Positions 1 to 64,000 of a DNA stretch of 64,000 nt are shown one piece after another. Under the pieces are notes generated by a model, which made no database searches, was not told where the DNA came from, and worked only from the letters and a program-made list of their open reading frames with translations. The position numbers and the translations under genes are program-made. The stretch comes from a virus. Within the stretch, counting starts at the first letter, position 1, and the number at the start of each line of letters is the position of its first letter. The DNA is taken from the IMG/VR virus record IMGVR_UViG_3300012953_000014, positions 92,636-156,635 of that record; one strand, given 5' to 3'.

Positions 1-2894
1 ATTTTTCTCCCCGTCTTTTTCGACGTTAATCTTATTTTAAACTTTTTAGGTTTCTCATCACTTGACCATACACTCTGATCTTGATCAGTAAAACCGAAAA
101 CTGGTTTGTTCGAGTCCGCGTTTACCGTAGCTAGAGAAGGAATTTTTTGATTTGTTTCTTGATTCATAAGTCCACTCTCCACTTCGTTCAAAGCTCCCTG
201 ATTAAATGATGGTTTAATCTGGATATATCTCTTAGCTGCTTTTGTTGGGACCCTTAAGTCTGGAGGAACGGGAGCTGGGAATGTTTCGATATCCAGCCAA
301 ACTGTTCCATTGTCATCATTCATTCTTATTTCATAAACTGCGGTTGGGTTTGATGTGTTTCCATGTACGTCGACAGATCTGAAGGTATACCAATATTTTT
401 GATTTGGTTTTACATCATCTTTAATGTGCGCAGAAGATGCTTTTAAGCACGGATTATCAAAATATATTGAACTATCTGCCAGTGCATGAAACTTAAAATC
501 TGTCCATTTAGTTGGTTTTTGGTCGGTTCGCCAAACCTCGAACATGGTTACAGGATCATCACTACTAAACTCGATTGGTGGTGCGGGTGTCTGAGTCCTT
601 GGTAGTTTTTGATTGACCAAATATTTCCTAAGCAACTCTTCGTCTTGATCCGACATGGTAATAAATGGTGCTTTGAATTTTCCAACACTACCATTTAACA
701 AAATAAGCATTTCATTGCTGTTGGCACGATAAGGAACTAAGTTGACATCTGGCGGGACAGGTGGTTTGTCAAGGACAATAGCATCAAACTCAAAGTGTGG
801 GACCTCCATCAAAACAAGAGAAGGTTCTGATAAGACACATATCTCTGCCTTATTATAATCTAATGCATCTTGTGGTGATTCAGAATAAATCATTGAAGAT
901 GGCCCCTCATTTACTTCAGTAAACTGGTTTGAGTTAAAGGTTTGATTGACAAATGTTGCCCAATCTTTTGCTTTATGTGATTCAGATTCGCCTGCGTTTG
1001 CCGTTGGGGATGGTGGCGTCTGTGGGAAAACGGGTTGCTCAAGACCAGGAATACCACTATCAAAAGCTGTGCGATTTGCAACGGCAGAAGGAGAGCCGGT
1101 TGATGTGTTTTGTTCTTCAGAAAAAATTTGTTTTTCCCCATCAGAACATAGCGGCATATTATTTATTTTATATCTATATTTTGTCCCTACGACAAACTGA
1201 TAGGCAAACACATCATACTTGTATTCGACACCATATAAAACTTGGGTGTCTACGTATTTTACGACATCAATCTCACTTGAGTTTGGAATCCAAATATTTT
1301 GTACTATTTCGCCTGTATTTCGATTTCTTTTTTGAATCCTATAGAACAATGTTTCGGAATAGGCTTTTTTACCCTCATACACATCCTTATAGGTTCTAGC
1401 TAAACCTGGTTTTGATTTACTCGCATGGCCTTGACCAATGACCAAATTTTTAATCAAGACCTTTAATGTATCAATATTGATTGCGCTTGTAGTTGTGCAG
1501 TTTTCAATTGCAGTGGCCAGCTCATCAAATGTCTCAAGGGTTGGGCTATATAAATAAATCCAATCCTCTCCACCGCCTGGTGAAACAGGGGTTGGATCTT
1601 GCAACAAGTCTGCTGCCTGTTTTGTCATAAGAAACTGTCCGATGTCCCAATATCTGTAATAACCATCAGTTAAGCCTGCGAATGTTGGATCTACATTAGA
1701 TACTCGATCCATTTTGATCCACCTATTCCATGGGCGCTCTTCATAAACTGGATTAAATAATGGTTGGCCTGGTGTAAACGCTCCGGCACCCTCGTATCTT
1801 GAGACGAACATCTCTTTATTTTCTAACACTTCTTTTATCAATGTTGTTGTCATGTTAGTTCTTAATAAAGCATCTGCAAACTTTGTATTACAATCTGTGT
1901 TGAACTCAACATTGATGTTCATTGGAAACATCTTTTGCTTATCATTAACATCACTCAAGTATGGAACACTTGCACCAGGGATAATAATGTTTTTAAAAGA
2001 ATTTAAAAACGGAAACTCCACAAAATAATCTAATATTGCTGGTGCGTTTGCGGCAGCTGGGCTTAATCCAGAAAACCTAAAATCAATAATATCTCTTGTA
2101 GAATTAAAACCAAAGAATCCACCACGGGCGAGGGCCGCTTGATCTGGCGTGCTTTCGACCTCTTGAACTGGTCTTGGAAGAATTGAGCCTATAGCTTTTG
2201 ACCACTCTTCGTGATAAGATAGCCTATCCAGTTCTCCGACTTTTTCACCCTTTTCATTTGTTATATCGATTAGTGTATCCTTTATTCTGCCACCAAGAGT
2301 AATATGATTAAAATAAATGCCGGAACCTGGAAAAGCGTATGGAAGACCACTGATTATGGTTCCTGGATCTCTTACTGACCTATTCATTTCTGTCAAAAAC
2401 ACATATAAGTTTGGAAGCAGAGCTTCGGGCAATTGGGCCAAAACTTTTTCATAGTCTCTAATAAAGAAGTTATAAACCGACTCGTACTCAAAATATAACC
2501 CACTAAGTTGTTTGGCTGCGGCAGTGTCGTCCCAGCTCAAAGGTTGTTCCATACCGAAAGCATAATCAGTATAAACAATTTTCTCCATTGGAGATAATCT
2601 TCCTGGTTGTGGAGGGGGAGGCTCTGGTGCTAAATATACATCTGGTATTGGCTCAACTATTGTACGTGTAGCAGGGGGTGTTATTGGGCCAATGTTAGGA
2701 TTAACAGCAACACTTCCACCCTGATAATGACCTGAATAAACAGTCCTGTCATATGTTGTTGTGGTTGTTAGAGCCCTTATTGATCTGTCATCTATTTGTG
2801 AACTATCAGAAGAAGATTTCAACTCTGAGGTTGATAACTTGTTTTTAGAGGTGTCATTTAAGATTGTTTTAGTCCATATTCTTTTTTTAGCCAT
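1..2894 (-). CDS. Large hypothetical virion-associated protein (>960 aa, runs off the window edge; absent from the ORF track)
   Basis: Manual translation from ATG at 2894 (MAKKRIWTKTIL...) stays open to base 1 (...KFKIRLTSKKTGRK). It contains an FN3-like segment KPNQKYWYTFRSVDVHGNTSNPTAVY and lies at the end of the structural block. Confidence 0.8.
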   Translation of the reverse strand, partial: MAKKRIWTKTILNDTSKNKLSTSELKSSSDSSQIDDRSIRALTTTTTYDRTVYSGHYQGGSVAVNPNIGPITPPATRTIVEPIPDVYLAPEPPPPQPGRLSPMEKIVYTDYAFGMEQPLSWDDTAAAKQLSGLYFEYESVYNFFIRDYEKVLAQLPEALLPNLYVFLTEMNRSVRDPGTIISGLPYAFPGSGIYFNHITLGGRIKDTLIDITNEKGEKVGELDRLSYHEEWSKAIGSILPRPVQEVESTPDQAALARGGFFGFNSTRDIIDFRFSGLSPAAANAPAILDYFVEFPFLNSFKNIIIPGASVPYLSDVNDKQKMFPMNINVEFNTDCNTKFADALLRTNMTTTLIKEVLENKEMFVSRYEGAGAFTPGQPLFNPVYEERPWNRWIKMDRVSNVDPTFAGLTDGYYRYWDIGQFLMTKQAADLLQDPTPVSPGGGEDWIYLYSPTLETFDELATAIENCTTTSAINIDTLKVLIKNLVIGQGHASKSKPGLARTYKDVYEGKKAYSETLFYRIQKRNRNTGEIVQNIWIPNSSEIDVVKYVDTQVLYGVEYKYDVFAYQFVVGTKYRYKINNMPLCSDGEKQIFSEEQNTSTGSPSAVANRTAFDSGIPGLEQPVFPQTPPSPTANAGESESHKAKDWATFVNQTFNSNQFTEVNEGPSSMIYSESPQDALDYNKAEICVLSEPSLVLMEVPHFEFDAIVLDKPPVPPDVNLVPYRANSNEMLILLNGSVGKFKAPFITMSDQDEELLRKYLVNQKLPRTQTPAPPIEFSSDDPVTMFEVWRTDQKPTKWTDFKFHALADSSIYFDNPCLKASSAHIKDDVKPNQKYWYTFRSVDVHGNTSNPTAVYEIRMNDDNGTVWLDIETFPAPVPPDLRVPTKAAKRYIQIKPSFNQGALNEVESGLMNQETNQKIPSLATVNADSNKPVFGFTDQDQSVWSSDEKPKKFKIRLTSKKTGRK

Positions 2895-2913
2895 TTTTTA
2901 TTTCCTTGTACCT

Positions 2914-4152
2914 CTAGTATCCGCCCATGCCGCCCATGCCGCCGAAACCTCCACCAGCTCCTCCGAGCCCACCGGTACCGCCAAAACCACCGCCTCTAGT
3001 TCTTCTGGTTGTAGTTGTTTGATTAGAGGGCTGTTGGGTTCTGTTTGAGGTTGGGGCAGCTAATGGACCAGTCATGGGTCTGGAAAAGTCTCCTGGTAGT
3101 CTCGCATTTAATGCTGCTTGTCCTGGATTTTCTGCTGCTACAGAAGTTGCCACGGCGTCCATGTTTGGTGCAGGTGCGGTTGGGGGTGGTTCAGTTAAAA
3201 CAATCGGATCTGTTGGAATAATAACTCCTTGCTCTGGACAGGGCATTGCGTCTTCCATGCTTCCAAAAACTGAAGGGTTTGCGGTAAGCTCAATAAGTTC
3301 TTTGTGGTGAACATTAAATGGGTTGTTTGTTGCAACATCGATTGCGCCGCCAATATCGCCCTGTTTCCACACTGGATATTCATATTCTTGCGTAGATAAA
3401 TCAGTATCAACCCTAACAGACTCAAATGGTAAAATTTGTCCAGGTATTCCCTGTCCAGTGCCGTTGAGGGCTTCAGGTTCATATTGTCCTATATAATCCA
3501 AAAGATTCCAAAATTGATCTGTTTTGTACCTTAATAGATCCAATGGGCGCTCAAGATCACCATAACGATCTCCAACTCTAAATTCTTCAGGTATTTGCAA
3601 ATATGGATTTGCATCTTGAGGCATTTGTCTAACTAAAGCCTTGCCAGATTCTGGTACGATGCGAAAGTTGCCACGAAGCTCACCTAGTTCGCCAAAAACT
3701 CTGGTGTATATCTGATCATTTCTTTGTAAAACCTCTTCCACAATTAAGTTTCTGACATTTCCGGCTTGCGGTACATATTCTTTTGGTGGTGCATACGGTA
3801 CTCCTGTCGGCGGCGTGGCTGTGCGTTCTCGTGGACCGTATCTTGTGGCAGTTCGTGGATCTCCTGCTCGCTCCGGGGGTGGTGGCGGGATAATTGGCGG
3901 GATGCGGGTTGGAGGTGCTACAGCGGATCTTGGTGTCGTTCCTCCGGCTTGGGATCGTTCCGTTTGTCTGCGCTGTTGTTCTGGGTCTGTAATCCCGGTA
4001 GTTGGATTCCGGCGCTCCTCATCTTGTGCAGTGTACGACTGACCAACATTTGAACCTTGAGTGGTTTCTGATGTTGTGAACACAGTTCTATCTGCATTTG
4101 CCCTAAATCTTCTTGATTGATTGTGTATGGTATCCCAACTTAAAACTGCCAT
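2914..4152 (-). CDS. Hypothetical Pro/Thr/Arg-rich protein with Gly-Gly-Met tail
   Basis: ORF track gives 2914..4242. Start moved to ATG 4152 (MAVLSW), which follows GGAGG and the upstream stop. C-terminus is GGGFGGTGGLGGAGGGFGGMGGMGGY. Confidence 0.75.
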   Translation of the reverse strand: MAVLSWDTIHNQSRRFRANADRTVFTTSETTQGSNVGQSYTAQDEERRNPTTGITDPEQQRRQTERSQAGGTTPRSAVAPPTRIPPIIPPPPPERAGDPRTATRYGPRERTATPPTGVPYAPPKEYVPQAGNVRNLIVEEVLQRNDQIYTRVFGELGELRGNFRIVPESGKALVRQMPQDANPYLQIPEEFRVGDRYGDLERPLDLLRYKTDQFWNLLDYIGQYEPEALNGTGQGIPGQILPFESVRVDTDLSTQEYEYPVWKQGDIGGAIDVATNNPFNVHHKELIELTANPSVFGSMEDAMPCPEQGVIIPTDPIVLTEPPPTAPAPNMDAVATSVAAENPGQAALNARLPGDFSRPMTGPLAAPTSNRTQQPSNQTTTTRRTRGGGFGGTGGLGGAGGGFGGMGGMGGY

Positions 4153-4156
4153 GATA

Positions 4157-7100
4157 TTAACTACCCTCCAGAATGAAATATTCATCGTAAGTAGGTAAAT
4201 CATAGTTTTCGGCTCTTTCGATTCCCATAATCTTATTTTCATATGGTATTATGCGACAAAGCAAGTTTTTCCCGGCGTATTCATCATAAGCTTTTTGTGT
4301 GAGTTTTTCCCACTTTGGAAGCATTAAGGAATATCCATTTGCAGATTTTTTATATTCTCTAAGAATTTGCACTTCTACGATTTCATAAAACTTGTACCGA
4401 AACATATCTACGTTGTCTGAGTTTACATCCTCTGACAGCATCGCTTCTACTTCTTTTCTGACATCTCCTGATTTATCAGGCGGATAACTTCGAGAGTTTG
4501 ATTTTATTAAAAGCTTAACTGGGTTTGGCAGTTCTCTTAGTGAGTCATTTGGGTTTATTGTTTTTTTAATCTTATCAAAGTTTTGCTTTACTTTTGAATT
4601 TCCATCTATCAAATTATAATCTTTTACTTGATTTGGGCTTTTGCCCGAATCTTGATTTATGAGTTGTTTCAGGATTGGGCTGGCTGCACGATTGTTTTGT
4701 GAAGTCGAACCTTTACCTAGATCGTTTTCAATATAATTTTTTGTTTTGTCAGATGAATCTGCCGTCTCCATTGTTGCATCAGCGGTAGATGTCGGGGATG
4801 TGTTCGGTGAAGATTCTTCCTTGTTTACAATCTGCACTCCAAGATTGTCACTAATCCATTGAGCAGAAGTATTTGCATTTTCAATTTCTGATTTAAGATT
4901 AATCTTTTGTGCCACCATCTCTTGTTCTTTCGAGTTAAGTGGTTGATTTGGGTTTGAATATGGAGGTTCTTTTTTAGATGAATCTTGTTTTTTTACAACA
5001 TACGACTGATAAGATGCAGACTTAGATTTGCTTTTTCTTCCCGCATTGTAAAAGAATGTTGCGGAAGCAACTTTTTTATATTCTTCTTTGTTCGATACTG
5101 ATGCTTGATTACTGTTAGCAATTGTCAGATCAATAGATGGGTTAATCCCTATTTTAGTCGGAGTAAAATAACTCATCATTGAAGTTGCAACAGTGTCTTG
5201 CTCGTCATACCCCTCAATACCAACATTTGCGGTTTCAGAATCAAAAAGCTTAGAAACTTCTCTCGAAGTTATTTTTCTGAACATATCTCTGGATACTTTT
5301 TTGAGGCCAAAATTCTCATCGGTCCCCAAAGCCATGAAATCTATTCCAATATCACCCATGTCGGATGCATTGCAAATGTAAGAGAACTCATTACTAACAC
5401 TTATAATTGTCATCTTTTTGCGATCTCCGCCTTCAACATGACTTTTTCGAGTTGTTGCATTTGTGGTTCCAGAATTTTTATCATCTGGTTTTTGATAAAG
5501 ATCTATTATTGAGTTTATATCGCTATTAACTTTTTCCATCACAGCTATAACAGAAGATATCCCCTCTGGTGAACCACCAACAGGAGAGATGATGTTCATC
5601 AATGATCTTATTCTTCTATCAAACTCTAAATCTGATAATGGATTTGGGGAGTAAAAATTATCAATAGTCACAAACCTATCTAATATTGCCACTAACTCAT
5701 CACTAACGCCATCACCAGATGACGGATTGGACCACCTCAAGTTTTGCCTGAATGATTGAGAAAACTTATTTGTTAAAGCGTTAAAAGAACGAGGTACATA
5801 TTCTCCCTTTTCAAATCCCTTAGAGTACATTGAATTTTTATCACTCGATGCGGGGACGTTTTCTTTCTTTGCTACATTGGGCATGTTATTTTGAGTTGAA
5901 CAATTTCCCTCCAATTCTGGAGATTGGAAGCCTTTTTGCACACGAGGTTTTACATAATCGCCGGTACTAGTCAAGTGGGCTGCACCAAAAGGATTTTTTA
6001 TTGCTGCTGCCGAATTTTGTGCGGAACTGTAATATTCCTTAAGAGTATTTATATCTTGACTTAATGTATTTGCATGAAAGTTTATCACCCTATAGACTGT
6101 ATCTTGTATATCGACTTCTATATGGTATTTATAAAAACCATCAGTTTTTTGTGTTATGCTCTTATCTATACCACTGAAATATCTAACCCCAACATCGTTT
6201 TGAGCTTCAATAACCACTTCTTCGACAGAAGAACCGTTATTTAATCGTGTTGGTCGAATTGTTGAGTCTGAGAACCTTTGATCTGCTTGAACGATAAGTT
6301 CGCTAACTTCATTATCCATAAAGTTATTTTCTCTTGAATCACCATATACAACAGATCCCTCAAGGTTTAATGGGCTCAACTCGCTTTCGCCGGAGCCGGG
6401 TATTCTTCTTCTGTATATCCTAATAGAAGAAATGGGTGGTGGTGATTGCTCCATTATATGCCTATAAGAGGATGGTCGTTCGTAGAAGTTTCCAAATACA
6501 GAATGCTCTGAAAGGATTTTTTTCATATCAATGCCGAAAAAGAATCGATTTGAACCATCCAAATCTCTAGCAGAATAAAAATCTGAAAACAAGTTTAGCG
6601 GAAGTGGAGCGGGCGGGTTCAAGGTTACTTGTAATCCACTGGTTCTTGTCCGGGGCTGTAAGGTAACTTGTAACCCTTGTGATTGATTATTCGATTGTTG
6701 AGATACTTGTAACCCTCTGGATCTGTTTGAAGTTTGGCTAGACTGTCTGTTAACTTGTTGTCCGGATGGTGCGTTCGTTGGTTGTGACATTCCCGCATAA
6801 GACATTGTCGTTCCAGCAGGTATTTGACCCGTTGATGTTTGGGTTGGTCCACCACCCAAAGTCATAGTTGTTCCAGCAGGTAAATGCCCCATAGATGAAA
6901 TCACACCACCACCAACTTGTGTGGGTGGAGACGAAGCCCTAGAAAGGTCTCTTAGATCCACTATTTGAGTCATTGGAATCAAATAATGAACGTGCGGACC
7001 CTGTGCGCCGATGGCTTCTTGAACCTCTTCTTGGATGACGGCGTGCTGGTGACATATAACATTGCCATCTGCATCAGGTGGAGAGCAAACTTGTTTAGTT

Positions 7101-7744
7101 TGTGCAGTGTTGTCCAAATACACATGTTTGTGTCCGGCGTTTTCAGAAGTTTGGTAATCATATGTTGTGTATTGGCGAATGTTACCATTTACAATTATCT
7201 CTTGAATACTTTTTGCGCTCGTGTATATCCCTGTCTCAGAAACATTAGTTAGATTAGTCCCTTGAGATAAGAAATCAAGAATTAAACTGTTTAAGTCCAA
7301 TTCAACCCATGCTCGATACTCTAAGCTTTGGGGCCTTAAAAAGGGATATTGGGTTTTATGAGTTATTACATAGTTATTGCCTTGGCTCACCATTTGAGAT
7401 AAATCAAAAGCTGGATCAATGCCAAAAACAGTTTCAGAAGATAATCCATCAATAGTTTCGACCAAGTGAATTTTAATATGTTGACGAAATTTATCATTAA
7501 GCATTAATGATTTCACACCAGTGCATAATAAATCGGTAACATATATAGTACACTCGATTTCTAAAGGAGATGGTTGTGAGCCTGGTACTGGTGGATTGAA
7601 GCCTGATCCTGCTATAGCAGAAGCTCCAACTTGATTAACTGTTGTTGCTGAGGTTCCTTCGTCCAATATAACTTTATATACCGTCGCATACGGCAGTATT
7701 CGTTCAGAAATGGTTGGGAGTTCAAAGTCAGTATAAAGAGACAT
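4157..7744 (-). CDS. Hypothetical ~1195-aa structural-block protein with His/Cys cluster and low-complexity linker
   Basis: Long ORF. ATG 7744 overlaps the upstream stop (TAATG). Contains GHKH..C..CHQH..PHVH. Confidence 0.75.
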   Translation of the reverse strand: MSLYTDFELPTISERILPYATVYKVILDEGTSATTVNQVGASAIAGSGFNPPVPGSQPSPLEIECTIYVTDLLCTGVKSLMLNDKFRQHIKIHLVETIDGLSSETVFGIDPAFDLSQMVSQGNNYVITHKTQYPFLRPQSLEYRAWVELDLNSLILDFLSQGTNLTNVSETGIYTSAKSIQEIIVNGNIRQYTTYDYQTSENAGHKHVYLDNTAQTKQVCSPPDADGNVICHQHAVIQEEVQEAIGAQGPHVHYLIPMTQIVDLRDLSRASSPPTQVGGGVISSMGHLPAGTTMTLGGGPTQTSTGQIPAGTTMSYAGMSQPTNAPSGQQVNRQSSQTSNRSRGLQVSQQSNNQSQGLQVTLQPRTRTSGLQVTLNPPAPLPLNLFSDFYSARDLDGSNRFFFGIDMKKILSEHSVFGNFYERPSSYRHIMEQSPPPISSIRIYRRRIPGSGESELSPLNLEGSVVYGDSRENNFMDNEVSELIVQADQRFSDSTIRPTRLNNGSSVEEVVIEAQNDVGVRYFSGIDKSITQKTDGFYKYHIEVDIQDTVYRVINFHANTLSQDINTLKEYYSSAQNSAAAIKNPFGAAHLTSTGDYVKPRVQKGFQSPELEGNCSTQNNMPNVAKKENVPASSDKNSMYSKGFEKGEYVPRSFNALTNKFSQSFRQNLRWSNPSSGDGVSDELVAILDRFVTIDNFYSPNPLSDLEFDRRIRSLMNIISPVGGSPEGISSVIAVMEKVNSDINSIIDLYQKPDDKNSGTTNATTRKSHVEGGDRKKMTIISVSNEFSYICNASDMGDIGIDFMALGTDENFGLKKVSRDMFRKITSREVSKLFDSETANVGIEGYDEQDTVATSMMSYFTPTKIGINPSIDLTIANSNQASVSNKEEYKKVASATFFYNAGRKSKSKSASYQSYVVKKQDSSKKEPPYSNPNQPLNSKEQEMVAQKINLKSEIENANTSAQWISDNLGVQIVNKEESSPNTSPTSTADATMETADSSDKTKNYIENDLGKGSTSQNNRAASPILKQLINQDSGKSPNQVKDYNLIDGNSKVKQNFDKIKKTINPNDSLRELPNPVKLLIKSNSRSYPPDKSGDVRKEVEAMLSEDVNSDNVDMFRYKFYEIVEVQILREYKKSANGYSLMLPKWEKLTQKAYDEYAGKNLLCRIIPYENKIMGIERAENYDLPTYDEYFILEGS

Positions 7745-8841
7745 TAGCAATCCTCCAGATCTTCTTCTGTAACATCAGACTTATAATAATCTCTGTTACT
7801 GATCTTTTGTTGTTGTTCAAGGTCATCGCAACTTAACATTCTCGAAGAGAATATTCCTTGAGCTTTGTCAGCTGGTTTTAATCTGCACAATGTCTCTTGA
7901 CCAATCTCGTGATCAACTTTGACATCAAAATAATATTCAACACAGTTTGGAGTTAGTTGTTGGGGCGTCATATTGTCAGGCTCATCTAATAAAATATTAT
8001 CTTTTACTTCTTCTCTTTGTTTCATAAAATATAGCGGTATTAGATTCTCCTCTGTTGTGCCAGCAGTATTTGTGGAGTTGTCATCGACCTCAAACACTTC
8101 AATGTCAAAGTTTTCATTTTCAAAAGGAGTGTTCATTTCATCAATCTCTAAAACAATGAAGTCTTCAAAAATCCTTAAATAGTTTCCATCATTGAAGACT
8201 TCAGTGGTATAACTATCTGCAACTGGATTTTCTTGTGGAACTCCTTTTTGGACTTGGGACTTATAAGTTACTGGTGCCATCTCCAGTTGTGGTATATTAG
8301 TTATTTTTCCACCAGAATCAGTCTTATAGTGTTTAGAAGTAAGAATCCTTCCCTGCAATACATCAACATTAAAGGCAGATTTTTTATTTGTTCCCAAAGC
8401 AGACCGACCTAGAGCGGAGTCTGCACCATGGATTTTCGCTGGGGTTGACTGAACAAAAGGATCAATTTTTGTTACGTCTGGTGGCAGTTGTTGATCTGGG
8501 AATAGACTAGGAATCATATCACTCGGTTTATTAGTCGAGTGAGCTTGTACAACTTTGGTTATGTCAGTTTCTATACCACTAAAAACATATTGTGTTTCAA
8601 GGCGGAGATCCTCTTTTATCCTATCTTCGATTTCGTTTTGGGGTTCTGCTGGCCAAGAGTTTCCGTCGCGATCACCTGTTTCATCATTCTTATTTGGTGC
8701 GGCATATTTTCGATCATAAATCACATCATCATCAAAAAAAGCATAATGGGATGGACGGAAATCACCCTTTGATAATAGGTGTTTGCCATATTGAGTTAGT
8801 TTAATATCAATAACTCTCTCTTTTTTGTTTAAAAACTTCAT
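7744..8841 (-). CDS. Putative baseplate/tail-fibre attachment protein
   Basis: N-terminus IDIKLTQYGKHLLSKG...YAFFDDDVIYD resembles the LT-x-x-G start of tail-collar/fibre attachment domains. ATGA-coupled to the giant upstream gene. Function is inferred. Confidence 0.5.
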   Translation of the reverse strand: MKFLNKKERVIDIKLTQYGKHLLSKGDFRPSHYAFFDDDVIYDRKYAAPNKNDETGDRDGNSWPAEPQNEIEDRIKEDLRLETQYVFSGIETDITKVVQAHSTNKPSDMIPSLFPDQQLPPDVTKIDPFVQSTPAKIHGADSALGRSALGTNKKSAFNVDVLQGRILTSKHYKTDSGGKITNIPQLEMAPVTYKSQVQKGVPQENPVADSYTTEVFNDGNYLRIFEDFIVLEIDEMNTPFENENFDIEVFEVDDNSTNTAGTTEENLIPLYFMKQREEVKDNILLDEPDNMTPQQLTPNCVEYYFDVKVDHEIGQETLCRLKPADKAQGIFSSRMLSCDDLEQQQKISNRDYYKSDVTEEDLEDC

Positions 8842-11800
8842 TGGGATTGTGTTTTAATTCCTTTTATAGTTTTTTCGACAAACTCTGTTTCTGTCTCTAC
8901 TTCTGCCAATTCTACCAAACTAAAGTAATCATACGGCCAGTTATAACTATATGGCAAATCAACATTTCCAACGTTAAATCTGAAATCAAACTTTGAATCA
9001 TCTGATGTGTCTGCTGTTAGTTTGTAGTAATCTACGTTGGCTTTTCTCTTTACTTTGAAGACCATCCACCTTATGTTATTTGGCAACCTTTTGCCATGAT
9101 AAAACTCATTTTCTCCAAGGCCATGTTCAAATATATTATTATCAATATTGCTGTCAGACATTTTACCATTTTGTGATATTTTTGGCATTAGACCTTGCCA
9201 AATGTCTGCCAAATCTTGAGAATCAAGAGTGTGATTAAACTCAAATACATAAGCAACGAATGGATTAACTTTCATGCCTTTTTTCGAGAAAGTTATAAAA
9301 TCCAACTCTGGTGGCATTACATATTTATCTAAAGATTCCATCATGTTTGTTATTGAATCGCTTGGGATTTCTGGCGGCTCTGTTTGTGGTTCTAATCTGT
9401 TACTTTCTAACCACTTTAAGTAATAGTTAAAAGTCTCGTGATTGATTTTGAACAAGTTTTTATCAAGTATACTGGTTGTTTCTGCGAAACCTGATTTTGG
9501 ACCGTATTGATGCTCAGTGAATGGTATTGCAACAATCGCTTCGGAGATTGTTTTTTCATCAGCTATTTCTCCTACTTTCCTTGCTTTTGGTGATTCAAAA
9601 CATTTTCTCAATAGCGAATCTTTTCCTTTTGGAAAGGTTCCTTTAAAAGTTTCTTCAATACCAAATGAAATGCCATCAGATCCTGTTACCAATTTGCCAT
9701 ACCCGCTCCACATTCCTCGGCCAGAACCTTCTTCATATGGTTGATCAGCAAAGTTTAGAACAGGTGTTTCCATTCTTGATGAGATTACCCACCTATTTCT
9801 TGAAGAATCAGGGGCGTCGACCACCTCTAACAGATTCCCCTTTTCATCCAAACGAGTTTGTTTTTCTTGGAAAATACCAAAAGGATTAACGGATGCAGTT
9901 AATCTCATTTGACATGCCTCTGCCGGTGACAATCTTGGGCTTGACACTTGTGCATAAGCAATCTGGGAGCCGCTGTAATATAGAGAAACATCTGGGAACA
10001 ACTCTTGACCAGGCTTGATTGACGAGGTTGTATTCCATTTTCCTTGACTTGTGTAGAATGTTTCATAGTTTACACCATAAGAGTATTCAGTTGCCGATGC
10101 GGTCAAAGTTCCTGTGTTAGCGGTGTTTGTGTATTGATAAAGAACATCCCCATTACGTTCAAGCTTGATTCTTAAAAATCCACCATCTTGCAAAAGCCCT
10201 TTTGGAGACACGTAAGGATTGTCACCTTCAAACTCCCAGACAAAAAGTTGCCCATTGGCAGAGTGTTGAATCGCAAATTCCATATCGGTATAATCACTTG
10301 AGGCACCAGGACCTTGGTTAAGCCCAGCTATAACATCGGTTCGTGCTGCTGCTGTTCCAACAGATGGAATATTCCATTCAAAAAACTGTCCGCCGCCGAC
10401 AGAACTTGAAAGCTTATCTCTAGCTCCAACATTCCATGCGCCTGCATTGGCAGTCTTTATTAGGTTAAAATACCTATCTCGCCCACCAGGACCTTTAGAG
10501 CCACTGCATTCAAATGTGGCGTTAGAGTTTAACACATCCCAATCTACAAAGTTTGATCTTTTATGTGTCTTATCAAACATGCCAGTTAGTTGATCATTTT
10601 TATAATCTATAAATGATTTTTCAAAAACTTTTTGATAACTGAAGCCGCCTTTTTCATCATCGGCATCTGCAACATAAGCAATAGTTAGACCTGACTTTCC
10701 ATAAAAATATGGTGGCGTCCATGGGGCATATGCTGGATCTCCATTATTCTCAGGGAATGAAAAATGAAAATAAGTATTTTGTGTATCCAAAAATGAAGTG
10801 CATCCAGCATTATAATACTCATCTCTGCCATCACCAAACTTGGCGGGGGGTCCAAAATATTGTCCGTTATAAGTAATCGGATCTGCATTTGATCTTGTTG
10901 CAAATGAATAGTGTTGTTTTCTATACACATCTGTGGATCCACTATTATTGAGAAAGTCATCAATCATAACGACGTTATCATCTTTTTGCAGATAAACATC
11001 CATATAATAAGTTGTACCAGATACCAAACTCACTTCCTCTTGTCTTTTTGAACTAATAGATTTGAGTGAATTGTTTCTCAAAAAGAAGTTTGGTATTTCT
11101 GCAAAAAAGTTATTACTAGCCATCTTATACAGTCGATATTCTTCTGAGTTTTGGGCATTCTTGCGATTTGTGGCTGCGATTTCTACATAAGGATGTCTTT
11201 TTATGTTACTTCCACCCCACTGATTATTATCCCAGCCATCAAAATAATAACTTGGATTTAACAATGAAAGACTGCCACTTCCAGGTTTTGGATCTGCTTG
11301 AGGCGCTTTTGGTTGCAACTCTTCGTCTGTCGGAGCAGGAAAACCAACATCACCTAAAGGATCTAGTATGGATTCAAAAGGTATTCTAAAGTCTGCCAGT
11401 TGATCGATCACATAGTTATTAATAGCACCGGCAGTCGAGCTTCCAGAATATATATTAACTGAGCTAGAGTACGCTGCCCAATCAACAGCGATACCGGCTT
11501 TGATCGTGTTGTACATGATACCTGGTGCATAAAATGGTTGCAACATTGATTGAACAGCTAGGGCACCAGAATGTTCGAATGACGCTTTAACACCTTCACC
11601 TTTTGTCCACCCAATACCATTAATAAATGGGCCGATAGATTGTGAAAACTGTGATGCTAACTGTAAACTTCTTTGTGCTGGGTAAAAGCCATTGTATGGC
11701 AATAGCTTCTTAACAGCGTTGCATTTTATAGTTACTTTGTTGAGAGCAAGATCTTCTGAAAAAGTTCCAAAGTATTTTTGGAAATCGCTGTTGGAATACT

Positions 11801-14800
11801 CTTTAAAAAACTCTTTATTAAATCCACGAGAACCATCAGATTGTGTAACATAATCTGCACTGGAGGTAATATTAGCTCCCTCTAGTGATAAAAATTTATC
11901 ATTCTTTTTAAGGAAGTTCCCTTCAGAATAATATTTTATATGATCTGACATTTTAAATTCTGGAACAATAGAATATGCTTTTGCCACACCCCTCATATCT
12001 GAAATATATTCTTCATAACTGTCAAACCATGGTTGTTTACCAGAATACTCTGATGCTTTCCAAGATAAACGCCCAAAAGAAGAGGTGTTATTATTTAACA
12101 TTTTAGAGCTTTTATGATAATAGTATGCCGAAGCTGTCGGATAATGTGAAGTTTGATATGCTATGGTGCCTGGTATTGCAGAACCAGAGGAGTTACCAAC
12201 AAGACCTGCAAGCGTTTGATAGTTGGCAGAATTAAGTTCTCCAAAATCCGTGTAAGTATTAATAACTTCATCAAGGAACGAACCATCACAAGCTTCATTT
12301 ATAGATGCGGACAGAGATAAGGGCTTTTTCAAAGCTTCTTCAATCATTGAACATTCTATAAATGCTGCTGGTGTTTGACCAAGCCCATACAAGTTGGATG
12401 AAAAGCCATCATAAAAACCCTGTGAGTTTGGAAGAGTAGTTTGGAAGTTGTTTGGTGTTGCACCAGTCAACTGACAAACCTCTGCTGCATCCTGATTAGA
12501 GGAGGAACGAGCCACTTGGGTTGCTACTTCAAACTCTAATCTTCTGTTTCTGTTTTTAGCATTAGACCGCCAGAAAGTACGTCTTGTCAAAATATCTCTA
12601 TCGACACCGTTGTCTCCGTCAGAAACAGATGCTGAGTTGTTTTCTGTTACTGTTGCAGTTTCTGCATAATACAATCTTGCTCTATTTTTGGCCAAGCCGG
12701 TAAAAATTTCTCTAGGATAAACAACTTCACGATAAGAAAAACTTTCAAGGTCAGCAGACTTTTGGAGACTACTTCTGTCATAAATATTTTTAAGTCTGTA
12801 ATACGGCAAGTCCATTTGATTTTGAGACTCGTCAATAGCCAAAACCTCTTTAAACTTACTATTTGCAAAAGTTCCAATAACATTTCCAAAACTGTGCCTG
12901 AACGTTGTTGAGGCACCTAAAGAGCCGCTGGGTTGTACTGCGGTTTCAAGAGCGCGATATCTAAAACTAACAGGTGGTTCCACCAAACTTGCTGTTAAGA
13001 CATGTTTTTTTAAGTCAAAATTTGTCCTTGATTTAAACGGTTGTAAGAACTTAACGGTAGTTCCGATTGTCTTAGTTCCGTCTCTAGTTTTCTTAGCTGG
13101 TATAACACGGCTAAATAAACCACCGTTGGCATATGCTGAAAGGATGTTGTTTACCTTTTGGTGTCTAGCTATCGGGTGTTGTCCAGCTCTGATTTGTTTC
13201 CATGAAGCTTGGCCCCAAGGACCATGGCGGTGAGTAATAATACCATTAAAAATAGCTGCACACGAACTGCCACCGGCTTCATCGTCGGCACATGGGGCGG
13301 CTCCCAAGAAGTCTGTGTTCAAATAACTCTGGTTATTATTAGCAGCTGGAAAGCCCAGTGTTCTTGTTGATGCGGTTAGTGGTTCATAAATATTTGAATT
13401 TATTCCCACGAAATCATTTGGAAGGAAGTTGTTATAAGCACTATTAACTTCCACAGAACCAGAATAATAACCATATTGGCGATAGCCATTTGATACATGG
13501 AATGCGGATCCGATTACGCTTTGAGAAATGAATGCAGGCATCGATGCACTAACTGAAGTTGAACCGGTTGGAACAGAAAAGTTTGTTACATACCCATATG
13601 TATCGAGATGCGAAGATGATATTGAAGCTGTTATCCAGGCATACTGATTCGCACTTCTTGGTATTGGGTGTTGAATATACCAGTTATCATAGTTAATCGT
13701 TCCACTCTTTGTACCTTCATAATCGTTATCATACTTTCTGCTTAGTGCGCCGATACGACGGGGGTTGCGATTCGTTTTGTGGTACGCTGCAATTGTATTA
13801 TAGTTGTTTGCATTGGTTGTGTGTTGCGCCTCAGTAGTTCCATCACCGATTGTTCCAGTTGGGTCAATACCAAACTGACCGACATGCTCTATTTGCCATT
13901 CATGCAAAGCATTTCTCACAATCAAGTTTCTGTTATTCAAGCCATTATATACTGAAAATTCTTCTGCATATAAATCTAATGCGCCACGAGACATAGTGTC
14001 TATGCCACCGGGTGAGCTGAACCTTTGAACAACTATTGATTTGCCAGAACCAGTTAGGTCAAACCTTGGTAAAGAAAAATCTTTAGAACCAGAAATGTTA
14101 GTTGAAGAGGCTGTCGCGGGGGAAAAGCCTTCGTTCTTAGTGAAGAATCTGTTGTTCTGTGTTCTTCCAAAAGTCAACATGATTTCATAATCATTTTGAT
14201 AGTTTCCGGCGTTGGCAGAAGAGGTTCCCCATTTAATATTCCTAATGTTTACTGGACGTTTTGCATGTTCTTCTCTAAAATACTGTGCTCTTGGTTGAAC
14301 GGCGGAACGAGCAGAAAAGTTTAAGAAAGGATCTCCTCCAAATGTAGCGTTCCATGCCTCTGCTCTTGTGAGCGTCGTATCCGTGGATGCGGTATTTATA
14401 TTTGTATGTCTTACTTGGCGGCCACCGACATGCCTTTCGGTAAATGGACCCTGCATCGGGATTTCGCCTTTTTCATACGAATCATCATGATAGTTTGTGA
14501 TTCTCGCATATTCAACGTGTTTAACAAAGGGTGCGGGCGTTGTTCCACTAATAAAACCTTGTTCAACGTTGTTCTTAAACTCTGTTGCTGATGCGCTATA
14601 GAGACTGAATCTTGCCAACAAAGCACCCTTAGCTTCCACATAAGAGTCTGGGCCGTTTGTTTTGACTTGGTTATTTTTCAAAGTAAAGTCAACTCTTGAC
14701 TTTTTGTTTGGATCGGCCACGTCATGACAAATCGGGTGAAACTTAAGAGAGCCCGAACCGCCTGTTGAAAGTTTATTGTCAGTGTCAAAAACGGAGTTGA

Positions 14801-17800
14801 GGGCTGTTTGAAAATAGTCTACAACCTTTTCTCCGTCATAATTTGAACCACCCCGAATCGTTTTATTATATTTTGTCTCAATAACAACTGGTGCGTTAAA
14901 AAATCTTCGATTAAATGCACTTAGAGTAGCAGAATGTATAAGTTGTCTATCTGTATCTACCGCTGCATCTCCCGATGAAATATAATCTTTTCTTTCTGCT
15001 TTGTGCTTCCACCAAAAACAATGTTTATTTTGAGATGGCGGTGACTCGGGTAGTGTGGGCGAACCTTCTTGGTACGGAAATTTTTGACGCCCAGCGCCCA
15101 AGAGTTGTGATTTAATGGTGTTACCTTTAAACTCAATCGTTGGATACTTTGTCCAATATTTATTCCTCTCCAAGACATGGCTCTCAACCATGGTCAAAAG
15201 ATTTGTGGAAAAATCAGCAGATGCAGGGAACAACTGAACCAACATTTTTGAAATAGAGTTGTCGGCCCATTTATAATAGTCCACAAACTTGTCAAAATCA
15301 ATTGTATCATTCTGGATTCTTGAAAAGTAAATCTCTCTTAGCTTTTCGAGTTGTTTATACTCCATCCTATATCGGTTTACTGGTTCACCAATCAGGTTAT
15401 TAAAATCTTTAATGGTAGAGAATACTTTAAGAATCTCATCTGATAAGATTGCATAAAGACTTTTTTCTGCTGCGAAAAAGAATGATATTGGTCGCGACTC
15501 TCTAGTGAATAAACTATCATCGTTTGAGCTAACAAGTTTAACCATATCATTGCTGTTCAAAACATCTGGCTTTAGCTTTTTCGCAGTATTTACATACTCT
15601 CTACTGACAGAGCCCGTGTCTGATACCGGGAAGTTATATCCGCGACCTGGGTGTCTAATATCTGCAATCGGAGCTAACCAGCCATAGTTTAGTTGGCCGC
15701 TTGCGGAAGATAGTGTTGATGAGCCAGAGGTTGCATCTTCTACGAAAAACTGGCCGTCAGCATTTGAACCTGTTGTGGTATCAAATGTCCAATGAAGTGC
15801 AAGAGTTTCCATTTGGGGAATCTGTTTAACGTTTCTTGCAAAACCATTGGAGTCTGGTGCAGAACCAGATTGAGAAGTGTAAGCATTCCTAAGTGGATTA
15901 TCAACACCAAAACTTGAAGGATCGGTTGCGTGTGATTTTATTGTAGTATCAGACAAGTGATCAGCCCACACACGTAATGAGGAGATCTTAGCATCTGAGT
16001 GTTCTCTCAATGTTCCCGTAAAGTTTGTGCGGTGGGCACCGACAAAAAATCTTTTTGAGCCTGTCATGAAGAATTTTGCAGAACCACTATCTAAAGTTCC
16101 GGTAACAGAAAAAGAGTTTTGAATAGTATCTTGAATGGCGTTGTAGCCAGTAAAGATAATGTCATAGTTAGAACCACTAACACTTCCTGTAACAACGTCA
16201 CTTCCACTAAGGGCATTAGCATAAGGGTAAGTGGTTGGTTTTATTCTAACATTTAAATTCCATCTAGTGTTGTCATAAACATGATTAAACAAACTACTGG
16301 TCAAAGTAGGTAATGGATACGGGGCAGTTCCTGTGAGTTGGAAAAACACGGAAGTTGAACCGGACTCAGGGCGGATTGCCTGGACTTGAAAGTTTGATAA
16401 ATCGGGGCCAAGTGCCGAATCTTCCCAGCCAAAATCATTTGGAGAGGCCACATCAACAGTGTGAGCGCCGAAAAGAGAACTTGTCAAGAAGTTTGTTTGA
16501 TAATATTCTGTTGAACTTCTTTCAACTTTCTTGGGAAAAATAACTTCAGCTTGATATGTGTTACCACGATAACGCATTTCTGATGATGAAGATACATAAG
16601 ATCTGGTATTTGTTGCATCTCCGCTAGCTGTCTGTTGAACCACTGTTGATTCAACTTTATTTTCTGTACTAAAATTAGCGTATCTTTTTCTTATTATGGA
16701 AGACTCAAAGTTGTTCCTTATCAGGTGTGTTGTATTGTTTCCATAAAGATTTAACTTTATAAGATTTTCATCAACACCATAACATCGAATCAAGTTTCTA
16801 AAAGACTGCTCTGTGCCTTTTGATTTCAGGATCAAAGGAAGGTTGTTATAGATATTTTGATATACTCGGTTTTTTATCTCGTCAAGTTTAGTGGAGAAGT
16901 TTATTAAATCATCTCTCTTTCCAAACGCCTCAAGTGCGGTAGCATCAGAAAACAGTTCAGACATATCTATTCCCATAGATTCAACCAGTCTATTTGTAAA
17001 TGGGAATGGCTTAAAACTTCCACTAATATAGTCTGCATCTTTTAATCTTGGTAAAAAGTCTATTTGAAGCTGTAAAGTATCAAAATAACTGCCGATTATT
17101 TGTGTAAGTTTTAATAAAGTATCTCTATCGTTTTCAAGATCACCTTCTTGAATCCATCCTGGTAGGGTGTGAAAAATCGATGAGTTGTTTGTTCTATCAT
17201 AAAATTCACCTTCTGCTTCCTTAACTTCCAAAGAGCTTGAAACCAGTGGGTGAGTAGAATATAAAATTGGGTCTTTAAACTCTGTTAAAGATGCACTACT
17301 TTCAGTAATCGCAGAAGAAGTTGAACGAACACCAACTTGGTATCCTGTCCATTCACCATTGGAAACTCTACCAGAATAATCCAATATGATTGCATCGGTT
17401 GTGTCTGTGCTAGAAGTGTTAAACACACCTTCATTAAATTTATAGTAAACACCTAAATCAACTGGGTTCCCTGGGCTGTATTTGTTTGAACCTGTTCCGA
17501 CTGTGTTGTAGTCTGTATTGGTTCCGCCGCCGACTTGGGTAAACCAATATTTACCTATTTCATTTCCATCACGTTCTGTTTTCCAGAACCTAAGCTCATC
17601 AAGAGAAGCAGATAATGAGCCAGAGAACTGTGCGCCCGCTGTACCAGAAGCATGGGCAACTAGGGAACCGATCTGGCCAATCATTGATCCGGTTATCAGA
17701 TTAATAGTTGAGCCCGTCAGAACTGTATTTTCTAAAGCTCCATTTCGATATAGTTTGCACTCCATTGCACTGCCAGAGTTGGCAAGGGTGATAGCATAGT

Positions 17801-18647
17801 GGTTCCAACCACCAATAAGTGAGGTGCTTGAGCTAATCGCAACGTCCGTGTGATTTAAAAAAGAACCCGATAATCTTGCGGCAGAAAGACCATCAGTACC
17901 AGAAAGCATTGTAACATTGAAGTATTGACCAACACTTGTCTCTGAACCTGTGATTTCTACCCTAAAACGACCATAATCATTGTTACCAAAAGATGCACTA
18001 TTCCAGACATCAAAAATAACTTGCTTTCTTGATTCTTCAAATTGGTCATAATTAAAGGCAGATCTGGATAGCCAAAACTCTAAGGTAACACCTTTTGTTC
18101 CGTCAATCTCTAAGTTTGATTCCTGTCTCGTATCTGCATCATAGACATTGGATGCAGTAAAGTTAAGCGCCATGGTGCCTGAACCATTGTAGTTTTCTGC
18201 ACGGTGGGGGCCGCCTTTAAAAAAAATGCCCTCTATGTTCGTTGATGCGTCATAGTTGTTTGCTGAACCTGTAGCTGAAGTAATGGTTCCAACATTTTTA
18301 CCTAACTTGATATAACCCGTTGTTCTTGGGTAAATATTTTCAAAGATATATTTATCTAAATAAGTTCCACTTAACTCCCACTGAACTCTTTCTTTAAGTG
18401 ATCCATCGTAAGGATACTCATTGTAAACATAAGAATATGCATTTTTGTAATATTCTTTTGCAGAACCATATACACAAAAATTAGAGGCTGTTAGAAAATC
18501 TATATGGGGAATAAATTTTGATTGATTCTCTGATTCTGCCTTAATATATTCAGCAGACTCAACTTTTCGTCCAGCAGAGTTTAAGCTCGCGGAGGCGACG
18601 ATTTTTGAGGAAAAAGAGTTTTTAAACAGATCTTTTGTATTGGCCAT
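8838..18647 (-). CDS. Giant (3269 aa) baseplate-associated virion protein with LamG/ConA-like domains and a gp7/P2-gpI-like motif
   Basis: LamG signatures: TLEFW, WNHYAIT, LYRNG, LDELRFWKTER, YYKFNEG, and a second copy ISSLRVW...LHWTFD. NLPLILKSKGTEQSFRNLIRCYG resembles the KGT motif of wedge proteins. It lies downstream of the gp25/gp6 genes. Confidence 0.7.
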   Translation of the reverse strand: MANTKDLFKNSFSSKIVASASLNSAGRKVESAEYIKAESENQSKFIPHIDFLTASNFCVYGSAKEYYKNAYSYVYNEYPYDGSLKERVQWELSGTYLDKYIFENIYPRTTGYIKLGKNVGTITSATGSANNYDASTNIEGIFFKGGPHRAENYNGSGTMALNFTASNVYDADTRQESNLEIDGTKGVTLEFWLSRSAFNYDQFEESRKQVIFDVWNSASFGNNDYGRFRVEITGSETSVGQYFNVTMLSGTDGLSAARLSGSFLNHTDVAISSSTSLIGGWNHYAITLANSGSAMECKLYRNGALENTVLTGSTINLITGSMIGQIGSLVAHASGTAGAQFSGSLSASLDELRFWKTERDGNEIGKYWFTQVGGGTNTDYNTVGTGSNKYSPGNPVDLGVYYKFNEGVFNTSSTDTTDAIILDYSGRVSNGEWTGYQVGVRSTSSAITESSASLTEFKDPILYSTHPLVSSSLEVKEAEGEFYDRTNNSSIFHTLPGWIQEGDLENDRDTLLKLTQIIGSYFDTLQLQIDFLPRLKDADYISGSFKPFPFTNRLVESMGIDMSELFSDATALEAFGKRDDLINFSTKLDEIKNRVYQNIYNNLPLILKSKGTEQSFRNLIRCYGVDENLIKLNLYGNNTTHLIRNNFESSIIRKRYANFSTENKVESTVVQQTASGDATNTRSYVSSSSEMRYRGNTYQAEVIFPKKVERSSTEYYQTNFLTSSLFGAHTVDVASPNDFGWEDSALGPDLSNFQVQAIRPESGSTSVFFQLTGTAPYPLPTLTSSLFNHVYDNTRWNLNVRIKPTTYPYANALSGSDVVTGSVSGSNYDIIFTGYNAIQDTIQNSFSVTGTLDSGSAKFFMTGSKRFFVGAHRTNFTGTLREHSDAKISSLRVWADHLSDTTIKSHATDPSSFGVDNPLRNAYTSQSGSAPDSNGFARNVKQIPQMETLALHWTFDTTTGSNADGQFFVEDATSGSSTLSSASGQLNYGWLAPIADIRHPGRGYNFPVSDTGSVSREYVNTAKKLKPDVLNSNDMVKLVSSNDDSLFTRESRPISFFFAAEKSLYAILSDEILKVFSTIKDFNNLIGEPVNRYRMEYKQLEKLREIYFSRIQNDTIDFDKFVDYYKWADNSISKMLVQLFPASADFSTNLLTMVESHVLERNKYWTKYPTIEFKGNTIKSQLLGAGRQKFPYQEGSPTLPESPPSQNKHCFWWKHKAERKDYISSGDAAVDTDRQLIHSATLSAFNRRFFNAPVVIETKYNKTIRGGSNYDGEKVVDYFQTALNSVFDTDNKLSTGGSGSLKFHPICHDVADPNKKSRVDFTLKNNQVKTNGPDSYVEAKGALLARFSLYSASATEFKNNVEQGFISGTTPAPFVKHVEYARITNYHDDSYEKGEIPMQGPFTERHVGGRQVRHTNINTASTDTTLTRAEAWNATFGGDPFLNFSARSAVQPRAQYFREEHAKRPVNIRNIKWGTSSANAGNYQNDYEIMLTFGRTQNNRFFTKNEGFSPATASSTNISGSKDFSLPRFDLTGSGKSIVVQRFSSPGGIDTMSRGALDLYAEEFSVYNGLNNRNLIVRNALHEWQIEHVGQFGIDPTGTIGDGTTEAQHTTNANNYNTIAAYHKTNRNPRRIGALSRKYDNDYEGTKSGTINYDNWYIQHPIPRSANQYAWITASISSSHLDTYGYVTNFSVPTGSTSVSASMPAFISQSVIGSAFHVSNGYRQYGYYSGSVEVNSAYNNFLPNDFVGINSNIYEPLTASTRTLGFPAANNNQSYLNTDFLGAAPCADDEAGGSSCAAIFNGIITHRHGPWGQASWKQIRAGQHPIARHQKVNNILSAYANGGLFSRVIPAKKTRDGTKTIGTTVKFLQPFKSRTNFDLKKHVLTASLVEPPVSFRYRALETAVQPSGSLGASTTFRHSFGNVIGTFANSKFKEVLAIDESQNQMDLPYYRLKNIYDRSSLQKSADLESFSYREVVYPREIFTGLAKNRARLYYAETATVTENNSASVSDGDNGVDRDILTRRTFWRSNAKNRNRRLEFEVATQVARSSSNQDAAEVCQLTGATPNNFQTTLPNSQGFYDGFSSNLYGLGQTPAAFIECSMIEEALKKPLSLSASINEACDGSFLDEVINTYTDFGELNSANYQTLAGLVGNSSGSAIPGTIAYQTSHYPTASAYYYHKSSKMLNNNTSSFGRLSWKASEYSGKQPWFDSYEEYISDMRGVAKAYSIVPEFKMSDHIKYYSEGNFLKKNDKFLSLEGANITSSADYVTQSDGSRGFNKEFFKEYSNSDFQKYFGTFSEDLALNKVTIKCNAVKKLLPYNGFYPAQRSLQLASQFSQSIGPFINGIGWTKGEGVKASFEHSGALAVQSMLQPFYAPGIMYNTIKAGIAVDWAAYSSSVNIYSGSSTAGAINNYVIDQLADFRIPFESILDPLGDVGFPAPTDEELQPKAPQADPKPGSGSLSLLNPSYYFDGWDNNQWGGSNIKRHPYVEIAATNRKNAQNSEEYRLYKMASNNFFAEIPNFFLRNNSLKSISSKRQEEVSLVSGTTYYMDVYLQKDDNVVMIDDFLNNSGSTDVYRKQHYSFATRSNADPITYNGQYFGPPAKFGDGRDEYYNAGCTSFLDTQNTYFHFSFPENNGDPAYAPWTPPYFYGKSGLTIAYVADADDEKGGFSYQKVFEKSFIDYKNDQLTGMFDKTHKRSNFVDWDVLNSNATFECSGSKGPGGRDRYFNLIKTANAGAWNVGARDKLSSSVGGGQFFEWNIPSVGTAAARTDVIAGLNQGPGASSDYTDMEFAIQHSANGQLFVWEFEGDNPYVSPKGLLQDGGFLRIKLERNGDVLYQYTNTANTGTLTASATEYSYGVNYETFYTSQGKWNTTSSIKPGQELFPDVSLYYSGSQIAYAQVSSPRLSPAEACQMRLTASVNPFGIFQEKQTRLDEKGNLLEVVDAPDSSRNRWVISSRMETPVLNFADQPYEEGSGRGMWSGYGKLVTGSDGISFGIEETFKGTFPKGKDSLLRKCFESPKARKVGEIADEKTISEAIVAIPFTEHQYGPKSGFAETTSILDKNLFKINHETFNYYLKWLESNRLEPQTEPPEIPSDSITNMMESLDKYVMPPELDFITFSKKGMKVNPFVAYVFEFNHTLDSQDLADIWQGLMPKISQNGKMSDSNIDNNIFEHGLGENEFYHGKRLPNNIRWMVFKVKRKANVDYYKLTADTSDDSKFDFRFNVGNVDLPYSYNWPYDYFSLVELAEVETETEFVEKTIKGIKTQSQ

Positions 18648-18663
18648 AACTTACTATTCTACT

Positions 18664-20274
18664 TTATACGTTAGGTATCATTTTTTCTACTCTAAATTTA
18701 AAATCTTCAGTCTGTTCTCGATAACTCCCGTTTAAGTAATAGCAAAACTTTATGCCATAAGCATATCCCGGTTCTAATAAGCCCATATCTAAATCAAAAT
18801 AACTCCCAGAAACATCGTATGAAAGTTTTGTATGATCTGCACTTCCGGTTCCGTAACTAATAACATCATGATTATCAACAACTCTGTAAATTCTAAAATA
18901 GGCATCCTCGACAATTGATGTCTCAATATCAGTTGATGCTATTGTATAAATAGTAGGATTCCAGTTTCTTAAGCGCGTAAACAATCTAAAGCGAGCGAGT
19001 TCTTGGTAATGATATTGCTCTCTTAGGTTTGAAATAGTTGTCACATAATCAGGCATTGAGAAGTGGGCTGAGGTGCTGAAATCTTCTGGATTGATGGAGC
19101 CAGTGTGATAATATATCAAATTTGTATCGTTAGCTTCTCCATCAGATGCGGTCCACCAACGATCATAAACGATATCACTGCCTGTTGCTATAGCCATAGA
19201 AGCAGAATATATTCCTGTTGAAACTTTTCCTCCGGTTATTGGCTGATATATGCTGTCAACGTATGGCCAAGTTTGTACTCTTGAGCTTCCATCCCCATCA
19301 GAGGCGGAAGTGTGAACAGTGACATATATTGAACCAGAAACGTCACCGGATGGATGGGCCAAATCTTTGAGTTGACCTCTCACATAGTTGTAAAGGTATA
19401 TTGTATTTAAGTTATCTGCTGCGCTCAGGTTTGAGCTAGAAACAACAAATGTTCCTCTATGATCTTTTCGAGATGAGTTCCACCTTGCTTCAATGCAGGG
19501 TCGCTTAAAGAAGTATTCGCTCGTTCGTGAAGAAAATCTTTTTGTATAATAAGATCTTACAGAACTACTTTCTTGGCTTGCTGTTAAATATACTACGACT
19601 CCATAGTTAGTGTATCCTGGATTTCCCGCTGGGTTGTTCTGGCCTGTGCCCAAAACCCATTGTTCCACCAGACCCGTTATATCAACACTGAGATCTTCTA
19701 CTCCGGTTTCGAATGAGGAGGAATAGTTAAACTCATTGTATCTTGTGACTGGTGAACCATTCCAAGAGGCACTCAAAATACTGCCACCAGGAGAGGAGAC
19801 ATCCGTGCCGTCTTCGTCTTTGACAACCCAGTTTGTACTAGCTCCTGCGTTTACCCAGTTAGATCCAGTGCCATCATAAGTTAAGTCTTTGTAGTTGTCT
19901 AAATCAACTCCCGAACCTTCTTCCCAGGATTGAGAAAGTGGGGCTACAACTAATGTAAAATTCCTAGGGAGAGTTTGATCGTGTCTTACATTATAAAGGT
20001 TTAAAAAGAAATTTACACTTCCGCTTTTAGGGATGTCTCCGTTTGTTCGATCCTGCTTAATGCTAGAACCTGTTGTATCGCTGGTCAATATGGGGAACTT
20101 GAAAATGGTTCTTGATTTCTCAACGGAAGCACTGTTTTGTTGTCCAAATATTGAAAAAATCTCAACACTATCCGCCGCTCCAGCATTGCTACCTGTTGCG
20201 CGAGTAGCCAAGTCGGGCTCGTATGCATTTGTTATTGTGTTGTCATCAACTGCAATATATCTTTTAATAGTCAT
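18664..20274 (-). CDS. Virion protein with DNRLRE-like beta-sandwich domain
   Basis: Pattern DNTI...SN.G...SRTIFKF...LSQSWEEG...W...DITGLVEQW...NYGVVV...FSSR...RP.IE; TAATG-coupled to the gp6-like gene. Confidence 0.6.
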   Translation of the reverse strand: MTIKRYIAVDDNTITNAYEPDLATRATGSNAGAADSVEIFSIFGQQNSASVEKSRTIFKFPILTSDTTGSSIKQDRTNGDIPKSGSVNFFLNLYNVRHDQTLPRNFTLVVAPLSQSWEEGSGVDLDNYKDLTYDGTGSNWVNAGASTNWVVKDEDGTDVSSPGGSILSASWNGSPVTRYNEFNYSSSFETGVEDLSVDITGLVEQWVLGTGQNNPAGNPGYTNYGVVVYLTASQESSSVRSYYTKRFSSRTSEYFFKRPCIEARWNSSRKDHRGTFVVSSSNLSAADNLNTIYLYNYVRGQLKDLAHPSGDVSGSIYVTVHTSASDGDGSSRVQTWPYVDSIYQPITGGKVSTGIYSASMAIATGSDIVYDRWWTASDGEANDTNLIYYHTGSINPEDFSTSAHFSMPDYVTTISNLREQYHYQELARFRLFTRLRNWNPTIYTIASTDIETSIVEDAYFRIYRVVDNHDVISYGTGSADHTKLSYDVSGSYFDLDMGLLEPGYAYGIKFCYYLNGSYREQTEDFKFRVEKMIPNV

Positions 20275-22073
20275 TATTTAACATCCCCTCTAATATCCGA
20301 TGCTGGAAACTTAAGTTCCATGATAACATTGTCAGGAACGGTGATGAAGCGCCCATCCGGTGAGGTCGCTTTGTCAACATTGAATCTGGTTTCTGCATAG
20401 TTTAGTCCAGTTTTTGATGTTATCTTAACACTTACCGTATCTACAACACCATCAACTTGGTTTAGTTCGTTGTAGATATCTGTTATGAAAAACGGTTCTC
20501 CGATTTCAAGTTTGTTTTCATAGAATGATGTCAAAGCTTCAATCGCTCTGTTTAAGATAACAAACTTATTTGTCTCCAAGTCGCCAACTATGACAAAATC
20601 TATACCGAAGTTAACAATCTTTGCATCAATAATATCCACTGTATCATTTATCATTCTGCCTTGGTTTAACCAAGTTTTAACATTTTGTTTTATTGTTGTG
20701 TTTGGAGCCTCTAAGTTGCCTTCTGAAGATTCGCCAATAACATATATGTTTAAGTTTCTTTTAAAAGAGTCTGGGTCTCTGATGATGTTTGCTCTTTTGA
20801 TGCCGCCGAACTCCGGGGGCATTGCATATATTAAACTTCTATAATCCTGTTCTGTCACCGCTCTTCTTTGTGAAGAAAAACTGTCATTTATTCTTATCCT
20901 TAGTTCGTCTATTGATGGTAAAGTGACATCGCCATTTATTGGCTTTTCGTTGTTAACCTCTAAAGAATTAACGATTTCAGATATCTTTGTCGTGCTCAGT
21001 TCCATAATGTTGTTGAAGTCAATGATTGGATTAGTTATGGTTGATAAAGAGTTTACAGGGGCATTAACATTGCCAAACACATTAGTTCTGTATACAACTG
21101 TTATATTTGTATTTGCGGGGGCGACACCCAAAGTTGGGGTTCCCAAAAGATTTGTTGGGTCAAACGACAAAGAAGAAATATATTCTCTTCCATGAAAGTT
21201 GGCGATTGTTTTACTTGGGTCTGTTATGGAATCAGTATTGGTGGCGTCCTCTTTTGCTCCACCAAATTGGATTATTGTTGAGTCTTCTAGTTGCTCAACA
21301 GTGTATCTTCTTGGAACTATTATGGGTTTTAGCACAGATGGTGTTTTTGCACGATTCGAGTCATAGTTTTTGACGGGGGCGTATATCACATCTTGTGACA
21401 AGTAATCCACCCTAAAATATTCATTACCCTCTGAATCTGTTATAGAAATGATTTCCGAGATGTTTTCTCCGGAAAGTTCAATCTTCCTAAACTCCTCAAA
21501 TGATCCTATAGCAAGAACTTCTTGTGAAAGTTCGCCGGAAATAACTTGTCCAGTTGCACGTACTGCATAATGTGTTGGCAGGCCCGTTGAAGAATTTACT
21601 TTTGCAACAACAACTTCGTTGCTTGGATCAGACAAGCTAACATCCTCATTTAATATGAAACCTATACCGCTAGAGGACTGAAGCTCTGTGCCTCGTCTGA
21701 CATAACCCAAATAAGCAGAATCTGGACCCAAACCTGTGGAAGCTGCTGGAATTATGGCGTAAAAAGACGCCATACCAAAAGAGGAAGGGCTACCTTTAAA
21801 TTGATACCCCAACTGTCGACCTAGACGCAATACATTATCATATTCAATCGCAGTATCAAGGAAGCTTTCGTTTGCACTGTAATCTAAGTAAAAGGATAAA
21901 ATGTCACCGACATATGAAACTGTGTCAAGCATAAGAGAACCAAAGCCAGCTTCATTGAAGTCTTGAAATGTATTTGGGTAATACCTTTTTGCATATTCAA
22001 TCAGATCATTTTTGATTGAATTAAAATCTCTTGATGTATAATTTATGGCTGGATATTGCTTCTTGACTGTCAC
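20274..22073 (-). CDS. Baseplate wedge subunit, T4 gp6-like (baseplate J superfamily)
   Basis: YTSRDFNSIKNDL, DFNEAGFGSLMLDTVSYVGDILSFYLD..ANESFLDTA and QRRAVTEQDY motifs; adjacent to the gp25-like gene; GAGG RBS. Confidence 0.9.
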   Translation of the reverse strand: MTVKKQYPAINYTSRDFNSIKNDLIEYAKRYYPNTFQDFNEAGFGSLMLDTVSYVGDILSFYLDYSANESFLDTAIEYDNVLRLGRQLGYQFKGSPSSFGMASFYAIIPAASTGLGPDSAYLGYVRRGTELQSSSGIGFILNEDVSLSDPSNEVVVAKVNSSTGLPTHYAVRATGQVISGELSQEVLAIGSFEEFRKIELSGENISEIISITDSEGNEYFRVDYLSQDVIYAPVKNYDSNRAKTPSVLKPIIVPRRYTVEQLEDSTIIQFGGAKEDATNTDSITDPSKTIANFHGREYISSLSFDPTNLLGTPTLGVAPANTNITVVYRTNVFGNVNAPVNSLSTITNPIIDFNNIMELSTTKISEIVNSLEVNNEKPINGDVTLPSIDELRIRINDSFSSQRRAVTEQDYRSLIYAMPPEFGGIKRANIIRDPDSFKRNLNIYVIGESSEGNLEAPNTTIKQNVKTWLNQGRMINDTVDIIDAKIVNFGIDFVIVGDLETNKFVILNRAIEALTSFYENKLEIGEPFFITDIYNELNQVDGVVDTVSVKITSKTGLNYAETRFNVDKATSPDGRFITVPDNVIMELKFPASDIRGDVK

Positions 22074-22103
22074 TTGTTTTCCTCTTAATACTTAATTAGT
22101 AAT

Positions 22104-22487
22104 TTATGGACTTATTTCTAAAATGTCTACAGTATTTAAAGAAGGTATTGCATACCTTATTTGAATATTGATAGAATTGTCATATTCAACCTCTTCGTTA
22201 AAGCTTGGAAAAATATTAACCTCAACAAGCTCAATGAATGGCATATATTTGCCAACTTGTTGAGCAATCCTTGTTCTTATATTACTTCTAACCTGTGCTG
22301 TATCGTTTTCAAATAAATAGTTTCTGAGACCTACGCCAAAGTCTGGAATCATCATTCGCTCGCCTGGAGCTGTGAGAACTAAATTTTTTAAGTTCTGCTG
22401 GATTAGTCCCTTGTATCCCTTAATAAGTTTATATGCACCATCAACATTGTCTACATTTAATGGTAATTTTGGTGTTAAGCCCGCCAT
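22104..22487 (-). CDS. Baseplate wedge protein, gp25/GPW family
   Basis: IQQNLKNLVLTAPGERMMIPDFGVGLRNYLFEN signature; 127 aa. Confidence 0.92.
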   Translation of the reverse strand: MAGLTPKLPLNVDNVDGAYKLIKGYKGLIQQNLKNLVLTAPGERMMIPDFGVGLRNYLFENDTAQVRSNIRTRIAQQVGKYMPFIELVEVNIFPSFNEEVEYDNSINIQIRYAIPSLNTVDILEISP

Positions 22488-22488
22488 A

Positions 22489-25400
22489 TTATTCTTCCTC
22501 CTCAGTGTCTACATTCTCTACATAGGCGCTAGTATCAATTGGTTCCAAATTACAATCATCTGCTCTAGTATAATCTCGGCCACCGGCTTCTTTTTGAGCA
22601 CATCGTCGACTTTCAGCAACGTCACTATTACCTTGGTTTTCAATCCAATCGTAAACACCCAAAGAGAAGTCATATATCCAACCAAAAGGAACTGTTGGTG
22701 GAATCCATGTTGCTCCAAAAATTGCCATTGATATTGGAAGAACTGGAAGATCTGGGATTCTGATTGTTCTTTCGCACGAGTCTAACATGCCCGCATCTTC
22801 AAGGGCATTTTCCCCTTCACCAATTAAATTGTTTGCAGCTCTAATACCTGCATTTGCAGCGAACTGAATCTGTTTAGATATTGCAATATTAGGATCAAAT
22901 GTTTCTGTTAATCCTTTTAGGATCATTGGTGGGAACTTAATGGCCAAAGACCACAAATCAACTCCAGGGGTTTTATTATCTCCATAGGTATCACTAAAAT
23001 CTGATGTAGCTAAGACCTTGTTGGTCAACGGGTCGGCGTATTGATAGTTTCCACTATTAAGCATGGCATCAAAAATAATTCTTAACGATTCCTTAGTGTT
23101 GTTAAATGTTCTGGTTACGTCACCGTGTGATGCCAAGAATGTCTCTATAAACATAATATTTTGGGCGAACATTCGATCAACAGGGAACAAATATTTGAAA
23201 AACAACTTAAATTCATCAGTGTTTGTTAGAGAATCAATCAAAACTTGATTAACCTTTCTATCATGATACATTCTTAATCTATATTTTTCTTCCTCGATGG
23301 CATTCAATCCCACTCCAACAAGTTCTGCCAGATTTGTGTCAGAACCAATTGGTTCTTCAACGGCGACCACTGGAAATGTAACATATGATTTATCTATTGT
23401 TCTTATTGTTTCTTGATTGGTGTTTGCGTCATATTCAGTAACTGTTCCAACCTCATTCATAAGATATGCTTTGTCCCTTTTAATTCCTTCCACCACATTT
23501 ATATCTCTTGATCTTGCACGGACTTTATTTAATAATGGAGAATCCTCAGATGGTGAGGCGACACAGGTCATTCTTAAACCGACATTAAGACTTTCAAATA
23601 AATCAGAAATCTTAATAACTTGCGACATAACTGTTGCTTCAGTTTGTGGAGTTATGAATACCAAATTTTCACCACATTCGGCCTCTGTCATAACAGCTTG
23701 AATCAACCTTGGGTTTCCTGGGACATTAACATCAGCATTTATGAGTTGTTCATCTGAGGGTCCAAAGTTTGAGGTTAACCACTCAGCGAACTTATCAATA
23801 TTTACAACTCCCGTCTCCGAGGTAGTCATATTATTTAAAATCGCGCTCACTTGATTATATAAGTTACCTGAACTGTCTATCTCTTGCAGATCTCTTCTAA
23901 GGTTTTCTTGGGACTTATGTCTAACTTTAATATATTTTTCGTATATTACGTTTCCATTATCCATGAACCAAGTTAGAGGGCTTCCTTTTGGCTCACGCAT
24001 TTTTCTTAGGCGGCCCATTTCATCAAGAACTTCTTGCCTCTTCCTTCTTCTTCCATCAAGATCTTTAGCGGACTCGTCTTTTACATATTGTGCAGCATCC
24101 TTGATTTTGCCTAAGAAATCAGTATAATCTTTAATCTCCCTATAATCTCTAAAATCTGGAGATAACAAGTAAAAAGCTGCTAACTTTGACATCCACCAAT
24201 CGATTTCCCACATCAAGTGATATGCATATAGATAAACAATTTCCGGAGTGCCCATTCTACTGTAATCTGATGTACTGAATGTTGTGTTTCCATCCGTGTA
24301 TCTTGGGCCATAATGCGCTTGAGTGCCATTGTTATCTCTCAACGATAACATTTCATCAAAAACTTCTCTAAATGTTTTATTATTGCTCCTCATGAAATCA
24401 CGGACAATATTGTCACTAACTCCTGTTCTACCGCCTGCTGATTGGAGTCCATATTCGTGACTCTGCTGGCTTAAAACAGGGTGTCCTCTCTGAAAAGTCG
24501 GTCGCCTTGACCAGCCATCTGGTTCTGTTGTCCAGTTTCCGATGGTTGTTCTGTATTGAGTTCTTGCTGGCTGATAAGCACGATACGTATCATAAAGGCG
24601 TGGAATATAGTTTGGATTCGGGTTTTGAAGATTTTCTATTCTATTTTTTAACTGATCTAAAATAAATGTTAGAGTTGCTGGTTTCCAGACTTTACCCAAT
24701 CGTTGAACATGTTTTTGAATAGATGATTGAAGATTTGCTACGGTTGGAAGAGGACGATCATTCCATTTGCTATTTAAAAAGTCTTTACCGATTTTATCCA
24801 ATCTTTTTCTTTCAGAATATGATAAGGCCCAATGATGCTTGTTCGACCAAAATTGCCTCTTTATATTTAAATATAACGCCTCATCGTCCCAAACATTCCA
24901 TTTATCATAATACTCTATTTCCGCTTGTATGTCTTCAGGCAGAGAAGGTATTGTTCCCTCTTGCATGTTATACTGCATCATTTTAGGGTGAAACATATCT
25001 TCCGCTAAATATTCAGGCTGCGGGAAGTTGAAGTTCTTAGCTTCAGGTAACGTGTCTTGTTCTATAAGCCGATAAGTCCATGTCTTTCTTGGCATTCTGT
25101 GATATGGAAGTTCCATATTTTTTTTGTGCCCATAGTGAGCAGGCACTTGATTTTCTGGGACTCTTGGATTTCCATCTGTGTGATAGGGTTCACTGTAGGA
25201 GTCCTCATACCATGCATATTTTGGCCCATAAAAAGAATTTGGAGTATATGCCTTTTTAGCTGAAGGTAGTTCAACCAACCTGTACATAGGATACACATAT
25301 GTCGATTGGCCTCTGGTTGCATTATAATTTATCCCAACAGGTGTGCTATATGAGGAGCCAGCGTTACCTGGCATCAAAACATTTGGACAATTAAATATTT

Positions 25401-28400
25401 CGAACATCGTTAAAGCAGAACGATATTCATATTCAGAAATACCATCATACCATAAATTTTGATTGGTTAACCCAGTTGATTCCCATTCATTATCATTTAT
25501 CAAAGGATTTTCAAGCTTGTATGGCCAATCTGTTCTTCCAGTATTTGATTGCAACATGTAATCACCAAAAGATGGGGTGAACTGGTAATGGATACTAGTC
25601 GGATCATAGCGGGGTGGTGATTTTCTTCTGACTTCACTAAATGTGAAAACATTTTCAAGAGTTTTCTGAGCCGGATCTGAACCTACATTACCAGCAGTAG
25701 ATACAAATACCTCAACAGATGCTGATAGAAGGTTTCCAGACCCTATCGCTGTATTTGTAGACACATTAGTTAAACTGAGGTCTCTCTTATACGCCCAAAA
25801 TGGCTGCTTTAGAGTGTCGGGTAACGGCAAGTTTTCAAAATGAGATCGCAAAGTCCAATCAAAAGCCCTACCAAATCCCCAAGAATCATCCACTCTTAAA
25901 TCTTTTTTCGCTAAGTGGTAAACAATTTCTGCGTATGTTGATGTTGAACTTTCACTATACCATTCTTCTCTTCTTGCTATTGCTTCCTCGGTCAAGCCAT
26001 TGTCTCGAAGATATTTTTCATATTTGCTTAACTCATTTAAAATGTTTATTTCTCTTGCAGATATTCGAGGTTCAGTGGTTAACCTGCTGTTACTGTATCC
26101 AACTGGTGTTATCAGTGGCGTAGTTAGTTCTTTGGGCACATCAAACACTGGTATAAATGTATCAGAAACCACAGAATCAATAGTGTTATCCTGGTTGTTG
26201 TCCAAGATTAAATCCATCTTTTGCATGGCCTTATAAAGTTCTACTCTTATAAGATAATCAAGTGCAGCTTCTTCTTCTTGGATGGGCTCAAGTTCGTCGG
26301 TTGGGTTTACACTTGCCATCCTGTTGTAGGTTCTAAAACATTGCAACAAAAATTCATCTGCATAACCCTTCTTTCGGATTTCACCAATAGTACGGCCTCC
26401 GCCAATCATGCGGTTTCTTATGTACTCCACGAGCGTTTGGTCGATATCTTCTGGTCTTGTGAACTTAAACTCAGAAAATGCCCAAATGCCTTTTAAAATT
26501 GCCTCAATCGCATACACGCGAATTGTTACTATTGTCGCTCCTGAGATAACCGCTGATTCTAAGGCGTTGTTTTTATTGGTTCCAAGACCATCCTCATTGG
26601 GGATATTTTTCTCAACACACTTTGCTATCTTATATTGATTAATGACAATCTGTTTTATTTCATCTAAGTTTAATAAATGTGGATCTAGACATCCAGCTTC
26701 GATTTGGGCGCGGCTTAATCTAGGTGTCAGGTTTACAAGTTCAAGCTGACCTTCTTTAAAGAAGTCGCTTTCTGAGATTTCACTTGAAAATGTAGTAAAA
26801 AAGTCCCTAAATATTTCAACATAAAGAGAGCTTAAGTTTTCCGATGATGATTGGTTTTCTAAAATTTGTTCAACGATTGGGTAAAGCCTGGAGCCTGTAC
26901 CGATTTCATCTTCTACATAGGAAGAATTAATATCCGATGTTGGGCGGATTATTGGACCATCACTAAAACTCTTATCTAACAAACTAGCAAACAATCTTTC
27001 TTGTCTTGATTTATTTAGATAAGAGGGAATGTCTGGATTGAGACTTTGACTAAATATAACGTTGTACGCTTGTTTATTTATAGAATCTTCCGTATAATCG
27101 TGATATATTAGGTGAACTTGAGAGTTACTGCCATTAGAAGGGGTGTTGGAATAAATGGTAAAATTATAAGCCTCTTTATCATCTGATGAAGGATCAAGAG
27201 AATCATAGTTAATCAACCATTTGTCCGGCCCCAAACTTAACCCAGCATAACCTTGATTAGCCATTTGTTGCTCAAATGACCTTCTGAAATCGTTTCCGTT
27301 TACGCCGCCGCCATATGAACCAAAACTTTGGACTAGCTGGTTTGGCTGTTCTAATACTAACAGGCTATTATAATATTTAAAATATGTGGCACTGGTGCCT
27401 GTTAGAGATAGGTTGCTTAAGTTTTCTTGCAACCCCGGAACCAGCTTTTGGCTGTTTTTTGGAATCAATATTGACGAAGAAATACCATATGCGCTTTGAA
27501 CCTGTGCTTCAACATCAGGATCTGGACTAAGTTGTCTTGATTGGACTGGACCAATTTGAATCAAAGGGTTGCCGTCCCTATCACTTCTTGCAGTTGAATC
27601 GGGGGTATCTGATGTTAAATACGGATAAGGAAAATCTATCAACGGACGATATCCTTGACCAATATAACTTTCGAACTCAGGATTTATAAGATTTAGTGGC
27701 AATGTAGGTTGATCATTGTCCTCTCTTATTACATTTTCTCTTTGAATCAAATCCCTATTTGGTTTGGGAATTGTTCTTTTTACTTCTCTAAAACCATCTG
27801 GTGTTTTTTGTTTGAGGGAAGGTATAAAACCTAATACATCCTCGTTGAAGGTTGAGTGAACATTATCATATGATGTGTCAACAGTTCTTTTCAACATATG
27901 AGTGAAAGACGGGTGATCAATATCTATTAATCCTGGTATGATGTTTCCGTTTTCGTCAAAGGTGCAGAATGTTGGGGGCAATACGCCTTCTAAAAAGTTA
28001 TCTTTTTCGAGTAACGATGCTAGATCTGATAGTCTTTTTCGTTTTCTTTGATCTGCATCATCAATCTGTTTCTTGGCTTCATCAGCAGATAAACCTTTAT
28101 CCATCAACAGGCTCATTCTTAAATCACCATATGGATTTTCATTGCACAAACCTTGAAGACGATCGGGGATTACATCTTGTGCATCTGCAACCACTTTCAG
28201 TAGTTCTTCTTCATCCAGCAGCTTTCCAACGCTTTGAAAATAATCACTTACTCTGCTTTCACTAGAAAATAAATCCTTCAAAGCGTCCGAATACCTATCG
28301 GAACCAACAACCACGGTTTTGATTGTGTCTTGAATCTCCGGTGTTCCACCTTGAAGTAATAGTTTTGACACCTCTCCAGGAGTTAAGATAGCGGACACCT

Positions 28401-30090
28401 CTGCGATTAACTGATCCATTTCTCCACCGGGGCTGAAGACTCCCTGGTTCAACAGTCTTTGCACCGCTTCGTTGCCCAAAAATCCTTGAATACCTTTGAC
28501 CGCTTCTTTGGACACTTCCAAATCAAAATTTGCAATATTTGTGACGCCGCTTTCTACGCCATCTAAAACTGCTCCAAAGGCTCGTTCACCAAAAACGTTC
28601 TGCATTAAAGATCCAAAAACTTTTCGGTCAGTAAATAAGTCTTTCATTGGCATCCCGCCAAAGTTCATCTTATCAGGATTACCGCAAGACTCTACAATCA
28701 TTTGAAGTATGTCTCTTAACAGCTGCAAAAGGGCGGATTTGAGAGCTTCCCAGACTGCGGCGAAGATTTTCTCTCCAATGTCTGCCATAATATCAACAGT
28801 TATATCAAAGTCAGGAATATCGATTGTCGGTATTTTTAAGATGTCAATAATACCTTCAACAAACCTTGCAGAGTCTCTTAAAAATTGTTTAATTTCTCTA
28901 TATCTTCGAGCGACTTCTCCATTGGGATCCAAGCATATGATGGCTTGATTTACTAAAGGAACTACTTGATACTGGTGGAAAAACTGGTAATAACTTGACT
29001 CTAAACCATCCAAGCTGTTTTCAACAGACTTGATGTTGTTTAATACACTATTCTCAACTTGGTCTGCTGTTTTTGCGGTACGTTCAGCGATGTTTGCATT
29101 AAACGCTCTATCCCCCCAGATTTTTTTCTGTCTCTGAAGATCTTTTAAAGATAAGGTGGACTCTTTGTCCATCTCTTCAGTTTTTTGCTTTTCGGGGTTT
29201 CCGGGTTTTGGATTATACCTTCTTGGTTCCGCATTTGGATCTATTCGATAATCTTTAATGGTGTATTTTTCCAAAAACTTTTCCCAAGTTATTGGGGGAA
29301 CACTTTTATAATCTCCATAAATACTGTCAATCACACTAAGGTAATGAACTGATTGTTGGTTTTTTATTGACGGATGGGATTTAAATGCTCCAAACTTGTT
29401 TACAAGATTCTCATATTTTTGACCCTTGTTTATTTGAGCATATGTTGGAACGTTATCCTTGTTGATTCCGATTGTGATTAGATTGGATACTGATTCATTA
29501 TAATCATATCCATTATCTTGAACCAAAGAACGGATGGCATATGGAACATTTTTAAAATCAGAAGCCTCTGTTTTCATGTTTATTCCGTACACCTTTCCCG
29601 TATACTTTTCAATGTTTGAATGAAAATTGTGAAATATGTTTACTATTCCATCAATTTTTTTAGTTAAATTTTTTGTACTTAAAGTTATTTCGTGAACTGC
29701 TGTGGTATCAAGCGCATTATTGGCTTGCATTTTATCGAACACACTTTGTTCGATACCAACCAACACTTTAATCTTTGCGCGAGGGCGGGGGGGAACATAG
29801 TATTCATTAGCAACACCAAGTTTAACAATTTCCGAAACATCTGTGGGTAATAGTTTCGTATAATGTTCTGCTATTTGTTTTACGCCAGCCTCAATATACT
29901 CATTTGGATAAGCGCGTTGGAAGTTTCTTCCCGTGGTTTCATACTTCAAAGAAACCGCTACAACATACATCCCCTTCTCTTGGTCATAAAACGGAGTTAA
30001 CCCTTGAGTGCCAGTCCAATCTGGCGATATCAAGGGTTTTGTATTTCTAACAACTTGTTCAGTATTTTTTATATTACTCTTTTTTACCAT
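22489..30090 (-). CDS. Giant hypothetical protein (2533 aa), probably virion-associated
   Basis: Uninterrupted ORF between the spike-like and gp25-like genes; no motif recognised. Confidence 0.7.
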   Translation of the reverse strand: MVKKSNIKNTEQVVRNTKPLISPDWTGTQGLTPFYDQEKGMYVVAVSLKYETTGRNFQRAYPNEYIEAGVKQIAEHYTKLLPTDVSEIVKLGVANEYYVPPRPRAKIKVLVGIEQSVFDKMQANNALDTTAVHEITLSTKNLTKKIDGIVNIFHNFHSNIEKYTGKVYGINMKTEASDFKNVPYAIRSLVQDNGYDYNESVSNLITIGINKDNVPTYAQINKGQKYENLVNKFGAFKSHPSIKNQQSVHYLSVIDSIYGDYKSVPPITWEKFLEKYTIKDYRIDPNAEPRRYNPKPGNPEKQKTEEMDKESTLSLKDLQRQKKIWGDRAFNANIAERTAKTADQVENSVLNNIKSVENSLDGLESSYYQFFHQYQVVPLVNQAIICLDPNGEVARRYREIKQFLRDSARFVEGIIDILKIPTIDIPDFDITVDIMADIGEKIFAAVWEALKSALLQLLRDILQMIVESCGNPDKMNFGGMPMKDLFTDRKVFGSLMQNVFGERAFGAVLDGVESGVTNIANFDLEVSKEAVKGIQGFLGNEAVQRLLNQGVFSPGGEMDQLIAEVSAILTPGEVSKLLLQGGTPEIQDTIKTVVVGSDRYSDALKDLFSSESRVSDYFQSVGKLLDEEELLKVVADAQDVIPDRLQGLCNENPYGDLRMSLLMDKGLSADEAKKQIDDADQRKRKRLSDLASLLEKDNFLEGVLPPTFCTFDENGNIIPGLIDIDHPSFTHMLKRTVDTSYDNVHSTFNEDVLGFIPSLKQKTPDGFREVKRTIPKPNRDLIQRENVIREDNDQPTLPLNLINPEFESYIGQGYRPLIDFPYPYLTSDTPDSTARSDRDGNPLIQIGPVQSRQLSPDPDVEAQVQSAYGISSSILIPKNSQKLVPGLQENLSNLSLTGTSATYFKYYNSLLVLEQPNQLVQSFGSYGGGVNGNDFRRSFEQQMANQGYAGLSLGPDKWLINYDSLDPSSDDKEAYNFTIYSNTPSNGSNSQVHLIYHDYTEDSINKQAYNVIFSQSLNPDIPSYLNKSRQERLFASLLDKSFSDGPIIRPTSDINSSYVEDEIGTGSRLYPIVEQILENQSSSENLSSLYVEIFRDFFTTFSSEISESDFFKEGQLELVNLTPRLSRAQIEAGCLDPHLLNLDEIKQIVINQYKIAKCVEKNIPNEDGLGTNKNNALESAVISGATIVTIRVYAIEAILKGIWAFSEFKFTRPEDIDQTLVEYIRNRMIGGGRTIGEIRKKGYADEFLLQCFRTYNRMASVNPTDELEPIQEEEAALDYLIRVELYKAMQKMDLILDNNQDNTIDSVVSDTFIPVFDVPKELTTPLITPVGYSNSRLTTEPRISAREINILNELSKYEKYLRDNGLTEEAIARREEWYSESSTSTYAEIVYHLAKKDLRVDDSWGFGRAFDWTLRSHFENLPLPDTLKQPFWAYKRDLSLTNVSTNTAIGSGNLLSASVEVFVSTAGNVGSDPAQKTLENVFTFSEVRRKSPPRYDPTSIHYQFTPSFGDYMLQSNTGRTDWPYKLENPLINDNEWESTGLTNQNLWYDGISEYEYRSALTMFEIFNCPNVLMPGNAGSSYSTPVGINYNATRGQSTYVYPMYRLVELPSAKKAYTPNSFYGPKYAWYEDSYSEPYHTDGNPRVPENQVPAHYGHKKNMELPYHRMPRKTWTYRLIEQDTLPEAKNFNFPQPEYLAEDMFHPKMMQYNMQEGTIPSLPEDIQAEIEYYDKWNVWDDEALYLNIKRQFWSNKHHWALSYSERKRLDKIGKDFLNSKWNDRPLPTVANLQSSIQKHVQRLGKVWKPATLTFILDQLKNRIENLQNPNPNYIPRLYDTYRAYQPARTQYRTTIGNWTTEPDGWSRRPTFQRGHPVLSQQSHEYGLQSAGGRTGVSDNIVRDFMRSNNKTFREVFDEMLSLRDNNGTQAHYGPRYTDGNTTFSTSDYSRMGTPEIVYLYAYHLMWEIDWWMSKLAAFYLLSPDFRDYREIKDYTDFLGKIKDAAQYVKDESAKDLDGRRRKRQEVLDEMGRLRKMREPKGSPLTWFMDNGNVIYEKYIKVRHKSQENLRRDLQEIDSSGNLYNQVSAILNNMTTSETGVVNIDKFAEWLTSNFGPSDEQLINADVNVPGNPRLIQAVMTEAECGENLVFITPQTEATVMSQVIKISDLFESLNVGLRMTCVASPSEDSPLLNKVRARSRDINVVEGIKRDKAYLMNEVGTVTEYDANTNQETIRTIDKSYVTFPVVAVEEPIGSDTNLAELVGVGLNAIEEEKYRLRMYHDRKVNQVLIDSLTNTDEFKLFFKYLFPVDRMFAQNIMFIETFLASHGDVTRTFNNTKESLRIIFDAMLNSGNYQYADPLTNKVLATSDFSDTYGDNKTPGVDLWSLAIKFPPMILKGLTETFDPNIAISKQIQFAANAGIRAANNLIGEGENALEDAGMLDSCERTIRIPDLPVLPISMAIFGATWIPPTVPFGWIYDFSLGVYDWIENQGNSDVAESRRCAQKEAGGRDYTRADDCNLEPIDTSAYVENVDTEEEE

Positions 30091-30093
30091 GAT

Positions 30094-31488
30094 TTAGGTT
30101 GTATTATTATAACGACTATTGATATACTTGTTACCCATTGTTGTAAAATAATTTAATTTAAATTTCGCTAAGTTAGCCTTATGTATAATTAGTGACCTCT
30201 TAGTTTGTGACAAGTGATCAACCATAGTTTTAATACCTGCTGCCACGACCGGGGGTGATGGTGTCGTTTTCCACACCATTCCTCCTGGAAATGGAATAAC
30301 TTGGGCGGGACCAAAGTGATAATGATTTGTCACTCTTTCATTCAAATATGTTTGATATTGCAATAAAGAATCGACAATACCATTCAACTTACTAACATGA
30401 TCTGTGAGTTTCTGTAATGCTTCTGCGAGGTTGGCTCCTTTGGGGATAGGTTGTAAATCAGAATCATCATTTGTAGCTATAAGATCAATGCCATGGATGT
30501 CTTCGATTAGACCGCCTTGTGAGTTCATTTGATCTGTTCTTGTTACAAGTTTGATCCCATCTCTCGCCACTATACGAACTGCATCAGCTTTCATACCAAT
30601 TGATGATCTTGTTTTTGAGATACCAACTGCTCCAGGAGCCAAATTAAAATAATCATCAATATCTGATTTTTGGCTTATGTAAATTCTTGCAGCATCACGT
30701 ACAAAGTCTGGATTAGCGAAAACAGCGTCCTCATCTTCAAATGGAACTTCTGAGTTATCGATGAAGGCTTGTTCTCTTCTTTTCTTTTTGTCGTCGTCTG
30801 GTAAATATTGGCCTGTTTTATAACCCAACCTTCCCACTACAATATCAATAGCACCGGCTTGAGTGTGGCCTCTTCCACCATAACCACTACATCGACTTGC
30901 GTTGCGGTCACGACCCAAAACAATAGAGGTATTATGAAGGCCGTCTTTTATAACGTCATCATCAACTTTTACATAGTTTGGTACAGGATCAACTTTTAAT
31001 GGATTACCGCAAGTTCCTTGTAGGCCAATCTTATATTGTTCAGGCAGTCTTGACATCTCATCAATGACTGACTGTTTGGCCGACGAAATATCAACACCTT
31101 TTTTGGTTCCAGTTGGTTGGATTGGTTTGTTTTTATCTGATTTTGGAGTTTTAGATTGTTTTGTGTTTGGTTCAAAATCTCTTGATTTTTCTTGATTTTT
31201 TTGTGATTGTGAACTCTTTGAAGCAAAATAAGCATCATCAACTTTCTGGCGTTCTAAGATTTCCATTGCAACAACATCTGATACAGAGGCGTCGTCGCTA
31301 TAAGCAGAGTTAAAATACCCCGTTTCTGATACGTCATTGCTTGCGTGAGATGCAGTCCATATATTGAATGCATTGGTTGCTTCGTCATATTTACCACCAT
31401 CAGAAAGTTCGTTAATATAAGCGGCAGCTTCATCACCAGACATTGCTTCAATATCTTTTTTCGATTTATAATAATTTATACTTGGCAT
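30094..31488 (-). CDS. Putative baseplate central spike (gp5-C/gpV-like)
   Basis: Beta-strand-like repeats (SIVLGRDR, ARIYISQKSD, ADAVRIVARDGIKLVT), then PIPKG-helix-NHYH, similar to the HxH of iron-binding spike tips; follows the OB/M23 gene. Confidence 0.5.
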   Translation of the reverse strand: MPSINYYKSKKDIEAMSGDEAAAYINELSDGGKYDEATNAFNIWTASHASNDVSETGYFNSAYSDDASVSDVVAMEILERQKVDDAYFASKSSQSQKNQEKSRDFEPNTKQSKTPKSDKNKPIQPTGTKKGVDISSAKQSVIDEMSRLPEQYKIGLQGTCGNPLKVDPVPNYVKVDDDVIKDGLHNTSIVLGRDRNASRCSGYGGRGHTQAGAIDIVVGRLGYKTGQYLPDDDKKKRREQAFIDNSEVPFEDEDAVFANPDFVRDAARIYISQKSDIDDYFNLAPGAVGISKTRSSIGMKADAVRIVARDGIKLVTRTDQMNSQGGLIEDIHGIDLIATNDDSDLQPIPKGANLAEALQKLTDHVSKLNGIVDSLLQYQTYLNERVTNHYHFGPAQVIPFPGGMVWKTTPSPPVVAAGIKTMVDHLSQTKRSLIIHKANLAKFKLNYFTTMGNKYINSRYNNTT

Positions 31489-31494
31489 AATGTT

Positions 31495-32511
31495 TTACTT
31501 ATTCTGAGATGACCACGTCTTTAGCTCTGTTGCTGTAAAAGCCCCGAGAACAACAGAAACATAACTACTGGGGTCAAAAACTTCACCGAAGCCGTCGGGT
31601 CCATCGCGTAACTCAAGGTGCAAATGGGGTCCGCTTGAACCACCAGCATTTGGCTGATTATCAGGTGATCCACCCGAAAGGCCGACTTGCTCACCAGCTT
31701 CAACTTGATCGCCCACTTGTACAGTAACCTCATTCATGTGAGCATAGCGTGAAGTTCTTCCATCTTTATGCTTCACATCAACATACAGACCATAACCACC
31801 TTGGTTAATCTTAACCCTAGATACGCGACCATCCATCATAGAGTGAATTGGGGAATTAGATGGTGTGTTAAGATCAATCCCTTTGTGCATCTTCACTTTG
31901 CCGGATAGTGGGTGGATTCTCTTACCTAATCCACTTGTTATTCTTACATTACTGGCAGCAGCACTCAACCCTTGCGAAGAGCGATTTTGACTAAAATAAT
32001 TAAATGCGCCCCCAGAAGGCACCTTGATTGTACCATCAGAAACTCTACCAATATAAGTAGGTTGTGTCATGTTAACGCGATCACCAAAATCAACCTCAAC
32101 TATGTCACCAGGTGCAGGAATGGGTGTACTGTCCTTTAAACCAACTGGTGCTTCAGAAATGAAAGCTGGATGAAGATTGATTTGTAAGTGGGCGTTACCC
32201 GCTTCATTTCCATATGCAAAAGGATCTGTTATGTGAGCATGAAGTTCTGGGATTCTTGCATAGACTGTCAACCAAAGCTTATCCTTATCGGCAACTCCAG
32301 ATTGTTGAACCCATGAACCAGCGGGTGGGTTTACAGTTAAATCAGTTCTTAAGCAAATAGCCCTAAGAATACCTTGGTGTTGGAATGCTTCCGCATTAAA
32401 CCGCCGTAGAGCGGTTTCGCGAATAGAGCTTACTAGACTATTTCCTTGATAGGTTGTTCCACAAAAAGGAAGTCCTAGTGAGTTAAGTTTACCATCACCA
32501 AAGTTAGCCAT
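31495..32511 (-). CDS. M23 family peptidoglycan endopeptidase with N-terminal gp5-OB-like region
   Basis: HKGID, YAHM, V.VGD.V..G..VG.SG and GPHLHLE (M23). N-terminal PAPGDIVEVDFGD....PTYIG resembles the gp5/gpV OB-fold motif. Confidence 0.85.
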   Translation of the reverse strand: MANFGDGKLNSLGLPFCGTTYQGNSLVSSIRETALRRFNAEAFQHQGILRAICLRTDLTVNPPAGSWVQQSGVADKDKLWLTVYARIPELHAHITDPFAYGNEAGNAHLQINLHPAFISEAPVGLKDSTPIPAPGDIVEVDFGDRVNMTQPTYIGRVSDGTIKVPSGGAFNYFSQNRSSQGLSAAASNVRITSGLGKRIHPLSGKVKMHKGIDLNTPSNSPIHSMMDGRVSRVKINQGGYGLYVDVKHKDGRTSRYAHMNEVTVQVGDQVEAGEQVGLSGGSPDNQPNAGGSSGPHLHLELRDGPDGFGEVFDPSSYVSVVLGAFTATELKTWSSQNK

Positions 32512-32799
32512 TTACTTTTCCCCATTCAAACTGTCAAAGATTTCTGCTCGTTCTTCGGCGGTTAAGCCAACATCAAGTTTCTCACTTTTTTGTTTCAAAG
32601 AAGCAATTTTAACAAGCTGTTCATTTGAGCGTTGTAGAGTTTCGACATATTTAGCGGCAGTTAAACCAACCTCTTTGTGACGATGTTCGTCGGTGGATAG
32701 GTACTTTACTAAATCTTTTAAAAGCTCTGTTGTTTGTTCGCGATCTTTGCGAATATTTTCTATTGCTTCATCAGTAAGTGACTCAAAATCTTTGTTCAT
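32512..32799 (-). CDS. Hypothetical helical protein
   Basis: ORF with ATGA overlap at 32796-32799 with the sigma-like gene. Confidence 0.7.
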   Translation of the reverse strand: MNKDFESLTDEAIENIRKDREQTTELLKDLVKYLSTDEHRHKEVGLTAAKYVETLQRSNEQLVKIASLKQKSEKLDVGLTAEERAEIFDSLNGEK

Positions 32800-33485
32800 T
32801 CGTTCCATTTCTTTTTAAACTGGGAGTATTCCGATCTGAACTTTGTTAGGTTGTTTAATACCTGCTTTGTATTCAGATTTGTTATCTCTCTAATATACAG
32901 GTAAATAGCCTTTTTGTTAAAAATTTCGATTGCGTCGGCTTCAGATAAAAGTATTTTAATGGCTTCCAAAACCTTTTTTTCGTTTTCTTTTAGGTTTTGT
33001 TTATCCCATCTACGAATCTCACCCCAAAGGTGTTCCATGAACTCCTTCTTCTCTCGTTCACTATCATATTTGTTGTAGATAGCAAGATGATCCATTTCAA
33101 CCTGTTTTGAAATCTCATCATAATGCGCCTCGCGGCGGAGTTGCATTGCGGTTTTCTTTACCTTTGCGATAAACCAATTTTTGGTAATAACACTAAAGTA
33201 TGAAAATGCTTTGGAACCTTTGTTTCGATCAAAGTTGCTTAAGATTGTTATCAGATGAACTTCGCACTCATCTTTCAAACTATCAACATTTGGAAGATTA
33301 GTAAACTTATAAGTAAAAACAATTTTGTTAATCATCTCTACGAATACTGGACGTATAACATCTCTGTATATAACGTTTCTTTGTTCAGGGTCATCACAAT
33401 CAATATATTCTATGATCGCGTCCTCGTGAACTTTGGTAAAATATTTCTTACCTTTTTTTCTACGTCGCTTCTTCTTGGTTATCAT
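32796..33485 (-). CDS. Phage RNA polymerase sigma factor-like protein (T4 gp55-like late sigma)
   Basis: Region-2-like LKDECEVHLITILSNFDRNKGSKAFSYFSVITKNWFI; N-terminal YFTKVHEDAIIEY. Start refined from 33515. Confidence 0.7.
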   Translation of the reverse strand: MITKKKRRRKKGKKYFTKVHEDAIIEYIDCDDPEQRNVIYRDVIRPVFVEMINKIVFTYKFTNLPNVDSLKDECEVHLITILSNFDRNKGSKAFSYFSVITKNWFIAKVKKTAMQLRREAHYDEISKQVEMDHLAIYNKYDSEREKKEFMEHLWGEIRRWDKQNLKENEKKVLEAIKILLSEADAIEIFNKKAIYLYIREITNLNTKQVLNNLTKFRSEYSQFKKKWNE

Positions 33486-33828
33486 TTTGTTCTTCCATTT
33501 GGTCTTCAGCACCATTTAGCTGATTTAATAAGTCTGGTTGTGTAAAAGAATATACTTCATCATATTGTTTCAAAAACTCAGACATATCCTTAGTGTGCTC
33601 TAAAAGGCTGGACAATGTTTCATCACCATAAAATGCAGGCATTTCATAAACTGACTTAAGATGATTCTCGTATGAATCAATCATTGTTAATATTCTTGAT
33701 ACTTCTTCGGAGGCAATATAAATTCTAAAAAACACCCTCCTAGAATAAAAATACAATATCCCGTTCACTAGTAAAGACAAAAACAGAAACACAGATATTA
33801 AAACTGCAAAAACAAAACTAACCGTCAT
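33460..33828 (-). CDS. Hypothetical membrane-anchored protein
   Basis: N-terminal hydrophobic helix VSFVFAVLISVFLFLSLLVNGILYFY. Confidence 0.7.
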   Translation of the reverse strand: MTVSFVFAVLISVFLFLSLLVNGILYFYSRRVFFRIYIASEEVSRILTMIDSYENHLKSVYEMPAFYGDETLSSLLEHTKDMSEFLKQYDEVYSFTQPDLLNQLNGAEDQMEEQNDNQEEAT

Positions 33829-34090
33829 TCTTATACATCCTACTTTTTAGTTTCTCTCTTTCTTGAGAGATTTCTTCTTTTGTCTCTTCGATGGTGGCTT
33901 TTAAAAGCTCACCAGGTTTAGACTTTCCATCAAAATGCTCTTGTTTTTTACTTATAAAAACATTTGAAGGGACTCGTGTAATCGAGTCGGTTGCTCCACA
34001 AAGTTCGCATATTTTCAACGTTTTATTGATAGAATGCTTTGCCTCAAAATTGGATTGGCAATCTTTGCAGAAATATGCATATTTAGGCAT
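33818..34090 (-). CDS. FmdB-family zinc-ribbon protein
   Basis: MPKYAYFCKDC...FE...CELCG pattern (MPxYxYxCxxC...CxxCG). Confidence 0.85.
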   Translation of the reverse strand: MPKYAYFCKDCQSNFEAKHSINKTLKICELCGATDSITRVPSNVFISKKQEHFDGKSKPGELLKATIEETKEEISQEREKLKSRMYKNDG

Positions 34091-34295
34091 TTTTGACTAC
34101 TTCTGCATCTGAAACTTTAACTGTTGGAGGATTATTAACCACTAATCCGTCATTTGTATTAGAAAGCTCAAACTCTCTCAACATTTCAGTAATATCAGCT
34201 TGCTCAAGCAATCCTTTTTGGAGTGCCATCATAAGAGAGCCGATGGCCTGGTCTGATAGTTTAAGTTTGTTTTCGATTTGCATTTTAATTTGCAT
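34083..34295 (-). CDS. Small hypothetical protein
   Basis: 70-aa ORF with AAGGAG RBS, overlapping the next gene. Confidence 0.65.
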   Translation of the reverse strand: MQIKMQIENKLKLSDQAIGSLMMALQKGLLEQADITEMLREFELSNTNDGLVVNNPPTVKVSDAEVVKNA

Positions 34296-34309
34296 TATTG
34301 TTTCTCCTT

Positions 34310-35272
34310 TTATTTTAGTGATTTATAATCTTCATTATACATCATCTTACATAGTTCTTCAAATTTAACTTTTGGTTCCCAGTTCAAAACCTTCTTTGCT
34401 TTCGCGGGGTTGCCCAACAAATAGGGAACTTCTTGCGGCCTGAATAGTCTTGGGTCAATCTCAACATATTTGTCCGGATCTAACCCCGCATAATCAAACA
34501 CACAATCTAAAAATTCTTTAACACTATATGTCTCTCCTGTGGCGATAACATAATCATCTGGGTTGTCTTGTTGTAGCATGAGCCACATTGCCTCGACGTA
34601 ATCTCCGGCAAAACCCCAATCGCGCTTAGCATCTAAGTTGCCAAGGAAGAGTTTATCTTGTAAACCAAGTTTAATGTTAGCGGCTGCCATCGTAATCTTT
34701 CTTGTTACAAATGTTTCTCCGCGTCGGGGGGATTCATGATTGAAGAGGATCCCGCTTGATGCATGTAACCCATAACTCTCTCGGTAGTTTCTAACCAGGT
34801 TGTGTGCAAAGACCTTAGCACAAGCATATGGAGAAGCAGGCGTCAAAATAGAGTCTTCATCAAATGGATATTCTGGATTGTCCCCATACATTTCTGATGA
34901 TGATGCTTGGTAAAATCTTGATTCTGGGCAGACTTTTTTGACCGCATTCATAATCCTCAAAGAACCCATTGCAATACTATCAACTGTGTGTTCTGGAATA
35001 TCAAATGAGACCCTAACATGCGATTGGGCGGCGATGTTATATATTTCATCAGGTTTAATATCCATCAACATTTCCCACATTGAAGAAGTATCATTCAAGT
35101 CGTGATATCTTAAGTGAAAGTTGGGGTTGCCGAAAATGTGATCTATTCTTGATGTGTTGAATGAAGATGATCGTCTTTTCAATCCATATACTTCATATCC
35201 TTTATCTAACAATAGTTCTGTAAGGTAAGAACCATCTTGGCCTGTAACGCCAGTTATAAGTGCTTTTTTCAT
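34310..35272 (-). CDS. gmd: GDP-mannose 4,6-dehydratase
   Basis: [69 protein letters not shown]. Confidence 0.97.
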
Positions 35273-35300
35273 TTATTGTATTAATCCACCTGTTAAAAAT

Positions 35301-35309
35301 ATTATAACA
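35301..35309 (-). promoter_or_regulatory. Extended -10 element (TGTTATAAT) upstream of gmd
   Basis: TGnTATAAT in the AT-rich fcl-gmd spacer; no clear -35. Confidence 0.45.
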
Positions 35310-35344
35310 TTGTTTTTATTAATTTTGTTGGTATTTTTATATTC

Positions 35345-36280
35345 TTAAAAATGCAAGATTCCCTGGGCTTCTACTAGTTTTTTTGCGACATACCACATAT
35401 ACGTTCGGAAAACTCCTTCCTTAAAAGGGGTAAATTTAAAATCACCAATAAGGTTTTTTAGTTGTGTATTATCCCCATCTTTTCTAAACTGCCCATCTAG
35501 TTGTTTGTTGTAAACTATTTTAATTTCCTTATTGATGCTTTTCAATAAAGTTTGTGCCATCTGATCAATAGTAAGGTTCTCATCTGGACTTACGATTAAA
35601 GGAGTGTCTGTGTTGTGTTTCTCTAATAATACAGGTATCAGACCACACAAGTCTTCTATAAACAACTGTTGGCGCATTGGTTTGCCTGTGCCCCAAAGCT
35701 CAAGTTTTGTTCTACTTCTTGACGTTTTTACGATAAGAGATGGAACAAAATGACAAGTTTCAATATTAAAATCGTCGCCTGGCCCGTATATGTTCGACGG
35801 GCAAAAACATGAATAATTTACCCCATATTGTTTTCTGTAAGATTTAATCTGGACATGTAACATTCTTTTAGTATATCCATAAGAAAAGTTTGTCGGAGCA
35901 GGAGGACCAGAGAGCATGTCATTTTCTGTAAATGGATAGTCATCAACCACATCAGGAAAAGCGCAAGTGCTAAGTGATGCCAAGAGTCTAGGCACACCGG
36001 CCATGTATGCTTCGTGAACAACATTCGTGTTCATCATTACGTTTTTATAAAAAAAGTCTGCTTGATGTTTGGCATTTTTTTTGATACCACCAACTATACC
36101 AGCAAGATGAAGAACAGCATCCAGGTTCGGATAATCCTCAAACATTTTTTTAACTTGAGATGTATCAGTCAAGTCATAATCTTTTGATGAAATGTAAAAC
36201 CAATCTGGCTTGACCTTTTGCAGTTGCTTACCAACAAAACCGGAGCCACCGGTAACTAAAACTCTATCACCTTTTTCCAT
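35345..36280 (-). CDS. fcl: GDP-L-fucose synthase family epimerase/reductase
   Basis: VTGGSGFVG, HLAGIVGGI..N, LSTCAFP, YGYTKR, NIYGPGDDF, HFVPSLI, WGTGKPMRQ; next to gmd. Confidence 0.88.
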   Translation of the reverse strand: MEKGDRVLVTGGSGFVGKQLQKVKPDWFYISSKDYDLTDTSQVKKMFEDYPNLDAVLHLAGIVGGIKKNAKHQADFFYKNVMMNTNVVHEAYMAGVPRLLASLSTCAFPDVVDDYPFTENDMLSGPPAPTNFSYGYTKRMLHVQIKSYRKQYGVNYSCFCPSNIYGPGDDFNIETCHFVPSLIVKTSRSRTKLELWGTGKPMRQQLFIEDLCGLIPVLLEKHNTDTPLIVSPDENLTIDQMAQTLLKSINKEIKIVYNKQLDGQFRKDGDNTQLKNLIGDFKFTPFKEGVFRTYMWYVAKKLVEAQGILHF

Positions 36281-37067
36281 TTAATATCTCCTCTAATGAA
36301 ACATATTCTATTATTTCGTGAAGATTGGAGTTTGGACTTGAGGAAAGAATCTCAAAATGAATACCACTATTGTTTTTATACCTATTAATATCTTTAAGAA
36401 ACTTAGTCCACAACCAAAGGCCGCCATCATCTTCAGAGGGACCCTGGTCAACACCTTCTTCAAAAAAGTAAGGATTGAAATAGTCTGGATGGAAATGTTC
36501 TAAATCTTTTCCCTGTTCAATTGACTCTTCTCTGCGCCCGTAACGACAATCCACGCCAAGCAAAACTGCTCTCTTGTATCCCAACATATAAGAAAGGTTT
36601 GTGGCAAAAATTCCACAGTTTGCATATGCATGAGGGCTAATATATGGCTTTTGCCTTTCTAGTGGTGCAGAGTGAAGTTCTGTTATCTTATCTATACCAA
36701 TCTTTTTACATATGCTGGCCCCATAAAAAACATTAGTGCCTTCGGGTATATTAACCACCTTACTGTGTTGGCTGGCCGCGCTTTTCGAGGCAAGTTGGCT
36801 AATGAAGAATTTCTCTATTTTACATTCAGGGTTTGTAATGTATTTTTTTAATATATCTTTTTTGAATATTTTGTCTATAAGTCTACTGTCTATTAAACAA
36901 TAATATTTGGGCTCGAAGCCCCAATCTTCGAAAGCTATGTATTGGCGATTCATTCCGAAAGTTTCTAAGTTTTTTAGAAGAGAAATATCTATCTCATTTA
37001 ATGATGGGCCTGATCCTATAATAAAAGCTGTTTCATCTAGCGTTATATTTTTATTCTCGTTTCCCAC
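36267..37067 (-). CDS. DUF115/Maf/CstII(GT42)-like transferase
   Basis: AFIIGSGPSL...TFGMNR and LGYKRAVLLGVD...HFHPDYF. Confidence 0.7.
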   Translation of the reverse strand: MGNENKNITLDETAFIIGSGPSLNEIDISLLKNLETFGMNRQYIAFEDWGFEPKYYCLIDSRLIDKIFKKDILKKYITNPECKIEKFFISQLASKSAASQHSKVVNIPEGTNVFYGASICKKIGIDKITELHSAPLERQKPYISPHAYANCGIFATNLSYMLGYKRAVLLGVDCRYGRREESIEQGKDLEHFHPDYFNPYFFEEGVDQGPSEDDGGLWLWTKFLKDINRYKNNSGIHFEILSSSPNSNLHEIIEYVSLEEILNGKR

Positions 37068-37899
37068 TTATAAAATCCTCGAAATCAATATATTTAAAAT
37101 ATTTATTCAAATTTGAACCCTCTGAACATGAATAAACTTTCATGGGTAATTTATAATCATTGATTTCCGTAGCAGCACAATCCCATATATAAACTTGTTG
37201 TTGTTCATTCGGCCTGCCAAAAGTCTGTCCTTTGCCGAAATAGTCATCCCTAAAATGATTCGGATCATAATCTTCATGCGAAACACATCCATCATCTGTC
37301 CACTCAATACTTCTTTGTGTGTCTTTGTCAATGGTATATCTAGCATCGCATCCCAGAAGGGCTACCTCCTCATAACCCATCATATAAAGCATTTTCAAAC
37401 CCATGAATCCTGCATTTGGTTGTATAGGTGAAACAAGCAGGTTTGTGTTTGGAATCTCTAAGTTATGAGATATTGGCAAAAGAATACTCCAGGCTTCGGG
37501 AGGATCAACTAAAAACTGGACATTATCTGATTCTATGAACTTTTCACCCGGAAAATCTGAACTGGTTTGGATTGAATGAGGTAAAAAGAATCTTTCTATG
37601 TTACTGTTTTCAATAAGGTTGTTGATATCTTTATGGGTAGATTTTATATCTTCAGAATCAATTGATAAATAATATGAGGGCTCAAACCCCCAATCTTCAA
37701 AAGCGACATAAGCCCTATTAAAAGTAATTGTTCTCTTATCTTTGAGTTTTGATATGTCTATTTTTTTTAAGCTCGGGCCAGTCCCAATCAAATATGCCGT
37801 TTTATGTTTTAAGTTTTTTTTGGGATATGGAACACTAAAATATCCCTTACCGATACCAACCTTAAAACTATGTAAGTCTTTGCCCTTAAAGTGTGGCAT
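37051..37899 (-). CDS. DUF115/Maf/CstII(GT42)-like transferase (tandem paralog)
   Basis: AYLIGTGPSL...ITFNR and MGYEEVALLGCD...NHFRDDYF; shares AFEDWGFEPxYY with its neighbour. Confidence 0.7.
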   Translation of the reverse strand: MPHFKGKDLHSFKVGIGKGYFSVPYPKKNLKHKTAYLIGTGPSLKKIDISKLKDKRTITFNRAYVAFEDWGFEPSYYLSIDSEDIKSTHKDINNLIENSNIERFFLPHSIQTSSDFPGEKFIESDNVQFLVDPPEAWSILLPISHNLEIPNTNLLVSPIQPNAGFMGLKMLYMMGYEEVALLGCDARYTIDKDTQRSIEWTDDGCVSHEDYDPNHFRDDYFGKGQTFGRPNEQQQVYIWDCAATEINDYKLPMKVYSCSEGSNLNKYFKYIDFEDFISGKRE

Positions 37900-38495
37900 T
37901 ACTTATCTGCTTTTCTCAGAGGTGAATCTGCCATCCTTTCTTTTTCTTGATTAATTGATGGACAACGGCTTCCGACTCGATGAATAAGATCATAGAACAA
38001 CATCATTGAAGCAACTTCAACAGTGTGAAAGTAATCACATTCAAAAGACAACTCATTCATACCCTCATTTAGAGCTTGTGATTTTTGCCCACTAATCAAA
38101 AACGTTCCAAAACCCTGTTCTTCGCCCCAATGTAAGGCATTTACAACATTCGCAGAGTTTCCAGAGCATGAAAGCCCGATGACCAAACACTCAGAAGGAT
38201 CTTCAACTAAGCCAATTGTTTCAAGCCATCTTGTAAACATATGCTCAAAACCATGATCATTTGCATTTGAGGTGATAAAGCCAACACTATCAAACGAGTA
38301 AACTGACTTCTCCTGTATTAATCTTGAAAGATCTGTTGCCATATGACTTGCAACATAGTGTAGGCCACCATTTCCGATTAAAAACACACGCTTAGCATCA
38401 GCAAGCATATCTACAAGTTTTGCGTGTTCAGGTTTAGATACTGCTTCTTCACATTTTTCTTCGATATTCTCGAAATCGATTAACATTTTACTCAT
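37899..38495 (-). CDS. SIS-domain sugar-phosphate isomerase, GmhA-like
   Basis: FLIGNGG...ASHMATDL, ITSNANDHGFEHMF, GLSCSGNSANVVNAL. Confidence 0.8.
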   Translation of the reverse strand: MSKMLIDFENIEEKCEEAVSKPEHAKLVDMLADAKRVFLIGNGGLHYVASHMATDLSRLIQEKSVYSFDSVGFITSNANDHGFEHMFTRWLETIGLVEDPSECLVIGLSCSGNSANVVNALHWGEEQGFGTFLISGQKSQALNEGMNELSFECDYFHTVEVASMMLFYDLIHRVGSRCPSINQEKERMADSPLRKADK

Positions 38496-38507
38496 TTTTT
38501 TACCTCT

Positions 38508-39668
38508 TTATATTGAAAAAATTATTTTCAATGATTTCTCCAGTTCCTCTTTTGATAGTGCTAAACTTGGGCGGAACCTAATAGTTTTGTCTCCCGTCTT
38601 ATTAAATAGCATCCCTCTGTCAAACATCTTGTCTGAATATTCATTACAGGTTTCAGCGGTTTCAAAATCAAATGCCATAATTAAACCACAGTTTCTAACA
38701 TTTTTTAAATCTTTAACGCTTCTTAATCCATCAGCCAACAAATCTCCAGATTGTTTTGCATTGTTTAGAATATCATATTCTTTGTATGCCTTGATAATAT
38801 ACTTACAACGTATCATATCAATTATGGTTCCATCCCAAGTAACTTCCAACCTAGTTGGCGTTTCAAATATTTTAGAAAACCTTTCTTTAACCATGATTCC
38901 TGATAGTTGTGCTCGTTTACCAAAAATTAAAATGTCAGGCTCTACTCCCAAGTGTTCAAAATACCACACTTTTCCTGTTGCACCAAAACCTATTTGCACT
39001 TCATCAAATATCAAAGGAATATCATATTTATCACATAAATCTCTTAACGTTTTTATAAATTCTATTGAGATATAATGATCACCCAGGGTAGCCTGGATAG
39101 GCTCTACTAAGACAGCAGTAATGTTATCATTAGCAAAAATGTTTTCAAGGAAATCTTTTGAAACATCATCTCGCGTTTTGATAGAAAAGTGTGAAGGGAA
39201 ACCTTTTAACCTATGTTGCACAGGGCCATTTCGAGAAGTTGTAAAACAACCCCATGAATTTATACCATGGAAGGCACCAACAAATGAAAGTATTTTTGGC
39301 TCTTTTGATTTTTTATAATCTATGGCAGTTTTAATCGCTGCTTCTACTGCTAAAGCTCCAGTGCAACAATAATGAATATATTCATACTTTCCAATACCGG
39401 CGAAAGCCTTAAACTCTTTATCGAAAGATTCCGCTTCATCTGAAATGAACTCACAGTTTGTAATCTTTGCTGATAAGATTTTTGCAACTTCACTTTGAAA
39501 CTCATCGGTTTTAAATATTTCGTGGTTATACCCAAGAGGTAATGAAGAATACATGCTAAAGAAGTCTAAATATTCTTTACCAGTGTTTTTATCAGCAAGG
39601 TATGAGCCATGGCTATTTTCTAAATCTGCTCTTATTTTAAACTTACTGCTTCTTGCTACGTTTATCAT
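38508..39668 (-). CDS. Class III PLP-dependent aminotransferase (lysine-6-aminotransferase-like)
   Basis: YLDFFSMYSSLPLGYNH, TGALAVEAAIK, AFHG, VEPIQ, LIFDEVQIGFG, FGK, IRFRP. Confidence 0.9.
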   Translation of the reverse strand: MINVARSSKFKIRADLENSHGSYLADKNTGKEYLDFFSMYSSLPLGYNHEIFKTDEFQSEVAKILSAKITNCEFISDEAESFDKEFKAFAGIGKYEYIHYCCTGALAVEAAIKTAIDYKKSKEPKILSFVGAFHGINSWGCFTTSRNGPVQHRLKGFPSHFSIKTRDDVSKDFLENIFANDNITAVLVEPIQATLGDHYISIEFIKTLRDLCDKYDIPLIFDEVQIGFGATGKVWYFEHLGVEPDILIFGKRAQLSGIMVKERFSKIFETPTRLEVTWDGTIIDMIRCKYIIKAYKEYDILNNAKQSGDLLADGLRSVKDLKNVRNCGLIMAFDFETAETCNEYSDKMFDRGMLFNKTGDKTIRFRPSLALSKEELEKSLKIIFSI

Positions 39669-40728
39669 ATTTATTGCTCTCCATAAAGTATTCTATAACC
39701 AAATATTTAATATGATCTTTGTCATTTAAAATTTTGACTTCTGCATCCCCAACATCATTTAACAAAATACAAGTTATTGAATTACCAATGTTTTTCTTAT
39801 CTTTTGATAATATTTTAAAATACTCTTCAACCTCGGCAATGTTCATAGTGTAGGAAGGGATATTCTTCTTTATTGTTTCATGTATTTTATCATGTAACTC
39901 CCACTTTATAAAGCCTAAACTTGCTGATATATAGTTTGCAATATCCATCCCTAAAGTTACTGCTCGGCCATGGGATATCTCATAGTTTGTCAGAGCTTCG
40001 ATTGCATGACCAAAAGTATGGCCATAGTTGAAGATTCTTCGCTCATCCTCATCAAACTCGTCTCTCTCTATCATTCTTTTTTTAATATTTAAACTTTCAC
40101 AAATATGGGGATTTATCAGTGTATAATCATTCAATATGTCCTCATATGAGTCCATCAATTTGTGAATACTTGGAGTTCCATCAACCAAGTAATAATGTAA
40201 TATTTCACCAATGCCAGATCTAATATCATCTTGTTTGAGGGTTTTTAACAACTCGGCGCAACAATATATTTGACTTGGTGGATAAAAGGTTCCTAATAGG
40301 TTTTTGGCTCCGGCAAAGTTAATCGAAGATTTACTGCCTATACAGCTATCAGCCTGTGCCAACAAGGTTGTCGGAAAAAATTTCCATTGAATGCCACGAT
40401 ACAAAACAGACGAGGTGAAGGCGGTTATGTCTTGAACTATCCCACCACCTACGGCCACAATTGTGTTGTTTTTTCTTATACCTTTTTGAATAAGTTCTTT
40501 TAAAATATCTTGGCAATACTCTAATGTTTTATTTTCTTCAGTGGCCTCAATAACAAATATTTTATCACTATCAAAACTATCACTAAAAACAGGGTATTCT
40601 CTGTTGACATTCGAATCAATAAATAAAAATGATTTTTCTGATACTGAGTCGACCAGAGTGTTGGTCAGTTTTTCAAAAGAAACGTCATAATCTCGCCTGT
40701 AAGATTTTACGGTAAAGTTCTCAAACAT
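39643..40728 (-). CDS. Sugar-phosphate cyclase, 3-dehydroquinate synthase (AroB) superfamily
   Basis: GGGIVQD, PTTLLAQADSCIGSK, KNLLGTFYPP, FNYGHTFGHAIE, HGRAV, DKK. Start refined from 40743. Confidence 0.9.
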   Translation of the reverse strand: MFENFTVKSYRRDYDVSFEKLTNTLVDSVSEKSFLFIDSNVNREYPVFSDSFDSDKIFVIEATEENKTLEYCQDILKELIQKGIRKNNTIVAVGGGIVQDITAFTSSVLYRGIQWKFFPTTLLAQADSCIGSKSSINFAGAKNLLGTFYPPSQIYCCAELLKTLKQDDIRSGIGEILHYYLVDGTPSIHKLMDSYEDILNDYTLINPHICESLNIKKRMIERDEFDEDERRIFNYGHTFGHAIEALTNYEISHGRAVTLGMDIANYISASLGFIKWELHDKIHETIKKNIPSYTMNIAEVEEYFKILSKDKKNIGNSITCILLNDVGDAEVKILNDKDHIKYLVIEYFMESNKYDKRSKKQ

Positions 40729-41428
40729 TGGTAAACCCACCATCCACTACGATATTTTGACCTGAAATATATGTATTCATCTTGCTTGCAATGAACAGCA
40801 CAGCTTTTGATATTTCAGAGGGTTCAGCTAACCTTTTCATTGGAACTTGTTGTGACAACTCATTCATCCCTTCTTCACCTAAAATTTGTTTGGTTAAATC
40901 GGTTAAAGTAAATCCTGGAGAGATTGCGTTTACTAAAACATTATATTGTGCAAGCTCTGCGGCAGAAGATAGGGTTAGCCCGAGTAGCCCGGATTTGGTA
41001 GATGAATACGCTACTCTCTTTTCTTTACCGCGTAGACCCCATATAGAGGAGATATTAACTATTTTTCCATAGTTTTGTTTGATCATGTTTTTAGAAACAG
41101 TTTTTAAAACTTTATAAGGCGCTGTCAAATTTACTTTTAAGATCTTTTCCCAATCTTTATCTTGAGAATCGCAGACATAATCAATTTTATTTATGCCCGC
41201 GTTATTGATTAATACATCAATCTTCTTATCTTTTATAAACTCTATAAAATCTTGAGTTGAATCTTCGTCCGAGAAATCAACACAAAAATATCCGTCACCA
41301 GTTCTTGGCTTGGTTCCTGTAAGTATCAGGTTTGCGCCTGCAATGCGCATGTCTTCGGCTACTTGCTTTCCTATGCCACGGGTAGCGCCAGTAATCAGAA
41401 CTGTTTGATCTTTATAGTCTATTATCAT
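40721..41428 (-). CDS. Short-chain dehydrogenase/reductase
   Basis: TGATRGIG, NNAG, NISS, YSSTK, VNAISPG, VDGG. Confidence 0.93.
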   Translation of the reverse strand: MIIDYKDQTVLITGATRGIGKQVAEDMRIAGANLILTGTKPRTGDGYFCVDFSDEDSTQDFIEFIKDKKIDVLINNAGINKIDYVCDSQDKDWEKILKVNLTAPYKVLKTVSKNMIKQNYGKIVNISSIWGLRGKEKRVAYSSTKSGLLGLTLSSAAELAQYNVLVNAISPGFTLTDLTKQILGEEGMNELSQQVPMKRLAEPSEISKAVLFIASKMNTYISGQNIVVDGGFTNV

Positions 41429-42549
41429 TTCGGGTAAATATGTTCAACATCGGCTCGACTGACTGCTAAACGAATTGCTGGCTTATCACCAACTGCTTTG
41501 ATCTTGTGTACTTTGCCTTTAGGGATAAAAACAATATCATCTTTACCAACAATAAGTTTTCTCCCCTCTATATCCCATTCCCATTGGCCATCAACAATGT
41601 ACCACCACTCATTCCAATCTGGGTGATAATGATTTCTATTCCCTTCGCCTGGCTGTTGGTGAATAAGGGTTGCACTATTATTTTCGGTATCTACTAATCT
41701 CTTGCTCCAAGACACAGTACTATCAAATCTGCTCCTAACCTCATTGATGTTTACAGGTACTTCACTGTTGGCCGAGTGTAGATCATTGTTCAATACACCA
41801 TCTTTTTTCAAGATACTGGGAACATCTACTTCAACGTGCTCCTTGTCATCAGCGTATCTAACAATATATTCTTCTTTGCTTGATAAGAATCTTGCAACAA
41901 GTTCTGCAAACTGAAAGTCTTCCTCATTGTCAATATCAATCGTAGAGTTTCCTTTGATCGTAAAGAAGCCAATATTACCATCTCCACCATGATAACCACA
42001 TTTATATTTGTTCATATTTTTAACATAGTTATCTTTTTTCCACGCCATCAAGCCGCAAGCATACGCTTTAACTGGATTTACCAATTGTGATGGTGGGGAT
42101 ACTTTTTTCTGGTCAAAGTTTATCGGAGCATTATTGTATACACACTCAATCTTTTCATTCTTAACCGATACAAGTGTGTCTAACTTTTTAGATAGCATTT
42201 CACCAGTAAAATCTTTTATTTCTTTCGGAGTCATAAATGGTGATGTTGCAAGAACTTGCACTATTACATCACATTCAACATTGTCTAAGAAGTCCATGAC
42301 AAAGTCATCATTAGTTGCAGAATCAGTAGATAACTCAGGTGGTCTTTTATAGAACTTTGCACCTTCTGACACTGCAATGTTCCCAATAACATCAGACTCT
42401 GTGTTTACCCACACCTCATCGAAACATCCTGCATTGATTGCTGCCCGAATAGTATAACTTATAAGGGGAACACCATTCAACAATCTTATGTTTTTTTTAT
42501 GGATTCTTTTGCTGCCTAAACGAGCTGGAATCATTGCTACGGTTTTCAT
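41425..42549 (-). CDS. Acylneuraminate cytidylyltransferase-family protein fused to a C-terminal cupin
   Basis: IPARLGSKRIHKKNIR, TSPF, IDIDNEEDF; cupin HYHPDWNEWWYIVDG...IPKGKVH. Confidence 0.88.
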   Translation of the reverse strand: MKTVAMIPARLGSKRIHKKNIRLLNGVPLISYTIRAAINAGCFDEVWVNTESDVIGNIAVSEGAKFYKRPPELSTDSATNDDFVMDFLDNVECDVIVQVLATSPFMTPKEIKDFTGEMLSKKLDTLVSVKNEKIECVYNNAPINFDQKKVSPPSQLVNPVKAYACGLMAWKKDNYVKNMNKYKCGYHGGDGNIGFFTIKGNSTIDIDNEEDFQFAELVARFLSSKEEYIVRYADDKEHVEVDVPSILKKDGVLNNDLHSANSEVPVNINEVRSRFDSTVSWSKRLVDTENNSATLIHQQPGEGNRNHYHPDWNEWWYIVDGQWEWDIEGRKLIVGKDDIVFIPKGKVHKIKAVGDKPAIRLAVSRADVEHIYPK

Positions 42550-42552
42550 ATT

Positions 42553-43407
42553 TTACCTCAAAGAATATGCATTAGTCAAGTAATCATCAACTGTAATTTT
42601 AGATGGATAATATTTTTGTAACATTTTATAAAAATATTTGATTTGTGGAAGTTGAGCGTGAAGGTCATCACGCGCTTCACGTCCATCTATAAGTCGGTCA
42701 GAGTTCCAGGCCCCATATAAGTCTCCAGTGACAGACTTAACAGAATCATAATACTCATCGAAATAAACGTTTCCCCATTTGCCCATATCAAAAAATGTCA
42801 TTCCAGTAACATACACTTCTTTAATATCATAGTTCATGAGTGTAACGAGACCTGAGAATCCTGTGTTGCAAGTTGTGCCAACTTCCTTAAACATTTTAAA
42901 CAAATACCCATCACACACGTTGTGCCACGGGACGCTTGTGCTATCAAACCAATCTTCTTGTTTTTTAATGTCCCACATTGAAAGCATAGGGCAAATCATA
43001 TATTTTAGTGTTTTAATGTAATCAATATTATTATCACACTCTACACGATTGAAGTCATTAAAACTACCAAATATCACATCGGTCTTTGATCCATAGTCAG
43101 CCCATTTTTCTTTTGGTATAGCAAATTTTTGATTCAATCGAATAACAATATCATAAGAGTCAATAAACACACCGTTGCCCAAACCAGATAAATGTGGAGA
43201 AGGTCCAACGATTGCTACCCTTTTCCCTTCAACTAGGTTGGCGAAATCAGGATCCTTCTTATAATCACGAAAACCATCAACAAACCCCATGTTTGAAAGT
43301 TGTTGAAGTTGTTGTTCAGGTGTTGGTGAGCTGCAATCCCAGCTGGGTGTGGTTTCCTCAATAGGAATACCGATTATATCACTTTTTAAATCTTTGTACC
43401 AGTTCAT
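42553..43407 (-). CDS. GT29 (sialyltransferase)-like protein
   Basis: L-sialylmotif-like RVAIVGPS..L.....G..IDSYDIVIRLN...DYGSKTD; S-motif-like NTGFSGL...VTGMTFF. Confidence 0.75.
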   Translation of the reverse strand: MNWYKDLKSDIIGIPIEETTPSWDCSSPTPEQQLQQLSNMGFVDGFRDYKKDPDFANLVEGKRVAIVGPSPHLSGLGNGVFIDSYDIVIRLNQKFAIPKEKWADYGSKTDVIFGSFNDFNRVECDNNIDYIKTLKYMICPMLSMWDIKKQEDWFDSTSVPWHNVCDGYLFKMFKEVGTTCNTGFSGLVTLMNYDIKEVYVTGMTFFDMGKWGNVYFDEYYDSVKSVTGDLYGAWNSDRLIDGREARDDLHAQLPQIKYFYKMLQKYYPSKITVDDYLTNAYSLR

Positions 43408-43411
43408 TTCA

Positions 43412-44362
43412 CTACCATATAAACTTATTCTTATAATATTTGACTATTTTTGAAATCTCTTCATTAAATTTTTTCTTAGGTTTCCACCCCAAAGCTCTAA
43501 GTTTTGAGTCGTCAAGGGCATATCTGACATCCTGGCCTTCTCTGGAGTATGAAAAATCGATATAATCACTTACATCCACCGAAACCCCATGAAAACATTT
43601 AATAATCTTACTTACTGTGTCAATGTTTTTCTGCTCGAAGCCTCCTGCAATATTGTATATCTCATTTCTTGTCCCGCTTTCAACAATAGTTAGAACCGCT
43701 TCAGCAGTGTCATCTGCATGAAGCCAGTTTCGAGTAGGTGTTCCACTATTATGAAGGCGGATTTTTTTATTCCTAACAAGGTTTTTGATAGAAAGAGGGA
43801 TGAGTTTTTCTGGGTATTGTCCGATACCATAGTTGTTGGTCGGTCGCAAAATAATATAGTCTAAACCATATGTACGAGCCCATGCATTTATGAGCATATC
43901 TCCAGCAGCTTTAGCAGCAGAATAAGGGTTACTTGGCTTTAAGAGATCATTCTCGGTGTGAGAGCCATTATTAATATCTCCATACACCTCATCGGTGCTT
44001 ATATGAAGAAATATAGGGAGTTCATTGCAGTTTGACTGCTTAAACCTTATTAAATCTAATAAATTTTTAACGCCCACAATATTACTATCGATAAACTCAT
44101 CGCTCTTAACAATACTGTTTCCAACATGGGATTCAGCTGCAAAGTTTATAACATAATCACAATCATACAGCCGATCCACATCTTTTATATCAACATTTTG
44201 GAACTTAAAGTTGGGGTGTTGGTTAAACTCTTCCAGCAAAGAAGTGTTGGCAGCATATGTCATCTTATCGACGCCATAAACCATCCAACCTTTCTTTAGA
44301 CATTTGCGGGTTAAATATGATGCCATAAAACCCAAACATCCTGTTATATAAACAACTTTCAT
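43412..44362 (-). CDS. rfbB: dTDP-glucose 4,6-dehydratase family
   Basis: DKMTYAAN, NFAAESHV, HISTDEVYG, PSNPYSAAKA, NNYG..QYPEKLIP, REGQDVRY. Confidence 0.88.
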   Translation of the reverse strand: MKVVYITGCLGFMASYLTRKCLKKGWMVYGVDKMTYAANTSLLEEFNQHPNFKFQNVDIKDVDRLYDCDYVINFAAESHVGNSIVKSDEFIDSNIVGVKNLLDLIRFKQSNCNELPIFLHISTDEVYGDINNGSHTENDLLKPSNPYSAAKAAGDMLINAWARTYGLDYIILRPTNNYGIGQYPEKLIPLSIKNLVRNKKIRLHNSGTPTRNWLHADDTAEAVLTIVESGTRNEIYNIAGGFEQKNIDTVSKIIKCFHGVSVDVSDYIDFSYSREGQDVRYALDDSKLRALGWKPKKKFNEEISKIVKYYKNKFIW

Positions 44363-45723
44363 TATACGTTTGCAAAAAAGCTATCAACAGCTTCTTTAAT
44401 GTATTTAATCTTTTTATCCGTCAGGCCAATAAATGTTCCCAAGAAAAATGAGTTAGTTGTAACCAATTGGGCAACTGGGAATACTTGATTCAAATCTCCA
44501 TATTCATCAGCCATGTGGTAATATCCCGGATGGGTCAAAATATTTCCAGCAAAATAAGAGCGAGTTTGAATTTTAGCATCTTCCAAGTGATTTACAATAT
44601 CTTGTTTGGAGAATGGCGCATCTTCCTTAACTGTCATCAGATATGCAAACCAACAAGGATCTGATTTATCAGTGGCAACAGGTAGGTGGAGATATTCTTC
44701 ATACGGTTTAAAGATATCACTCAACTTTTTAAAGTTTTCTCTTCTGGCTGCATCCATTTCTGGAAGCTTATCCAGTTGTTGAAGCCCCATTGACGCCTGT
44801 AGATCTAATGGTTTAAGATTATAACCAATCTCATCAAACACATATCGATGATCATATACTGCTTCTTTCAAGCCCGGTAGCCAGTTTTTAAACCTATTCC
44901 CACATGCAGTGCCCTCTGTAACGTTTCCTGGTTTCATTGAGTTGCAGTAACACGCACGACCCCAATCACGGATACTAGAAATAACTTGACGGATTTTGTT
45001 ACTATTCATTGCAATAAATCCACCTTCACCCATTGTCATGTGATGTGCGGGAAAGAAAGAACAAGTTGAAATATCTCCATATGAGCCTAATTTTTTACCA
45101 TCATAGAACGAACCAAGTGCATCACACGAGTCTTCCAGGAAAATGAGGTTATACTTATTGATAAGCTCCATCAATCTATCCATATTTGGAGGATTACCCA
45201 AAACATGTGCGAAAGTAATAACTCTGATTTCGGGATCGTTTTTTAACTTTTCTTCAACCAAATCCAAATCTAAATTCAAGTCTGGTAATGTAACATCTAC
45301 AAACACTGGTTTGAAGCCAACTTGAATGATTGGGTTAATGGTGGTTGGGAAACCTACGACAGGTGTAAGAACCTTGGTACCTTCTGGTAGATTAAAGAGT
45401 TTCTTGGATTTAAGCGCCGACATCATAAGAAGATTTGCGGAACTTCCAGAGTTGGTTAAACAACCAAACTTCATTCCAAGATGTTCAGGGAAAGCAAGCT
45501 CAAAGTTTCTTGCATTTTTTCCGAAGATTAACCACTCACCCAATAAGGTGTTAATGGCCTCCCTATATTCGTTTTTATCATAATGTGGGCCAGAATATGC
45601 AATCCAGTCTTGCCCTGGAGTCCAGGTTTCATTTTCTCTTTTGTCGTCGATATATTCTTCTACAAGTTGTAGTATTTTCTCTAGTTTAGAATCTTTTTTA
45701 TTTAACTGTATCAATTGATTCAA
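44362..45723 (-). CDS. rfbH: NDP-4-keto-6-deoxyglucose 3-dehydrase (RfbH/DdhC, E1)
   Basis: NSGSSANLL, FPTTINP, AHVLGNP, EDSCDALGS, SFFPAHHMTMGEGG (His in place of the PLP Lys), RDWGRACYC Fe-S motif, YDHRY...GYNLK. Confidence 0.92.
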   Translation of the reverse strand: MNQLIQLNKKDSKLEKILQLVEEYIDDKRENETWTPGQDWIAYSGPHYDKNEYREAINTLLGEWLIFGKNARNFELAFPEHLGMKFGCLTNSGSSANLLMMSALKSKKLFNLPEGTKVLTPVVGFPTTINPIIQVGFKPVFVDVTLPDLNLDLDLVEEKLKNDPEIRVITFAHVLGNPPNMDRLMELINKYNLIFLEDSCDALGSFYDGKKLGSYGDISTCSFFPAHHMTMGEGGFIAMNSNKIRQVISSIRDWGRACYCNSMKPGNVTEGTACGNRFKNWLPGLKEAVYDHRYVFDEIGYNLKPLDLQASMGLQQLDKLPEMDAARRENFKKLSDIFKPYEEYLHLPVATDKSDPCWFAYLMTVKEDAPFSKQDIVNHLEDAKIQTRSYFAGNILTHPGYYHMADEYGDLNQVFPVAQLVTTNSFFLGTFIGLTDKKIKYIKEAVDSFFANV

Positions 45724-46546
45724 TCATCCTTTGCAAGCCAATGTTAAAACCATCAAGTTCAATGTTTAATTTTTTTAGTTTCTTAGCACAACCTGTATAT
45801 TCCGGTGCCATGCCTTGTTGCTTTATTATAACATTGTTCTCAACATTCATTAAATTACAAATCTGATTAGCGACATCAATTAATGTATTTTTTTCTTCAT
45901 AACAAAGATTAATATCAGATGGTAATATAATCTTTTTGTGATTCTTGATATAATAATCAATAACCCTACAGGTATCCTCTGCTGAAATGAAGTCCATTCT
46001 TTTGTTTTGGTGTATCTCTAGTGGTTTTCCTTTGTTTACATTGTTGATAGAGTTTTTGATAAGTCGTTGGGTCGTTTCGTGTTTTCCAAAACACCCAAAG
46101 AGTCTCATGTTAACAATGTTATCATCCATTTCTTGGATCTGTCTTGCTATAATATTTTTTGCAGCACCATAAAAATCGGTGGGGACATAATCTCCACGAT
46201 GAATACCGTCTGTCTCAATAACTCCGTTTGTTCGGTCGAACTCGGCTCCTGAACCGAAGTTAATCAGTAGACTATATTTATGACGATTGTTGAAAAGGTT
46301 GCTGAACATATTAATATTGTTGATATAATCTTCTGTTGTATCCTTTGTTATTCTTGTTCCGCCCTTAATAGCAGTGTGAATAACAACATCGACATCTATG
46401 TTTTCAAAATAATCATCAACATTTTCGGGATTAGATACATCCAATGTTTGGCGACTGGTTGGAATAATATCGTGTTCTTTATCCGAAAAGAAGTCTTGGA
46501 TCTCTCTAGCTAAAAAACTATTTTTACCTGTAATGAGAACTCTCAT
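45698..46546 (-). CDS. NAD-dependent epimerase/reductase
   Basis: Rossmann start, FGSGAEFD, YGAAK, RLFGCFG. Confidence 0.85.
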   Translation of the reverse strand: MRVLITGKNSFLAREIQDFFSDKEHDIIPTSRQTLDVSNPENVDDYFENIDVDVVIHTAIKGGTRITKDTTEDYINNINMFSNLFNNRHKYSLLINFGSGAEFDRTNGVIETDGIHRGDYVPTDFYGAAKNIIARQIQEMDDNIVNMRLFGCFGKHETTQRLIKNSINNVNKGKPLEIHQNKRMDFISAEDTCRVIDYYIKNHKKIILPSDINLCYEEKNTLIDVANQICNLMNVENNVIIKQQGMAPEYTGCAKKLKKLNIELDGFNIGLQRMIESIDTVK

Positions 46547-47694
46547 ATTGAAAATTCCTTTTCAAAAAAATCACCCGCACCACATTGTTCTGAAAAGAAC
46601 TTTCTTGTATCATCATTAAAGTATTCAAGATTCCATTTGTTCACTGTATCAACAAACTCATTGTCATCTAAGATACTTAAACCCTCACAATAATGCCAAA
46701 CTTTTATTTGTTTATCTATAAAATCACTTTTACAAAACAACTTATCATCTTTAACATAAAAGTTTTTGGTTGATTCTGTCCAAAATTGATCTCTGTTTTT
46801 TGTGTCGGCTGGGTGTAATCCATCTATCTTGCACTTTGATCTCACGTTATAAGACACAGAACTAAAAGCGTAAGGTGCTTCAGGGAAGACAGCTTTATAC
46901 CTTCTTTCTTCAACACTATCTTTTAGTATTTTAATGATACTTGCTTGATTTTCAGGCTCAACATCTATAAACCTCTGGCCCCAAACAAATAGATTTAATA
47001 ACCCTTGTTCGCCATAATAACTAATATAAGTTCTTGCCTTGCTGTCGTCAGATTCTCTTATATTCTTGTAAAAAATAAACATATCTTTTAATGGGGCGAT
47101 ATTGTTAAAACATATAACATCAGCATTTAGATACATATGATCACAAGGTATACATCCTAAATCTTTTTTTATTTTAGCCCAATATACATCTAACTCTTGT
47201 TTGGATTTGATTGCGGTGTTTGACCATTCTATTCCAATAGCATTGGTTTCAGCATTCCAAAGAACTAAGGGAGAAAATATAGAATATTTATGTTTTGGAA
47301 ATTTATATTCCCCCTTATAATCTTTTGGCGGGTTCCATTCGTCGGAAATACCATCTAAATAATTAAACTGTATTTTATAATCAAGTGTGCAGATAATATC
47401 ATCTGTGTTGTTGTCCAAAAACTCATCTAATCTTGCGCAAGTAATCGTATCAGAACCCAAACATATCATTTTATCATAAGATTTTGTCGTCATTATCTCA
47501 AGGGCATAACAATATTTAGCCATTCCATACCCAACGTCTTTGATGAGATTGAAAGATTCATAATCACTAGCATTGTCATCTGTTATGAAATAAAGATCAA
47601 CATTGGGGTGAAATTTCTTAAAACTGCTTACTGCTGGTTGGGCGAGTTTCTTGTATTTCTCACCAATAGCAAGTATTAAACAAGCTGTTTTCAC
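46543..47694 (-). CDS. Putative GT-A fold glycosyltransferase
   Basis: LAIGEKY..LA...V.SFKKFHP..DLYFITD, LGSD, LNADV, EQGLLN, WHY; located in the glycan island. Confidence 0.55.
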   Translation of the reverse strand: MKTACLILAIGEKYKKLAQPAVSSFKKFHPNVDLYFITDDNASDYESFNLIKDVGYGMAKYCYALEIMTTKSYDKMICLGSDTITCARLDEFLDNNTDDIICTLDYKIQFNYLDGISDEWNPPKDYKGEYKFPKHKYSIFSPLVLWNAETNAIGIEWSNTAIKSKQELDVYWAKIKKDLGCIPCDHMYLNADVICFNNIAPLKDMFIFYKNIRESDDSKARTYISYYGEQGLLNLFVWGQRFIDVEPENQASIIKILKDSVEERRYKAVFPEAPYAFSSVSYNVRSKCKIDGLHPADTKNRDQFWTESTKNFYVKDDKLFCKSDFIDKQIKVWHYCEGLSILDDNEFVDTVNKWNLEYFNDDTRKFFSEQCGAGDFFEKEFSI

Positions 47695-48176
47695 TAGTAT
47701 TTCCTTTTGAGGTTTATATAGTGAGGCTCATTAGAGGATATCAAGTTTTTAAAATCTTCTTCTAGTTCTTCTTGGTTTTCGGGGTGGTGTACATGGACAT
47801 TTTTAAAACATCCCATAATCTCTTTATCATCTTCAGCCCAATGTGAAAATCCCAAATATCCGTAATCCCTATCCCTGCCTCCGCCGACCAACTTAACTGG
47901 AATATTTTCATGATCCAAATAGTTCCTGATTAACTCAAATGGTCTATAAAGAAGAAAAGACGTAATAGAATATACAACCGGAATCTTTCCTTCCATCGCC
48001 ATACCTACCGCAACGCCCATCATCAATTGTTCTGCCGAACCAACATTGTGAAACCTAGTCGGAAAATCTCTCCTAATATCATCCCACAATCCATAACCAA
48101 GATCGCCAGTGACCAAGACAATGTCTTGATTATTTAACATCTCATTGTATAAGAGTTTAGCAAAGGACTTTCTCAT
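47694..48176 (-). CDS. Transketolase-like pyrimidine-binding subunit (split enzyme)
   Basis: TGDLGYG, NVGSAEQLMMGVAVGMA, YSITSFL..RPFELIR, GFSHWA. Confidence 0.88.
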   Translation of the reverse strand: MRKSFAKLLYNEMLNNQDIVLVTGDLGYGLWDDIRRDFPTRFHNVGSAEQLMMGVAVGMAMEGKIPVVYSITSFLLYRPFELIRNYLDHENIPVKLVGGGRDRDYGYLGFSHWAEDDKEIMGCFKNVHVHHPENQEELEEDFKNLISSNEPHYINLKRKY

Positions 48177-48813
48177 CGAAATCTCTCCCTCTTTTAATCA
48201 TTGATTTTGCTAGCTGATAATCTTCATCTGACATAACGTGATAGTGAGCGTTCAATCCTCGCAAGAATGGAAACTGCTCAACAGAAGTATATCTTATATT
48301 GATTCTTGGATAAAATGTTAGCAATCTTCTGGTAAGATACTCCATATCCACTTTATCGTATGCACAATATCCGTTAACATTGACATACACTTTAATGTTA
48401 TCTATTTTGTTTTCTTGAATAAAGCGCAAACCTTCCCAAATAGAGCCTTCGGCGCACTCTCCATCGCTAATAAGACAGTGTACAGTCCTGTCTTTGTTTG
48501 CCATTGCTCGACCAATAGCTACAAGTAGACCCAGCCCTAGACTTCCTGTGGAACAATATAGCTTATCTTGCTCATCTCGATATGGATGCCCACCATGTTT
48601 CATAAAAAGCTTTTCTGCGTCGATACCATGATATTTTTCAATTGCTGCATAAAGTGCTACTGCTGCATGTCCAGCGGATAAAATAAAGATATCGTCCTCA
48701 CCTTTCTCTTGAAAGATTTCGTCAATAATATCAACACTTGAAAAGTAACTGCCCAAGTGTGAAAGTTTGTGTATATATGCGATTTCCAATATACGTTCTT
48801 TTAAAGATTCCAT
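48157..48813 (-). CDS. Transketolase-like ThDP-binding subunit (split enzyme)
   Basis: SHLGS, FILSAGHA, STGSLGLG, SDGECAEGSIWE...N, HY. Confidence 0.88.
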   Translation of the reverse strand: MESLKERILEIAYIHKLSHLGSYFSSVDIIDEIFQEKGEDDIFILSAGHAAVALYAAIEKYHGIDAEKLFMKHGGHPYRDEQDKLYCSTGSLGLGLLVAIGRAMANKDRTVHCLISDGECAEGSIWEGLRFIQENKIDNIKVYVNVNGYCAYDKVDMEYLTRRLLTFYPRINIRYTSVEQFPFLRGLNAHYHVMSDEDYQLAKSMIKRGRDFDEKVLC

Positions 48814-49535
48814 TTTTCTTTCCAAAAGGTTTGAATCATTTGATCATAACCCTTTCCTTCATGTTGAACTTTCCATGTTGCTTGCTGGGGATGCCATCTA
48901 TAATAAAATCCCAACCAACGTGGAGCTGGGTATATCATAACATTATTATCGGCAAGTTTGCAATACAAATCATAATCTGCTGCTCCACCATAAAGTTCAG
49001 GTTGTGCTTTTAACAAACCCTCATTCAATAACTTGACATTGTAGATTACTGTGGGCGTGTTTACTGGACATCTAACCAAGCATTGTTTTTTAAAGTCTTC
49101 CAAAGATGGGTAGAAGTGAGATAGTTGGTCCATTGTTTGCCCAGTATGCGATCTTACACCCCAAACAGGACTTTGGAAGGCCAATACTTGGTCGGGTGCA
49201 GACAGTATAAAATTCATGCAGTTTTCAATATAATTTTCACTCATATAATCATCTGAACCGATGATTGTTACATAGTCTCCTGTGATGTGTTTGAAACCTT
49301 CTTCCCTAGCTTCATCCCAACAATGAGGATAAATATTTGGTGCAGTGGAAGTGATTAGTTGGGGATGTTTTTGTTGTATCTCTTTTACAATATTAAACGT
49401 ATTATCTGTACTCTCATTATCAACACAGACAACCTCAATATTTTCATAAGTTTGTTTTAATGCAGATAATACACATTCTTCAATCCATTGTTGCGAGTTA
49501 TAACATGGAATTACTATACTTACTTTTGGCTTCAT
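48801..49535 (-). CDS. Glycosyltransferase family 2
   Basis: VSIVIPCYN, SALKQTYENIEVVCVDNESTD, GSDD, ADYDL, YYRWH. Confidence 0.92.
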   Translation of the reverse strand: MKPKVSIVIPCYNSQQWIEECVLSALKQTYENIEVVCVDNESTDNTFNIVKEIQQKHPQLITSTAPNIYPHCWDEAREEGFKHITGDYVTIIGSDDYMSENYIENCMNFILSAPDQVLAFQSPVWGVRSHTGQTMDQLSHFYPSLEDFKKQCLVRCPVNTPTVIYNVKLLNEGLLKAQPELYGGAADYDLYCKLADNNVMIYPAPRWLGFYYRWHPQQATWKVQHEGKGYDQMIQTFWKEKWNL

Positions 49536-50497
49536 ATTTCTAACATTTGTTTCACACGATTAACATAAGTGTGATTTTCCAGAATCATTTTTCTATTTTC
49601 TTCTTTTATATCTTCTAAGCTTTGATTACCATATTTCTTGATAACTTGAATCATTTCCTGTGGAGTTTCAACTAAAGGAACATTTGGGAAAATATTCTTC
49701 ATCACCTCAACCTTATCAGATATTAAAAATCCGTTAAGACCCAGTGACTTGAAAGTCCTTTCATTCACGTCTGTTCCCAATACGTGTTGGTAGCGATCAT
49801 GAATGTTTATAGCAACTTTACTATTGTGCAGTAGATTTGCCTCATCTTGAACTGAAATGTTCTGATTAATGAATATACCTGCTTTTAACCCGGAGTTTTT
49901 TATTTCTGCAAAGTGTGATGTCATGATGCGGCGCTTTTCATCATATCCGTTATCAGCCCAACCGCCAACATAACAAACATCGAACTCGTATCTGGCGTCT
50001 TTTACTGGCTTGTAATCAAAAGAATCAAAGGCTAGGTGAACTGTCTCTATGTCATTACCCCATTCTTGATAAAAATCATACATTCTTGTATCAACAAAAG
50101 TCCACTTGACTACATTATCTAACGAGTTTATTTGTTTAATACCTTTTTGGCTTATTGATGTAATAAAATTTGGATGTGAACCCCATGGTTCTAAATAATA
50201 AAATGGTTGAACAAATAAGAAAGTCTTCTTTGACTTTGACATAATCTCTAATCTATCAGGATCTACATCTTCTTGATAAAACTTCATACTATGTTCGGGA
50301 TTGCGTTGGTTGGGATCTGCGAATCGATAACCGCTTATATCTCCATCTACCGCCATAAGATAGTAATCTTCATCGTCGATATCTAAAAGTTTGTCATAAT
50401 ATACAACTTCGTATCCTAAAGACCTCCAAGCATTAACATATCCTCTGTAGATCCACCTTCCTGCTCCAAAGGCGTGATTTCTAACATATACCTTCAT
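49532..50497 (-). CDS. CgeB-like (GT-B) glycosyltransferase
   Basis: FDVCYVGG, SKVAINIH, VNERTF, FLISD, NHTYVNRVKQML. Confidence 0.85.
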   Translation of the reverse strand: MKVYVRNHAFGAGRWIYRGYVNAWRSLGYEVVYYDKLLDIDDEDYYLMAVDGDISGYRFADPNQRNPEHSMKFYQEDVDPDRLEIMSKSKKTFLFVQPFYYLEPWGSHPNFITSISQKGIKQINSLDNVVKWTFVDTRMYDFYQEWGNDIETVHLAFDSFDYKPVKDARYEFDVCYVGGWADNGYDEKRRIMTSHFAEIKNSGLKAGIFINQNISVQDEANLLHNSKVAINIHDRYQHVLGTDVNERTFKSLGLNGFLISDKVEVMKNIFPNVPLVETPQEMIQVIKKYGNQSLEDIKEENRKMILENHTYVNRVKQMLEI

Positions 50498-51432
50498 AGC
50501 TTCTTAATTTCGTTTAATATTTTTCTTAGTCTAATTTTTGATGTATGCTCTTTTAGGAATCTTTTTTGGCCTGCTTGACCTATTTTGATTGCAGATTCTG
50601 GGTTTGACACTAAAAATCTTGCTTTTTCAATCAACTCTTCGACAGTATCAAAAACCATTATTTCCTTATCAATCTCGAAAAGTTCCTCAATGCCTTCAAC
50701 ATGTTCCGTAAGTAATGCTGTGCCACATGCTGGTACTTCAAAAATCCTGGCTTTCATTTGTCTTTCGGGTTTTTGACTACATTTAGTAAAGTTTAACCCA
50801 ACAAGAGATACTGCATACATATTAAACATCTCCTCAAAAGATGCATGTCTTGGATTGCTTGATGGCCCATTTACACCCAAACCTGCTCGGTGCATTTTGG
50901 TCATGAACTCTAAACGATCAGCCCCAAGATGACCAGCAAATGAAAACGGGATACGTTTTTTTGCAATCACTCCAGAGTACAGATCTTCATTACAGTGCCA
51001 ATTTCCATAAAGAATGTTTTCGTAGCCAAAATCCCTATATTTGTCCATATATCTTTTTTCAGGAGTTGAACAGACATGAAAGTTGTTACAGACATTACTT
51101 GAAAATGAATCAAAACGCCACACATCATCGCAAAACCAGTTAAACGTCTTTGTCCTTCCGCTTAATGTTTCAGCCATGATTGTTTGCCATGGTTCGTCTG
51201 GACAAACTGTTGCATCTCCCGTCATCATACAGAACAAGAGATCTGGTTTTTGTGTTTCAATATGTTGCTTTAGTGCTGTATTTCCGTAATAAGATGTATC
51301 AAAAAAATGCACAGTGTGCTTTAATGATAATAATGGGAGATAAAAGTTCCAAAATGCAAAATCATATCTAAAGGGAGTATCCTCTTGATCATGGCGGCTG
51401 ATTGTTTTTGGAGCTACAACTGTTATTTTCAT
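50494..51432 (-). CDS. CgeB-like (GT-B) glycosyltransferase
   Basis: NWFCDDVWRF, MKARIFEVPACGTALLTE, FEIDKEI, EHTSKIRL. Start refined from 51447. Confidence 0.87.
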   Translation of the reverse strand: MKITVVAPKTISRHDQEDTPFRYDFAFWNFYLPLLSLKHTVHFFDTSYYGNTALKQHIETQKPDLLFCMMTGDATVCPDEPWQTIMAETLSGRTKTFNWFCDDVWRFDSFSSNVCNNFHVCSTPEKRYMDKYRDFGYENILYGNWHCNEDLYSGVIAKKRIPFSFAGHLGADRLEFMTKMHRAGLGVNGPSSNPRHASFEEMFNMYAVSLVGLNFTKCSQKPERQMKARIFEVPACGTALLTEHVEGIEELFEIDKEIMVFDTVEELIEKARFLVSNPESAIKIGQAGQKRFLKEHTSKIRLRKILNEIKKL

Positions 51433-51433
51433 G

Positions 51434-52285
51434 TTATTCTTCCTCAAAAAAGCTCAATACTAAATCAGGAATTTCATCTCTTTTTTGTCTCATTTTATCA
51501 ACAAGATTTTTTCCCTTAAGATTAAACCATTCTTCGCCTGCTGCGCCGATTAAATCATTGGTTATAATTTTACAACCCAACATTCGTGCCTCAACAATGA
51601 TTCTTGATAAGGTTTCAGGAGTTTTAGGAAAAAAAACAAGCGACTCATTTTGACTTAGTCTTTTAATGAATTTCTTATAATCACTTGGAGCAATAAGATC
51701 ATATTCCATGTTTTTTAGAATACAATATTTGACAGCACCGGAGGTGTTCTTATGATCTATATTAGATTCCATTATCGAACATTCAGGTTTTTTTTCGCCC
51801 TGACTTAACTCTTCAATAAAATCCAATACATCGGTAGACCACAAATTCCCAGAAAGACTGTGAATATTGTTGAGCTTTAGGTTTTTTTCAACAATATCTT
51901 TATGCATTGATGACTGACATAAAACGGCAAGTGCAGAAGCATAAAAATCATGATATACAAGTTGATCAGCAGGAGCTTGAAAATCTTCATATAATGCAGG
52001 GTTTCTGGTTTTCAGATATTTGTGATCGTGCTCATAAATAACATATCTAGTTAAGTTTCTTATTGCAGAAATAACATCTGGTTTTATGTTTAAAAAGTTT
52101 GCTATAATAAAGCAATACTCTTGTTTGTTTTCTTCTATGATGTCTCTTGTGAGTTCATGTGAATGCACACGACGGACAACGTGCCCTCGTTTATGTAAAA
52201 TCTCGCAAAATATGTGATTATTTAATTCTCCACCACCGAGGATACCGTCCTCAACAAAGACATCTGCAACAAATAAAACTTTCAT
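51434..52285 (-). CDS. GT-B fold glycosyltransferase
   Basis: GGGELN, EHDH, FFPKTPETLSRIIVEARMLGCKIITN. Confidence 0.78.
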   Translation of the reverse strand: MKVLFVADVFVEDGILGGGELNNHIFCEILHKRGHVVRRVHSHELTRDIIEENKQEYCFIIANFLNIKPDVISAIRNLTRYVIYEHDHKYLKTRNPALYEDFQAPADQLVYHDFYASALAVLCQSSMHKDIVEKNLKLNNIHSLSGNLWSTDVLDFIEELSQGEKKPECSIMESNIDHKNTSGAVKYCILKNMEYDLIAPSDYKKFIKRLSQNESLVFFPKTPETLSRIIVEARMLGCKIITNDLIGAAGEEWFNLKGKNLVDKMRQKRDEIPDLVLSFFEEE

Positions 52286-53544
52286 TAGTCAAATGATTTT
52301 ACGCTCAAACTGCTTAACCAGCTTTCAACCTCTTCAGATTCTTCTTGCCATACTGCATCTCTCATTTTGTCATACATTTTTTGCTCTTCAAATTGCTCAC
52401 AAACATATTTTTTAAGCTTTTTAGCTTTAGAGAGTGCTGCTCCGTGATTTTTGTAAACATCACGAATAACTTTCTTATAATGCCATTCTTTGGCAAAGCA
52501 CCACTGGGAATCTGCCTCAATAACTCCTGGCCATACTGCTGCTTGTTGAACCGGATTAATATCGTAAGCAACTGTTGAAAACATTGCTTTCATCTTTTTA
52601 GAGTTCTTTCTTTCAGGCATATACAAGAAATCTGTGTGCCCACTCCAATCTGGAGCAATCACAGGAAGTCCATTATAAGCTGCCTCGAATAGAGGAAGAC
52701 CGAAACCCTCACCATGCGTTAATGTTACAAGCGCCTTAACTTTGGGGTGATTATATAGCCCTGTCATCTCTTCGTCTGTAAGATCTCCGTGAAGTAGGTT
52801 AACTTCACACTTTCGATCTTTATACTCTGAAAGGATTTTTCTAATGGTGTTTTGCATTGCCTCTCGATCTTGCAAACAGTTTTTCATTAAACTAGTCTTA
52901 ACAATAAGACCGACATTTTGATCATAAAACTCTTCTACAAACCATCGGATGGTATTACCCATGTTTTTTCTAGGGATCCATGTTCCCACAGTAAGAAAGT
53001 TGAAATCATGCTTCAAGTCTAAATCTATTTTAGCTTTTTTGACTTTTTTGACCGGATATCCAACTACTTCAATGGGTGTATCAATTTTTGTTTCAAAAAC
53101 TTCACCAGTCATACCGTTTTGAACTTTAATCATTGTATTGTCAAAACCAAACTTTGCATGATTAGAAACCACAATAATCTTGTCCATATTGGTTGAGGGG
53201 TTGAACCACTCGGGGGAAATCTTAGTTGATTCAATCCCGGCAGTTACTCCGATATTGATAGCGGCAAGATTGTTAGTCCATTCGTTTGGAACAGTAACTT
53301 GCATGGAAAAATCAAAAAAGTCTTTCTTAATCTCTCCAAGAGCAACTGTTTTGTGTAAAAGGGAGTCAATCCAACGACGTTCGTCTGTATCTTCCCACAA
53401 CCAACCAGTTTGTCCCCAGTTAATGTTAACCAAGTAGATGTCATATAAGTCTGGTCTGGATCTTAATGATCTTAGGACAAACCTTGTGTGCTCTCCATAG
53501 CCACTTTGACTTAGTGCTGGTCCTCTAACAATAATTTTTTTCAT
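52285..53544 (-). CDS. Glycosyltransferase family 4
   Basis: SGYGEH, RKN, HGEGFGLPLFEAAYNGLPVIAPDWSGHTDF. Start refined from 53562. Confidence 0.9.
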   Translation of the reverse strand: MKKIIVRGPALSQSGYGEHTRFVLRSLRSRPDLYDIYLVNINWGQTGWLWEDTDERRWIDSLLHKTVALGEIKKDFFDFSMQVTVPNEWTNNLAAINIGVTAGIESTKISPEWFNPSTNMDKIIVVSNHAKFGFDNTMIKVQNGMTGEVFETKIDTPIEVVGYPVKKVKKAKIDLDLKHDFNFLTVGTWIPRKNMGNTIRWFVEEFYDQNVGLIVKTSLMKNCLQDREAMQNTIRKILSEYKDRKCEVNLLHGDLTDEEMTGLYNHPKVKALVTLTHGEGFGLPLFEAAYNGLPVIAPDWSGHTDFLYMPERKNSKKMKAMFSTVAYDINPVQQAAVWPGVIEADSQWCFAKEWHYKKVIRDVYKNHGAALSKAKKLKKYVCEQFEEQKMYDKMRDAVWQEESEEVESWLSSLSVKSFD

Positions 53545-54914
53545 ACTTTTCTCAACTCCCAAGATTTATAACCTTTTCGGGTTTCCCACGATCCAAACTT
53601 CTCATGTGTTTCAGTCAATAGTTGATCCCAACTTTCCGAGAAGTCTTTAAAGTTATAATTCTTTAAGACATGCTCTCGACCAACTGTTCCAATTTCAGCG
53701 CGTTTTTCTGGTCCATATTCATACATCTTTGTCAATGCTTCAACGACCTGCTCTTTACACAATCTATCCTCGTAAATATATGGAACTTCTTGAGAACCAA
53801 TAACTGAGCGTGATGAAGGTTCTAAGCCAATGCCGTGTTCATATTCTACTGCTTTTCCGGCATTTTTGGCATTTCTCCTGTCAACGATTTTATCGCTAAT
53901 CTTCTTAACGTTTGTTACTTGCTCTTGTAATCCACCTGTCATGGTTGCAATAATCGGTGTTTCACATGCAAGAGACTCAAATGTTGCAAGACCAAAACCT
54001 TCTGCATCTGATACACTGATTGTTACATCAGCAGCTGAATAAATGATTGATAGGTTTTCAATACTAAGTTTTTCTGAAGAAACCATGAACTCTTTATCAT
54101 CTTCAACATTGAGTCCCAACTTTTCAGCAATTGCATATAAATCTTGACCATTTGGATCATTTACTTCGGTGTGCATCAAAAGAGTTGTTTTGGCATTTTT
54201 ATTCTTCTTTTTCAACTTGTCCATGAACTCTTTATACCAAAAGACTAAAGAGCCGCTTTGTTTTCTTCGAGCATTTCTGTTGTTCCAAAAAACCAAGAAC
54301 CTATCATCCTCAATACCAAGTTGTCTTCGAACGTCACTGACTTGATTAGCTTCTGCTTTCTTAAAAATATCTGGAACTGCATGAGGAATGTATCTTTCTA
54401 AAACTCCTGGTGAAACAGTTTGAACAATATCTGATGTTAGTTTTGAGATTGTCGCAACAACATCGGTAGAGTCATACCATACTTTATTGAACTTTGGATA
54501 CGGATAGTTGTCCCAAACATGATAATACACCATCGGGACTAAGCTTCTGATTTCATTCTCTGTTTGCCAGAGCCAACCATAAAACCTTGGGTCTGTCATA
54601 AACCATAAGATATCTGGCTTTTGAGTCCGAAGAATAGAGCGAATAGTGTCAGGATCTCCGTATCCATCTACTGGAAAAATAGTCCAACTATCTTTGAATT
54701 CATCAATCTGAACTGGTTGATAGTTCTCATGCTTGATTGCACCACCCAAACTAATAAACTCATATCTTCCCGTTTTTAGTAACTCAACAATAACATACTT
54801 TGTTTGAGTACCAACACCCGATGGTGATAGTGGGTGATCAGATATTGTTAAAATTTTTATTTTTTTTGTTGGATTTTCTTGCGTGAAGTCTAAGTCCACA
54901 ACTTGTTCTGTCAC
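53541..54914 (-). CDS. Glycosyltransferase family 4
   Basis: SDHPLSPSGVG, NNRNARRK, AEGFGLATFESLACETPII...GGLQEQ. GTG 54914 follows AGGAG (track start 54941). Confidence 0.9.
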   Translation of the reverse strand: MTEQVVDLDFTQENPTKKIKILTISDHPLSPSGVGTQTKYVIVELLKTGRYEFISLGGAIKHENYQPVQIDEFKDSWTIFPVDGYGDPDTIRSILRTQKPDILWFMTDPRFYGWLWQTENEIRSLVPMVYYHVWDNYPYPKFNKVWYDSTDVVATISKLTSDIVQTVSPGVLERYIPHAVPDIFKKAEANQVSDVRRQLGIEDDRFLVFWNNRNARRKQSGSLVFWYKEFMDKLKKKNKNAKTTLLMHTEVNDPNGQDLYAIAEKLGLNVEDDKEFMVSSEKLSIENLSIIYSAADVTISVSDAEGFGLATFESLACETPIIATMTGGLQEQVTNVKKISDKIVDRRNAKNAGKAVEYEHGIGLEPSSRSVIGSQEVPYIYEDRLCKEQVVEALTKMYEYGPEKRAEIGTVGREHVLKNYNFKDFSESWDQLLTETHEKFGSWETRKGYKSWELRKV

Positions 54915-54928
54915 TTTATTATTTTCTC

Positions 54929-55696
54929 CTATGGACACCACTCAGTTTTATTAAACTCGCACTTTTGACATTTCAAACGATTCTTTGGGTGGTTGTTATT
55001 GTTAATATTATACAACGCTTTGTTTAAAATGTTTAATGCATTTTTTATTTTTCTGGGTCCACTGGAGACTCTGAAGATTTCTATCTTGTTTTTCTTGGCT
55101 GTTCTTTTTAGAAGTCCAAAATATGTTTCCACCTTAGAAGGATCAATATCATGTTTGGCACAAAAGAAATTTTTATAATAAGTTAGTTGATAAGTTGTGA
55201 TTCTATCTGTCTTTTTTTCAATATCCCATCCCCAAGAACACGACTTCCAATCAATAATATGATACTTATCATCTGGTGTTCTGATTACTAGATCCAAGTA
55301 ACCTTTATAATCATATTCTCCTGGTGCATCCGAAATGGGTTCAACAATCTTCTCTTCTGCTGAAAATACTTTATATTCTGGAAACTGAATACTTAACGCC
55401 TCTAAAACCATTGAAGCTAACTCAAGACCTTGTACTTTCATTTCTTCAACTAAAGCTGTATCAGATTCTTTAATGTCGCCAAGTTTTGATATCTCACCTT
55501 TGAACGATTGGTTAAAACATTTTTTATAATCTAAATTCTCATTCAAAGTAAGTTTTTCACATGTTTCATGCAATGCTGTTCCAAAGGCTGTATACACATT
55601 ACCTTTGAATATCTTGATCCTATCAACATAGGTCAACTTATGATAAAAGGGACAAAAGTCCCAATTTTTTAATGCACTGAATGAAATGTGTGGCAT
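54929..55696 (-). CDS. PD-(D/E)XK nuclease, Cas4/AddB-like, with four-Cys cluster
   Basis: ISFS...CP, FGTALHE, GYLDLV, IIDWKS, QLTYY, CQKCEF....C. Confidence 0.88.
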   Translation of the reverse strand: MPHISFSALKNWDFCPFYHKLTYVDRIKIFKGNVYTAFGTALHETCEKLTLNENLDYKKCFNQSFKGEISKLGDIKESDTALVEEMKVQGLELASMVLEALSIQFPEYKVFSAEEKIVEPISDAPGEYDYKGYLDLVIRTPDDKYHIIDWKSCSWGWDIEKKTDRITTYQLTYYKNFFCAKHDIDPSKVETYFGLLKRTAKKNKIEIFRVSSGPRKIKNALNILNKALYNINNNNHPKNRLKCQKCEFNKTEWCP

Positions 55697-55699
55697 AAT

Positions 55700-56020
55700 C
55701 TAACTCTTATCGTTTTTAGTAATGTTTTTATTACTATATGATAATAGCACAGGTTTTGCGGGTTTGTCAAGTTTTTTCAAACTTTTAGGCTTTGGTGGTT
55801 GTTTTTTGTCAAAAATCCAACTAGTTTTATAAGGGGGAATATCATTGGTGATTACCCTACCACTAATAGCATTATATTCTTCTACATTTATATCATTTGA
55901 AACAAGTATTTTTTTTACTTCTTTTAAATCAATGATTACCAAAGGCTCAAAGCGCCTTGGAGGAACATCAATGTCTAAAGTGATTTTATTTTTTTCTTTT
56001 TTAATGTTGTAATCATACAT
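55700..56020 (-). CDS. Hypothetical protein
   Basis: 106-aa ORF abutting both neighbours. Confidence 0.65.
   Translation of the reverse strand: MYDYNIKKEKNKITLDIDVPPRRFEPLVIIDLKEVKKILVSNDINVEEYNAISGRVITNDIPPYKTSWIFDKKQPPKPKSLKKLDKPAKPVLLSYSNKNITKNDKS
55741..55770 (-). promoter_or_regulatory. Sigma70-type promoter upstream of the nuclease and glycan island
   Basis: TTGACA-N18-TATTAT with TGn extension, inside the 3' end of the preceding ORF. Confidence 0.65.
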
Positions 56021-56719
56021 TTATTCTACCCCAATGGAAATGAAAAGATCATCAATTTTTTGATACAAGATTGGGCTAATCTCTTTTATATATCTTTTGT
56101 CACCCATTACATATTCTTCAAATCCATTCGCGAAATACTCTCTAATAGAAGTAACAGAATAGGGAGAGCTAAACAATCCAGTCGTTAATGGGATTATATT
56201 GTTGTATCCAAGTTCTTTATATAAAAAATCGTCCAATTCATCAACAGAGTCTTCAGCAAAAAATAAACTTCCCATGCCGGGAAATGAAACGCCATTGCTC
56301 CGCAACATATCCACTAACCTTTTCTTCTTTCCGTTGTATTCAGATTCTAACCTATAGTCACCAAATATTTCATTATAATATTCATCTTCTACTAAGTGTG
56401 CGATTTCATGCACAATGTCTTTTATTATTATCTCTTCGGTAACTTCAGGAAAATCTTTAAAAGAAGAGAGATAGATAACACTATCCTTTAACATTGCTTG
56501 AATATCTCGATCTTTTAAATCAGGAAACTCACCTATATATATTCCTTCTAAAGTATTGAAGAACTCATAAGGAAGCAGTTCCTTAAGTTCATCTAATACA
56601 TAATTTACATCAATATGATCAGGTAAATAATTCAACATATAAACAGGAATGTCAAATAAATAATATTCTTTTCTCTCATTCATAGATCTAATAAAAGAGT
56701 TTTTTAAATACTTTTTCAT
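56021..56719 (-). CDS. Putative zincin-like metallopeptidase
   Basis: IVHEIAH plus downstream REYFANGFE. Confidence 0.6.
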   Translation of the reverse strand: MKKYLKNSFIRSMNERKEYYLFDIPVYMLNYLPDHIDVNYVLDELKELLPYEFFNTLEGIYIGEFPDLKDRDIQAMLKDSVIYLSSFKDFPEVTEEIIIKDIVHEIAHLVEDEYYNEIFGDYRLESEYNGKKKRLVDMLRSNGVSFPGMGSLFFAEDSVDELDDFLYKELGYNNIIPLTTGLFSSPYSVTSIREYFANGFEEYVMGDKRYIKEISPILYQKIDDLFISIGVE

Positions 56720-56771
56720 ATATTAATATAAATATAAAAATATAATATCACATTTTCAAATACTTTTAAAG

Positions 56772-58097
56772 TTAAAGAACTCTAGCCGTTAGTGTTGCTA
56801 CCTTAGAGCGTTCTCCTTTTAGAAATGTGATGTGCCCGGTAATATCATAAGGTTTTAGTTTTTCAATAGCATAAGTTAATCCATTTGAAACTTCATCAAT
56901 ATTAACATTATCTATTTGTTCCACATCGCCTGTTAAGATAATCTTACTATCATGACCAACGCGAGTTAAGATCGTTTTGATCTCATGTTGAGTTAAATTT
57001 TGACACTCATCTATGATTATATAAGATTTCTGGATTGATCTTCCTCTTATATAAGTTATTGCTTCTACTTCGATGATACCTTTTTCCATGTAAGATTCAA
57101 GCATAAGATTATCATTTCCGAACAAAAATCTTAAGTTATCTTGGATAGGTGCTAACCAAGGAGCCATTTTTTCTTCCATTGTTCCAGGTAAATATCCGAT
57201 ATCCTTACCCATTGGTTGAATAGGTCTGGAAACTATTAACCTATTGTATTTTGGATCTTCACCCATTACTTGTTCAAGTCCGGCTGCTATTGCACATAAG
57301 GTTTTGCCACTACCTGCTTTACCAATTAAAGAGACTACAGGGACCTCTTCATCTAGCAGTAAATCCATTGCGAAATTCTGTTCTTTATTCTTGGGAGTTA
57401 TTCCCCAACCACCATCTCTATATTCAGGTATTTTTTTTAATGGCCTTATATGATCCATGTATCTTGTTATTGCGGTCTTTTTATCATTAGAAGAAGAAAC
57501 CAACATTATGAACTGGTTAGGATATAAATCTTCTAATTTGCCGTCAACAACTTCAGAAATTACAATACTTTCTCCAGAATAAAATCTGTCTATTGTTTGG
57601 TCATCAACAAGGACTTTAGTGAATCCACTAAATAAGTCATTACCTTTTTCGATAACATTCTCAGTTGCATATGCTTCAGCCTCAACGCCAATAGCATCAC
57701 ACTTAATTCTTAAGTTTATGTCATTTGACACAACTATAATTTTTTTATTTGGATGATCCTCTTTAACGCTTAATGCAGTTGCAATAATCTGGTGATCTGG
57801 TATTTGTGGATCATATCCGACTGGTAAAGTTTTTAGATTTGGTGCCTTGGTAAATATAAGTCCCGAACCTTTTCTTATCCTAATCCCTTTCTGAAACTGC
57901 CCCTTGTCACGGAGCTTGTCTAAGATGCGAATAGTATTTCTTGCATTAATCCCAACACCATTGGGTCTTTTTTTGTTATTATCTAGTTCTTCCAGAACAA
58001 CCAGTGGCATTATAATGTCGTTATTGCCGTATGAATAAATCGAAGAAGAATCAGTAAGATATACACTTGTGTCTAAAACATAAAATTTTTTCGTCAT
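56772..58097 (-). CDS. phoH: PhoH-family ATPase with N-terminal PIN domain (PhoH2/YlaK-like)
   Basis: PIN: VLDTSV, LEELD, DHQII, SNDINLRIK. PhoH: GKAGSGKT, IGYLPG, IRGRS, IIDECQN, TGDVEQID. Confidence 0.93.
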   Translation of the reverse strand: MTKKFYVLDTSVYLTDSSSIYSYGNNDIIMPLVVLEELDNNKKRPNGVGINARNTIRILDKLRDKGQFQKGIRIRKGSGLIFTKAPNLKTLPVGYDPQIPDHQIIATALSVKEDHPNKKIIVVSNDINLRIKCDAIGVEAEAYATENVIEKGNDLFSGFTKVLVDDQTIDRFYSGESIVISEVVDGKLEDLYPNQFIMLVSSSNDKKTAITRYMDHIRPLKKIPEYRDGGWGITPKNKEQNFAMDLLLDEEVPVVSLIGKAGSGKTLCAIAAGLEQVMGEDPKYNRLIVSRPIQPMGKDIGYLPGTMEEKMAPWLAPIQDNLRFLFGNDNLMLESYMEKGIIEVEAITYIRGRSIQKSYIIIDECQNLTQHEIKTILTRVGHDSKIILTGDVEQIDNVNIDEVSNGLTYAIEKLKPYDITGHITFLKGERSKVATLTARVL

Positions 58098-58200
58098 ATA
58101 AACCTTTCGATTTTGAGCCTTTCCTATAGCGGCTCATTTATAAATAGCGTGGTCGTTTAAGATTTTACTTTATAGTTACCAATAGCGGAGATATAATCTT

Positions 58201-59058
58201 ATGAAAGATGCGGTAGCAAAGATAATGATGGTTTTAGTAGCGATTTTGACATTTGTTGGATGTTCAAGTTGTGCCAATAGTTCTTATCTTTTTGGACCCG
58301 GTAATCTTTTTAGAGATAAAAAAAGATCTTTCATAAAGCTAGACGTTTACAAAAATATTTTAGTTACATATACTTCAACTTCTTCACCAACACCCGAAGA
58401 AGAGTATGAACTGGATCTAAGATCCTCAGCATCAGCGTTTATTGTAGGCCACGACCGAGACATTACTTTAATTGCAACTTCAGCTCATGTTTGCACTATA
58501 AAATTTGGAAATCAAATCAATTATTTTATTCCAGACTTTGACGAAGCAAACCCAAAGTGGAAAATGAAAGAAAAAGCCGCATACATTCTTAACGATTATA
58601 AAGGGCGTACTTATCGCGGTTTTCCGGTAAAATATGATTTACAAGCAGATATTTGCATAATAGCATCTAAAAAGATTAGTCTACCAGCCTTGGTTATATC
58701 TAAAGAGGAGCCAATTGTGGGAGAAAGATATTACAACATCGCCGCCCCTATGGGTCTTTGGACAAAAAATATGATTCCTCTTTTTGAAGGATTTTATTTG
58801 GGCAAGATAAAACCAAGAAATGATATGAAAACTGCTTACACATTCTCAATACCAACAAAGGGTGGATCATCAGGTTCTCCAATAATGAATGGTTATGGTG
58901 AAGTGGTGGCCGTGATACACTCGGCTTACAGAGGGTTTGAAAATCTTTGTATGGCAACAACCAACAAAGAGTTATATTACATTTACCGACTTTCAATGAT
59001 GAGATTGTTAAAAGATTATGACAAATATAAACTCATAATAGATTTGATAAATATTTAA
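58201..59058 (+). CDS. Trypsin-like serine protease, predicted lipoprotein
   Basis: Triad motifs TSAHVC, ADIC, GGSSGSP; signal peptide ending in lipobox FVGC; GGAG RBS. Confidence 0.85.
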   Translation: MKDAVAKIMMVLVAILTFVGCSSCANSSYLFGPGNLFRDKKRSFIKLDVYKNILVTYTSTSSPTPEEEYELDLRSSASAFIVGHDRDITLIATSAHVCTIKFGNQINYFIPDFDEANPKWKMKEKAAYILNDYKGRTYRGFPVKYDLQADICIIASKKISLPALVISKEEPIVGERYYNIAAPMGLWTKNMIPLFEGFYLGKIKPRNDMKTAYTFSIPTKGGSSGSPIMNGYGEVVAVIHSAYRGFENLCMATTNKELYYIYRLSMMRLLKDYDKYKLIIDLINI

Positions 59059-59064
59059 TGTATC

Positions 59065-59622
59065 TTGGGTAAAAAATATACAACTCGTAAACTATTCTTA
59101 AAAATTGAATATCTTTCATTGGAGCTAGAGGAAACAAGTGATAGTGTGAAAGAATATCAAAAACTTTTTAATGAAGACTTCCAGCAAGAGATGCAATACT
59201 TGAATTCTATTCAAAATGAGCAAAAAACAATAATACACCCCCAAATCAATACAGAGAAGTCACACCCGAAGTTTGTACAGAAAATTTACAGAAATATAGC
59301 AAAAAAACTTCATCCGGACATCTCTGACGTGCATAATGCAGAGGAGGTTTTCAAAGAGGTGACAGATAACTATGAAACTAATAATTTGGTTGGCCTAATA
59401 ATGATTTGCAACCAACACAAAATCCAACTTCCCACTCTAACAGATGAGAACATACAAGAGATAGAAGAAAATATTAAAACAACAGAAAGCAAGATTAATC
59501 AACAGAGGCAAACTGTTGCTTGGGTTTGGGCGAATACGGAGGAAAACAAGTCTGAACTAAGAGAGCAGATACGCTCAATGATTGGTATAAATAAAGAAGA
59601 TTTTGAAAAATGGAAATCTTAA
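59065..59622 (+). CDS. J-domain-containing protein
   Basis: YRNIAKKLHPD....AEEVFKEV...YE (HPD motif) flanked by coiled-coil-like segments; TTG start uncertain. Confidence 0.75.
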   Translation: MGKKYTTRKLFLKIEYLSLELEETSDSVKEYQKLFNEDFQQEMQYLNSIQNEQKTIIHPQINTEKSHPKFVQKIYRNIAKKLHPDISDVHNAEEVFKEVTDNYETNNLVGLIMICNQHKIQLPTLTDENIQEIEENIKTTESKINQQRQTVAWVWANTEENKSELREQIRSMIGINKEDFEKWKS

Positions 59623-59828
59623 TAAACTAAATGAACATCGACTTCGTGTGATGAGGTTCCTTCCAGATCTACCATTGCAGTAGAGCCATCATTTTTTTCA
59701 ACAACTATAATACCTTCATCATTGTGTGGATCAATCACGAAGTTTTTGATTACAGCTGGACCCTCACAAGACGTATCTCTTGTTACACGATTTGTATAAA
59801 GTAAAAATATTTTATCTCCGATATTCAT
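59619..59828 (-). CDS. Small hypothetical protein
   Basis: 69-aa ORF with AAGGTG RBS. Confidence 0.6.
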   Translation of the reverse strand: MNIGDKIFLLYTNRVTRDTSCEGPAVIKNFVIDPHNDEGIIVVEKNDGSTAMVDLEGTSSHEVDVHLVY

Positions 59829-59882
59829 AGTGACACCTTATCATAAATAGAGCATAAAATCAAGTATGGAATAAAAAAAAAG

Positions 59883-60126
59883 TGGAGGTGGCGGGAATCG
59901 AACCCGCGTCCTAAATATTTCGATAGTTTGCGATACACAAGGTTTTTAAAAAAAAGAGAATAGTACGGTTTTGAGTGACAAGGTTGACCGTAAACCCCGC
60001 TTTAACTAAGCTGCTAAAGAAAGTGCAACATTATCGTTTGCATTTATTGTTTTAAGCCTTTTAGTGTTTGCTCATACACCCTTGCACAAATTTATCTTAA
60101 TACCCAGTCGAATCCATGTCACCCCC
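59883..60126 (-). ncRNA. ssrA: tmRNA, one-piece, 244 nt; tag (A)ANDNVALSLAA at 60041..60006
   Basis: 5' GGGGGTGACATGGATTCGAC and 3' GACGCGGGTTCGATTCCCGCCACCTCCA. Acceptor stem has the G3-U pair; there is a T-loop and an ATAAAT-GCA resume context; tag ends LAA-TAG. CCA is not encoded. Confidence 0.96.
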
Positions 60127-60139
60127 ATATAGTTTAAGT

Positions 60140-60168
60140 ATTCTAACAGAGTGAAATAGGGCTGTCAA
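60140..60168 (-). promoter_or_regulatory. Sigma70-type promoter of the tmRNA
   Basis: TTGACA-N17-TAGAAT ending 13 nt before the mature 5' end. Confidence 0.8.
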
Positions 60169-60170
60169 GT

Positions 60171-60581
60171 TTATTTTTCTTTTAAACCGGTTAGATCAGA
60201 AGAAGATCTGATTTTGTCTCCAAGCCCATCAACAAGTTTAATATTACACTTGCGACAAACCTTTGCCTCTGGGATTTCTTTGTTATGTCGATCGCCACCA
60301 TTGGCGAATATATCAGGGTTAACCATTTCTAGCGTTTTACAGACTGTTCGATCTTCATCGATTGATAAAACTGCCTCATCAACATCCCTGATTGCTTTTA
60401 CAATTTCAAGTCTGTCCTTTTCTGGCATGAAAGATTTACCCTTTTTCAATGAGCATTGGTGATCACTGTTGACAATAACAACTAAATGAGTTCCTAACTT
60501 TTTTGCATATTTAAAATATTCTAGGTGTCCAACATGAATGGGATCAAAATACCCGCTAACCGCTACTCTTGTTTTTTTCAT
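60171..60581 (-). CDS. HxGH cytidylyl/adenylyltransferase (TagD/RibL/HldE-C-like)
   Basis: SGYFDPIHVGH, VIVNSD, PDIFANGGDR, KIRSSS; AGGAG RBS. Confidence 0.88.
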   Translation of the reverse strand: MKKTRVAVSGYFDPIHVGHLEYFKYAKKLGTHLVVIVNSDHQCSLKKGKSFMPEKDRLEIVKAIRDVDEAVLSIDEDRTVCKTLEMVNPDIFANGGDRHNKEIPEAKVCRKCNIKLVDGLGDKIRSSSDLTGLKEK

Positions 60582-60600
60582 TTCTTACTCCTAAGATTTT

Positions 60601-60707
60601 GCAAGATTGTTGTTTTTATCGCAACAACAACGCTAGGCTCATTTCAAAACCTTCAATAGAGCCATTGAAGGGGGTGTTTTATATATATGTTAAAGAATTT
60701 ATCTTGC
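60601..60707 (-). ncRNA. Candidate structured RNA (leader or stand-alone)
   Basis: Closing helix GCAAGA/TCTTGC, hairpins CCTTCAAT/ATTGAAGG and TTGTTGTT/AACAACAA, and loop GGCTC complementary to downstream GAGCC; starts right after a promoter. Confidence 0.5.
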
Positions 60708-60717
60708 TCACTTTCCA

Positions 60718-60746
60718 ATAGTATCATTTCTCTTCTTTATTGTCAA
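60718..60746 (-). promoter_or_regulatory. Sigma70-type promoter
   Basis: TTGACA-N17-TACTAT with TGn extension, overlapping the stop of the upstream gene. Confidence 0.7.
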
Positions 60747-61095
60747 CCTCTTCTACAAAATAGTTATCAATATCATGTTTTCTCAATAAAAGATTAAAAT
60801 TGTTTTCTTGAAGCCCTAAGAATCTAGCTGCTTCCCTTTTCGAACGAGTAGCAGACATCGCATACTTCAACACAGCATCTTTGACAATGGTTCTTAATGA
60901 ATACCATATGGGCAAACCATACATTTTTCCATTTAATCCAAATTTAGATGCCAGTTCAAGCTTGAGTCCAATAACCTCCTCTAAGGAAAGATTATTAAAA
61001 AGAATCTCAAATTCTTCACTAGACTTACCCTCTTTCCTTAGTTTATTGGAGAGAGAATAAAATCTATTTTTTCCATTATTCTTTTTCTTGATCAT
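60724..61095 (-). CDS. Hypothetical protein with C-terminal Fis-like helix-turn-helix
   Basis: AVLKYAMSATRSKREAARFLGL......LLRKH resembles the Fis/NtrC HTH. Confidence 0.6.
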   Translation of the reverse strand: MIKKKNNGKNRFYSLSNKLRKEGKSSEEFEILFNNLSLEEVIGLKLELASKFGLNGKMYGLPIWYSLRTIVKDAVLKYAMSATRSKREAARFLGLQENNFNLLLRKHDIDNYFVEEVDNKEEK

Positions 61096-61351
61096 TTGCA
61101 ATCCCTAAAATGCCATAACCAGCAATATCCTTAAAAGGATTTTCACCAAAGGCATCTTTTTTTGTTGCTATTCTGAATAACTTATCAACAATCCTAGTGA
61201 TTGCTAACATGTCTTTATATTGATCTGGTTTTATACCTTCTGGATATAAAACTTTAAGTATTTGTTCTGATTTTTCAAAAGAACTACCATAAGCAGTGTT
61301 CTTTTCGTCTACAAGTTTCCCGATGTCGGTTCCGATTTTTTCAAATTTCAC
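61076..61351 (-). CDS. DUF1599-like helical protein (possibly nucleotide-modification associated)
   Basis: KNTAYGSSF...RIVDKLFRI...DIAGYGIL; GTG 61351 follows GAGG (track start 61501 overlaps the upstream gene). Confidence 0.55.
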   Translation of the reverse strand: MKFEKIGTDIGKLVDEKNTAYGSSFEKSEQILKVLYPEGIKPDQYKDMLAITRIVDKLFRIATKKDAFGENPFKDIAGYGILGIANDQEKE

Positions 61352-61358
61352 GAATGCC

Positions 61359-62279
61359 TCATTGAATAAGCTCTTCGCCGCCGAGTCCTCCACCAAGTCC
61401 CCCAGCGAGTTCATCATCATCTTCGCCTTCTTCTTTTTCTGACTCATATTCGTCAGTAGTTGGTTCAATAACGGCTCCAAGTTCACTCTCCCATTTATCA
61501 AAGTATAGTTTAAGGTTTGTAATCAAATAATCAGTAAAGAGTCTTTGATCTTTCTCATCACTTAGTATACCATATGTTTCAATAATATTTTTCTCAATTT
61601 TATCAAAAGATTTTTGTGCCATTGCTCGACCGGTCTCGTCCTGACCTTCAATGCCAAAAGTGTCTACTTCTTCTTCAGGCTCTTCTCCAATAGATGGGTC
61701 AATATCAATAAACTTGTCGTCTTCCAAACCTTCTTCATCAGTAACTTTAATGCTAATTTCATCTTCTTGTTCATCCAGTTGTCCGACAGCAATCATGTCG
61801 CTGTCTTTGTTGATATCTTCAGTTTCAATTGTTGTAGAAGCAGCATTTACAATGTGAGCCCTAAATGAATCTCTTTGAGATTTTTTAGTTGTTAGTGTTT
61901 TGTAGTCGGTTTCTAAATTTGGAAGAATAGATTTTAACAACTCTTCCAAAATATTAATAGCAGTTGAGGCATGTGGTGCATCTTCCACATCCTTGTTAGC
62001 TTCCTTGATTAAGCGGCGGATAACCCCGCGAAGTTGTAAGATTTCTGACTTTCGTTTTTCTTCTTGAAGGAGTTTTTCATTTTTTAGTTCGTGAATCATC
62101 TCCCTTATAACTCCACGGAGTTGCATCTCCTCAATAAAAGAAGCCCTGCTTGTGTAAAAACCTTCAGGCATATTCAAATGTTCCTCGTCGTCGTCCTTTC
62201 TGAGTGAACTGGCATGGCCTTGTACGGCACCAGATCCCATAGTTGAATCTTCTTCGAGATTTTCTTCTTTTTTAATCAT
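61359..62279 (-). CDS. Acidic hypothetical protein, possible prohead/core component
   Basis: Very E/D-rich; QLRGVIR repeated twice; ends GGLGGGLGGEELIQ. Confidence 0.6.
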   Translation of the reverse strand: MIKKEENLEEDSTMGSGAVQGHASSLRKDDDEEHLNMPEGFYTSRASFIEEMQLRGVIREMIHELKNEKLLQEEKRKSEILQLRGVIRRLIKEANKDVEDAPHASTAINILEELLKSILPNLETDYKTLTTKKSQRDSFRAHIVNAASTTIETEDINKDSDMIAVGQLDEQEDEISIKVTDEEGLEDDKFIDIDPSIGEEPEEEVDTFGIEGQDETGRAMAQKSFDKIEKNIIETYGILSDEKDQRLFTDYLITNLKLYFDKWESELGAVIEPTTDEYESEKEEGEDDDELAGGLGGGLGGEELIQ

Positions 62280-62526
62280 TCTTATCTTCCTGAAGGACAT
62301 TTACTTGCTCTTCTAATGTAATAATCTGTTCTTGCATTCTCCTGGCTGCTCGACGCAATTCTGCAAGATTGTGTTTCATAACCTCAATACGCCTTTCCTC
62401 AGATAAAGAACGAGGTTTAAGAGCATTTACATTTTCAGAAAGAGCTTGAATCCAACTAACAATAGTCGGACCCCTGCCTTCATTCATTATAAAATCTCTT
62501 GTTAGTGAGCGTAAATCGATTTTCAT
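62272..62526 (-). CDS. Small coiled-coil hypothetical protein
   Basis: 84-aa ORF with AAGGA RBS and heptad-like C-terminus. Confidence 0.7.
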   Translation of the reverse strand: MKIDLRSLTRDFIMNEGRGPTIVSWIQALSENVNALKPRSLSEERRIEVMKHNLAELRRAARRMQEQIITLEEQVNVLQEDKND

Positions 62527-62535
62527 TGGTTATCC

Positions 62536-62694
62536 TTAGAACCAACCTTTTTTCTTTGGTTCTTCTTCTTCTTTTTCTTCGGCTTCGGGAGCTGCTGGAG
62601 CTTCCGGTTGAGGTGCAGGCTCTAATGATTCTTCAACTACTTCTTGAACTTCTTCCTCATTCAAGATCATTGTTCTTTTTTTTCTATTTTTCAT
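62536..62694 (-). CDS. 52-aa acidic/Pro-rich peptide (below ORF track cutoff)
   Basis: MKNRKKRTMILNEEEVQEVVEESLEPAPQPEAPAAPEAEEKEEEEPKKKGWF*; AAGG RBS; fills the gap between two genes. Confidence 0.7.
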   Translation of the reverse strand: MKNRKKRTMILNEEEVQEVVEESLEPAPQPEAPAAPEAEEKEEEEPKKKGWF

Positions 62695-62706
62695 ATTATA
62701 ATACCT

Positions 62707-63693
62707 TTATTTAATGATTTTCATCCAACGCTTCATCAGTGCTTCATTAAGCTCTTTTCTTGCTTTGGTACGAATGTCGTGATCTTGTGGAAAATATGAC
62801 TCATTTACTTCTTCAGTAGCGTCATTGTCTTCTTCCAACTCTTCTTTTTCTTCGTTTACTTCTTCTTTAGCTTCCACGACTTCTTCTTTTTCTTCGTTTA
62901 CTTCTTCCTTGTCTTCCTCAAGCTCTTCCTTGGCTTCAACAACTTCTTCTTTAGATTCTTCGATTTCCTCTTTAGATTCTTCGATCTCCTCTTTTGCTTC
63001 AGTAGCAAGGCCCATATCGACTGTTTGATCAGAATCTGCTCCTGTCGCGCTTGCAGCTGCCGCTTGAGCCTTTTCTTCACCTGCTTCTGCGGTCTCCATG
63101 CCTTCTGGATTTGTATCAATCGCTGCCTCTGTTAAGTCATCGTTGAACATTTCTTGGATGACACCTTTAATAATCTCTCTTAGTCGAGACTCTGTAATTT
63201 GATTTTTCATTTTTTCTCCTTCAACCATCCGTCCGCCGACCACCGAAGTTGTCATTGGGGGTGTGTAATGTGTGCTAGTAAATAGTGGTTTAGCACCCTT
63301 ATTTTTTAAATTATCTTCCCAATCACGGAAGATCATATTTCCACATTCATACGCTTCTCTTTCCATTTCTCTCAAATGACCATCTTCTTGAGCATATCCA
63401 GCAACGGTAGCAGCACCGTTATCGAAGTCTCCTCGACAGTTTTGTTTGTGATGCACGAGTTCATGTGCTAAGGAACGTAGAATATCTTTAATATGCCTTC
63501 CTTGAGTGTAAAGTGCAATCTTATGTTCGCTTGGGGAATAGTGTGCTGTCTTTCCAAGAGGGTTTTTCGCATTGTCATCATTCTTCATAACAACAATAGA
63601 AACATCAGGTTTAAACCCAAGTTTCTCTTTGGCAGTCTCATAAAGACTTTTCATCAATGGCTGATATTTATATATTCTTCCTGCTTCAGACAT
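62707..63693 (-). CDS. Zincin-like (HExxH) domain protein with acidic heptad-repeat tail
   Basis: RSLAHELVHHKQ...MEREAY, then QITESRLREIIK and KEE(I/V/L)xEx repeats. Confidence 0.7.
   Translation of the reverse strand: MSEAGRIYKYQPLMKSLYETAKEKLGFKPDVSIVVMKNDDNAKNPLGKTAHYSPSEHKIALYTQGRHIKDILRSLAHELVHHKQNCRGDFDNGAATVAGYAQEDGHLREMEREAYECGNMIFRDWEDNLKNKGAKPLFTSTHYTPPMTTSVVGGRMVEGEKMKNQITESRLREIIKGVIQEMFNDDLTEAAIDTNPEGMETAEAGEEKAQAAAASATGADSDQTVDMGLATEAKEEIEESKEEIEESKEEVVEAKEELEEDKEEVNEEKEEVVEAKEEVNEEKEELEEDNDATEEVNESYFPQDHDIRTKARKELNEALMKRWMKIIK
62825..63000 (-). repeat. Imperfect 21-bp coding tandem repeat (about 8 units)
   Basis: Encodes KEEIEES KEEIEES KEEVVEA KEELEED KEEVNEE KEEVVEA KEEVNEE KEELEED. 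Confidence 0.85.
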
Positions 63694-63715
63694 GATTGCT
63701 TTAATAATTAGTTGG

Positions 63716-64000
63716 CTAAATGAGTAAAATCACTAATATCCACCACATTATTAAAGCAATATAAAAACCGGACAAAAAATATAGACAATATCTTGAAAAT
63801 TTTCTGCTCCGATTTGCAAATAAGAACAAAGTAAAGATTGTCGGGAGAAATATCTTAACAAAAGCAAAAAGACTGGCATCAGTTTGCAACAGGAGGTCCA
63901 TTATGGGATTACCTTCGTCTAAAGGACCATATTTTATGTATTTTATTGTAAAAAATGTATCTAAAAGATTAGCACTGATAAGTGAGATGGTAGCGAATAA
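63716..64000 (-). CDS. Small multi-pass membrane protein, DUF5658-like (5' end outside the window)
   Basis: The frame of the 61-aa track ORF stays open to 64000: ...NLLDTFFT...DEGNPIMDLLL.....FAFVK... followed by hydrophobic helices. Confidence 0.65.
   Translation of the reverse strand, partial: LFATISLISANLLDTFFTIKYIKYGPLDEGNPIMDLLLQTDASLFAFVKIFLPTIFTLFLFANRSRKFSRYCLYFLSGFYIALIMWWILVILLI

Follow-up and report, generated by a model that had tools for sequence, protein, structure and literature searches.

The window analysed here, a 64,000-nucleotide stretch of IMG/VR virus record IMGVR_UViG_3300012953_000014, carries on its minus strand a group of virion-module genes and, farther along, an island of sugar-related genes. 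The record is estimated to be 71% complete, and the genome-level profiles of this phage (G000) cover the genes present in it. The virion module includes a giant 3269-aa protein of the peripheral baseplate or fibre module (8838..18647), for which Pfam, PHROG and PDB searches returned no match, and a 536-aa virion protein (18664..20274) encoded directly downstream of a baseplate wedge gene. The wedge gene itself encodes a 599-aa T4 gp6-like subunit (20274..22073; phrog_6, E 1e-22), and beyond it lies a 2533-aa protein (22489..30090) with one TM-like segment, whose gene adjoins an M23 peptidase gene. The 536-aa protein had been labelled DNRLRE-like in a preliminary description of this DNA; its score against NF033679 is 16.3 bits for a cut-off of 34 (E 0.0076, over 47 residues only), a sub-threshold match that does not bear out the label. 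A PDB sequence search with the profile of this protein found no match, and a fold search with its AF2 model, a poor model (pLDDT 60.9) made up of beta-sandwich domains, gave generic Ig-like matches only, with TM below 0.2. The protein has thousands of metagenomic homologues.

The two first-named proteins are rich in the tripeptide Ser/Thr-Gly/Ala-Ser. Compared with 2000 shuffles of each protein, the 3269-aa protein contains 52 occurrences against a mean of 8.93 (sd 2.94, z 14.7) and the 536-aa protein 15 against 1.79 (z 10.1), and no shuffle reached the observed count in either case. Motifs of the giant protein are densest in its N-terminal third, with 27 of the 52 falling within the first 1030 residues. 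The wedge subunit serves as a motif-free internal control (0 for 1.0 expected), and the 2533-aa protein (2 for 2.7) and a 1197-aa protein (1 for 2.7) are likewise unenriched. These values reproduce the earlier manual counts of 15, about 50 (about 27 in the first ~1030 residues), none in the wedge subunit and 1-2 in the 2533-aa and ~1195-aa proteins, as well as the estimate of about 2 expected in the 536-aa protein, and the shuffled controls called for at that time give strong enrichment in both proteins. The occurrences divide into SGS 23, TGS 18, SAS 13 and TAS 13, with the near variants much rarer (SGT 7, TGT 5, AGS 0, GGS 5). Serine codons within the motif match background codon usage and Tandem Repeats Finder found no repeat in 8838-20274, which rules out a cause at the DNA level, in keeping with the earlier statement that the motifs are varied in codon and do not form a tandem repeat. 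The signal acts at the protein level, as follows from these two observations and from its upkeep across homologues, in which sites turn over at a kept density.

Enrichment is a property of a larger set of proteins than the two to which the preliminary description had limited it. An excess is seen in ten or more proteins of the genome, including an insertion in the sheath protein, an insertion in the capsid protein and several further outer virion proteins, and in outward-facing particle proteins the tripeptide occurs four to eight times above chance. The enriched set contains 132 motifs for 29.6 expected and the remaining ORFs 32 for 43.9, where expected counts treat positions as independent and control genomes give a baseline observed-to-expected ratio of ~0.4 to 1.4. 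Internal proteins and proteins that are not part of the virion do not exceed expectation, and the wedge, portal, terminase and tape-measure-like proteins show no enrichment. Among all 8000 tripeptides, TGS ranks first and SGS second in over-representation genome-wide; in the related phage genome G001 the three leading tripeptides are SGS, TGS and SAS, and in Flavobacterium phage immuto (vB_FspM_immuto_2-6A, host Flavobacterium sp. LMO8) SGS comes first and TGS fourth. The residue preceding the motif is hydrophobic at 47% of sites compared with 31% in the background, and a C-terminal WSGS is found in four small paralogues only. Restriction to outer domains is sharp: of the 389 motifs counted in 48 sheath homologues, 384 fall within the insertion (observed/expected 3.08, versus 0.13 for the core), and all four capsid motifs lie within a clade-specific insertion. 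The enriched proteins are beta-rich; BLAST among them detected no paralogy apart from the C-termini of a 405- and 372-aa pair, and a shared paralogous fold was rejected as the cause on this ground.

The motif is maintained among homologues while its positions move. Each of 120 homologues of the 536-aa protein contains 9-16 motifs, 8 of the 15 sites are retained in 88% or more of these proteins, and conservation of motif serines is 0.78 compared with 0.46 for other serines. Sheath pairs at 30-45% identity have 28% of sites in common and keep ~8 motifs per protein. In G001 the orthologue of the giant protein (3936 aa, 35-40% identity) contains 38 motifs for 10.4 expected, of which only 8 sites are common with the 52 found here, and the orthologues of the wedge subunit in G001 and immuto have none. 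Maintenance with turnover of this kind suggests selection on motif density rather than on fixed positions, and, together with the confinement to outer insertion domains of sheath and capsid, it agrees with the earlier proposal that the motif behaves as a selected signal on exposed virion proteins.

The sugar-related genes comprise a variable part (34310..51447, minus strand) and a conserved upstream end. Pfam assigns to the former enzymes that make nucleotide sugars, together with additional transferases: Gmd, epimerases, two MptE/DUF115 Maf-like proteins, an SIS protein, two aminotransferases, a DHQS-like cyclase, an SDR, a cytidylyltransferase-cupin protein, a GT29-like protein, transketolase halves, a GT2 enzyme and two CgeB-like GT-B proteins. 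The MptE-like matches score 39.1 bits (above the 34.6 cut-off) and 27.0 bits (below it), in proteins of ~270 aa with no flanking Maf domains, and NCBIfam and PDB searches (the latter for one of the two) returned no match. Pfam searches of 23 island proteins found no priming transferase, flippase, polymerase or oligosaccharyltransferase and none of the proteins has a TM-like segment, which speaks against a lipid-linked pathway (Wzx/Wzy or OTase); the island proteins are all soluble. At the conserved end, also on the minus strand, are two adjacent genes for soluble glycosyltransferases, GT4-425 (52285..53562) and, always directly upstream of it, GT4-466 (53541..54941). They are flanked upstream by a PD-(D/E)XK nuclease gene identified by Pfam (54929..55696), a synteny anchor that precedes the pair also in G001, Microcystis phage Mel-JY01 and immuto, and downstream by a gene for a 283-aa protein (51434..52285) with a G001 counterpart at 28% identity and no match in Pfam and NCBIfam searches.

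Both enzymes have the two features used by CAZy for GT4-type enzymes, a GT-B fold with two Rossmann domains and an E-x7-E motif in the C-terminal domain. In GT4-425, which has no TM segment, the motif reads EGFGLPLFE at 285-293 (E285-x7-E293) with both glutamates invariant in 48 homologues. Its AF2 model (pLDDT 91.3) retrieved GT-B/GT4 enzymes as all of the top 50 Foldseek matches, with chlorovirus B736L the best (E 1.3e-14) and GtfA at rank 8 (E 2.7e-10). GT4-466 matches Pfam Glycos_transf_1 (42.7 bits, cut-off 26.4), contains EGFGLATFE at 314-322, has B736L as its best PDB match (E 6e-7) and has homologues in other phages. Orthologues of GT4-425 were found in G001, immuto (gp180), Mel-JY01 and Rhodothermus phage RM378, and in relatives the protein is frequently fused to a GT2 domain; its metagenomic homologues number in the thousands.

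Across phages, the motif excess and the adjacent GT4 pair occur together in G000, G001, immuto, Mel-JY01 and RM378, whereas RB59, S-RIM44, TJE1, LR756511.1 and LR756508.1, two of which belong to the same capsid clade, have neither pair nor excess. In all five genomes with the pair, position 3 of the motif is selective (Ser 4.2-5.4x, Thr 0.7-2.3x) and position 1 accepts Ser or Thr. The immuto tail spike gp101 contains 53 motifs and its gp056 contains 13. T4-like and cyanophage virion proteins lack the motif. When 153 ORFs were profiled across six genomes, with small ORFs left out, GT4-425 was the only gene whose presence matched the motif perfectly. A comparison across relatives had been proposed earlier, and LR756508.1 is the informative case: it is nested inside the motif-bearing clade on the capsid tree, which implies loss, and it lacks GT4-425, while the sheath and capsid domains that it has in common with G000 are motif-free at the sites occupied there. 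This phage has a GT4-466 homologue alone (31% identity) and no enrichment, which rules out GT4-466 alone as the predictor, and Maf-like enzymes were rejected as motif reader because Mel-JY01 is motif-enriched and has no Maf-like (PF01973) match. Read on the capsid tree, the association reflects roughly one gain and one loss and thus few independent events. In RM378 the homologue of GT4-425 is only a weak match (E 7.6e-5 to 3e-4, with the second glutamate of the EX7E motif aligned to asparagine), and the RM378 sheath and capsid are not enriched. The preliminary description had tied the motif to a 22-gene sugar island; the link to phage sugar transferases stands, but not for the island as a whole, since most of it differs between relatives and most of its genes have no counterpart in G001. 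It narrows to the conserved pair at the upstream end and above all to GT4-425, which we regard as the strongest candidate for a motif-reading enzyme.

The excess of the tripeptide on outer proteins and its tracking of one sugar-transferase gene across relatives make it a probable attachment signal for a sugar coat that this abundant marine T4-like phage would itself produce. We consider it reasonably probable that the motif is read as a sequon by the soluble GT4 pair in a stepwise O-glycosylation of virion proteins that is independent of lipid carriers and takes place in the cytoplasm of the infected cell. According to this scheme, [S/T]-[G/A]-S would be a short acceptor sequon, its middle residue sometimes Ser and its preceding residue often hydrophobic; the conserved pair at the head of the island would start the glycan on the Ser or Thr of the motif, with GT4-425 as the initiating or specificity-determining enzyme and GT4-466 as its constant neighbour; and the variable downstream enzymes would make nucleotide sugars and extend the glycan, so that the coat could vary among relatives with the tag unchanged. 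Selection would keep many tags on water-facing parts (the sheath and capsid insertions and the peripheral baseplate and fibre proteins) and keep them off buried cores and internal proteins. The enzymology fits plausibly, given the EX7E motif retained in both enzymes, the soluble island devoid of membrane machinery, the GT2 fusions and the likeness to B736L, and stepwise cytoplasmic O-glycosylation occurs in bacteria at sites near hydrophobic residues (PMC12645811, PMC11339370). The enrichment, its specificity, its confinement to outer domains, its upkeep with turnover and its co-occurrence with GT4-425 are observed; the sugar nature of the modification, the residue that would bear it and the role of the coat are inferred. 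The lack of enrichment in the 1197-aa, 984-aa, 442-aa and 365-aa proteins of the same module, which are possibly exposed too, counts against a sequon. For the fuller proposal, in which GT4-425 with GT4-466 reads a cytoplasmic O-glycosylation sequon and the sheath, capsid and fibres of abundant aquatic T4-like phages are coated with a swappable glycan, we would put the chances at about even.

Another reading, which we consider unlikely, is that the tripeptide signals some other modification or a partner (phosphorylation, acylation or a decoration protein), with the link to GT4-425 indirect or coincidental. The data reveal a selected signal rather than its chemistry, and the small number of evolutionary events, the incompleteness of the G000 record and the small ORFs outside the profile leave room for such a partner; but no other G000 gene has a matching profile, the Pfam scans that were run found no kinase or acyltransferase next to the virion module, and hydroxyl groups at positions 1 and 3 suit an O-linked modification by enzymes that are present. 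A still smaller chance is given to a structural or assembly element of lineage-specific beta-sandwich domains, such as a favoured turn or strand cap, with no modification and no connection to a transferase. The strongly conserved sites of the 536-aa protein and the beta-rich nature of the enriched proteins would agree with this, as would the position of most motifs at loops or strand edges in the poor 536-aa model, where 9 of 15 motifs are in loops but 62% of the model is loop, so that the placement is not discriminating. If its role were purely structural, the motif would hardly be expected to follow one transferase gene, and the undetectable paralogy among enriched proteins, the turnover of sites at kept density, the depletion in the sheath core, the persistence of the LR756508.1 sheath and capsid domains with no motif and the motif-free virion proteins of T4-like phages and cyanophages all argue against it. 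It seems equally improbable that the GT4 pair and the island have another acceptor, be it phage DNA, a component of the host envelope or a small molecule, and that the motif is selected for a surface property such as hydrophilicity, since, although phage transferases that glycosylate DNA or alter host serotypes are described in the account given in PMC12619734 and the large, variable island resembles polysaccharide loci, neither G000 nor the complete G001 has a thymidylate-synthase-family hydroxymethylase (PF00303), membrane, flippase, polymerase and priming components were not found in the island, and general hydrophilicity would not prefer the motif over SGT, AGS or GGS.

The glycosylation scheme resembles several known systems in part. 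The likeness of both GT4 enzymes to B736L points to the chloroviruses, although identity to B736L is only ~14% and the chlorovirus host is eukaryotic. Chloroviruses glycosylate their own capsid with their own cytoplasmic enzymes, mainly through N-linked glycans at atypical sites, and the proposal made here would similarly have a virus-made glycan placed on its own particle proteins independently of host membrane machinery. B736L of PBCV NY-2A (PDB 3oy2) is a GT4 protein of putative function. GtfA/GtfB, the O-GlcNAc transferase pair that modifies serine-rich repeat adhesins, is likewise encoded by neighbouring GT-B/GT4-like genes. It works in the cytoplasm on serines in contexts resembling S-A-S, and GtfB is non-catalytic; the two adjacent phage genes and the GtfA fold match recall this arrangement, but both phage enzymes keep EX7E, Pfam found no DUF1975-type insertion, and the GtfA/GtfB substrates are long low-complexity repeats whereas the phage motifs are scattered over folded domains. 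Autotransporter heptosyltransferases (TibC/TibA, Aah/AIDA-I) are cytoplasmic and modify many serines across a beta-rich surface protein; they differ in donor and enzyme family, and no island protein matches a GT9/heptosyltransferase family.

Flagellin glycosylation by Maf enzymes would be a parallel as a cytoplasmic, lipid-independent O-glycosylation of exposed Ser/Thr on a self-assembling structure, at sites near hydrophobic residues (PMC11339370, PMC12645811). The island also recalls the nonulosonic-acid form of that system through its two MptE/DUF115-like proteins, GT29-like protein and cytidylyltransferase, and Pfam scans of it revealed no NeuB-type synthase. Unlike the phage proposal, Maf enzymes have no defined sequon, the motif of Mel-JY01 occurs with no Maf-like gene, and the Maf-like proteins here contain the catalytic core only. 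Mycobacteriophages are known to have virions glycosylated by phage enzymes (Freeman et al. 2023, as cited in PMC12619734); according to that account, it is proposed that capsid and tail proteins are glycosylated inside the cell by soluble transferases of the phage itself. There the glycans are located on the C-terminal ends of the capsid and tail-tube subunits, whereas in this T4-like aquatic myovirus the candidate sites, known from sequence alone, are a three-residue motif dispersed over ten or more proteins, both in insertion domains and in fibres. Phage-encoded glycosyltransferases are common to both, and the candidate sites described here are not confined to C-terminal tails.

To our knowledge, mycobacteriophages are the only phages for which glycosylation of the virion by phage enzymes has been demonstrated, at C-terminal tails, and the tripeptide, if it is read as proposed, would be the first defined short sequon that we know of for lipid-independent O-glycosylation in bacteria or phages. 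Very abundant marine and freshwater myoviruses would then coat their whole outer surface with self-made glycans by means of a simple tag, with consequences for particle survival in water, non-specific adsorption, resistance to proteases and grazers, and host recognition, and the large, fast-changing sugar islands of these phages would be explained. A sequon of three residues that a soluble GT4 enzyme reads could also provide a portable tag of use for glyco-engineering, since cytoplasmic O-glycosyltransferases such as Maf lack a defined sequon (PMC11339370). Three cultured phages (immuto, Mel-JY01 and RM378) carry the system, which makes the proposal directly testable.

The window takes up the 64 kb at the right-hand end of one 156,635-bp virus contig (GC 38%; completeness estimated by CheckV at 71%), and almost every gene is on the minus strand. 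A Gp23-type major capsid protein, a 1005-aa tail sheath and a T4 gp6-like baseplate wedge mark the genome as that of a distant T4-like myovirus, for which no close cultured relative was found. In a preliminary description, the tripeptide [ST][GA]S (SGS, TGS, SAS or TAS) was proposed as a sequon for virion O-glycosylation, and its window counts were compared here with 2000 shuffles per protein. The reported enrichment was confirmed for the 3269-aa protein (window 8838-18647; 52 motifs versus a shuffle mean of 8.9, z 14.7) and the 536-aa protein (18664-20274; 15 versus 1.8, z 10.1), and the proteins described as motif-poor were indeed not enriched, with 0 motifs versus 1.0 expected in the 599-aa wedge, 2 versus 2.7 in the 2533-aa protein and 1 versus 2.7 in the 1197-aa protein. 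Several proteins of the module containing the 3269- and 536-aa proteins, the 1197-aa protein among them, lack enrichment, and this is one of the weak points of the sequon reading. The tripeptide is sharply defined (SGS 23, TGS 18, SAS 13, TAS 13; near variants SGT 7, TGT 5, AGS 0, GGS 5), and the preceding residue is hydrophobic at 47% of sites versus 31% in the background, the other flanking residues being variable. As first described, codons are varied and there is no DNA tandem repeat: all six serine codons are used in background proportions and Tandem Repeats Finder detected no repeats in the motif region, which places the signal at the protein level.

Restriction of the motif to two proteins was not upheld. 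A genome-wide scan added the tail sheath (10 motifs versus 3.2 expected), 405-aa and 372-aa proteins encoded just left of the window (12 versus 1.65 and 9 versus 1.86), an 873-aa Ser-rich protein (L002:13251-15872 on a stretch outside the window, plus strand; 16 versus 7.2), several small proteins and, weakly, the capsid protein (4 versus 1.45). The enriched set contains 132 motifs versus 29.6 expected and the remaining pooled ORFs 32 versus 43.9, and in a ranking of all 8000 tripeptides by over-representation in the genome, made without assuming any motif, TGS and SGS come first and second. The 873-aa protein and its 141-aa neighbor (L002:12607-13032, plus strand) have homologous C-termini (48% identity over 71 residues), are encoded opposite to almost all other genes and may be a fiber and its partner. 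Four small paralogues of 136-172 aa (L002:16444-16872; L004:9975-10385, 10385-10903 and 10813-11229, on a second stretch outside the window; all minus strand), three of them in tandem and adjoining the capsid gene, share a conserved C-terminal tail, NWSGSxGVG, which reads SWSGSVGVG in the orthologue of the related phage G001. Such a tail may put the same tag at the terminus of a decoration or tube-like protein.

All ten sheath motifs fall at residues 144-650, in an insertion that separates the C-terminal core (711-1003) from a conserved segment at the N-terminus, and all four capsid motifs (161-259) lie outside the Gp23 core match. Of the 389 motifs in 48 distinct homologues of the sheath, 384 are in the insertion (observed/expected 3.08 versus 0.13 in the core), and the conserved core (residues 1-100 and 701-1005 of the product of L004:937-3954) has 5 motifs versus 38.2 expected, perhaps because the tag is avoided on surfaces that are buried or that contact other subunits. 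In the established analogues, T4 gp18 and the inserted domains of HK97-fold capsids, the inserted parts face outward, and by analogy the sheath and capsid insertions would do the same. The predicted model of the 536-aa protein was poor (pLDDT 60.9). Homologues of this protein number in the thousands in marine metagenomes, and each of 120 compared (54-100% identity) carries 9-16 motifs versus about 1.75 expected; eight sites are kept in at least 88% of them, the middle residue exchanging among G, A and S at some, and motif serines are more conserved than other serines (0.78 versus 0.46). Sheath motifs are spread over 87 alignment columns, and sheath pairs at 30-45% identity have 28% of sites in common while each keeps about 8 motifs, although misalignment of the divergent insertions makes this turnover look larger than it is. 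Of the 52 motifs in the 3269-aa protein and the 38 in its orthologue from G001, 8 are shared. In these alignments, density is maintained while positions move, as would be expected if the motif serves as a modification signal and not as a fixed structural element.

The excess recurs in other phages carrying two adjacent GT4 genes, represented here by GT4-425 (window 52285-53562, minus strand) and the directly upstream GT4-466 (53541-54941, minus strand). The complete 195.7-kb genome of G001, whose sheath is 42% identical, carries this pair, and the same orthologues are enriched (giant protein 38 versus 10.4, 507-aa protein 14 versus 2.1, sheath 9 versus 3.0, capsid 6 versus 1.5) and its wedge has no motifs. 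Only a few cultured phages have a GT4-466 homologue. Flavobacterium phage immuto has the order nuclease, GT4, GT4 and variable island, with enrichment in its tail spike (53 versus 12.2), a 373-aa protein (13 versus 1.75) and sheath (8 versus 2.6) and no motifs in wedge or portal. Microcystis phage Mel-JY01 has the pair, lacks a Maf-like gene, and shows 174 motifs versus 84.8 genome-wide, with 13 proteins flagged. Its GT4-466 homologue (L103:17442-18933; record 83441-84932) is annotated as two CDS with tblastn crossing stop codons, which may mean that the two Rossmann halves are truly separate, or may stem from a frameshift or a sequencing error. Rhodothermus phage RM378 has a GT4 and a remote, colinear GT4-425 homologue, with a 5- to 9-fold excess in a fiber-type cluster and none in sheath or capsid; its enriched ORFs (L109-L111; record 64825-67547, 70435-75968 and 77415-78503) also over-use T-L-S, T-F-S and T-V-S.

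Phages without the pair were not enriched. Neither the virion proteins of T4-like RB59 (6 versus 16.5 overall) nor a 3211-aa structural protein of cyanophage S-RIM44 (9 versus 8.2), both without the pair, show an excess, which is therefore not general to beta-rich myovirus proteins; Tetrasphaera phage TJE1, with a single GT4 at 25% identity, is likewise not enriched. Two phages of the same capsid clade show no enrichment: LR756511.1 (595 kb; neither GT4; 161 versus 144.6) and LR756508.1 (484 kb; a lone GT4-466 homologue; 204 versus 149, SGS ranking 152nd). In the capsid tree the former is sister to the motif-bearing clade (98/98) and the latter is nested inside it (100/98), which is most simply explained if pair and motif were together gained once and lost once, representing few independent evolutionary events. 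LR756508.1 retains homologous sheath and capsid domains, in which the sites of the window phage's motifs read SGA, SVN, AGD, DGT and SGV; the motif is thus dispensable for the fold.

When all 153 ORFs of the 71% complete genome were profiled against six genomes, GT4-425 alone occurred in each of the four other motif-bearing genomes while missing from both clade members that lack the enrichment. This GT-B enzyme (predicted model pLDDT 91.3) has an invariant E285-x7-E293. The chlorovirus GT4 B736L heads its fold matches (E 1.3e-14) and is the top sequence match of GT4-466 as well; its generic GT4 fold matches include the protein O-GlcNAc transferase GtfA. Metagenomes contain thousands of members of the GT4-425 family, many of which (P0145, P0164, P0168, P0225 and others, ~650-720 aa) are fused to a GT2 domain (PF00535). 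The RM378 homologue is the most divergent, with Asn aligned at the second Glu of EX7E, and in this phage the middle motif position also takes L, F and Y at 2.5-2.9x versus 0.2-1.1x in the other four genomes, a single case that hints at enzyme-motif co-variation.

The sugar island (window 34310-54941) was described as encoding soluble enzymes, and Pfam matches and the lack of TM-like segments in its products bear this out. It comprises Gmd, several epimerases or reductases, two MptE/DUF115 (Maf-like) proteins, SIS, two aminotransferases, a GT2, two CgeB-like GT-B proteins and the two GT4s. Within it, 38508-43407 and 47694-48825 include genes for a DHQS-like sugar-phosphate cyclase, one aminotransferase of class III, an SDR, a cytidylyltransferase-cupin fusion and a GT29-like protein, as well as two genes that together make up a transketolase. 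No flippase, polymerase, priming transferase or NeuB-type synthase was seen in the island, and this enzyme set hints at a CMP-activated sugar or cyclitol of an unusual kind. The motif is linked to GT4-425 rather than to the island as a whole: the corresponding syntenic position in G001 also holds an island, but most genes differ, those in common being the two GT4s (44% and 50% identity), a 283-aa protein of no assigned function, one Maf-like gene, Gmd, SIS and cytidylyltransferase.

The proposed interpretation is thus partly supported: the excess has been extended and linked to a transferase gene, and the profile narrows the link from the island to GT4-425. On balance we favor, with some reserve, reading the motif as a candidate short sequon at which outer virion proteins would be O-glycosylated stepwise in the cytoplasm; the GT4 pair would initiate the glycan, and the variable island would provide sugars for it and extend it. 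Such a system would resemble the glycosylation of mycobacteriophage virions, as cited in PMC12619734, that of chlorovirus capsids, and Maf-type flagellin glycosylation, which uses no sequon and favors hydrophobic neighbors (PMC11339370, PMC12645811), but by the features tested it belongs to none of them. The motif-enzyme relationship is accessible to direct test in the cultured phages immuto, Mel-JY01 and RM378. A PIN-PhoH fusion protein (window 56772-58097, minus strand; 57% identical in G001) is encoded a short way upstream of the block formed by the nuclease and GT4 genes. A 232-aa protein (56021-56719, minus strand; 39% identity in G001) has a sub-threshold match (24.4 bits, cut-off 27.4) to PF07737, the anthrax lethal factor metalloprotease domain family, and is probably a small zinc-metalloprotease-like protein.

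Follow-up and report, generated by a model that had tools for sequence, protein, structure and literature searches.

The 64,000-nt window analysed here (positions 92,636 to 156,635 of IMG/VR record IMGVR_UViG_3300012953_000014) derives from an uncultured, marine, T4-like phage and carries an island of 22 co-oriented ORFs on the minus strand (34310-54941), 12 encoding sugar-nucleotide enzymes and ten encoding transferases. The island consists of a fixed head (a nuclease gene, a conserved sigma70-type promoter and the GT4-type genes g22 and g21) and a variable body; its products are soluble, and membrane partners are absent. We interpret the island as a self-contained cytoplasmic glycan-assembly locus that most probably modifies virion proteins of the phage itself, a reading that we hold with about equal belief and doubt.

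Gene content and integrity of the island

A preliminary description had placed the island at 34310-54914. The 22-gene run stood, but its end was moved to 54941, as 54914 would be a slightly later start of the last gene. The genes are all on one strand and abut or mostly overlap, as had been described, the sole gap of more than 20 nt being one of 72 nt between g02 and g01. All 22 ORFs were annotated by Pfam, NCBIfam, PDB sequence and fold matches, which settled gene functions at the family level (Table 1). The tally of transferases proposed earlier (2 GT4, GT-B, 2 CgeB-like, GT2, GT-A-like, GT29-like and 2 DUF115) was matched exactly. The donor-pathway enzymes include Gmd, GDP-L-fucose synthase, an SIS isomerase, a class-III aminotransferase, an AroB-like TIGR04425 protein, an SDR, a CTP_transf_3-cupin protein, an NDP-hexose 4,6-dehydratase, an E1/RfbH 3-dehydrase, an RmlD-like reductase and a split two-domain ThDP enzyme; the Gmd (equivalog cut-off), TIGR04425 and E1/RfbH matches lay above the model cut-offs. 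Every recognisable transferase of the 157-kb record, which is ~71% complete, falls inside the island. A chimeric contig joined to a host LPS locus was ruled out by GC content (0.34-0.37 in the island, 0.32-0.40 in the flanks), by phage genes adjoining on the same strand at both sides, and by homologous genes at the same site in relatives.

Table 1. Coordinates and supporting matches of the island genes and neighbouring features
Feature	Position	Strand	Basis or remarks
3269-aa and 536-aa proteins, putative glycan acceptors	8838..20274	-	[ST][GA]S excess
gp55-like late sigma factor, conserved downstream anchor	32796..33515	-	phrog_234, weak; at least 596 related IMG/VR loci
g01 GDP-mannose 4,6-dehydratase, g02 GDP-L-fucose synthase	34310..36280	-	TIGR01472 470 bits (cut-off 415)
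g04 and g03, paralogous short DUF115 (MptE/Maf-like) transferases	36267..37899	-	PF01973 39.1 bits (cut-off 34.6) and 27 bits
g05 SIS isomerase, g06 class-III aminotransferase, g07 AroB-like cyclase (TIGR04425)	within 37899..42549	-	family matches
g08 SDR, g09 cytidylyltransferase-cupin	within 37899..42549	-	family matches
g10, sialyltransferase-like (GT29-like) candidate CMP-sugar transferase	42553..43407	-	PF00777 26.8 bits (cut-off 23)
g11 NDP-hexose 4,6-dehydratase, g12 E1/RfbH-type 3-dehydrase, g13 RmlD-like reductase	43412..46546	-	3,6-dideoxyhexose module
g14, GT-A transferase, GT8-like type	46543..47694	-	AF2 pLDDT 89, Foldseek
g16 (PP domain, 222 aa) and g15 (Pyr domain, 160 aa), split minimal thiamine-diphosphate enzyme	47694..48825	-	Transketolase_N/TPP_enzyme_C, Transket_pyr
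g17, GT2 transferase without membrane domain	48801..49535	-	PF00535 3e-27
g19 and g18, Glyco_trans_1_2 (CgeB-like) transferases	49532..51447	-	PF13524 5.6e-27 and 2.2e-12
g20, compact GT-B transferase, 283 aa	51434..52285	-	AF2 pLDDT 94.9, Foldseek
g21, GT4-like GT-B transferase, conserved core, always adjoins g22	52285..53562	-	weak Glycos_transf_1 and GT4-conflict matches
g22, GT4-type GT-B transferase, conserved core	53541..54941	-	Glycos_transf_1 5.8e-11
Exonuclease, upstream anchor	54929..55696	-	phrog_69 and phrog_1218 exonuclease; 44 IMG/VR loci
sigma70-type promoter	55741..55770	-	TTGACA, 18 nt, TG-n-TATTAT; ahead of the nuclease gene

Compared with human GDP-L-fucose synthase (4E5Y), g02 scored 250 bits and kept the S-T-C, YxxxK and His motifs. 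The 3,6-dideoxyhexose module scored 308 bits with TIGR01181 and 460 bits with NF011936 RfbH (cut-off 423); its 3-dehydrase matched PDB 3BCX at 331 bits, with the PAHH histidine retained and cysteines at or close to the four cluster positions. Homologues of g16/g15 were found in loci L004 and L169 (64-71% identity), and the pair may catalyse two-carbon branching of a keto-sugar. The products of g05-g09 are predicted to form a pathway toward a CMP-activated sugar or cyclitol. Of 75 cellular loci, 61 retain the g07 and g08 pair; SIS is present in 20 and CTP_transf_3 in 13. Sugar identities beyond fucose are putative.

A fixed head and a variable body

The head elements are shared by about 40 of 44 related contigs, where g22 and g21 are adjacent, in the same order and directly downstream of the nuclease gene, and also in cultured Flavobacterium and Microcystis phages. 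Homologues of g22 (50-68% identity) occupy ~40 of the 44 nuclease loci and those of g21 (44-63% identity) 47 loci, g21 being fused with a g20-like domain in some relatives. The two homologues are adjacent in Flavobacterium phage vB_FspM_immuto (immuto) and Microcystis phage Mel-JY01, and g22 also has a homologue in Rhodothermus phage RM378. Just upstream of the pair in the cultured relatives lies a gene annotated PD-(D/E)XK nuclease (a match by annotation alone), with a GuaB gene in between in Mel-JY01. Island size ranges from 3.4 to ~23 kb across relatives, the smallest, in the complete genome G001, containing the g22/g21 pair only. The best PDB match of g22 is chlorovirus NY-2A B736L (3OY2, E 6e-7). 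Chlorovirus capsids are glycosylated by virus-encoded enzymes in the cytoplasm, and this match was counted in favour of a virion-protein acceptor.

The promoter is the region's top match (11/12 plus TG) and is the probable start of the island transcript. Among 35 distinct upstream regions from relatives, 21 contained the motif TTGAC-N13-17-TGnTAnnnT, compared to 1.1% of control windows, and none of the phage's candidate late-promoter motifs lay inside the island. As judged from these motifs, the promoter data point to early or middle rather than late expression. The island had been noted to lie directly upstream of sigma-factor and baseplate genes; late co-expression does not follow from this position, because the island starts behind a conserved sigma70-type promoter and lacks candidate late-promoter motifs.

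Within the body, g17 is the sole GT2 match in the 157-kb record. Foldseek matched g20, which occurs in 18 related loci and is fused with a GT2 domain in some, to BshA, Gtf3/GtfC, T4 alpha-glucosyltransferase and WaaG; its fold thus resembles both a DNA-directed and a protein-directed enzyme. Pfam and PDB sequence searches gave no match for g14. Its fold matched WbbM, the LH3 GT domain, Mimivirus R699, LgtC and glycogenin, and an invariant N-x-D (NADV) stands where the DXD motif is expected. The match of g10 to ST3Gal-I was weak (E 0.06), and g10 accompanies the CMP module in L002, L003, L004 and L158. Proteins g04 and g03 share 34% identity, and 69 of the 73 homologues listed for them carry PF01973.

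Solubility, missing membrane partners and the acceptor

The maximum 19-residue Kyte-Doolittle mean was at most 1.38 for all 22 island proteins; by this crude hydropathy method none has a transmembrane segment, in agreement with the earlier description. A single ORF with at least three hydrophobic segments was detected in the 157-kb record and, across the island regions of 120 related loci, none among 1025 ORFs (at least 100 aa). The Bac_transf, Polysacc_synt (Wzx) and NTP_transferase models had no match in the 157-kb, ~71% complete record. Wzx, Wzy_C/ligase, Bac_transf and Glycos_transf_4 were absent from three 100%-complete relatives and from immuto and Mel-JY01, the Wzy_C and Glycos_transf_4 searches covering these relatives only. 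Within these scopes the earlier claims that Wzx, Wzy and a priming phosphoglycosyltransferase are lacking held.

We propose that the island would draw on host GDP-mannose and NDP-glucose. The products of g01-g02 would make GDP-L-fucose, those of g11-g13 an NDP-3,6-dideoxyhexose, possibly C-branched by g15-g16, and those of g05-g09 a CMP-activated product via the AroB-like cyclase pathway. The conserved g22 and g21 would initiate the glycan on an acceptor shared throughout the phage clade, and the eight variable transferases would lengthen it, with g10, g04 and g03 using the CMP-sugar. The most probable acceptors are virion proteins, chiefly the giant fibre-like ones whose genes follow just downstream, with Ser/Thr of [ST][GA]S tripeptides as the candidate sites. 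An early or middle host-type promoter would have sugar pools and transferases ready when structural proteins appear.

Relative to composition-preserving shuffles, the 3269-aa protein contained 52 [ST][GA]S tripeptides against 9 expected (z 14-15) and the 536-aa protein 15 against ~2 (z 9.6-9.7). A giant 3302-aa protein of G001 contained 32 against 10.5 expected, though the island there is the pair only. In four phages that carry the pair, the genome-wide ratio of observed to expected tripeptides was 2.27, 1.53, 2.15 and 2.14 (top z 15, 6.8, 12.9 and 10.5); two T4-like cyanophages lacking the pair gave 1.43 and 1.33 (top z 5.5 and 4.9). This is a contrast of four versus two genomes in which the baseline is not 1. 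Repeats in fibre proteins alone could yield such an excess without glycosylation.

The cytoplasmic acceptor suggested in the preliminary description gained from the soluble enzymes, the lack of a detected membrane partner and the nearby candidate protein acceptor, but not from the Maf/DUF115 and CgeB-like domains, which do not point to a protein acceptor. Such domains also occur in polysaccharide loci. The likeness does not fix the acceptor, because cellular homologues of the CMP-sugar cassette, some with DUF115 genes, usually lie in polysaccharide-type loci beside polytopic membrane proteins; a polytopic membrane ORF lay within 10 kb of the AroB cassette in 30 of 52 cellular loci of at least 15 kb. 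Lipid-linked O-antigen and capsule assembly, moreover, typically relies on soluble peripheral transferases, so an acceptor on host Und-PP with host priming and export is a possible, if doubtful, alternative. The phage transferases would then build an oligosaccharide on the host undecaprenyl-pyrophosphate primer, and a host flippase or ABC exporter and a ligase would display it on LPS, capsule or S-layer, blocking superinfection or changing grazing or adsorption. The cellular relatives of the CMP cassette agree with this, as do the GT2, GT4, GT8-like and RfbH/Gmd proteins, which are classic O-antigen enzymes, and the early-type promoter, which fits a host-directed function; such genes of marine T4-like phages have been interpreted in this way (PMC7029224, PMC12801897). 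Against it, no priming transferase, flippase, polymerase or ligase was found in the 120 related loci or five complete genomes, the phage appears strictly lytic, and the hypervariable foreign glycan would need to be accepted by a Wzx, Wzy or ligase of the host. Serotype-changing phages usually carry membrane Gtr, Wzy or acetyltransferase genes of their own. The putative initiating pair is conserved across Bacteroidota and Cyanobacteria phages, and a phage-borne acceptor is favoured because the pair spans hosts with different envelopes; Und-PP-GlcNAc-type primers are widespread, however, so this conservation is not decisive.

Modification of another cytoplasmic acceptor, such as a host protein (flagellin, pilin, a translation or defence factor), a small molecule or a lipid, in host takeover or disarming is very unlikely. 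Soluble enzymes, apparently early expression, the weak GT4-conflict matches of g21 and g22 and the action of DUF115 relatives on flagellin would fit, but inactivating a host factor needs no hypervariable, 10-transferase, multi-sugar product, the hosts covered by the conserved pair have surface appendages that are unrelated, and none of the results indicates a specific target.

Least probable, and in our judgement also very unlikely, is that some or all of the transferases glycosylate the phage DNA, attaching mono- to oligosaccharides to a hydroxylated base and so evading restriction. T4, RB69/DLP3 and MT-TET-GT clusters are precedents. Phage transferases related to LPS enzymes add up to trisaccharides to 5hmC (bioRxiv 10.1101/2023.12.21.572611), and others put polyarabinose on 5-hydroxycytosine (PMC13326640). 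The fold of g20 and the start of the island beside nuclease and DNA-metabolism genes, behind an early-type promoter, agree with such a role; this setting would also suit a host-directed one. Against it, known routes to the hydroxyl were not found: PF00303 (thymidylate-synthase family: hydroxymethylase or 5hoC synthase) had no match in this record or three complete relatives, a thyA-like gene in one cultured relative being the sole match of that family, and PF00145 (C5-cytosine methyltransferase) had none in all five genomes tested. A Tet/JBP search gave no match, and its control was likewise silent. No DNA glycan known to us calls for anything near ten transferases and three rare-sugar pathways. 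The earlier view of DNA as the less likely acceptor is thus retained.

Comparison with known systems

Flagellin glycosylation islands combine Maf/DUF115 transferases with CMP-nonulosonic acid pathways. The present island shares the CTP_transf_3 cytidylyltransferase, DUF115 transferases and presumably soluble cytoplasmic substrates, but has no NeuB/PseI/LegI-type condensing enzyme and no flagellin; its donor would come from the AroB-like cyclase pathway, and its DUF115 proteins (~270-280 aa) lack Maf flanking domains. In serine-rich-repeat adhesins, GtfA/GtfB initiate and Gtf3/GtfC extend. An adjacent GT-B pair could likewise initiate cytoplasmic O-glycosylation of Ser-rich repeats in a very large surface protein here, followed by small GT-B extenders such as g20, whose fold matches Gtf3/GtfC. 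The parallel is functional only: g21 and g22 showed no detectable sequence similarity to GtfA or GtfB, and there is no accessory Sec system.

Mycobacteriophages encode soluble transferases, patchy among relatives, that act in the cytoplasm to glycosylate capsid or tail proteins of the phage itself (Freeman et al. 2023, according to the summary in PMC12619734; also cited in PMC12801897). As far as that summary goes, about two transferases and no sugar-nucleotide pathways are involved, and the C-terminal tails of capsid and tail-tube subunits are modified. In contrast, the island has ten transferases and three donor pathways, its host is Gram-negative or unknown, and its candidate sites are dispersed [ST][GA]S tripeptides in fibre-like proteins.

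Giant-virus machineries (chlorovirus capsid glycans and Mimivirus fibril glycan gene clusters; PMC9614988) similarly cluster rare-sugar nucleotide pathways with soluble transferases independently of the host secretory route, and both g22 (distantly) and the g14 fold have counterparts there. They differ in their eukaryotic hosts and sugars (viosamine, bacillosamine, rhamnose and others), and a CMP/DUF115 branch or an AroB-like cyclase is not described for them.

Large "LPS" or cell-wall gene sets are already known from the marine T4-like cyanophages P-SSM2, S-SCSM1 and S-SCSM2R (22 such genes in the last, 13 of them transferases) and from the host-recognition cluster of pelagimyophages, and are published as host O-chain modification (PMC7029224, PMC12801897). 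They too hold many transferases and deoxysugar enzymes in a hypervariable region beside tail-fibre genes. Neither the nuclease-GT4-GT4 head and promoter nor the CMP/AroB module is described there, nor is a lack of membrane partners. The present phage belongs to a separate lineage; its gp6 shares 31-34% identity with the immuto and Mel-JY01 proteins, and the match to S-PM2 gp6 covers only about one-fifth of its length.

Gene content and predicted sugar chemistry of the island

The island consists of 22 minus-strand ORFs that run from position 54941 to 34310, numbered so that g22 lies at the 5' end of transcript order and g01 is last. The ORFs overlap or abut one another, and the sole gap is 72 nt. 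Gene assignments from family, PDB and fold searches gave ten transferases and three branches of donor synthesis (GDP-, NDP- and CMP-), the same tally as in the preliminary description. Its statement that the proteins show no obvious transmembrane segment was also borne out, as the 19-residue hydropathy mean was below 1.4 in every island protein. A sequence-profile search with g14 gave no match in the PDB, and a fold search was therefore needed for this protein. By sequence, g21 and g22 showed no similarity of the GtfA/GtfB type. No paralogues of island genes were found elsewhere in the record.

Features of the island and its surroundings in the window
Feature	Position (strand)	Assignment	Evidence or remark
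Candidate late motif aACTATTTA(T)	8182, 18953, 22320, 58147, 59850, 63285 (-)		
Metallo-endopeptidase gene	31495-32511 (-)	M23-type domain protein	Directly after sigma gene, heading giant structural genes
g01		GDP-mannose 4,6-dehydratase	470 bits, cut-off 415
g02	35345-36280 (-)	GDP-L-fucose synthase	250 bits to human FX, much closer than E. coli Fcl (130 bits); catalytic motifs kept
g03, g04		Paralogous short DUF115 proteins (PF01973)	g04 39.1 bits, above 34.6 cut-off; g03 below cut-off but a paralogue at 34% mutual identity
g05		SIS isomerase	
g06		Class-III aminotransferase	
g07		AroB-like cyclase (TIGR04425)	428 bits, cut-off 400
g08		SDR	Adjacent to g07
g09		CTP_transf_3 cytidylyltransferase-cupin fusion	
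g10		Weak GT29-like protein	PF00777, 26.8 bits, cut-off 23
g11		NDP-hexose 4,6-dehydratase	TIGR01181, 308 bits
g12	44362-45723 (-)	E1/RfbH 3-dehydrase	460 bits, cut-off 423; active-site histidine kept
g13		RmlD-like reductase	
g14		GT-A transferase, GT8 type	Fold evidence only; pLDDT 89
g15, g16		Split two-domain ThDP enzyme	
g17		GT2	PF00535, 3e-27; no membrane domain
g18, g19		CgeB-like Glyco_trans_1_2	PF13524
g20		Compact GT-B	pLDDT 95
g21, g22		GT4-type	Conserved core pair
Nuclease gene	54929-55696		
Promoter	55741-55770	Sigma70-type, extended -10	45 nt before nuclease start
PhoH-like gene	56772-58097 (-)	PhoH-like protein, 441 aa (long), phrog_2765	Heads gene string running into island; late-type motif 50 nt upstream
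tmRNA	59880-60126 (-)	ARAGORN tag peptide ANDNVALSLAA	Rfam RF00023, 98 bits

The 4,6-dehydratase, the E1 (PMP, Fe-S) 3-dehydrase and the 4-reductase of a CDP- or dTDP-linked 3,6-dideoxyhexose pathway are all present, and g12 has cysteines at or near all four cluster positions. The record contains no nucleotidyltransferase of the PF00483 (NTP_transferase) family for this pathway, and the island contains no E3-like reductase partner for g12. The nucleotidyltransfer and E3 steps would thus have to come from host enzymes or general ferredoxin reductases, or from an unrecognised phage gene.

A pathway can be proposed from these assignments. Host GDP-mannose would be converted to GDP-L-fucose by enzymes identified at the family level, and host NDP-glucose would yield a 3,6-dideoxyhexose via g11-g13, with electrons supplied by a reductase encoded outside the island. 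The split ThDP enzyme g15/g16 may attach a two-carbon side branch of the kind found in yersiniose-type sugars. The products of g05-g09 would generate a CMP-linked product, and g10, g04 and g03 are its putative transferases, because they share a Rossmann-type G-x-G/S-P-S motif and co-occur. Glycan synthesis would be started by g22/g21 and extended by g20, g19, g18, g17 and g14.

Anatomy across relatives and predicted timing of expression

The locus is bounded by two fixed anchors, the nuclease gene on the upstream side and the sigma gene on the downstream side, and on contigs that have both, the distance between them ranges from 3.4 kb to approximately 23 kb. The g22 and g21 genes follow the nuclease gene in about 40 of 44 loci, with 44-68% identity, and g20 is present in 18 loci. 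Among the relatives, Gmd-like and dehydratase-like genes recur often, and g03-g10 and g12-g19 are seldom present. Either of the CMP and dideoxyhexose modules can occur without the other (locus L158 versus L112 and L120). Two cultured relatives, Flavobacterium phage vB_FspM_immuto and Microcystis phage Mel-JY01, carry a PD-(D/E)XK nuclease gene just upstream, then a g22-like and a g21-like gene, and beyond the pair their gene content differs, with other transferases as well as methyltransferases and sugar aminotransferases. Rhodothermus phage RM378 also encodes a g22 homologue. This anatomy indicates a conserved initiating head (nuclease gene, promoter and GT4 pair) and a hypervariable body, held at one site in a clade with hosts spanning phyla.

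Domain fusions were observed in several related loci. The g21 protein is fused to a g20-like domain in L174, L197, L167, L168, L095 and L200, and g20 is fused to a GT2 domain in L115, L165, L207 and L135. These fusions suggest joint action of g21, g20 and a GT2. Homologues of g03-g19 (27-71% identity, most 43-71%) were also found on a 13.9-kb contig of a 'Thaumarchaeota' MAG (JACAFS010000027.1), apparently in the same arrangement as in the island, including the split ThDP enzyme. The most likely explanation is that a piece of phage sequence was mis-binned with the archaeal MAG.

The position of the island directly upstream of the sigma and baseplate genes, noted in the preliminary description, suggests a late operon, but the promoter evidence points away from this. 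The sigma70-type promoter before the nuclease gene is kept in 21 of 35 distinct relatives, compared to 1% of control windows. No T4-type late promoter (TATAAATA) precedes any island gene; its five minus-strand copies are all located within other genes. A candidate late motif that differs from that of T4, aACTATTTA(T), occurs 22 times on the coding strand and 3 times on the other strand of the whole record, and 16 of 29 sites with its CTATTTA core precede a start by no more than 80 nt. This motif is likewise absent before the island genes. Since the head carries a sigma70-type promoter and no candidate late motif precedes the island genes, the island is probably expressed early or in the middle of infection, outside the late operon.

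Membrane partners and candidate acceptors of the glycan

Hydrophobic segments were assessed in 120 related loci, and none of the 1025 ORFs of at least 100 aa on the island strand had three or more. The sole ORF with at least three such segments in the 157-kb record (genome positions 56632-58890, minus strand; 752 aa) lies approximately 34 kb before the window; it has four strong hydrophobic segments at residues 487-633 and matched no Pfam family. Bac_transf, Wzx-type (PF01943) and NTP_transferase families are absent from the record, which is about 71% complete, and Polysacc_synt (PF01943), Bac_transf, Wzy_C (PF04932) and Glycos_transf_4 are absent from three 100%-complete relatives, immuto and Mel-JY01. 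The absence of priming and export genes, noted earlier for the island, was thus upheld in the record, the 120 related loci and the five relatives. The locus lacks the priming phosphoglycosyltransferase, flippase or exporter, and polymerase or ligase of a lipid-carrier (Wzx/Wzy or ABC) locus. Nor did the hydrophobic-segment scan of the island and its relatives reveal any polytopic or small multi-span protein that could represent the Gtr-type partners GtrA, GtrB and membrane GtrC.

Cellular loci differ in this respect. The AroB-like family TIGR04425 occurs in at least 595 cellular genome loci from many phyla, and an SDR gene is adjacent in 61 of 75, as in the island. Its conserved neighbours include the SDR, NDP-sugar dehydratases, an ALS-like ThDP enzyme, SIS, CTP_transf_3 and GT2 proteins, among others. 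A polytopic membrane ORF was found in 30 of the 52 cellular loci of at least 15 kb. Seven such proteins gave no Pfam family, so they are named here only polytopic membrane proteins, not Wzx or Wzy. In the phages, the soluble enzymes typical of bacterial surface-polysaccharide loci are thus present and the export genes are missing. When cultured phage records were searched by tblastn with the AroB-like protein, the only matches were to distant aroB genes (27-34% identity), and several of the records concerned are bacterial contigs; nothing was found in the literature on TIGR04425 or on a DHQS-cytidylyltransferase glycosylation island.

The preliminary description placed the acceptor in the cytoplasm and favored virion proteins. 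The tripeptide [ST][GA]S occurs 52 times in the 3269-aa protein encoded just downstream, compared to 9 in composition-preserving shuffles, and 15 times, compared to 2, in a 536-aa protein also just downstream. An excess was also present in two proteins encoded before the window, and the island enzymes had none (4 observed, 4.9 expected). The excess remains in the complete relative with the smallest island, which is the GT4 pair alone, and four phages that have the pair show a larger excess than two T4-like cyanophages that lack it. Given the small sample (four versus two genomes) and a non-unit baseline, this contrast, and with it a link of the GT4 pair to the excess, is suggestive only. We consider the chance that virion proteins are the acceptor to be about even.

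Host lipid-linked glycans are a less likely acceptor. Host genes could substitute for the missing flippase or exporter and polymerase or ligase, yet priming, flippase and polymerase families are lacking in the five relatives, as are polytopic ORFs in the 120 loci. Other cytoplasmic targets have only a slight probability. Phage DNA is likewise very improbable: phage transferases can build glycans on DNA, by way of a ThyA-homologue product or of methyltransferase and TET chemistry (bioRxiv 10.1101/2023.12.21.572611; PMC13326640), but the record under study and three complete relatives have no ThyA-family (PF00303) member, none of five genomes has a C5-methyltransferase (PF00145), and a search for Tet/JBP (PF12851), in which the control was also silent, gave no match.

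With virion proteins as the acceptor, a fuller model can be put forward tentatively. A widespread clade of T4-like aquatic phages may perform autonomous cytoplasmic O-glycosylation, in which the GT4 pair would prime [ST][GA]S on giant fibre proteins and a hypervariable cassette would extend the primer into strain-specific glycans of giant-virus complexity. The cassette would have been captured from bacterial polysaccharide loci minus their membrane parts, and the glycan would contain fucose, a 3,6-dideoxyhexose that may be branched, and the CMP-activated product made by way of the AroB-like cyclase.

To our knowledge, virion glycosylation has been proven only for mycobacteriophages and giant viruses. 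The mycobacteriophage systems use two transferases (Freeman et al. 2023, as summarised in PMC12619734). The likeness lies in phage-encoded soluble transferases, of which ten are predicted here, all without hydrophobic segments. Maf flagellin glycosyltransferases share the DUF115 (PF01973) catalytic domain with g04 and g03. However, Maf is a large multi-domain protein that acts on flagellin with CMP-nonulosonic acid (NeuB/PseI/LegI), whereas the island DUF115 proteins are only 266 and 282 aa, none of the 22 island genes is a nonulosonate synthase homologue, and the phage has no flagellin gene. The present analysis adds the conserved head of nuclease gene, promoter and two GT4 genes, documents how the body varies in size and modular make-up, finds membrane and DNA-acceptor partners to be systematically absent from complete genomes, sets the phage loci against cellular ones, and corrects the timing.

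In marine T4-like phages, large sets of "LPS" genes located next to those for tail fibres have been read as host O-chain modification (PMC7029224, PMC12801897). If virions are glycosylated, such genes in these abundant phages would need re-reading as particle-coating machinery instead of host-surface modifiers, with a bearing on particle persistence, sticking, evasion of host sensing and host recognition at sea. The cultured relatives immuto and Mel-JY01 make virion glycosylation testable now. The island also represents a compact, soluble, membrane-free version of the very widespread, uncharacterised TIGR04425 bacterial sugar pathway, which should make its chemistry easier to solve.

Phage lineage and genomic setting

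The record is linear, 156,635 bp in length and approximately 71% complete as estimated by CheckV, and the window is its final 64 kb. The gp6-like baseplate protein shares 31-34% identity with its counterparts in Mel-JY01 and immuto, and its match to S-PM2 gp6 spans only about one fifth of its length, which indicates that this T4-like phage belongs to a different lineage from the classical cyanomyoviruses. With the gp55-like sigma gene as query, at least 596 related IMG/VR loci were found, so the phage group is abundant. A megablast search with the island gave no match among cultured phages.

A chimera with a host LPS locus, raised earlier as a possible explanation of the island, was ruled out by composition, by phage genes abutting either side and by homologous genes at the same site in relatives. 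Structural genes follow the sigma gene downstream of the island, and the nuclease and PhoH genes lie upstream. Metagenomic homologues of island proteins include ones on contigs of 74.7 kb and 182.7 kb (182,658 nt). The latter encodes the exact g04 protein (P0205), which means that public data include a longer and perhaps complete assembly of this phage. The tmRNA is encoded by the phage in the interval that separates the PhoH-side genes from the next gene block, and a candidate late motif (CTATTTAT) is located just downstream of its 3' end, at 59850.

Follow-up and report, generated by a model that had tools for sequence, protein, structure and literature searches.

An uncultured aquatic T4-like phage (IMG/VR record IMGVR_UViG_3300012953_000014; 156,635 bp, 71% complete by the CheckV estimate) carries a tight eight-gene operon on the minus strand, at positions 36267 to 43407 of the 64,000-nucleotide stretch analyzed here (the window; positions 92,636 to 156,635 of the record). 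An AroB-like gene, with no other shikimate gene nearby, is found there among genes for sugar activation and transfer, which raises the question of what the phage makes and attaches. Most likely, the operon makes a new seven-carbon amino sugar that resembles sialic acid, and attaches it. We give close to an even chance to the reading that a widespread pathway, here in its phage version, yields a CMP-activated 2-keto-acid sugar that is sialic-acid-like and has seven carbons.

Gene content of the operon

All eight open reading frames (ORFs) in the gene list of the initial annotation were found at their coordinates, and the domain calls agree. Neighboring ORFs abut, overlap by 1 to 26 nt, or lie 3 to 12 nt apart, which indicates a single operon. 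In order of transcription, the genes are as follows:

42553..43407, minus strand: sialyltransferase-fold (GT29/GT42-like) glycosyltransferase, 284 aa (PF00777 Glyco_transf_29, 26.8 bits; cut-off 23)
41425..42549, minus strand: CMP-ulosonic-acid-synthetase-type cytidylyltransferase fused to a metal-binding cupin (PF02348 CTP_transf_3, E 2.5e-26; PF07883 Cupin_2, E 3.6e-16)
40721..41428, minus strand: classical FabG-like SDR, 235 aa (adh_short/adh_short_C2, E 4e-49)
39643..40743, minus strand: AroB paralogue of the TIGR04425 clade (DHQS-like NAD+/metal phospho-lyase), 366 aa (TIGR04425, 428 bits; cut-off 400)
38508..39668, minus strand: class III (omega-type) PLP aminotransferase, 386 aa (PF00202 Aminotran_3, E 6e-65)
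37899..38495, minus strand: GmhA-like single-domain SIS protein, 198 aa (weak SIS_2 match; gmhA TIGR00441, 60 bits, E 2e-16, far under the cut-off)
37051..37899, minus strand: Maf/MptE-like putative CMP-sugar transferase 1, 282 aa (PF01973, 39.1 bits; cut-off 34.6)
36267..37067, minus strand: Maf/MptE-like paralogue 2, 266 aa (PF01973, 27 bits, below the cut-off; 34% identical to its neighbor, E 4e-37)

The operon thus holds three sialyltransferase-fold or Maf-type transferases, as the initial annotation had proposed. The GT29-like protein has 1337 relatives in the sequence library, and the top PDB matches (Foldseek) of its confident AF2 model (pLDDT 93) are all sialyltransferases (ST8SiaIII, ST6Gal1, ST3Gal1, ST6GalNAc2, and CstII; E 8e-6 to 1e-3). 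Its family conserves a Rossmann-type motif, GxxVAxVGP...IDSYDxVxRxN, and a near-invariant His (H250). The first Maf/MptE-like protein has an N-terminal IGTGPSL motif; the second is below the Pfam cut-off but is recognizable as its paralogue. MptE-like genes also lie beside the cassette in bacteria (loci L023 and L027) and in many phage loci, and the pair is missing from several otherwise syntenic phage loci (L001 to L006).

In the fusion protein, the cytidylyltransferase occupies residues 1 to 225 and the cupin about 285 to 374. The N-terminal domain of the predicted model (pLDDT 92) is closest to CMP-Neu5Ac synthetases (VIA Z 26; 1.9 to 2.6 Å rmsd), followed by CMP-Pse synthetase (Z 22.6) and KdsB (Z 20). 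Its score is far below the PseF (TIGR03584, 98 bits) and KdsB cut-offs. Characterized relatives activate 2-keto-acid sugars (Neu5Ac, Kdn, Pse, and Kdo), and, according to the SugarBase preprint, CMP-activated forms are the only ones in which ulosonic acids have been observed. The cupin motif HxH...E...H is invariant, and the closest solved sequences are the Mn bicupins Sll1358 and oxalate decarboxylase (E 5e-13). Domains, folds, and synteny fit and support the concept of a single pathway module whose last steps are CMP activation and sialyltransferase-type transfer. This part of the initial interpretation stands; its analogy to EEVS/DOIS aminocyclitol synthesis is not supported.

The AroB-like enzyme and its partners

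Both the N and C domains of DHQ synthase (DHQS) were matched in the AroB-like protein, but its score with the aroB model (TIGR01357, 269.5 bits, E 4e-80) is under the cut-off of 305. Among sugar phosphate cyclases, true DHQS gave the closest scores (100 to 167 bits), with 103 bits for DOIS, 81 for DDGS, and 77 for ValA. In the tree, the TIGR04425-type clade is split from canonical AroB with a support of 100. The sequence thus places the enzyme beside true DHQS as its sister. The equivalents of R130, D146, K152, N162, E194, K250, R264, N268, H271, H275, H287, and K356 are invariant in 100 of 100 relatives, and all DAHP phosphate-, carboxylate-, and metal-binding positions are kept throughout these clade members. 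Since the carboxylate- and phosphate-binding residues are invariant, the comparison points to a DAHP-like 2-keto-acid 7-phosphate as the probable substrate, not plain sedoheptulose 7-phosphate (S7P) or glucose 6-phosphate. Scores and active site alike speak against the proposed analogy with EEVS and DOIS. The clade also has changes of its own, namely, GGGxxG to Q in the NAD loop (100/100), DSS to DSC (99/100), and, in the sub-clade of the phage protein, K197 to His.

Genomes of Glaciecola and Verrucomicrobiota contain both a housekeeping aroB (394 and 382 bits, respectively, above the cut-off) and the cassette paralogue (243 and 259 bits). With a clade of its own, and with a housekeeping aroB retained by the bacteria that carry the cassette, the AroB-like gene is, as far as homology tells, not a shikimate gene, in agreement with the initial annotation. 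Members of the clade are always inside glycan loci and are usually coupled to an SDR.

The phage AroB-like gene overlaps both the SDR gene (by 23 nt) and the aminotransferase gene. The catalytic Ser128, Tyr141, and Lys145 of the SDR are invariant in 32 orthologues, and the AroB-like gene directly follows the SDR gene in most of 87 viral loci and also in bacterial loci. In six viral loci (L074, L077, L085, L098, L101, and L109), no SDR homologue was found beside the AroB-like gene; they have a DegT homology match (Pfam-confirmed for L074) between it and the cytidylyltransferase gene. This alternation fits a keto-sugar product open to reduction or amination. However, SDR and aminotransferase coexist in the phage, so a simple picture in which the same ketone is either reduced or aminated is incomplete.

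For the aminotransferase, the nearest family is LAT (267 bits; cut-off 521), and the nearest structures are L-lysine epsilon-aminotransferases (E 6e-49). About 35 viral loci and the cellular loci L027 and L028 have its gene, which is missing from otherwise complete cassettes (L073, L075, L076, L081, and L082) and so supplements the core cassette as an add-on. For the SIS protein, the matching models are those of GmhA and not KdsD, and its best PDB sequence matches are GmhA phosphoheptose isomerases (E 4e-12). It keeps the phosphate loop SxSGNS and has an Asp aligned with the second Glu of the E. coli GmhA HFAEEL motif. In five viral loci (L074, L077, L098, L101, and L109), the SIS proteins are 57 to 67% identical to that of the phage, whereas the AroB-like proteins are only 38 to 46% identical.

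Distribution and sister cassettes

Relatives occur on at least 145 IMG/VR contigs. The order GT29-cytidylyltransferase-SDR-AroB-aminotransferase-SIS recurs in roughly 35 independent viral contigs with AroB-like identities of 43 to 59%, far beyond chance. The statement in the initial annotation that no such pathway is described in a phage holds for the literature searched, in which no biochemical characterization of the cassette was found; the cassette itself is common in phages, including phage metagenomes, and in bacteria, yet uncharacterized.

Cellular cassettes (L010, L023, L027, and L028) additionally carry genes for SIS, Gfo/Idh/MocA, and 2-hydroxyacid dehydrogenase proteins, which is exactly the set needed to convert S7P to hept-2-ulosonate 7-phosphate. 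Sister cassettes in Verrucomicrobiota (L049 to L051) encode SIS, cytidylyltransferase, 2-hydroxyacid dehydrogenase, Gfo/Idh/MocA (53 to 55% identical), DUF386, and MptE-like proteins along with an inositol-monophosphatase-family phosphatase, and both the AroB-like gene and the SDR gene are absent. The AroB-like and SDR genes therefore occupy the slot for phosphate removal. Given this swap, the most likely task of the AroB-like enzyme is to strip a seven-carbon 2-keto-acid sugar of its terminal phosphate, by NAD-dependent elimination and ahead of CMP activation.

Neither the window nor the rest of the record yielded a NeuB, KdsA/DAHP synthase, or HpcH aldolase, extending the initial observation for NeuB/KdsA-type synthases, and about 35 syntenic viral loci likewise yielded no NeuB, KdsA, or HpcH within 10 kb. 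Neither Gfo/Idh/MocA nor 2-hydroxyacid dehydrogenase was found anywhere in the phage record, and minimal phage cassettes such as L075, L081, and L082 also lack both. The phage form is thus without these two dehydrogenases of the cellular cassettes, a gap at the source of the keto acid that counts against the pathway proposed below.

Proposed pathway and alternatives

The AroB-like enzyme would bind a phosphorylated seven-carbon 2-keto acid, either host DAHP or hept-2-ulosonate 7-phosphate derived from S7P via the GmhA-like SIS isomerase; with host DAHP as input, the SIS protein would have no assigned role despite its strong conservation. Like AroB (EC 4.2.3.4; PDB 3CLH, 1XAG, and 1DQS), it belongs to the two-domain fold family PF01761 plus PF24621 with invariant metal ligands and DAHP binders, so its first steps are probably AroB-like: oxidation at C5 by NAD+ and then beta-elimination of the 7-phosphate, replacing the hydrolytic phosphatase of the sister cassettes. 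It differs from AroB in its sub-cut-off score, separate clade, fixed substitutions, coexistence with true aroB in bacteria, and glycan-locus setting. The tightly coupled SDR, plus the class III aminotransferase in the phage variant, would process the keto/enol intermediate, a step analogous to the 4,6-dehydratase plus ketoreductase or aminotransferase of deoxy-sugar pathways. The NDP-hexose systems (RmlB/RmlD and PseB/PseC) may be alike in transient NAD+ oxidation, terminal-carbon beta-elimination, and a keto intermediate that is reduced or transaminated, with SDR and DegT as alternative AroB-like neighbors. This is an analogy only: the cassette enzyme has a DHQS-like fold and not that of an extended SDR, its leaving group would be phosphate and not water, and its substrate would be a free keto-acid sugar phosphate and not an NDP-sugar.

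These steps would yield an ulosonic acid, 7-deoxy and aminated, with its ring oxygen retained. The NeuA-type cytidylyltransferase would convert it to the CMP-sugar, the fused metal cupin may act on the alpha-keto-acid or anomeric form, and the GT29-like and two Maf-like transferases would attach the sugar. We know of no seven-carbon CMP-ulosonate. The scheme resembles Kdo/sialic-acid-type pathways (KdsD-KdsA-KdsC-KdsB; NeuC/NeuB/NeuA; Pse and Leg) in its initial SIS isomerase, phosphorylated 2-keto-acid sugar, phosphate removal, CMP activation by a PF02348 enzyme, and GT29/GT42/Maf-type transfer. Unlike them, the cassette has no PEP-condensing synthase, and cellular cassettes seem to make the keto acid oxidatively; phosphate removal is proposed to use a DHQS-like lyase and SDR rather than a phosphatase, and the chain probably has seven carbons.

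Studies of DHQS regard ring opening and aldol cyclization after phosphate elimination as spontaneous (PMC7144000); a carbocycle is therefore the default outcome unless the intermediate is diverted, and a product that retains the ring oxygen would require such a diversion. A refined form of the initial annotation's reading, to which we assign a minor though appreciable probability, takes that default: the AroB-like enzyme completes the DHQS reaction, the aminotransferase and/or SDR turn the ring ketone of the dehydroquinate-type carbocycle into an amine or alcohol, and the tertiary C1-OH beside the carboxylate, mimicking the anomeric center of an ulosonic acid, is esterified with CMP for transfer of the carba-sugar. 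The invariance of every DHQS catalytic and binding residue is consistent with this, as are a ketone available to SDR, aminotransferase, or DegT, a host DAHP input that needs none of the missing dehydrogenases, and the NCBIfam family name, "phospholyase (cyclizing)," given by homology only. However, sialyltransferase-type transfer passes through an oxocarbenium-like transition state for which the ring oxygen is needed, and from established chemistry a saturated tertiary carbon with a carboxylate should be an extremely poor donor. Sister cassettes whose downstream enzymes are homologous rely on a plain phosphatase and would therefore make an ordinary ulosonic acid; the separate true AroB in bacteria and the fixed changes of the paralogue, such as G to Q in the NAD loop, suggest an outcome unlike plain DHQ synthesis, and the SIS protein would have no role. 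A neutral C7 cyclitol route, in which the AroB-like enzyme, acting like EEVS/ValA, cyclizes S7P or an SIS-made isomer and the aminotransferase forms an aminocyclitol that is then nucleotide-activated and transferred as in validamycin or acarbose biosynthesis, is improbable. The GmhA-like SIS gene does adjoin the cyclase-family gene in the minimal phage cassettes examined, C7N-aminocyclitol clusters do include class III aminotransferases, and those pathways (EEVS ValA, class III aminotransferase ValM, NDP-valienol, and pseudo-glycosyltransferase VldE) likewise join a DHQS-superfamily enzyme and aminotransferase to nucleotide activation and transfer; they are, to our knowledge, the only precedent for carbasugar transfer. 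Nevertheless, ValA, DDGS, and DOIS are all much more distant from the phage enzyme than DHQS is, and the enzyme retains the Arg/Lys pair that binds the DAHP carboxylate, a separation from S7P cyclases drawn from scores and DAHP-binding residues. In addition, activation is CMP/NeuA-type, with characterized relatives that take 2-keto acids, and not GlgC-type NDP; the transferases have a sialyltransferase fold and are not GT20-like; and a saturated carba-ulosonate would be without the allylic activation of valienol. Among the sugar phosphate cyclases listed in a 2026 review (PMC12904256), none is CMP-linked or glycan-linked.

Synthesis or modification of a known ulosonic acid (Kdo, Kdn, Neu5Ac, Pse, or Leg type) is rather unlikely. 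Here, a PEP-condensing synthase would be encoded by the host or by the 29% of the phage genome absent from the record; the SIS protein would be an arabinose-5-phosphate-type isomerase, with tailoring of the phosphorylated product left to the AroB-like enzyme. Besides the incompleteness of the record, this is favored by viral loci L074 and L077, where a KdsA-like gene and a second cytidylyltransferase gene lie beside an SIS gene whose product is 65 to 67% identical to that of the phage, and by a viral sub-clade (L108, L122, L124, L126, and L134) with NeuB directly upstream of SDR-AroB-like. It is opposed by the lack of synthase and HpcH genes in 157 kb and around the syntenic viral cassettes, the GmhA-like and not KdsD-like SIS protein, and the low PseF and KdsB scores of the cytidylyltransferase. 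Moreover, the invariant DAHP-type spacing of carboxylate and phosphate binders is unsuited to an 8- or 9-carbon phosphate, and DHQS-type elimination would be geometrically unfavorable on pyranose Kdo-8-phosphate. Strong aroB similarity and the full catalytic residue set could also indicate a plain DHQ synthase, an ordinary auxiliary metabolic gene that boosts host aromatic amino acid synthesis amid accidental glycan neighbors. This is very improbable given the TIGR04425-type scores and clade, the overlaps with the SDR and aminotransferase genes, the isolation from other shikimate genes, and the dozens of phage and bacterial loci in which the gene is syntenic with those for cytidylyltransferase, SIS, and transferase proteins.

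For the favored seven-carbon ulosonic acid, the probable acceptors are proteins or glycans of phage or host in the cytoplasm, since all 22 island proteins lack a TM-like segment. The island has no lipid-carrier, flippase, or polymerase genes. The cassette sugar is not a known nonulosonate, in contrast to those used by Maf flagellin transferases, and the acceptor is putative; the presence of only soluble MptE/Maf-like transferases in the island resembles that system and mycobacteriophage virion glycosylation and, by analogy, fits direct cytoplasmic protein glycosylation.

The AroB-like enzyme and its active site

The eight-gene module recognized in the initial annotation holds up. Its ORFs are tightly packed (overlaps of 1 to 26 nt or gaps of 3 to 12 nt), the assigned families are supported by Pfam and NCBIfam matches and by models, and the encoded enzymes are small and soluble. 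Behind a GT29-like gene, the cassette contains the following, in transcription order:

41425-42549 (-), CT-cupin, a NeuA-type cytidylyltransferase (CT) fused to a cupin
40721-41428 (-), SDR, FabG-like
39643-40743 (-), AroB-like protein, 366 aa
38508-39668 (-), AT3, class III aminotransferase
37899-38495 (-), SIS, GmhA-like protein
37051-37899 (-), Maf/MptE-like 1, PF01973 39.1 bits (cut-off, 34.6)
36267-37067 (-), Maf/MptE-like 2, PF01973 27 bits, under the cut-off of 34.6; a clear paralogue of its neighbor (34% identity)

The AroB-like protein matches TIGR04425 at 428.1 bits (cut-off, 400), with residues 12 to 353 on model positions 1 to 345 of 348, and its score against the aroB model TIGR01357 (269.5 bits) lies under the curated cut-off of 305. 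To our knowledge, TIGR04425 has no characterized member. It is titled an AroB-related putative sugar phosphate phospholyase and is a hypothetical equivalog; a literature search returned no paper mentioning it and nothing relevant on a sugar phosphate cyclase with a cytidylyltransferase or on dehydroquinate synthase (DHQS) with phage nonulosonic acids. A 2026 review (PMC12904256) lists only DHQS, aminoDHQS, DOIS, EEVS, EVS, DDGS, and DEIS as sugar phosphate cyclases. The cassette appears to be biochemically uncharacterized.

The initial annotation had likened the enzyme to the EEVS- and DOIS-type cyclases. In a phmmer search of the PDB, DHQS structures scored 100 to 167 bits versus 103 for DOIS, 81 for DDGS, and 77 for ValA, these being whole-sequence scores and not a comparison of fingerprint residues. 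One hundred AroB-like relatives, drawn from phage and bacterial loci, were aligned together with six canonical AroB sequences. Twelve positions, corresponding to R130, D146, K152, N162, E194, K250, R264, N268, H271, H275, H287, and K356 (Aspergillus nidulans DHQS numbering), are each invariant in all 100 relatives as well as in the window protein. We take these 12 positions to bind the metal and the phosphate and carboxylate groups of DAHP, roles reportedly assigned by Carpenter and colleagues in 1998. The clade nevertheless differs from DHQS: the NAD-loop motif GGGxxGD is GGGxxQD in 100 of 100 AroB-like proteins, DSS is DSC in 99 of 100, and the Glu following the third metal His is lost. A FastTree phylogeny splits the 100 AroB-like sequences from AroB with a support of 100. 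Furthermore, Glaciecola and Verrucomicrobiota genomes that bear the cassette (G001 and G002) also hold a normal aroB above the cut-off.

On this evidence, the AroB-like protein is not the shikimate enzyme and does not look like an EEVS/DOIS-type cyclase, an analogy that is therefore not supported. Judging from sequence, its pocket would be built for a DAHP-like 2-keto-acid 7-phosphate.

The position of DHQS Lys197, which is His (H183) in the window protein, is dimorphic in the clade, with His in the SDR- and CT-associated sub-clade and Lys elsewhere. Of 39 viral loci that include a CT, 32 have His, as do 18 of the 19 cassette copies in bacteria. Of 35 viral loci lacking a CT, 32 have Lys, as do all five loci linked to NeuB. 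The CT-bearing loci with Lys include L074, L077, L098, and L109, which lack the SDR. This dimorphism likely marks two functional sub-types. A complex prediction for the AroB-like protein with the SDR, made without control runs, scored 0.00 and was counted neither for nor against an interaction.

Cassette variants and the phosphate-removal step

Megablast with the cassette as the query gave no match among 50,697 phage records, and tblastn against the same records found only true aroB genes in mislabeled bacterial contigs, which served as AroB references. A single-protein scan of viral contigs recovered two loci only, and an alignment-based scan was required; by the latter, at least 145 IMG/VR viral contigs carry an AroB-like relative. 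Conservation of synteny, raised for checking in the initial annotation, was confirmed: among the 80 contigs examined, about 35 share the order GT29-CT-SDR-AroB-AT3-SIS of the window, with variation in the Maf-like genes.

Bacterial AroB-like relatives (39 to 47% identity) sit in O-antigen or capsule-type loci, in which a core of SDR, AroB-like, and CT genes is found with SIS, Gfo/Idh/MocA, D-2-hydroxyacid dehydrogenase, DUF386/YhcH, MptE-like, and Wzx/Wzy/Wzz genes. Two cellular loci (L027 and L028) have both AT3 and a cupin-fused CT. We infer that SIS, Gfo/Idh/MocA, and 2-hydroxyacid dehydrogenase are the exact set for conversion of sedoheptulose 7-P to a hept-2-ulosonate 7-phosphate, by a cellular route that would run from ketose to aldose to aldonate to 2-keto-aldonate.

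A search of 401 Verrucomicrobiota genomes with the cassette CT as the query revealed sister cassettes (L049 to L051) that encode SIS, CT, 2-hydroxyacid dehydrogenase, DUF386, and MptE-like proteins along with a Gfo/Idh/MocA protein 53 to 55% identical to that of L027. In place of the AroB-like and SDR genes, both absent, these cassettes have a gene for an inositol-monophosphatase-family phosphatase, which implies that the sister pathway yields an ordinary free ulosonic acid. The AroB-like protein and the SDR would thus occupy the phosphate-removal step preceding CMP activation. We regard the cassette as a putative CMP-ulosonate-type pathway in which a DHQS-like step eliminates the phosphate; the window would hold a reduced phage form of it that bears an aminotransferase.

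Families of NeuB, DAHP synthase/KdsA, and HpcH aldolase are absent across the whole 156,635-bp record (71% complete by CheckV estimate), of which the window is the final 64 kb, so the initial observation that the window lacks a NeuB/KdsA-type synthase extends to the entire record. Neither Gfo/Idh/MocA nor 2-hydroxyacid dehydrogenase was found in this record, and the phage must therefore either draw on the host for a keto-acid phosphate that is already formed or depend on dehydrogenases of the host. Among host metabolites, DAHP is the obvious choice, but as the input it leaves the strongly conserved GmhA-like SIS without a role. Across phage types, the SIS is 57 to 67% identical, the AroB-like proteins sharing only 38 to 46% identity. 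It reaches 60 bits against the GmhA model TIGR00441 (cut-off, 209), and it has Asp opposite the second Glu of the HFAEEL motif of Escherichia coli GmhA, the C-terminal catalytic region falling outside the alignment; the protein is best called GmhA-like, its identity as GmhA not being assured. Campylobacter PtmF was dropped as an analogue of the SIS, as a Plesiomonas paper gives PtmF as a 326-aa oxidoreductase.

Gene content varies among the viral loci. L073, a sister of the clade of the window, has 2-hydroxyacid dehydrogenase and Gfo/Idh/MocA genes and no aminotransferase gene. Minimal cassettes (L075/L076, L081, and L082) contain only SIS, SDR, AroB-like, CT, and one transferase gene; because they do without an aminotransferase, AT3 is an add-on. 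AT3 is a class III aminotransferase by PF00202 (220 bits), and against its closest family, L-lysine 6-transaminase (TIGR03251), it scores 267.5 bits, far short of the cut-off of 520.8. Six loci (L074, L077, L085, L098, L101, and L109) have no SDR homologue adjoining the AroB-like gene and show a DegT homology match between the CT and AroB-like genes, with Pfam confirmation for L074. In other viral sub-clades, the partners of SDR-AroB-like are either NeuB or just epimerase and DegT genes.

L074 and L077 additionally carry a KdsA-like gene and a second CT, in the order CT, DegT, AroB-like, SIS, a 233-aa protein, second CT, and KdsA-like synthase (L074:8229-13809). For the KdsA-like synthase of this type, the PF00793 match scores 162 bits and identity to Glaciecola KdsA is 37%; the two loci encode SIS proteins 65 to 67% identical to that of the window. 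Kdo-8-P, suggested as a substrate by these KdsA-like genes, is unlikely given the geometry and the invariant DAHP-type binding residues. In a viral sub-clade with a support of 98 (L108, L122, L124, L126, and L134), NeuB is directly upstream of SDR-AroB-like, and no CT occurs within 10 kb. L098 (L098:10989-14037) encodes a radical-SAM/SPASM protein between the AroB-like and SIS genes and, downstream, a truncated protein of the UDP-glucose/GDP-mannose-dehydrogenase family that could oxidize a primary alcohol to a carboxylate and so supply the acid group by another route. A 572-aa B12-binding radical-SAM enzyme is encoded just upstream of the GT29-like gene in L001 to L004 and L059 (L001: 5355-7073); the window is without one.

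CMP activation, transfer, and the nature of the product

CTP_transf_3 and Cupin_2 domains are joined in one 374-aa protein. The CT domain matches PF02348 at 93.2 bits (cut-off, 22.6), and its N-domain model superposes on CMP-Neu5Ac synthetases (VIA Z, 26.4, 25.9, and 25.6), followed by CMP-Pse synthetase (Z, 22.6) and KdsB (Z, 20); the first-ranked Foldseek match of the CT model is a CMP-Kdn synthetase. No equivalog of known specificity was reached, with 98 bits for PseF (cut-off, 205.7) and 21 to 55 bits for the KdsB models (cut-offs, 155 to 281). The fused domain is a His/His/Glu/His metal cupin whose closest solved sequences are Mn bicupins acting on oxalate; it was characterized by sequence search only, as fold searches with the whole CT-cupin were filled by transferase-domain matches. 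The metal site would suit an alpha-keto-acid ligand.

The GT29-like protein matches PF00777 at 26.8 bits (cut-off, 23) across 50 residues only. Its AlphaFold model (pLDDT, 93) retrieved GT29 enzymes as the top 16 Foldseek matches in the PDB, including ST8SiaIII, ST6Gal1, ST3Gal1, and ST6GalNAc2, with CstII (GT42) at a TM-score of 0.5; TM-scores to PDB sialyltransferases were modest (0.4 to 0.5). In a viral structure library, the model matched viral GT29 and MptE-like proteins. The model identifies a sialyltransferase-fold protein, a putative user of a CMP-sugar donor.

The product could be a carbocycle or could keep its ring oxygen; the carbocyclic product and a 7-deoxy-ulosonate are isomers, each equal to the substrate minus phosphate. 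The phage might make a CMP-activated amino-carbasugar, in which a dehydroquinate/quinate-type "carba-ulosonic acid" derived from host DAHP is aminated at the ring ketone and attached by sialyltransferase-fold enzymes to virion or host surface molecules. The DHQS catalytic set is complete in the AroB-like enzyme, and in the classical DHQS work summarized in PMC7144000, ring opening and aldol closure follow spontaneously after phosphate elimination. A dehydroquinate-type product would also offer a ketone to the SDR or aminotransferase and a C(OH)(COOH) center that mimics the anomeric carbon. However, three sialyltransferase-fold or Maf-type enzymes need a donor, and from established chemistry a saturated tertiary carbon with a carboxylate and without a ring oxygen could hardly undergo glycosyl transfer. 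Moreover, in the sister cassettes, homologous enzymes for the later steps serve a pathway to a normal ulosonic acid. Bacteria keep the paralogue, with its fixed NAD-loop changes, alongside true AroB, and the cupin would suit an alpha-keto acid. We consider the amino-carbasugar rather improbable.

Because of these points (donor chemistry, sister cassettes, retained paralogue, and cupin), we favor a dehydratase-like outcome, to which we would give about an even chance. A 7-deoxy keto intermediate would be formed with the ring oxygen retained and would next be reduced or aminated. If the CMP-ulosonate-type reading is true, an enzyme of the shikimate pathway has been taken over to eliminate phosphate on a route toward sialic-acid-like sugars that needs no PEP-condensing synthase. 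The DHQS superfamily would then perform a reaction new to it, and the products would form a novel class of surface sugar. Were the product carbocyclic instead, it would be the first case of a carbocyclic sugar mimic built into glycans by way of CMP activation, and its transfer would be a type of reaction new to the sialyltransferase-like enzymes. Marine and aquatic phages carry the cassette in abundance, and it occurs in several bacterial phyla, so its product may be a common unseen part of phage and bacterial surfaces and may bear on adsorption, defense evasion, and glycan-based recognition.

The surrounding glycan island

The cassette makes up eight of the 22 genes of a sugar-gene block (34310-54941), all on the minus strand. 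None of the 22 proteins has a TM-like hydrophobic segment (maximum KD19 < 1.4), and no Wzx, Wzy, flippase, polymerase, or initiating phosphotransferase/lipid-carrier transferase is encoded among the island genes, which fits cytoplasmic protein glycosylation and not lipid-linked assembly. Together with the presence of the Maf-like enzymes, this suggests that the acceptors are soluble targets, e.g., virion proteins, glycosylated directly.

A split transketolase-like pair (47694-48825, minus strand) consists of a 222-aa N-terminal TPP part and a 160-aa pyrimidine-binding part. It is adjoined (43412-46546) by genes for a 4,6-dehydratase-like epimerase, a DegT aminotransferase, and an RmlD-like reductase. 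Related phage loci (L001 to L007) retain the block, a possible module for two-carbon branched-chain or keto sugars. Two minus-strand genes, at 46543-47694 (383 aa) and 51434-52285 (283 aa), gave no match in Pfam or PHROG but are preserved in related phage loci. A 232-aa protein (56021-56719, minus strand) matches the ATLF zinc-metalloprotease domain at 24.4 bits, below the cut-off of 27.4, in a C-terminal stretch of about 40 residues that is probably just a metalloprotease-like motif. The window also encodes PhoH, an M23 peptidase, two giant ORFs, and a baseplate gene:

20274-22073 (-), gp6-like baseplate wedge gene (phrog_6, E 1e-22)

The giant ORFs (3269 aa and 2533 aa, at 8838-18647 and 22489-30090, minus strand) flank the gp6-like gene directly downstream of the glycan island.
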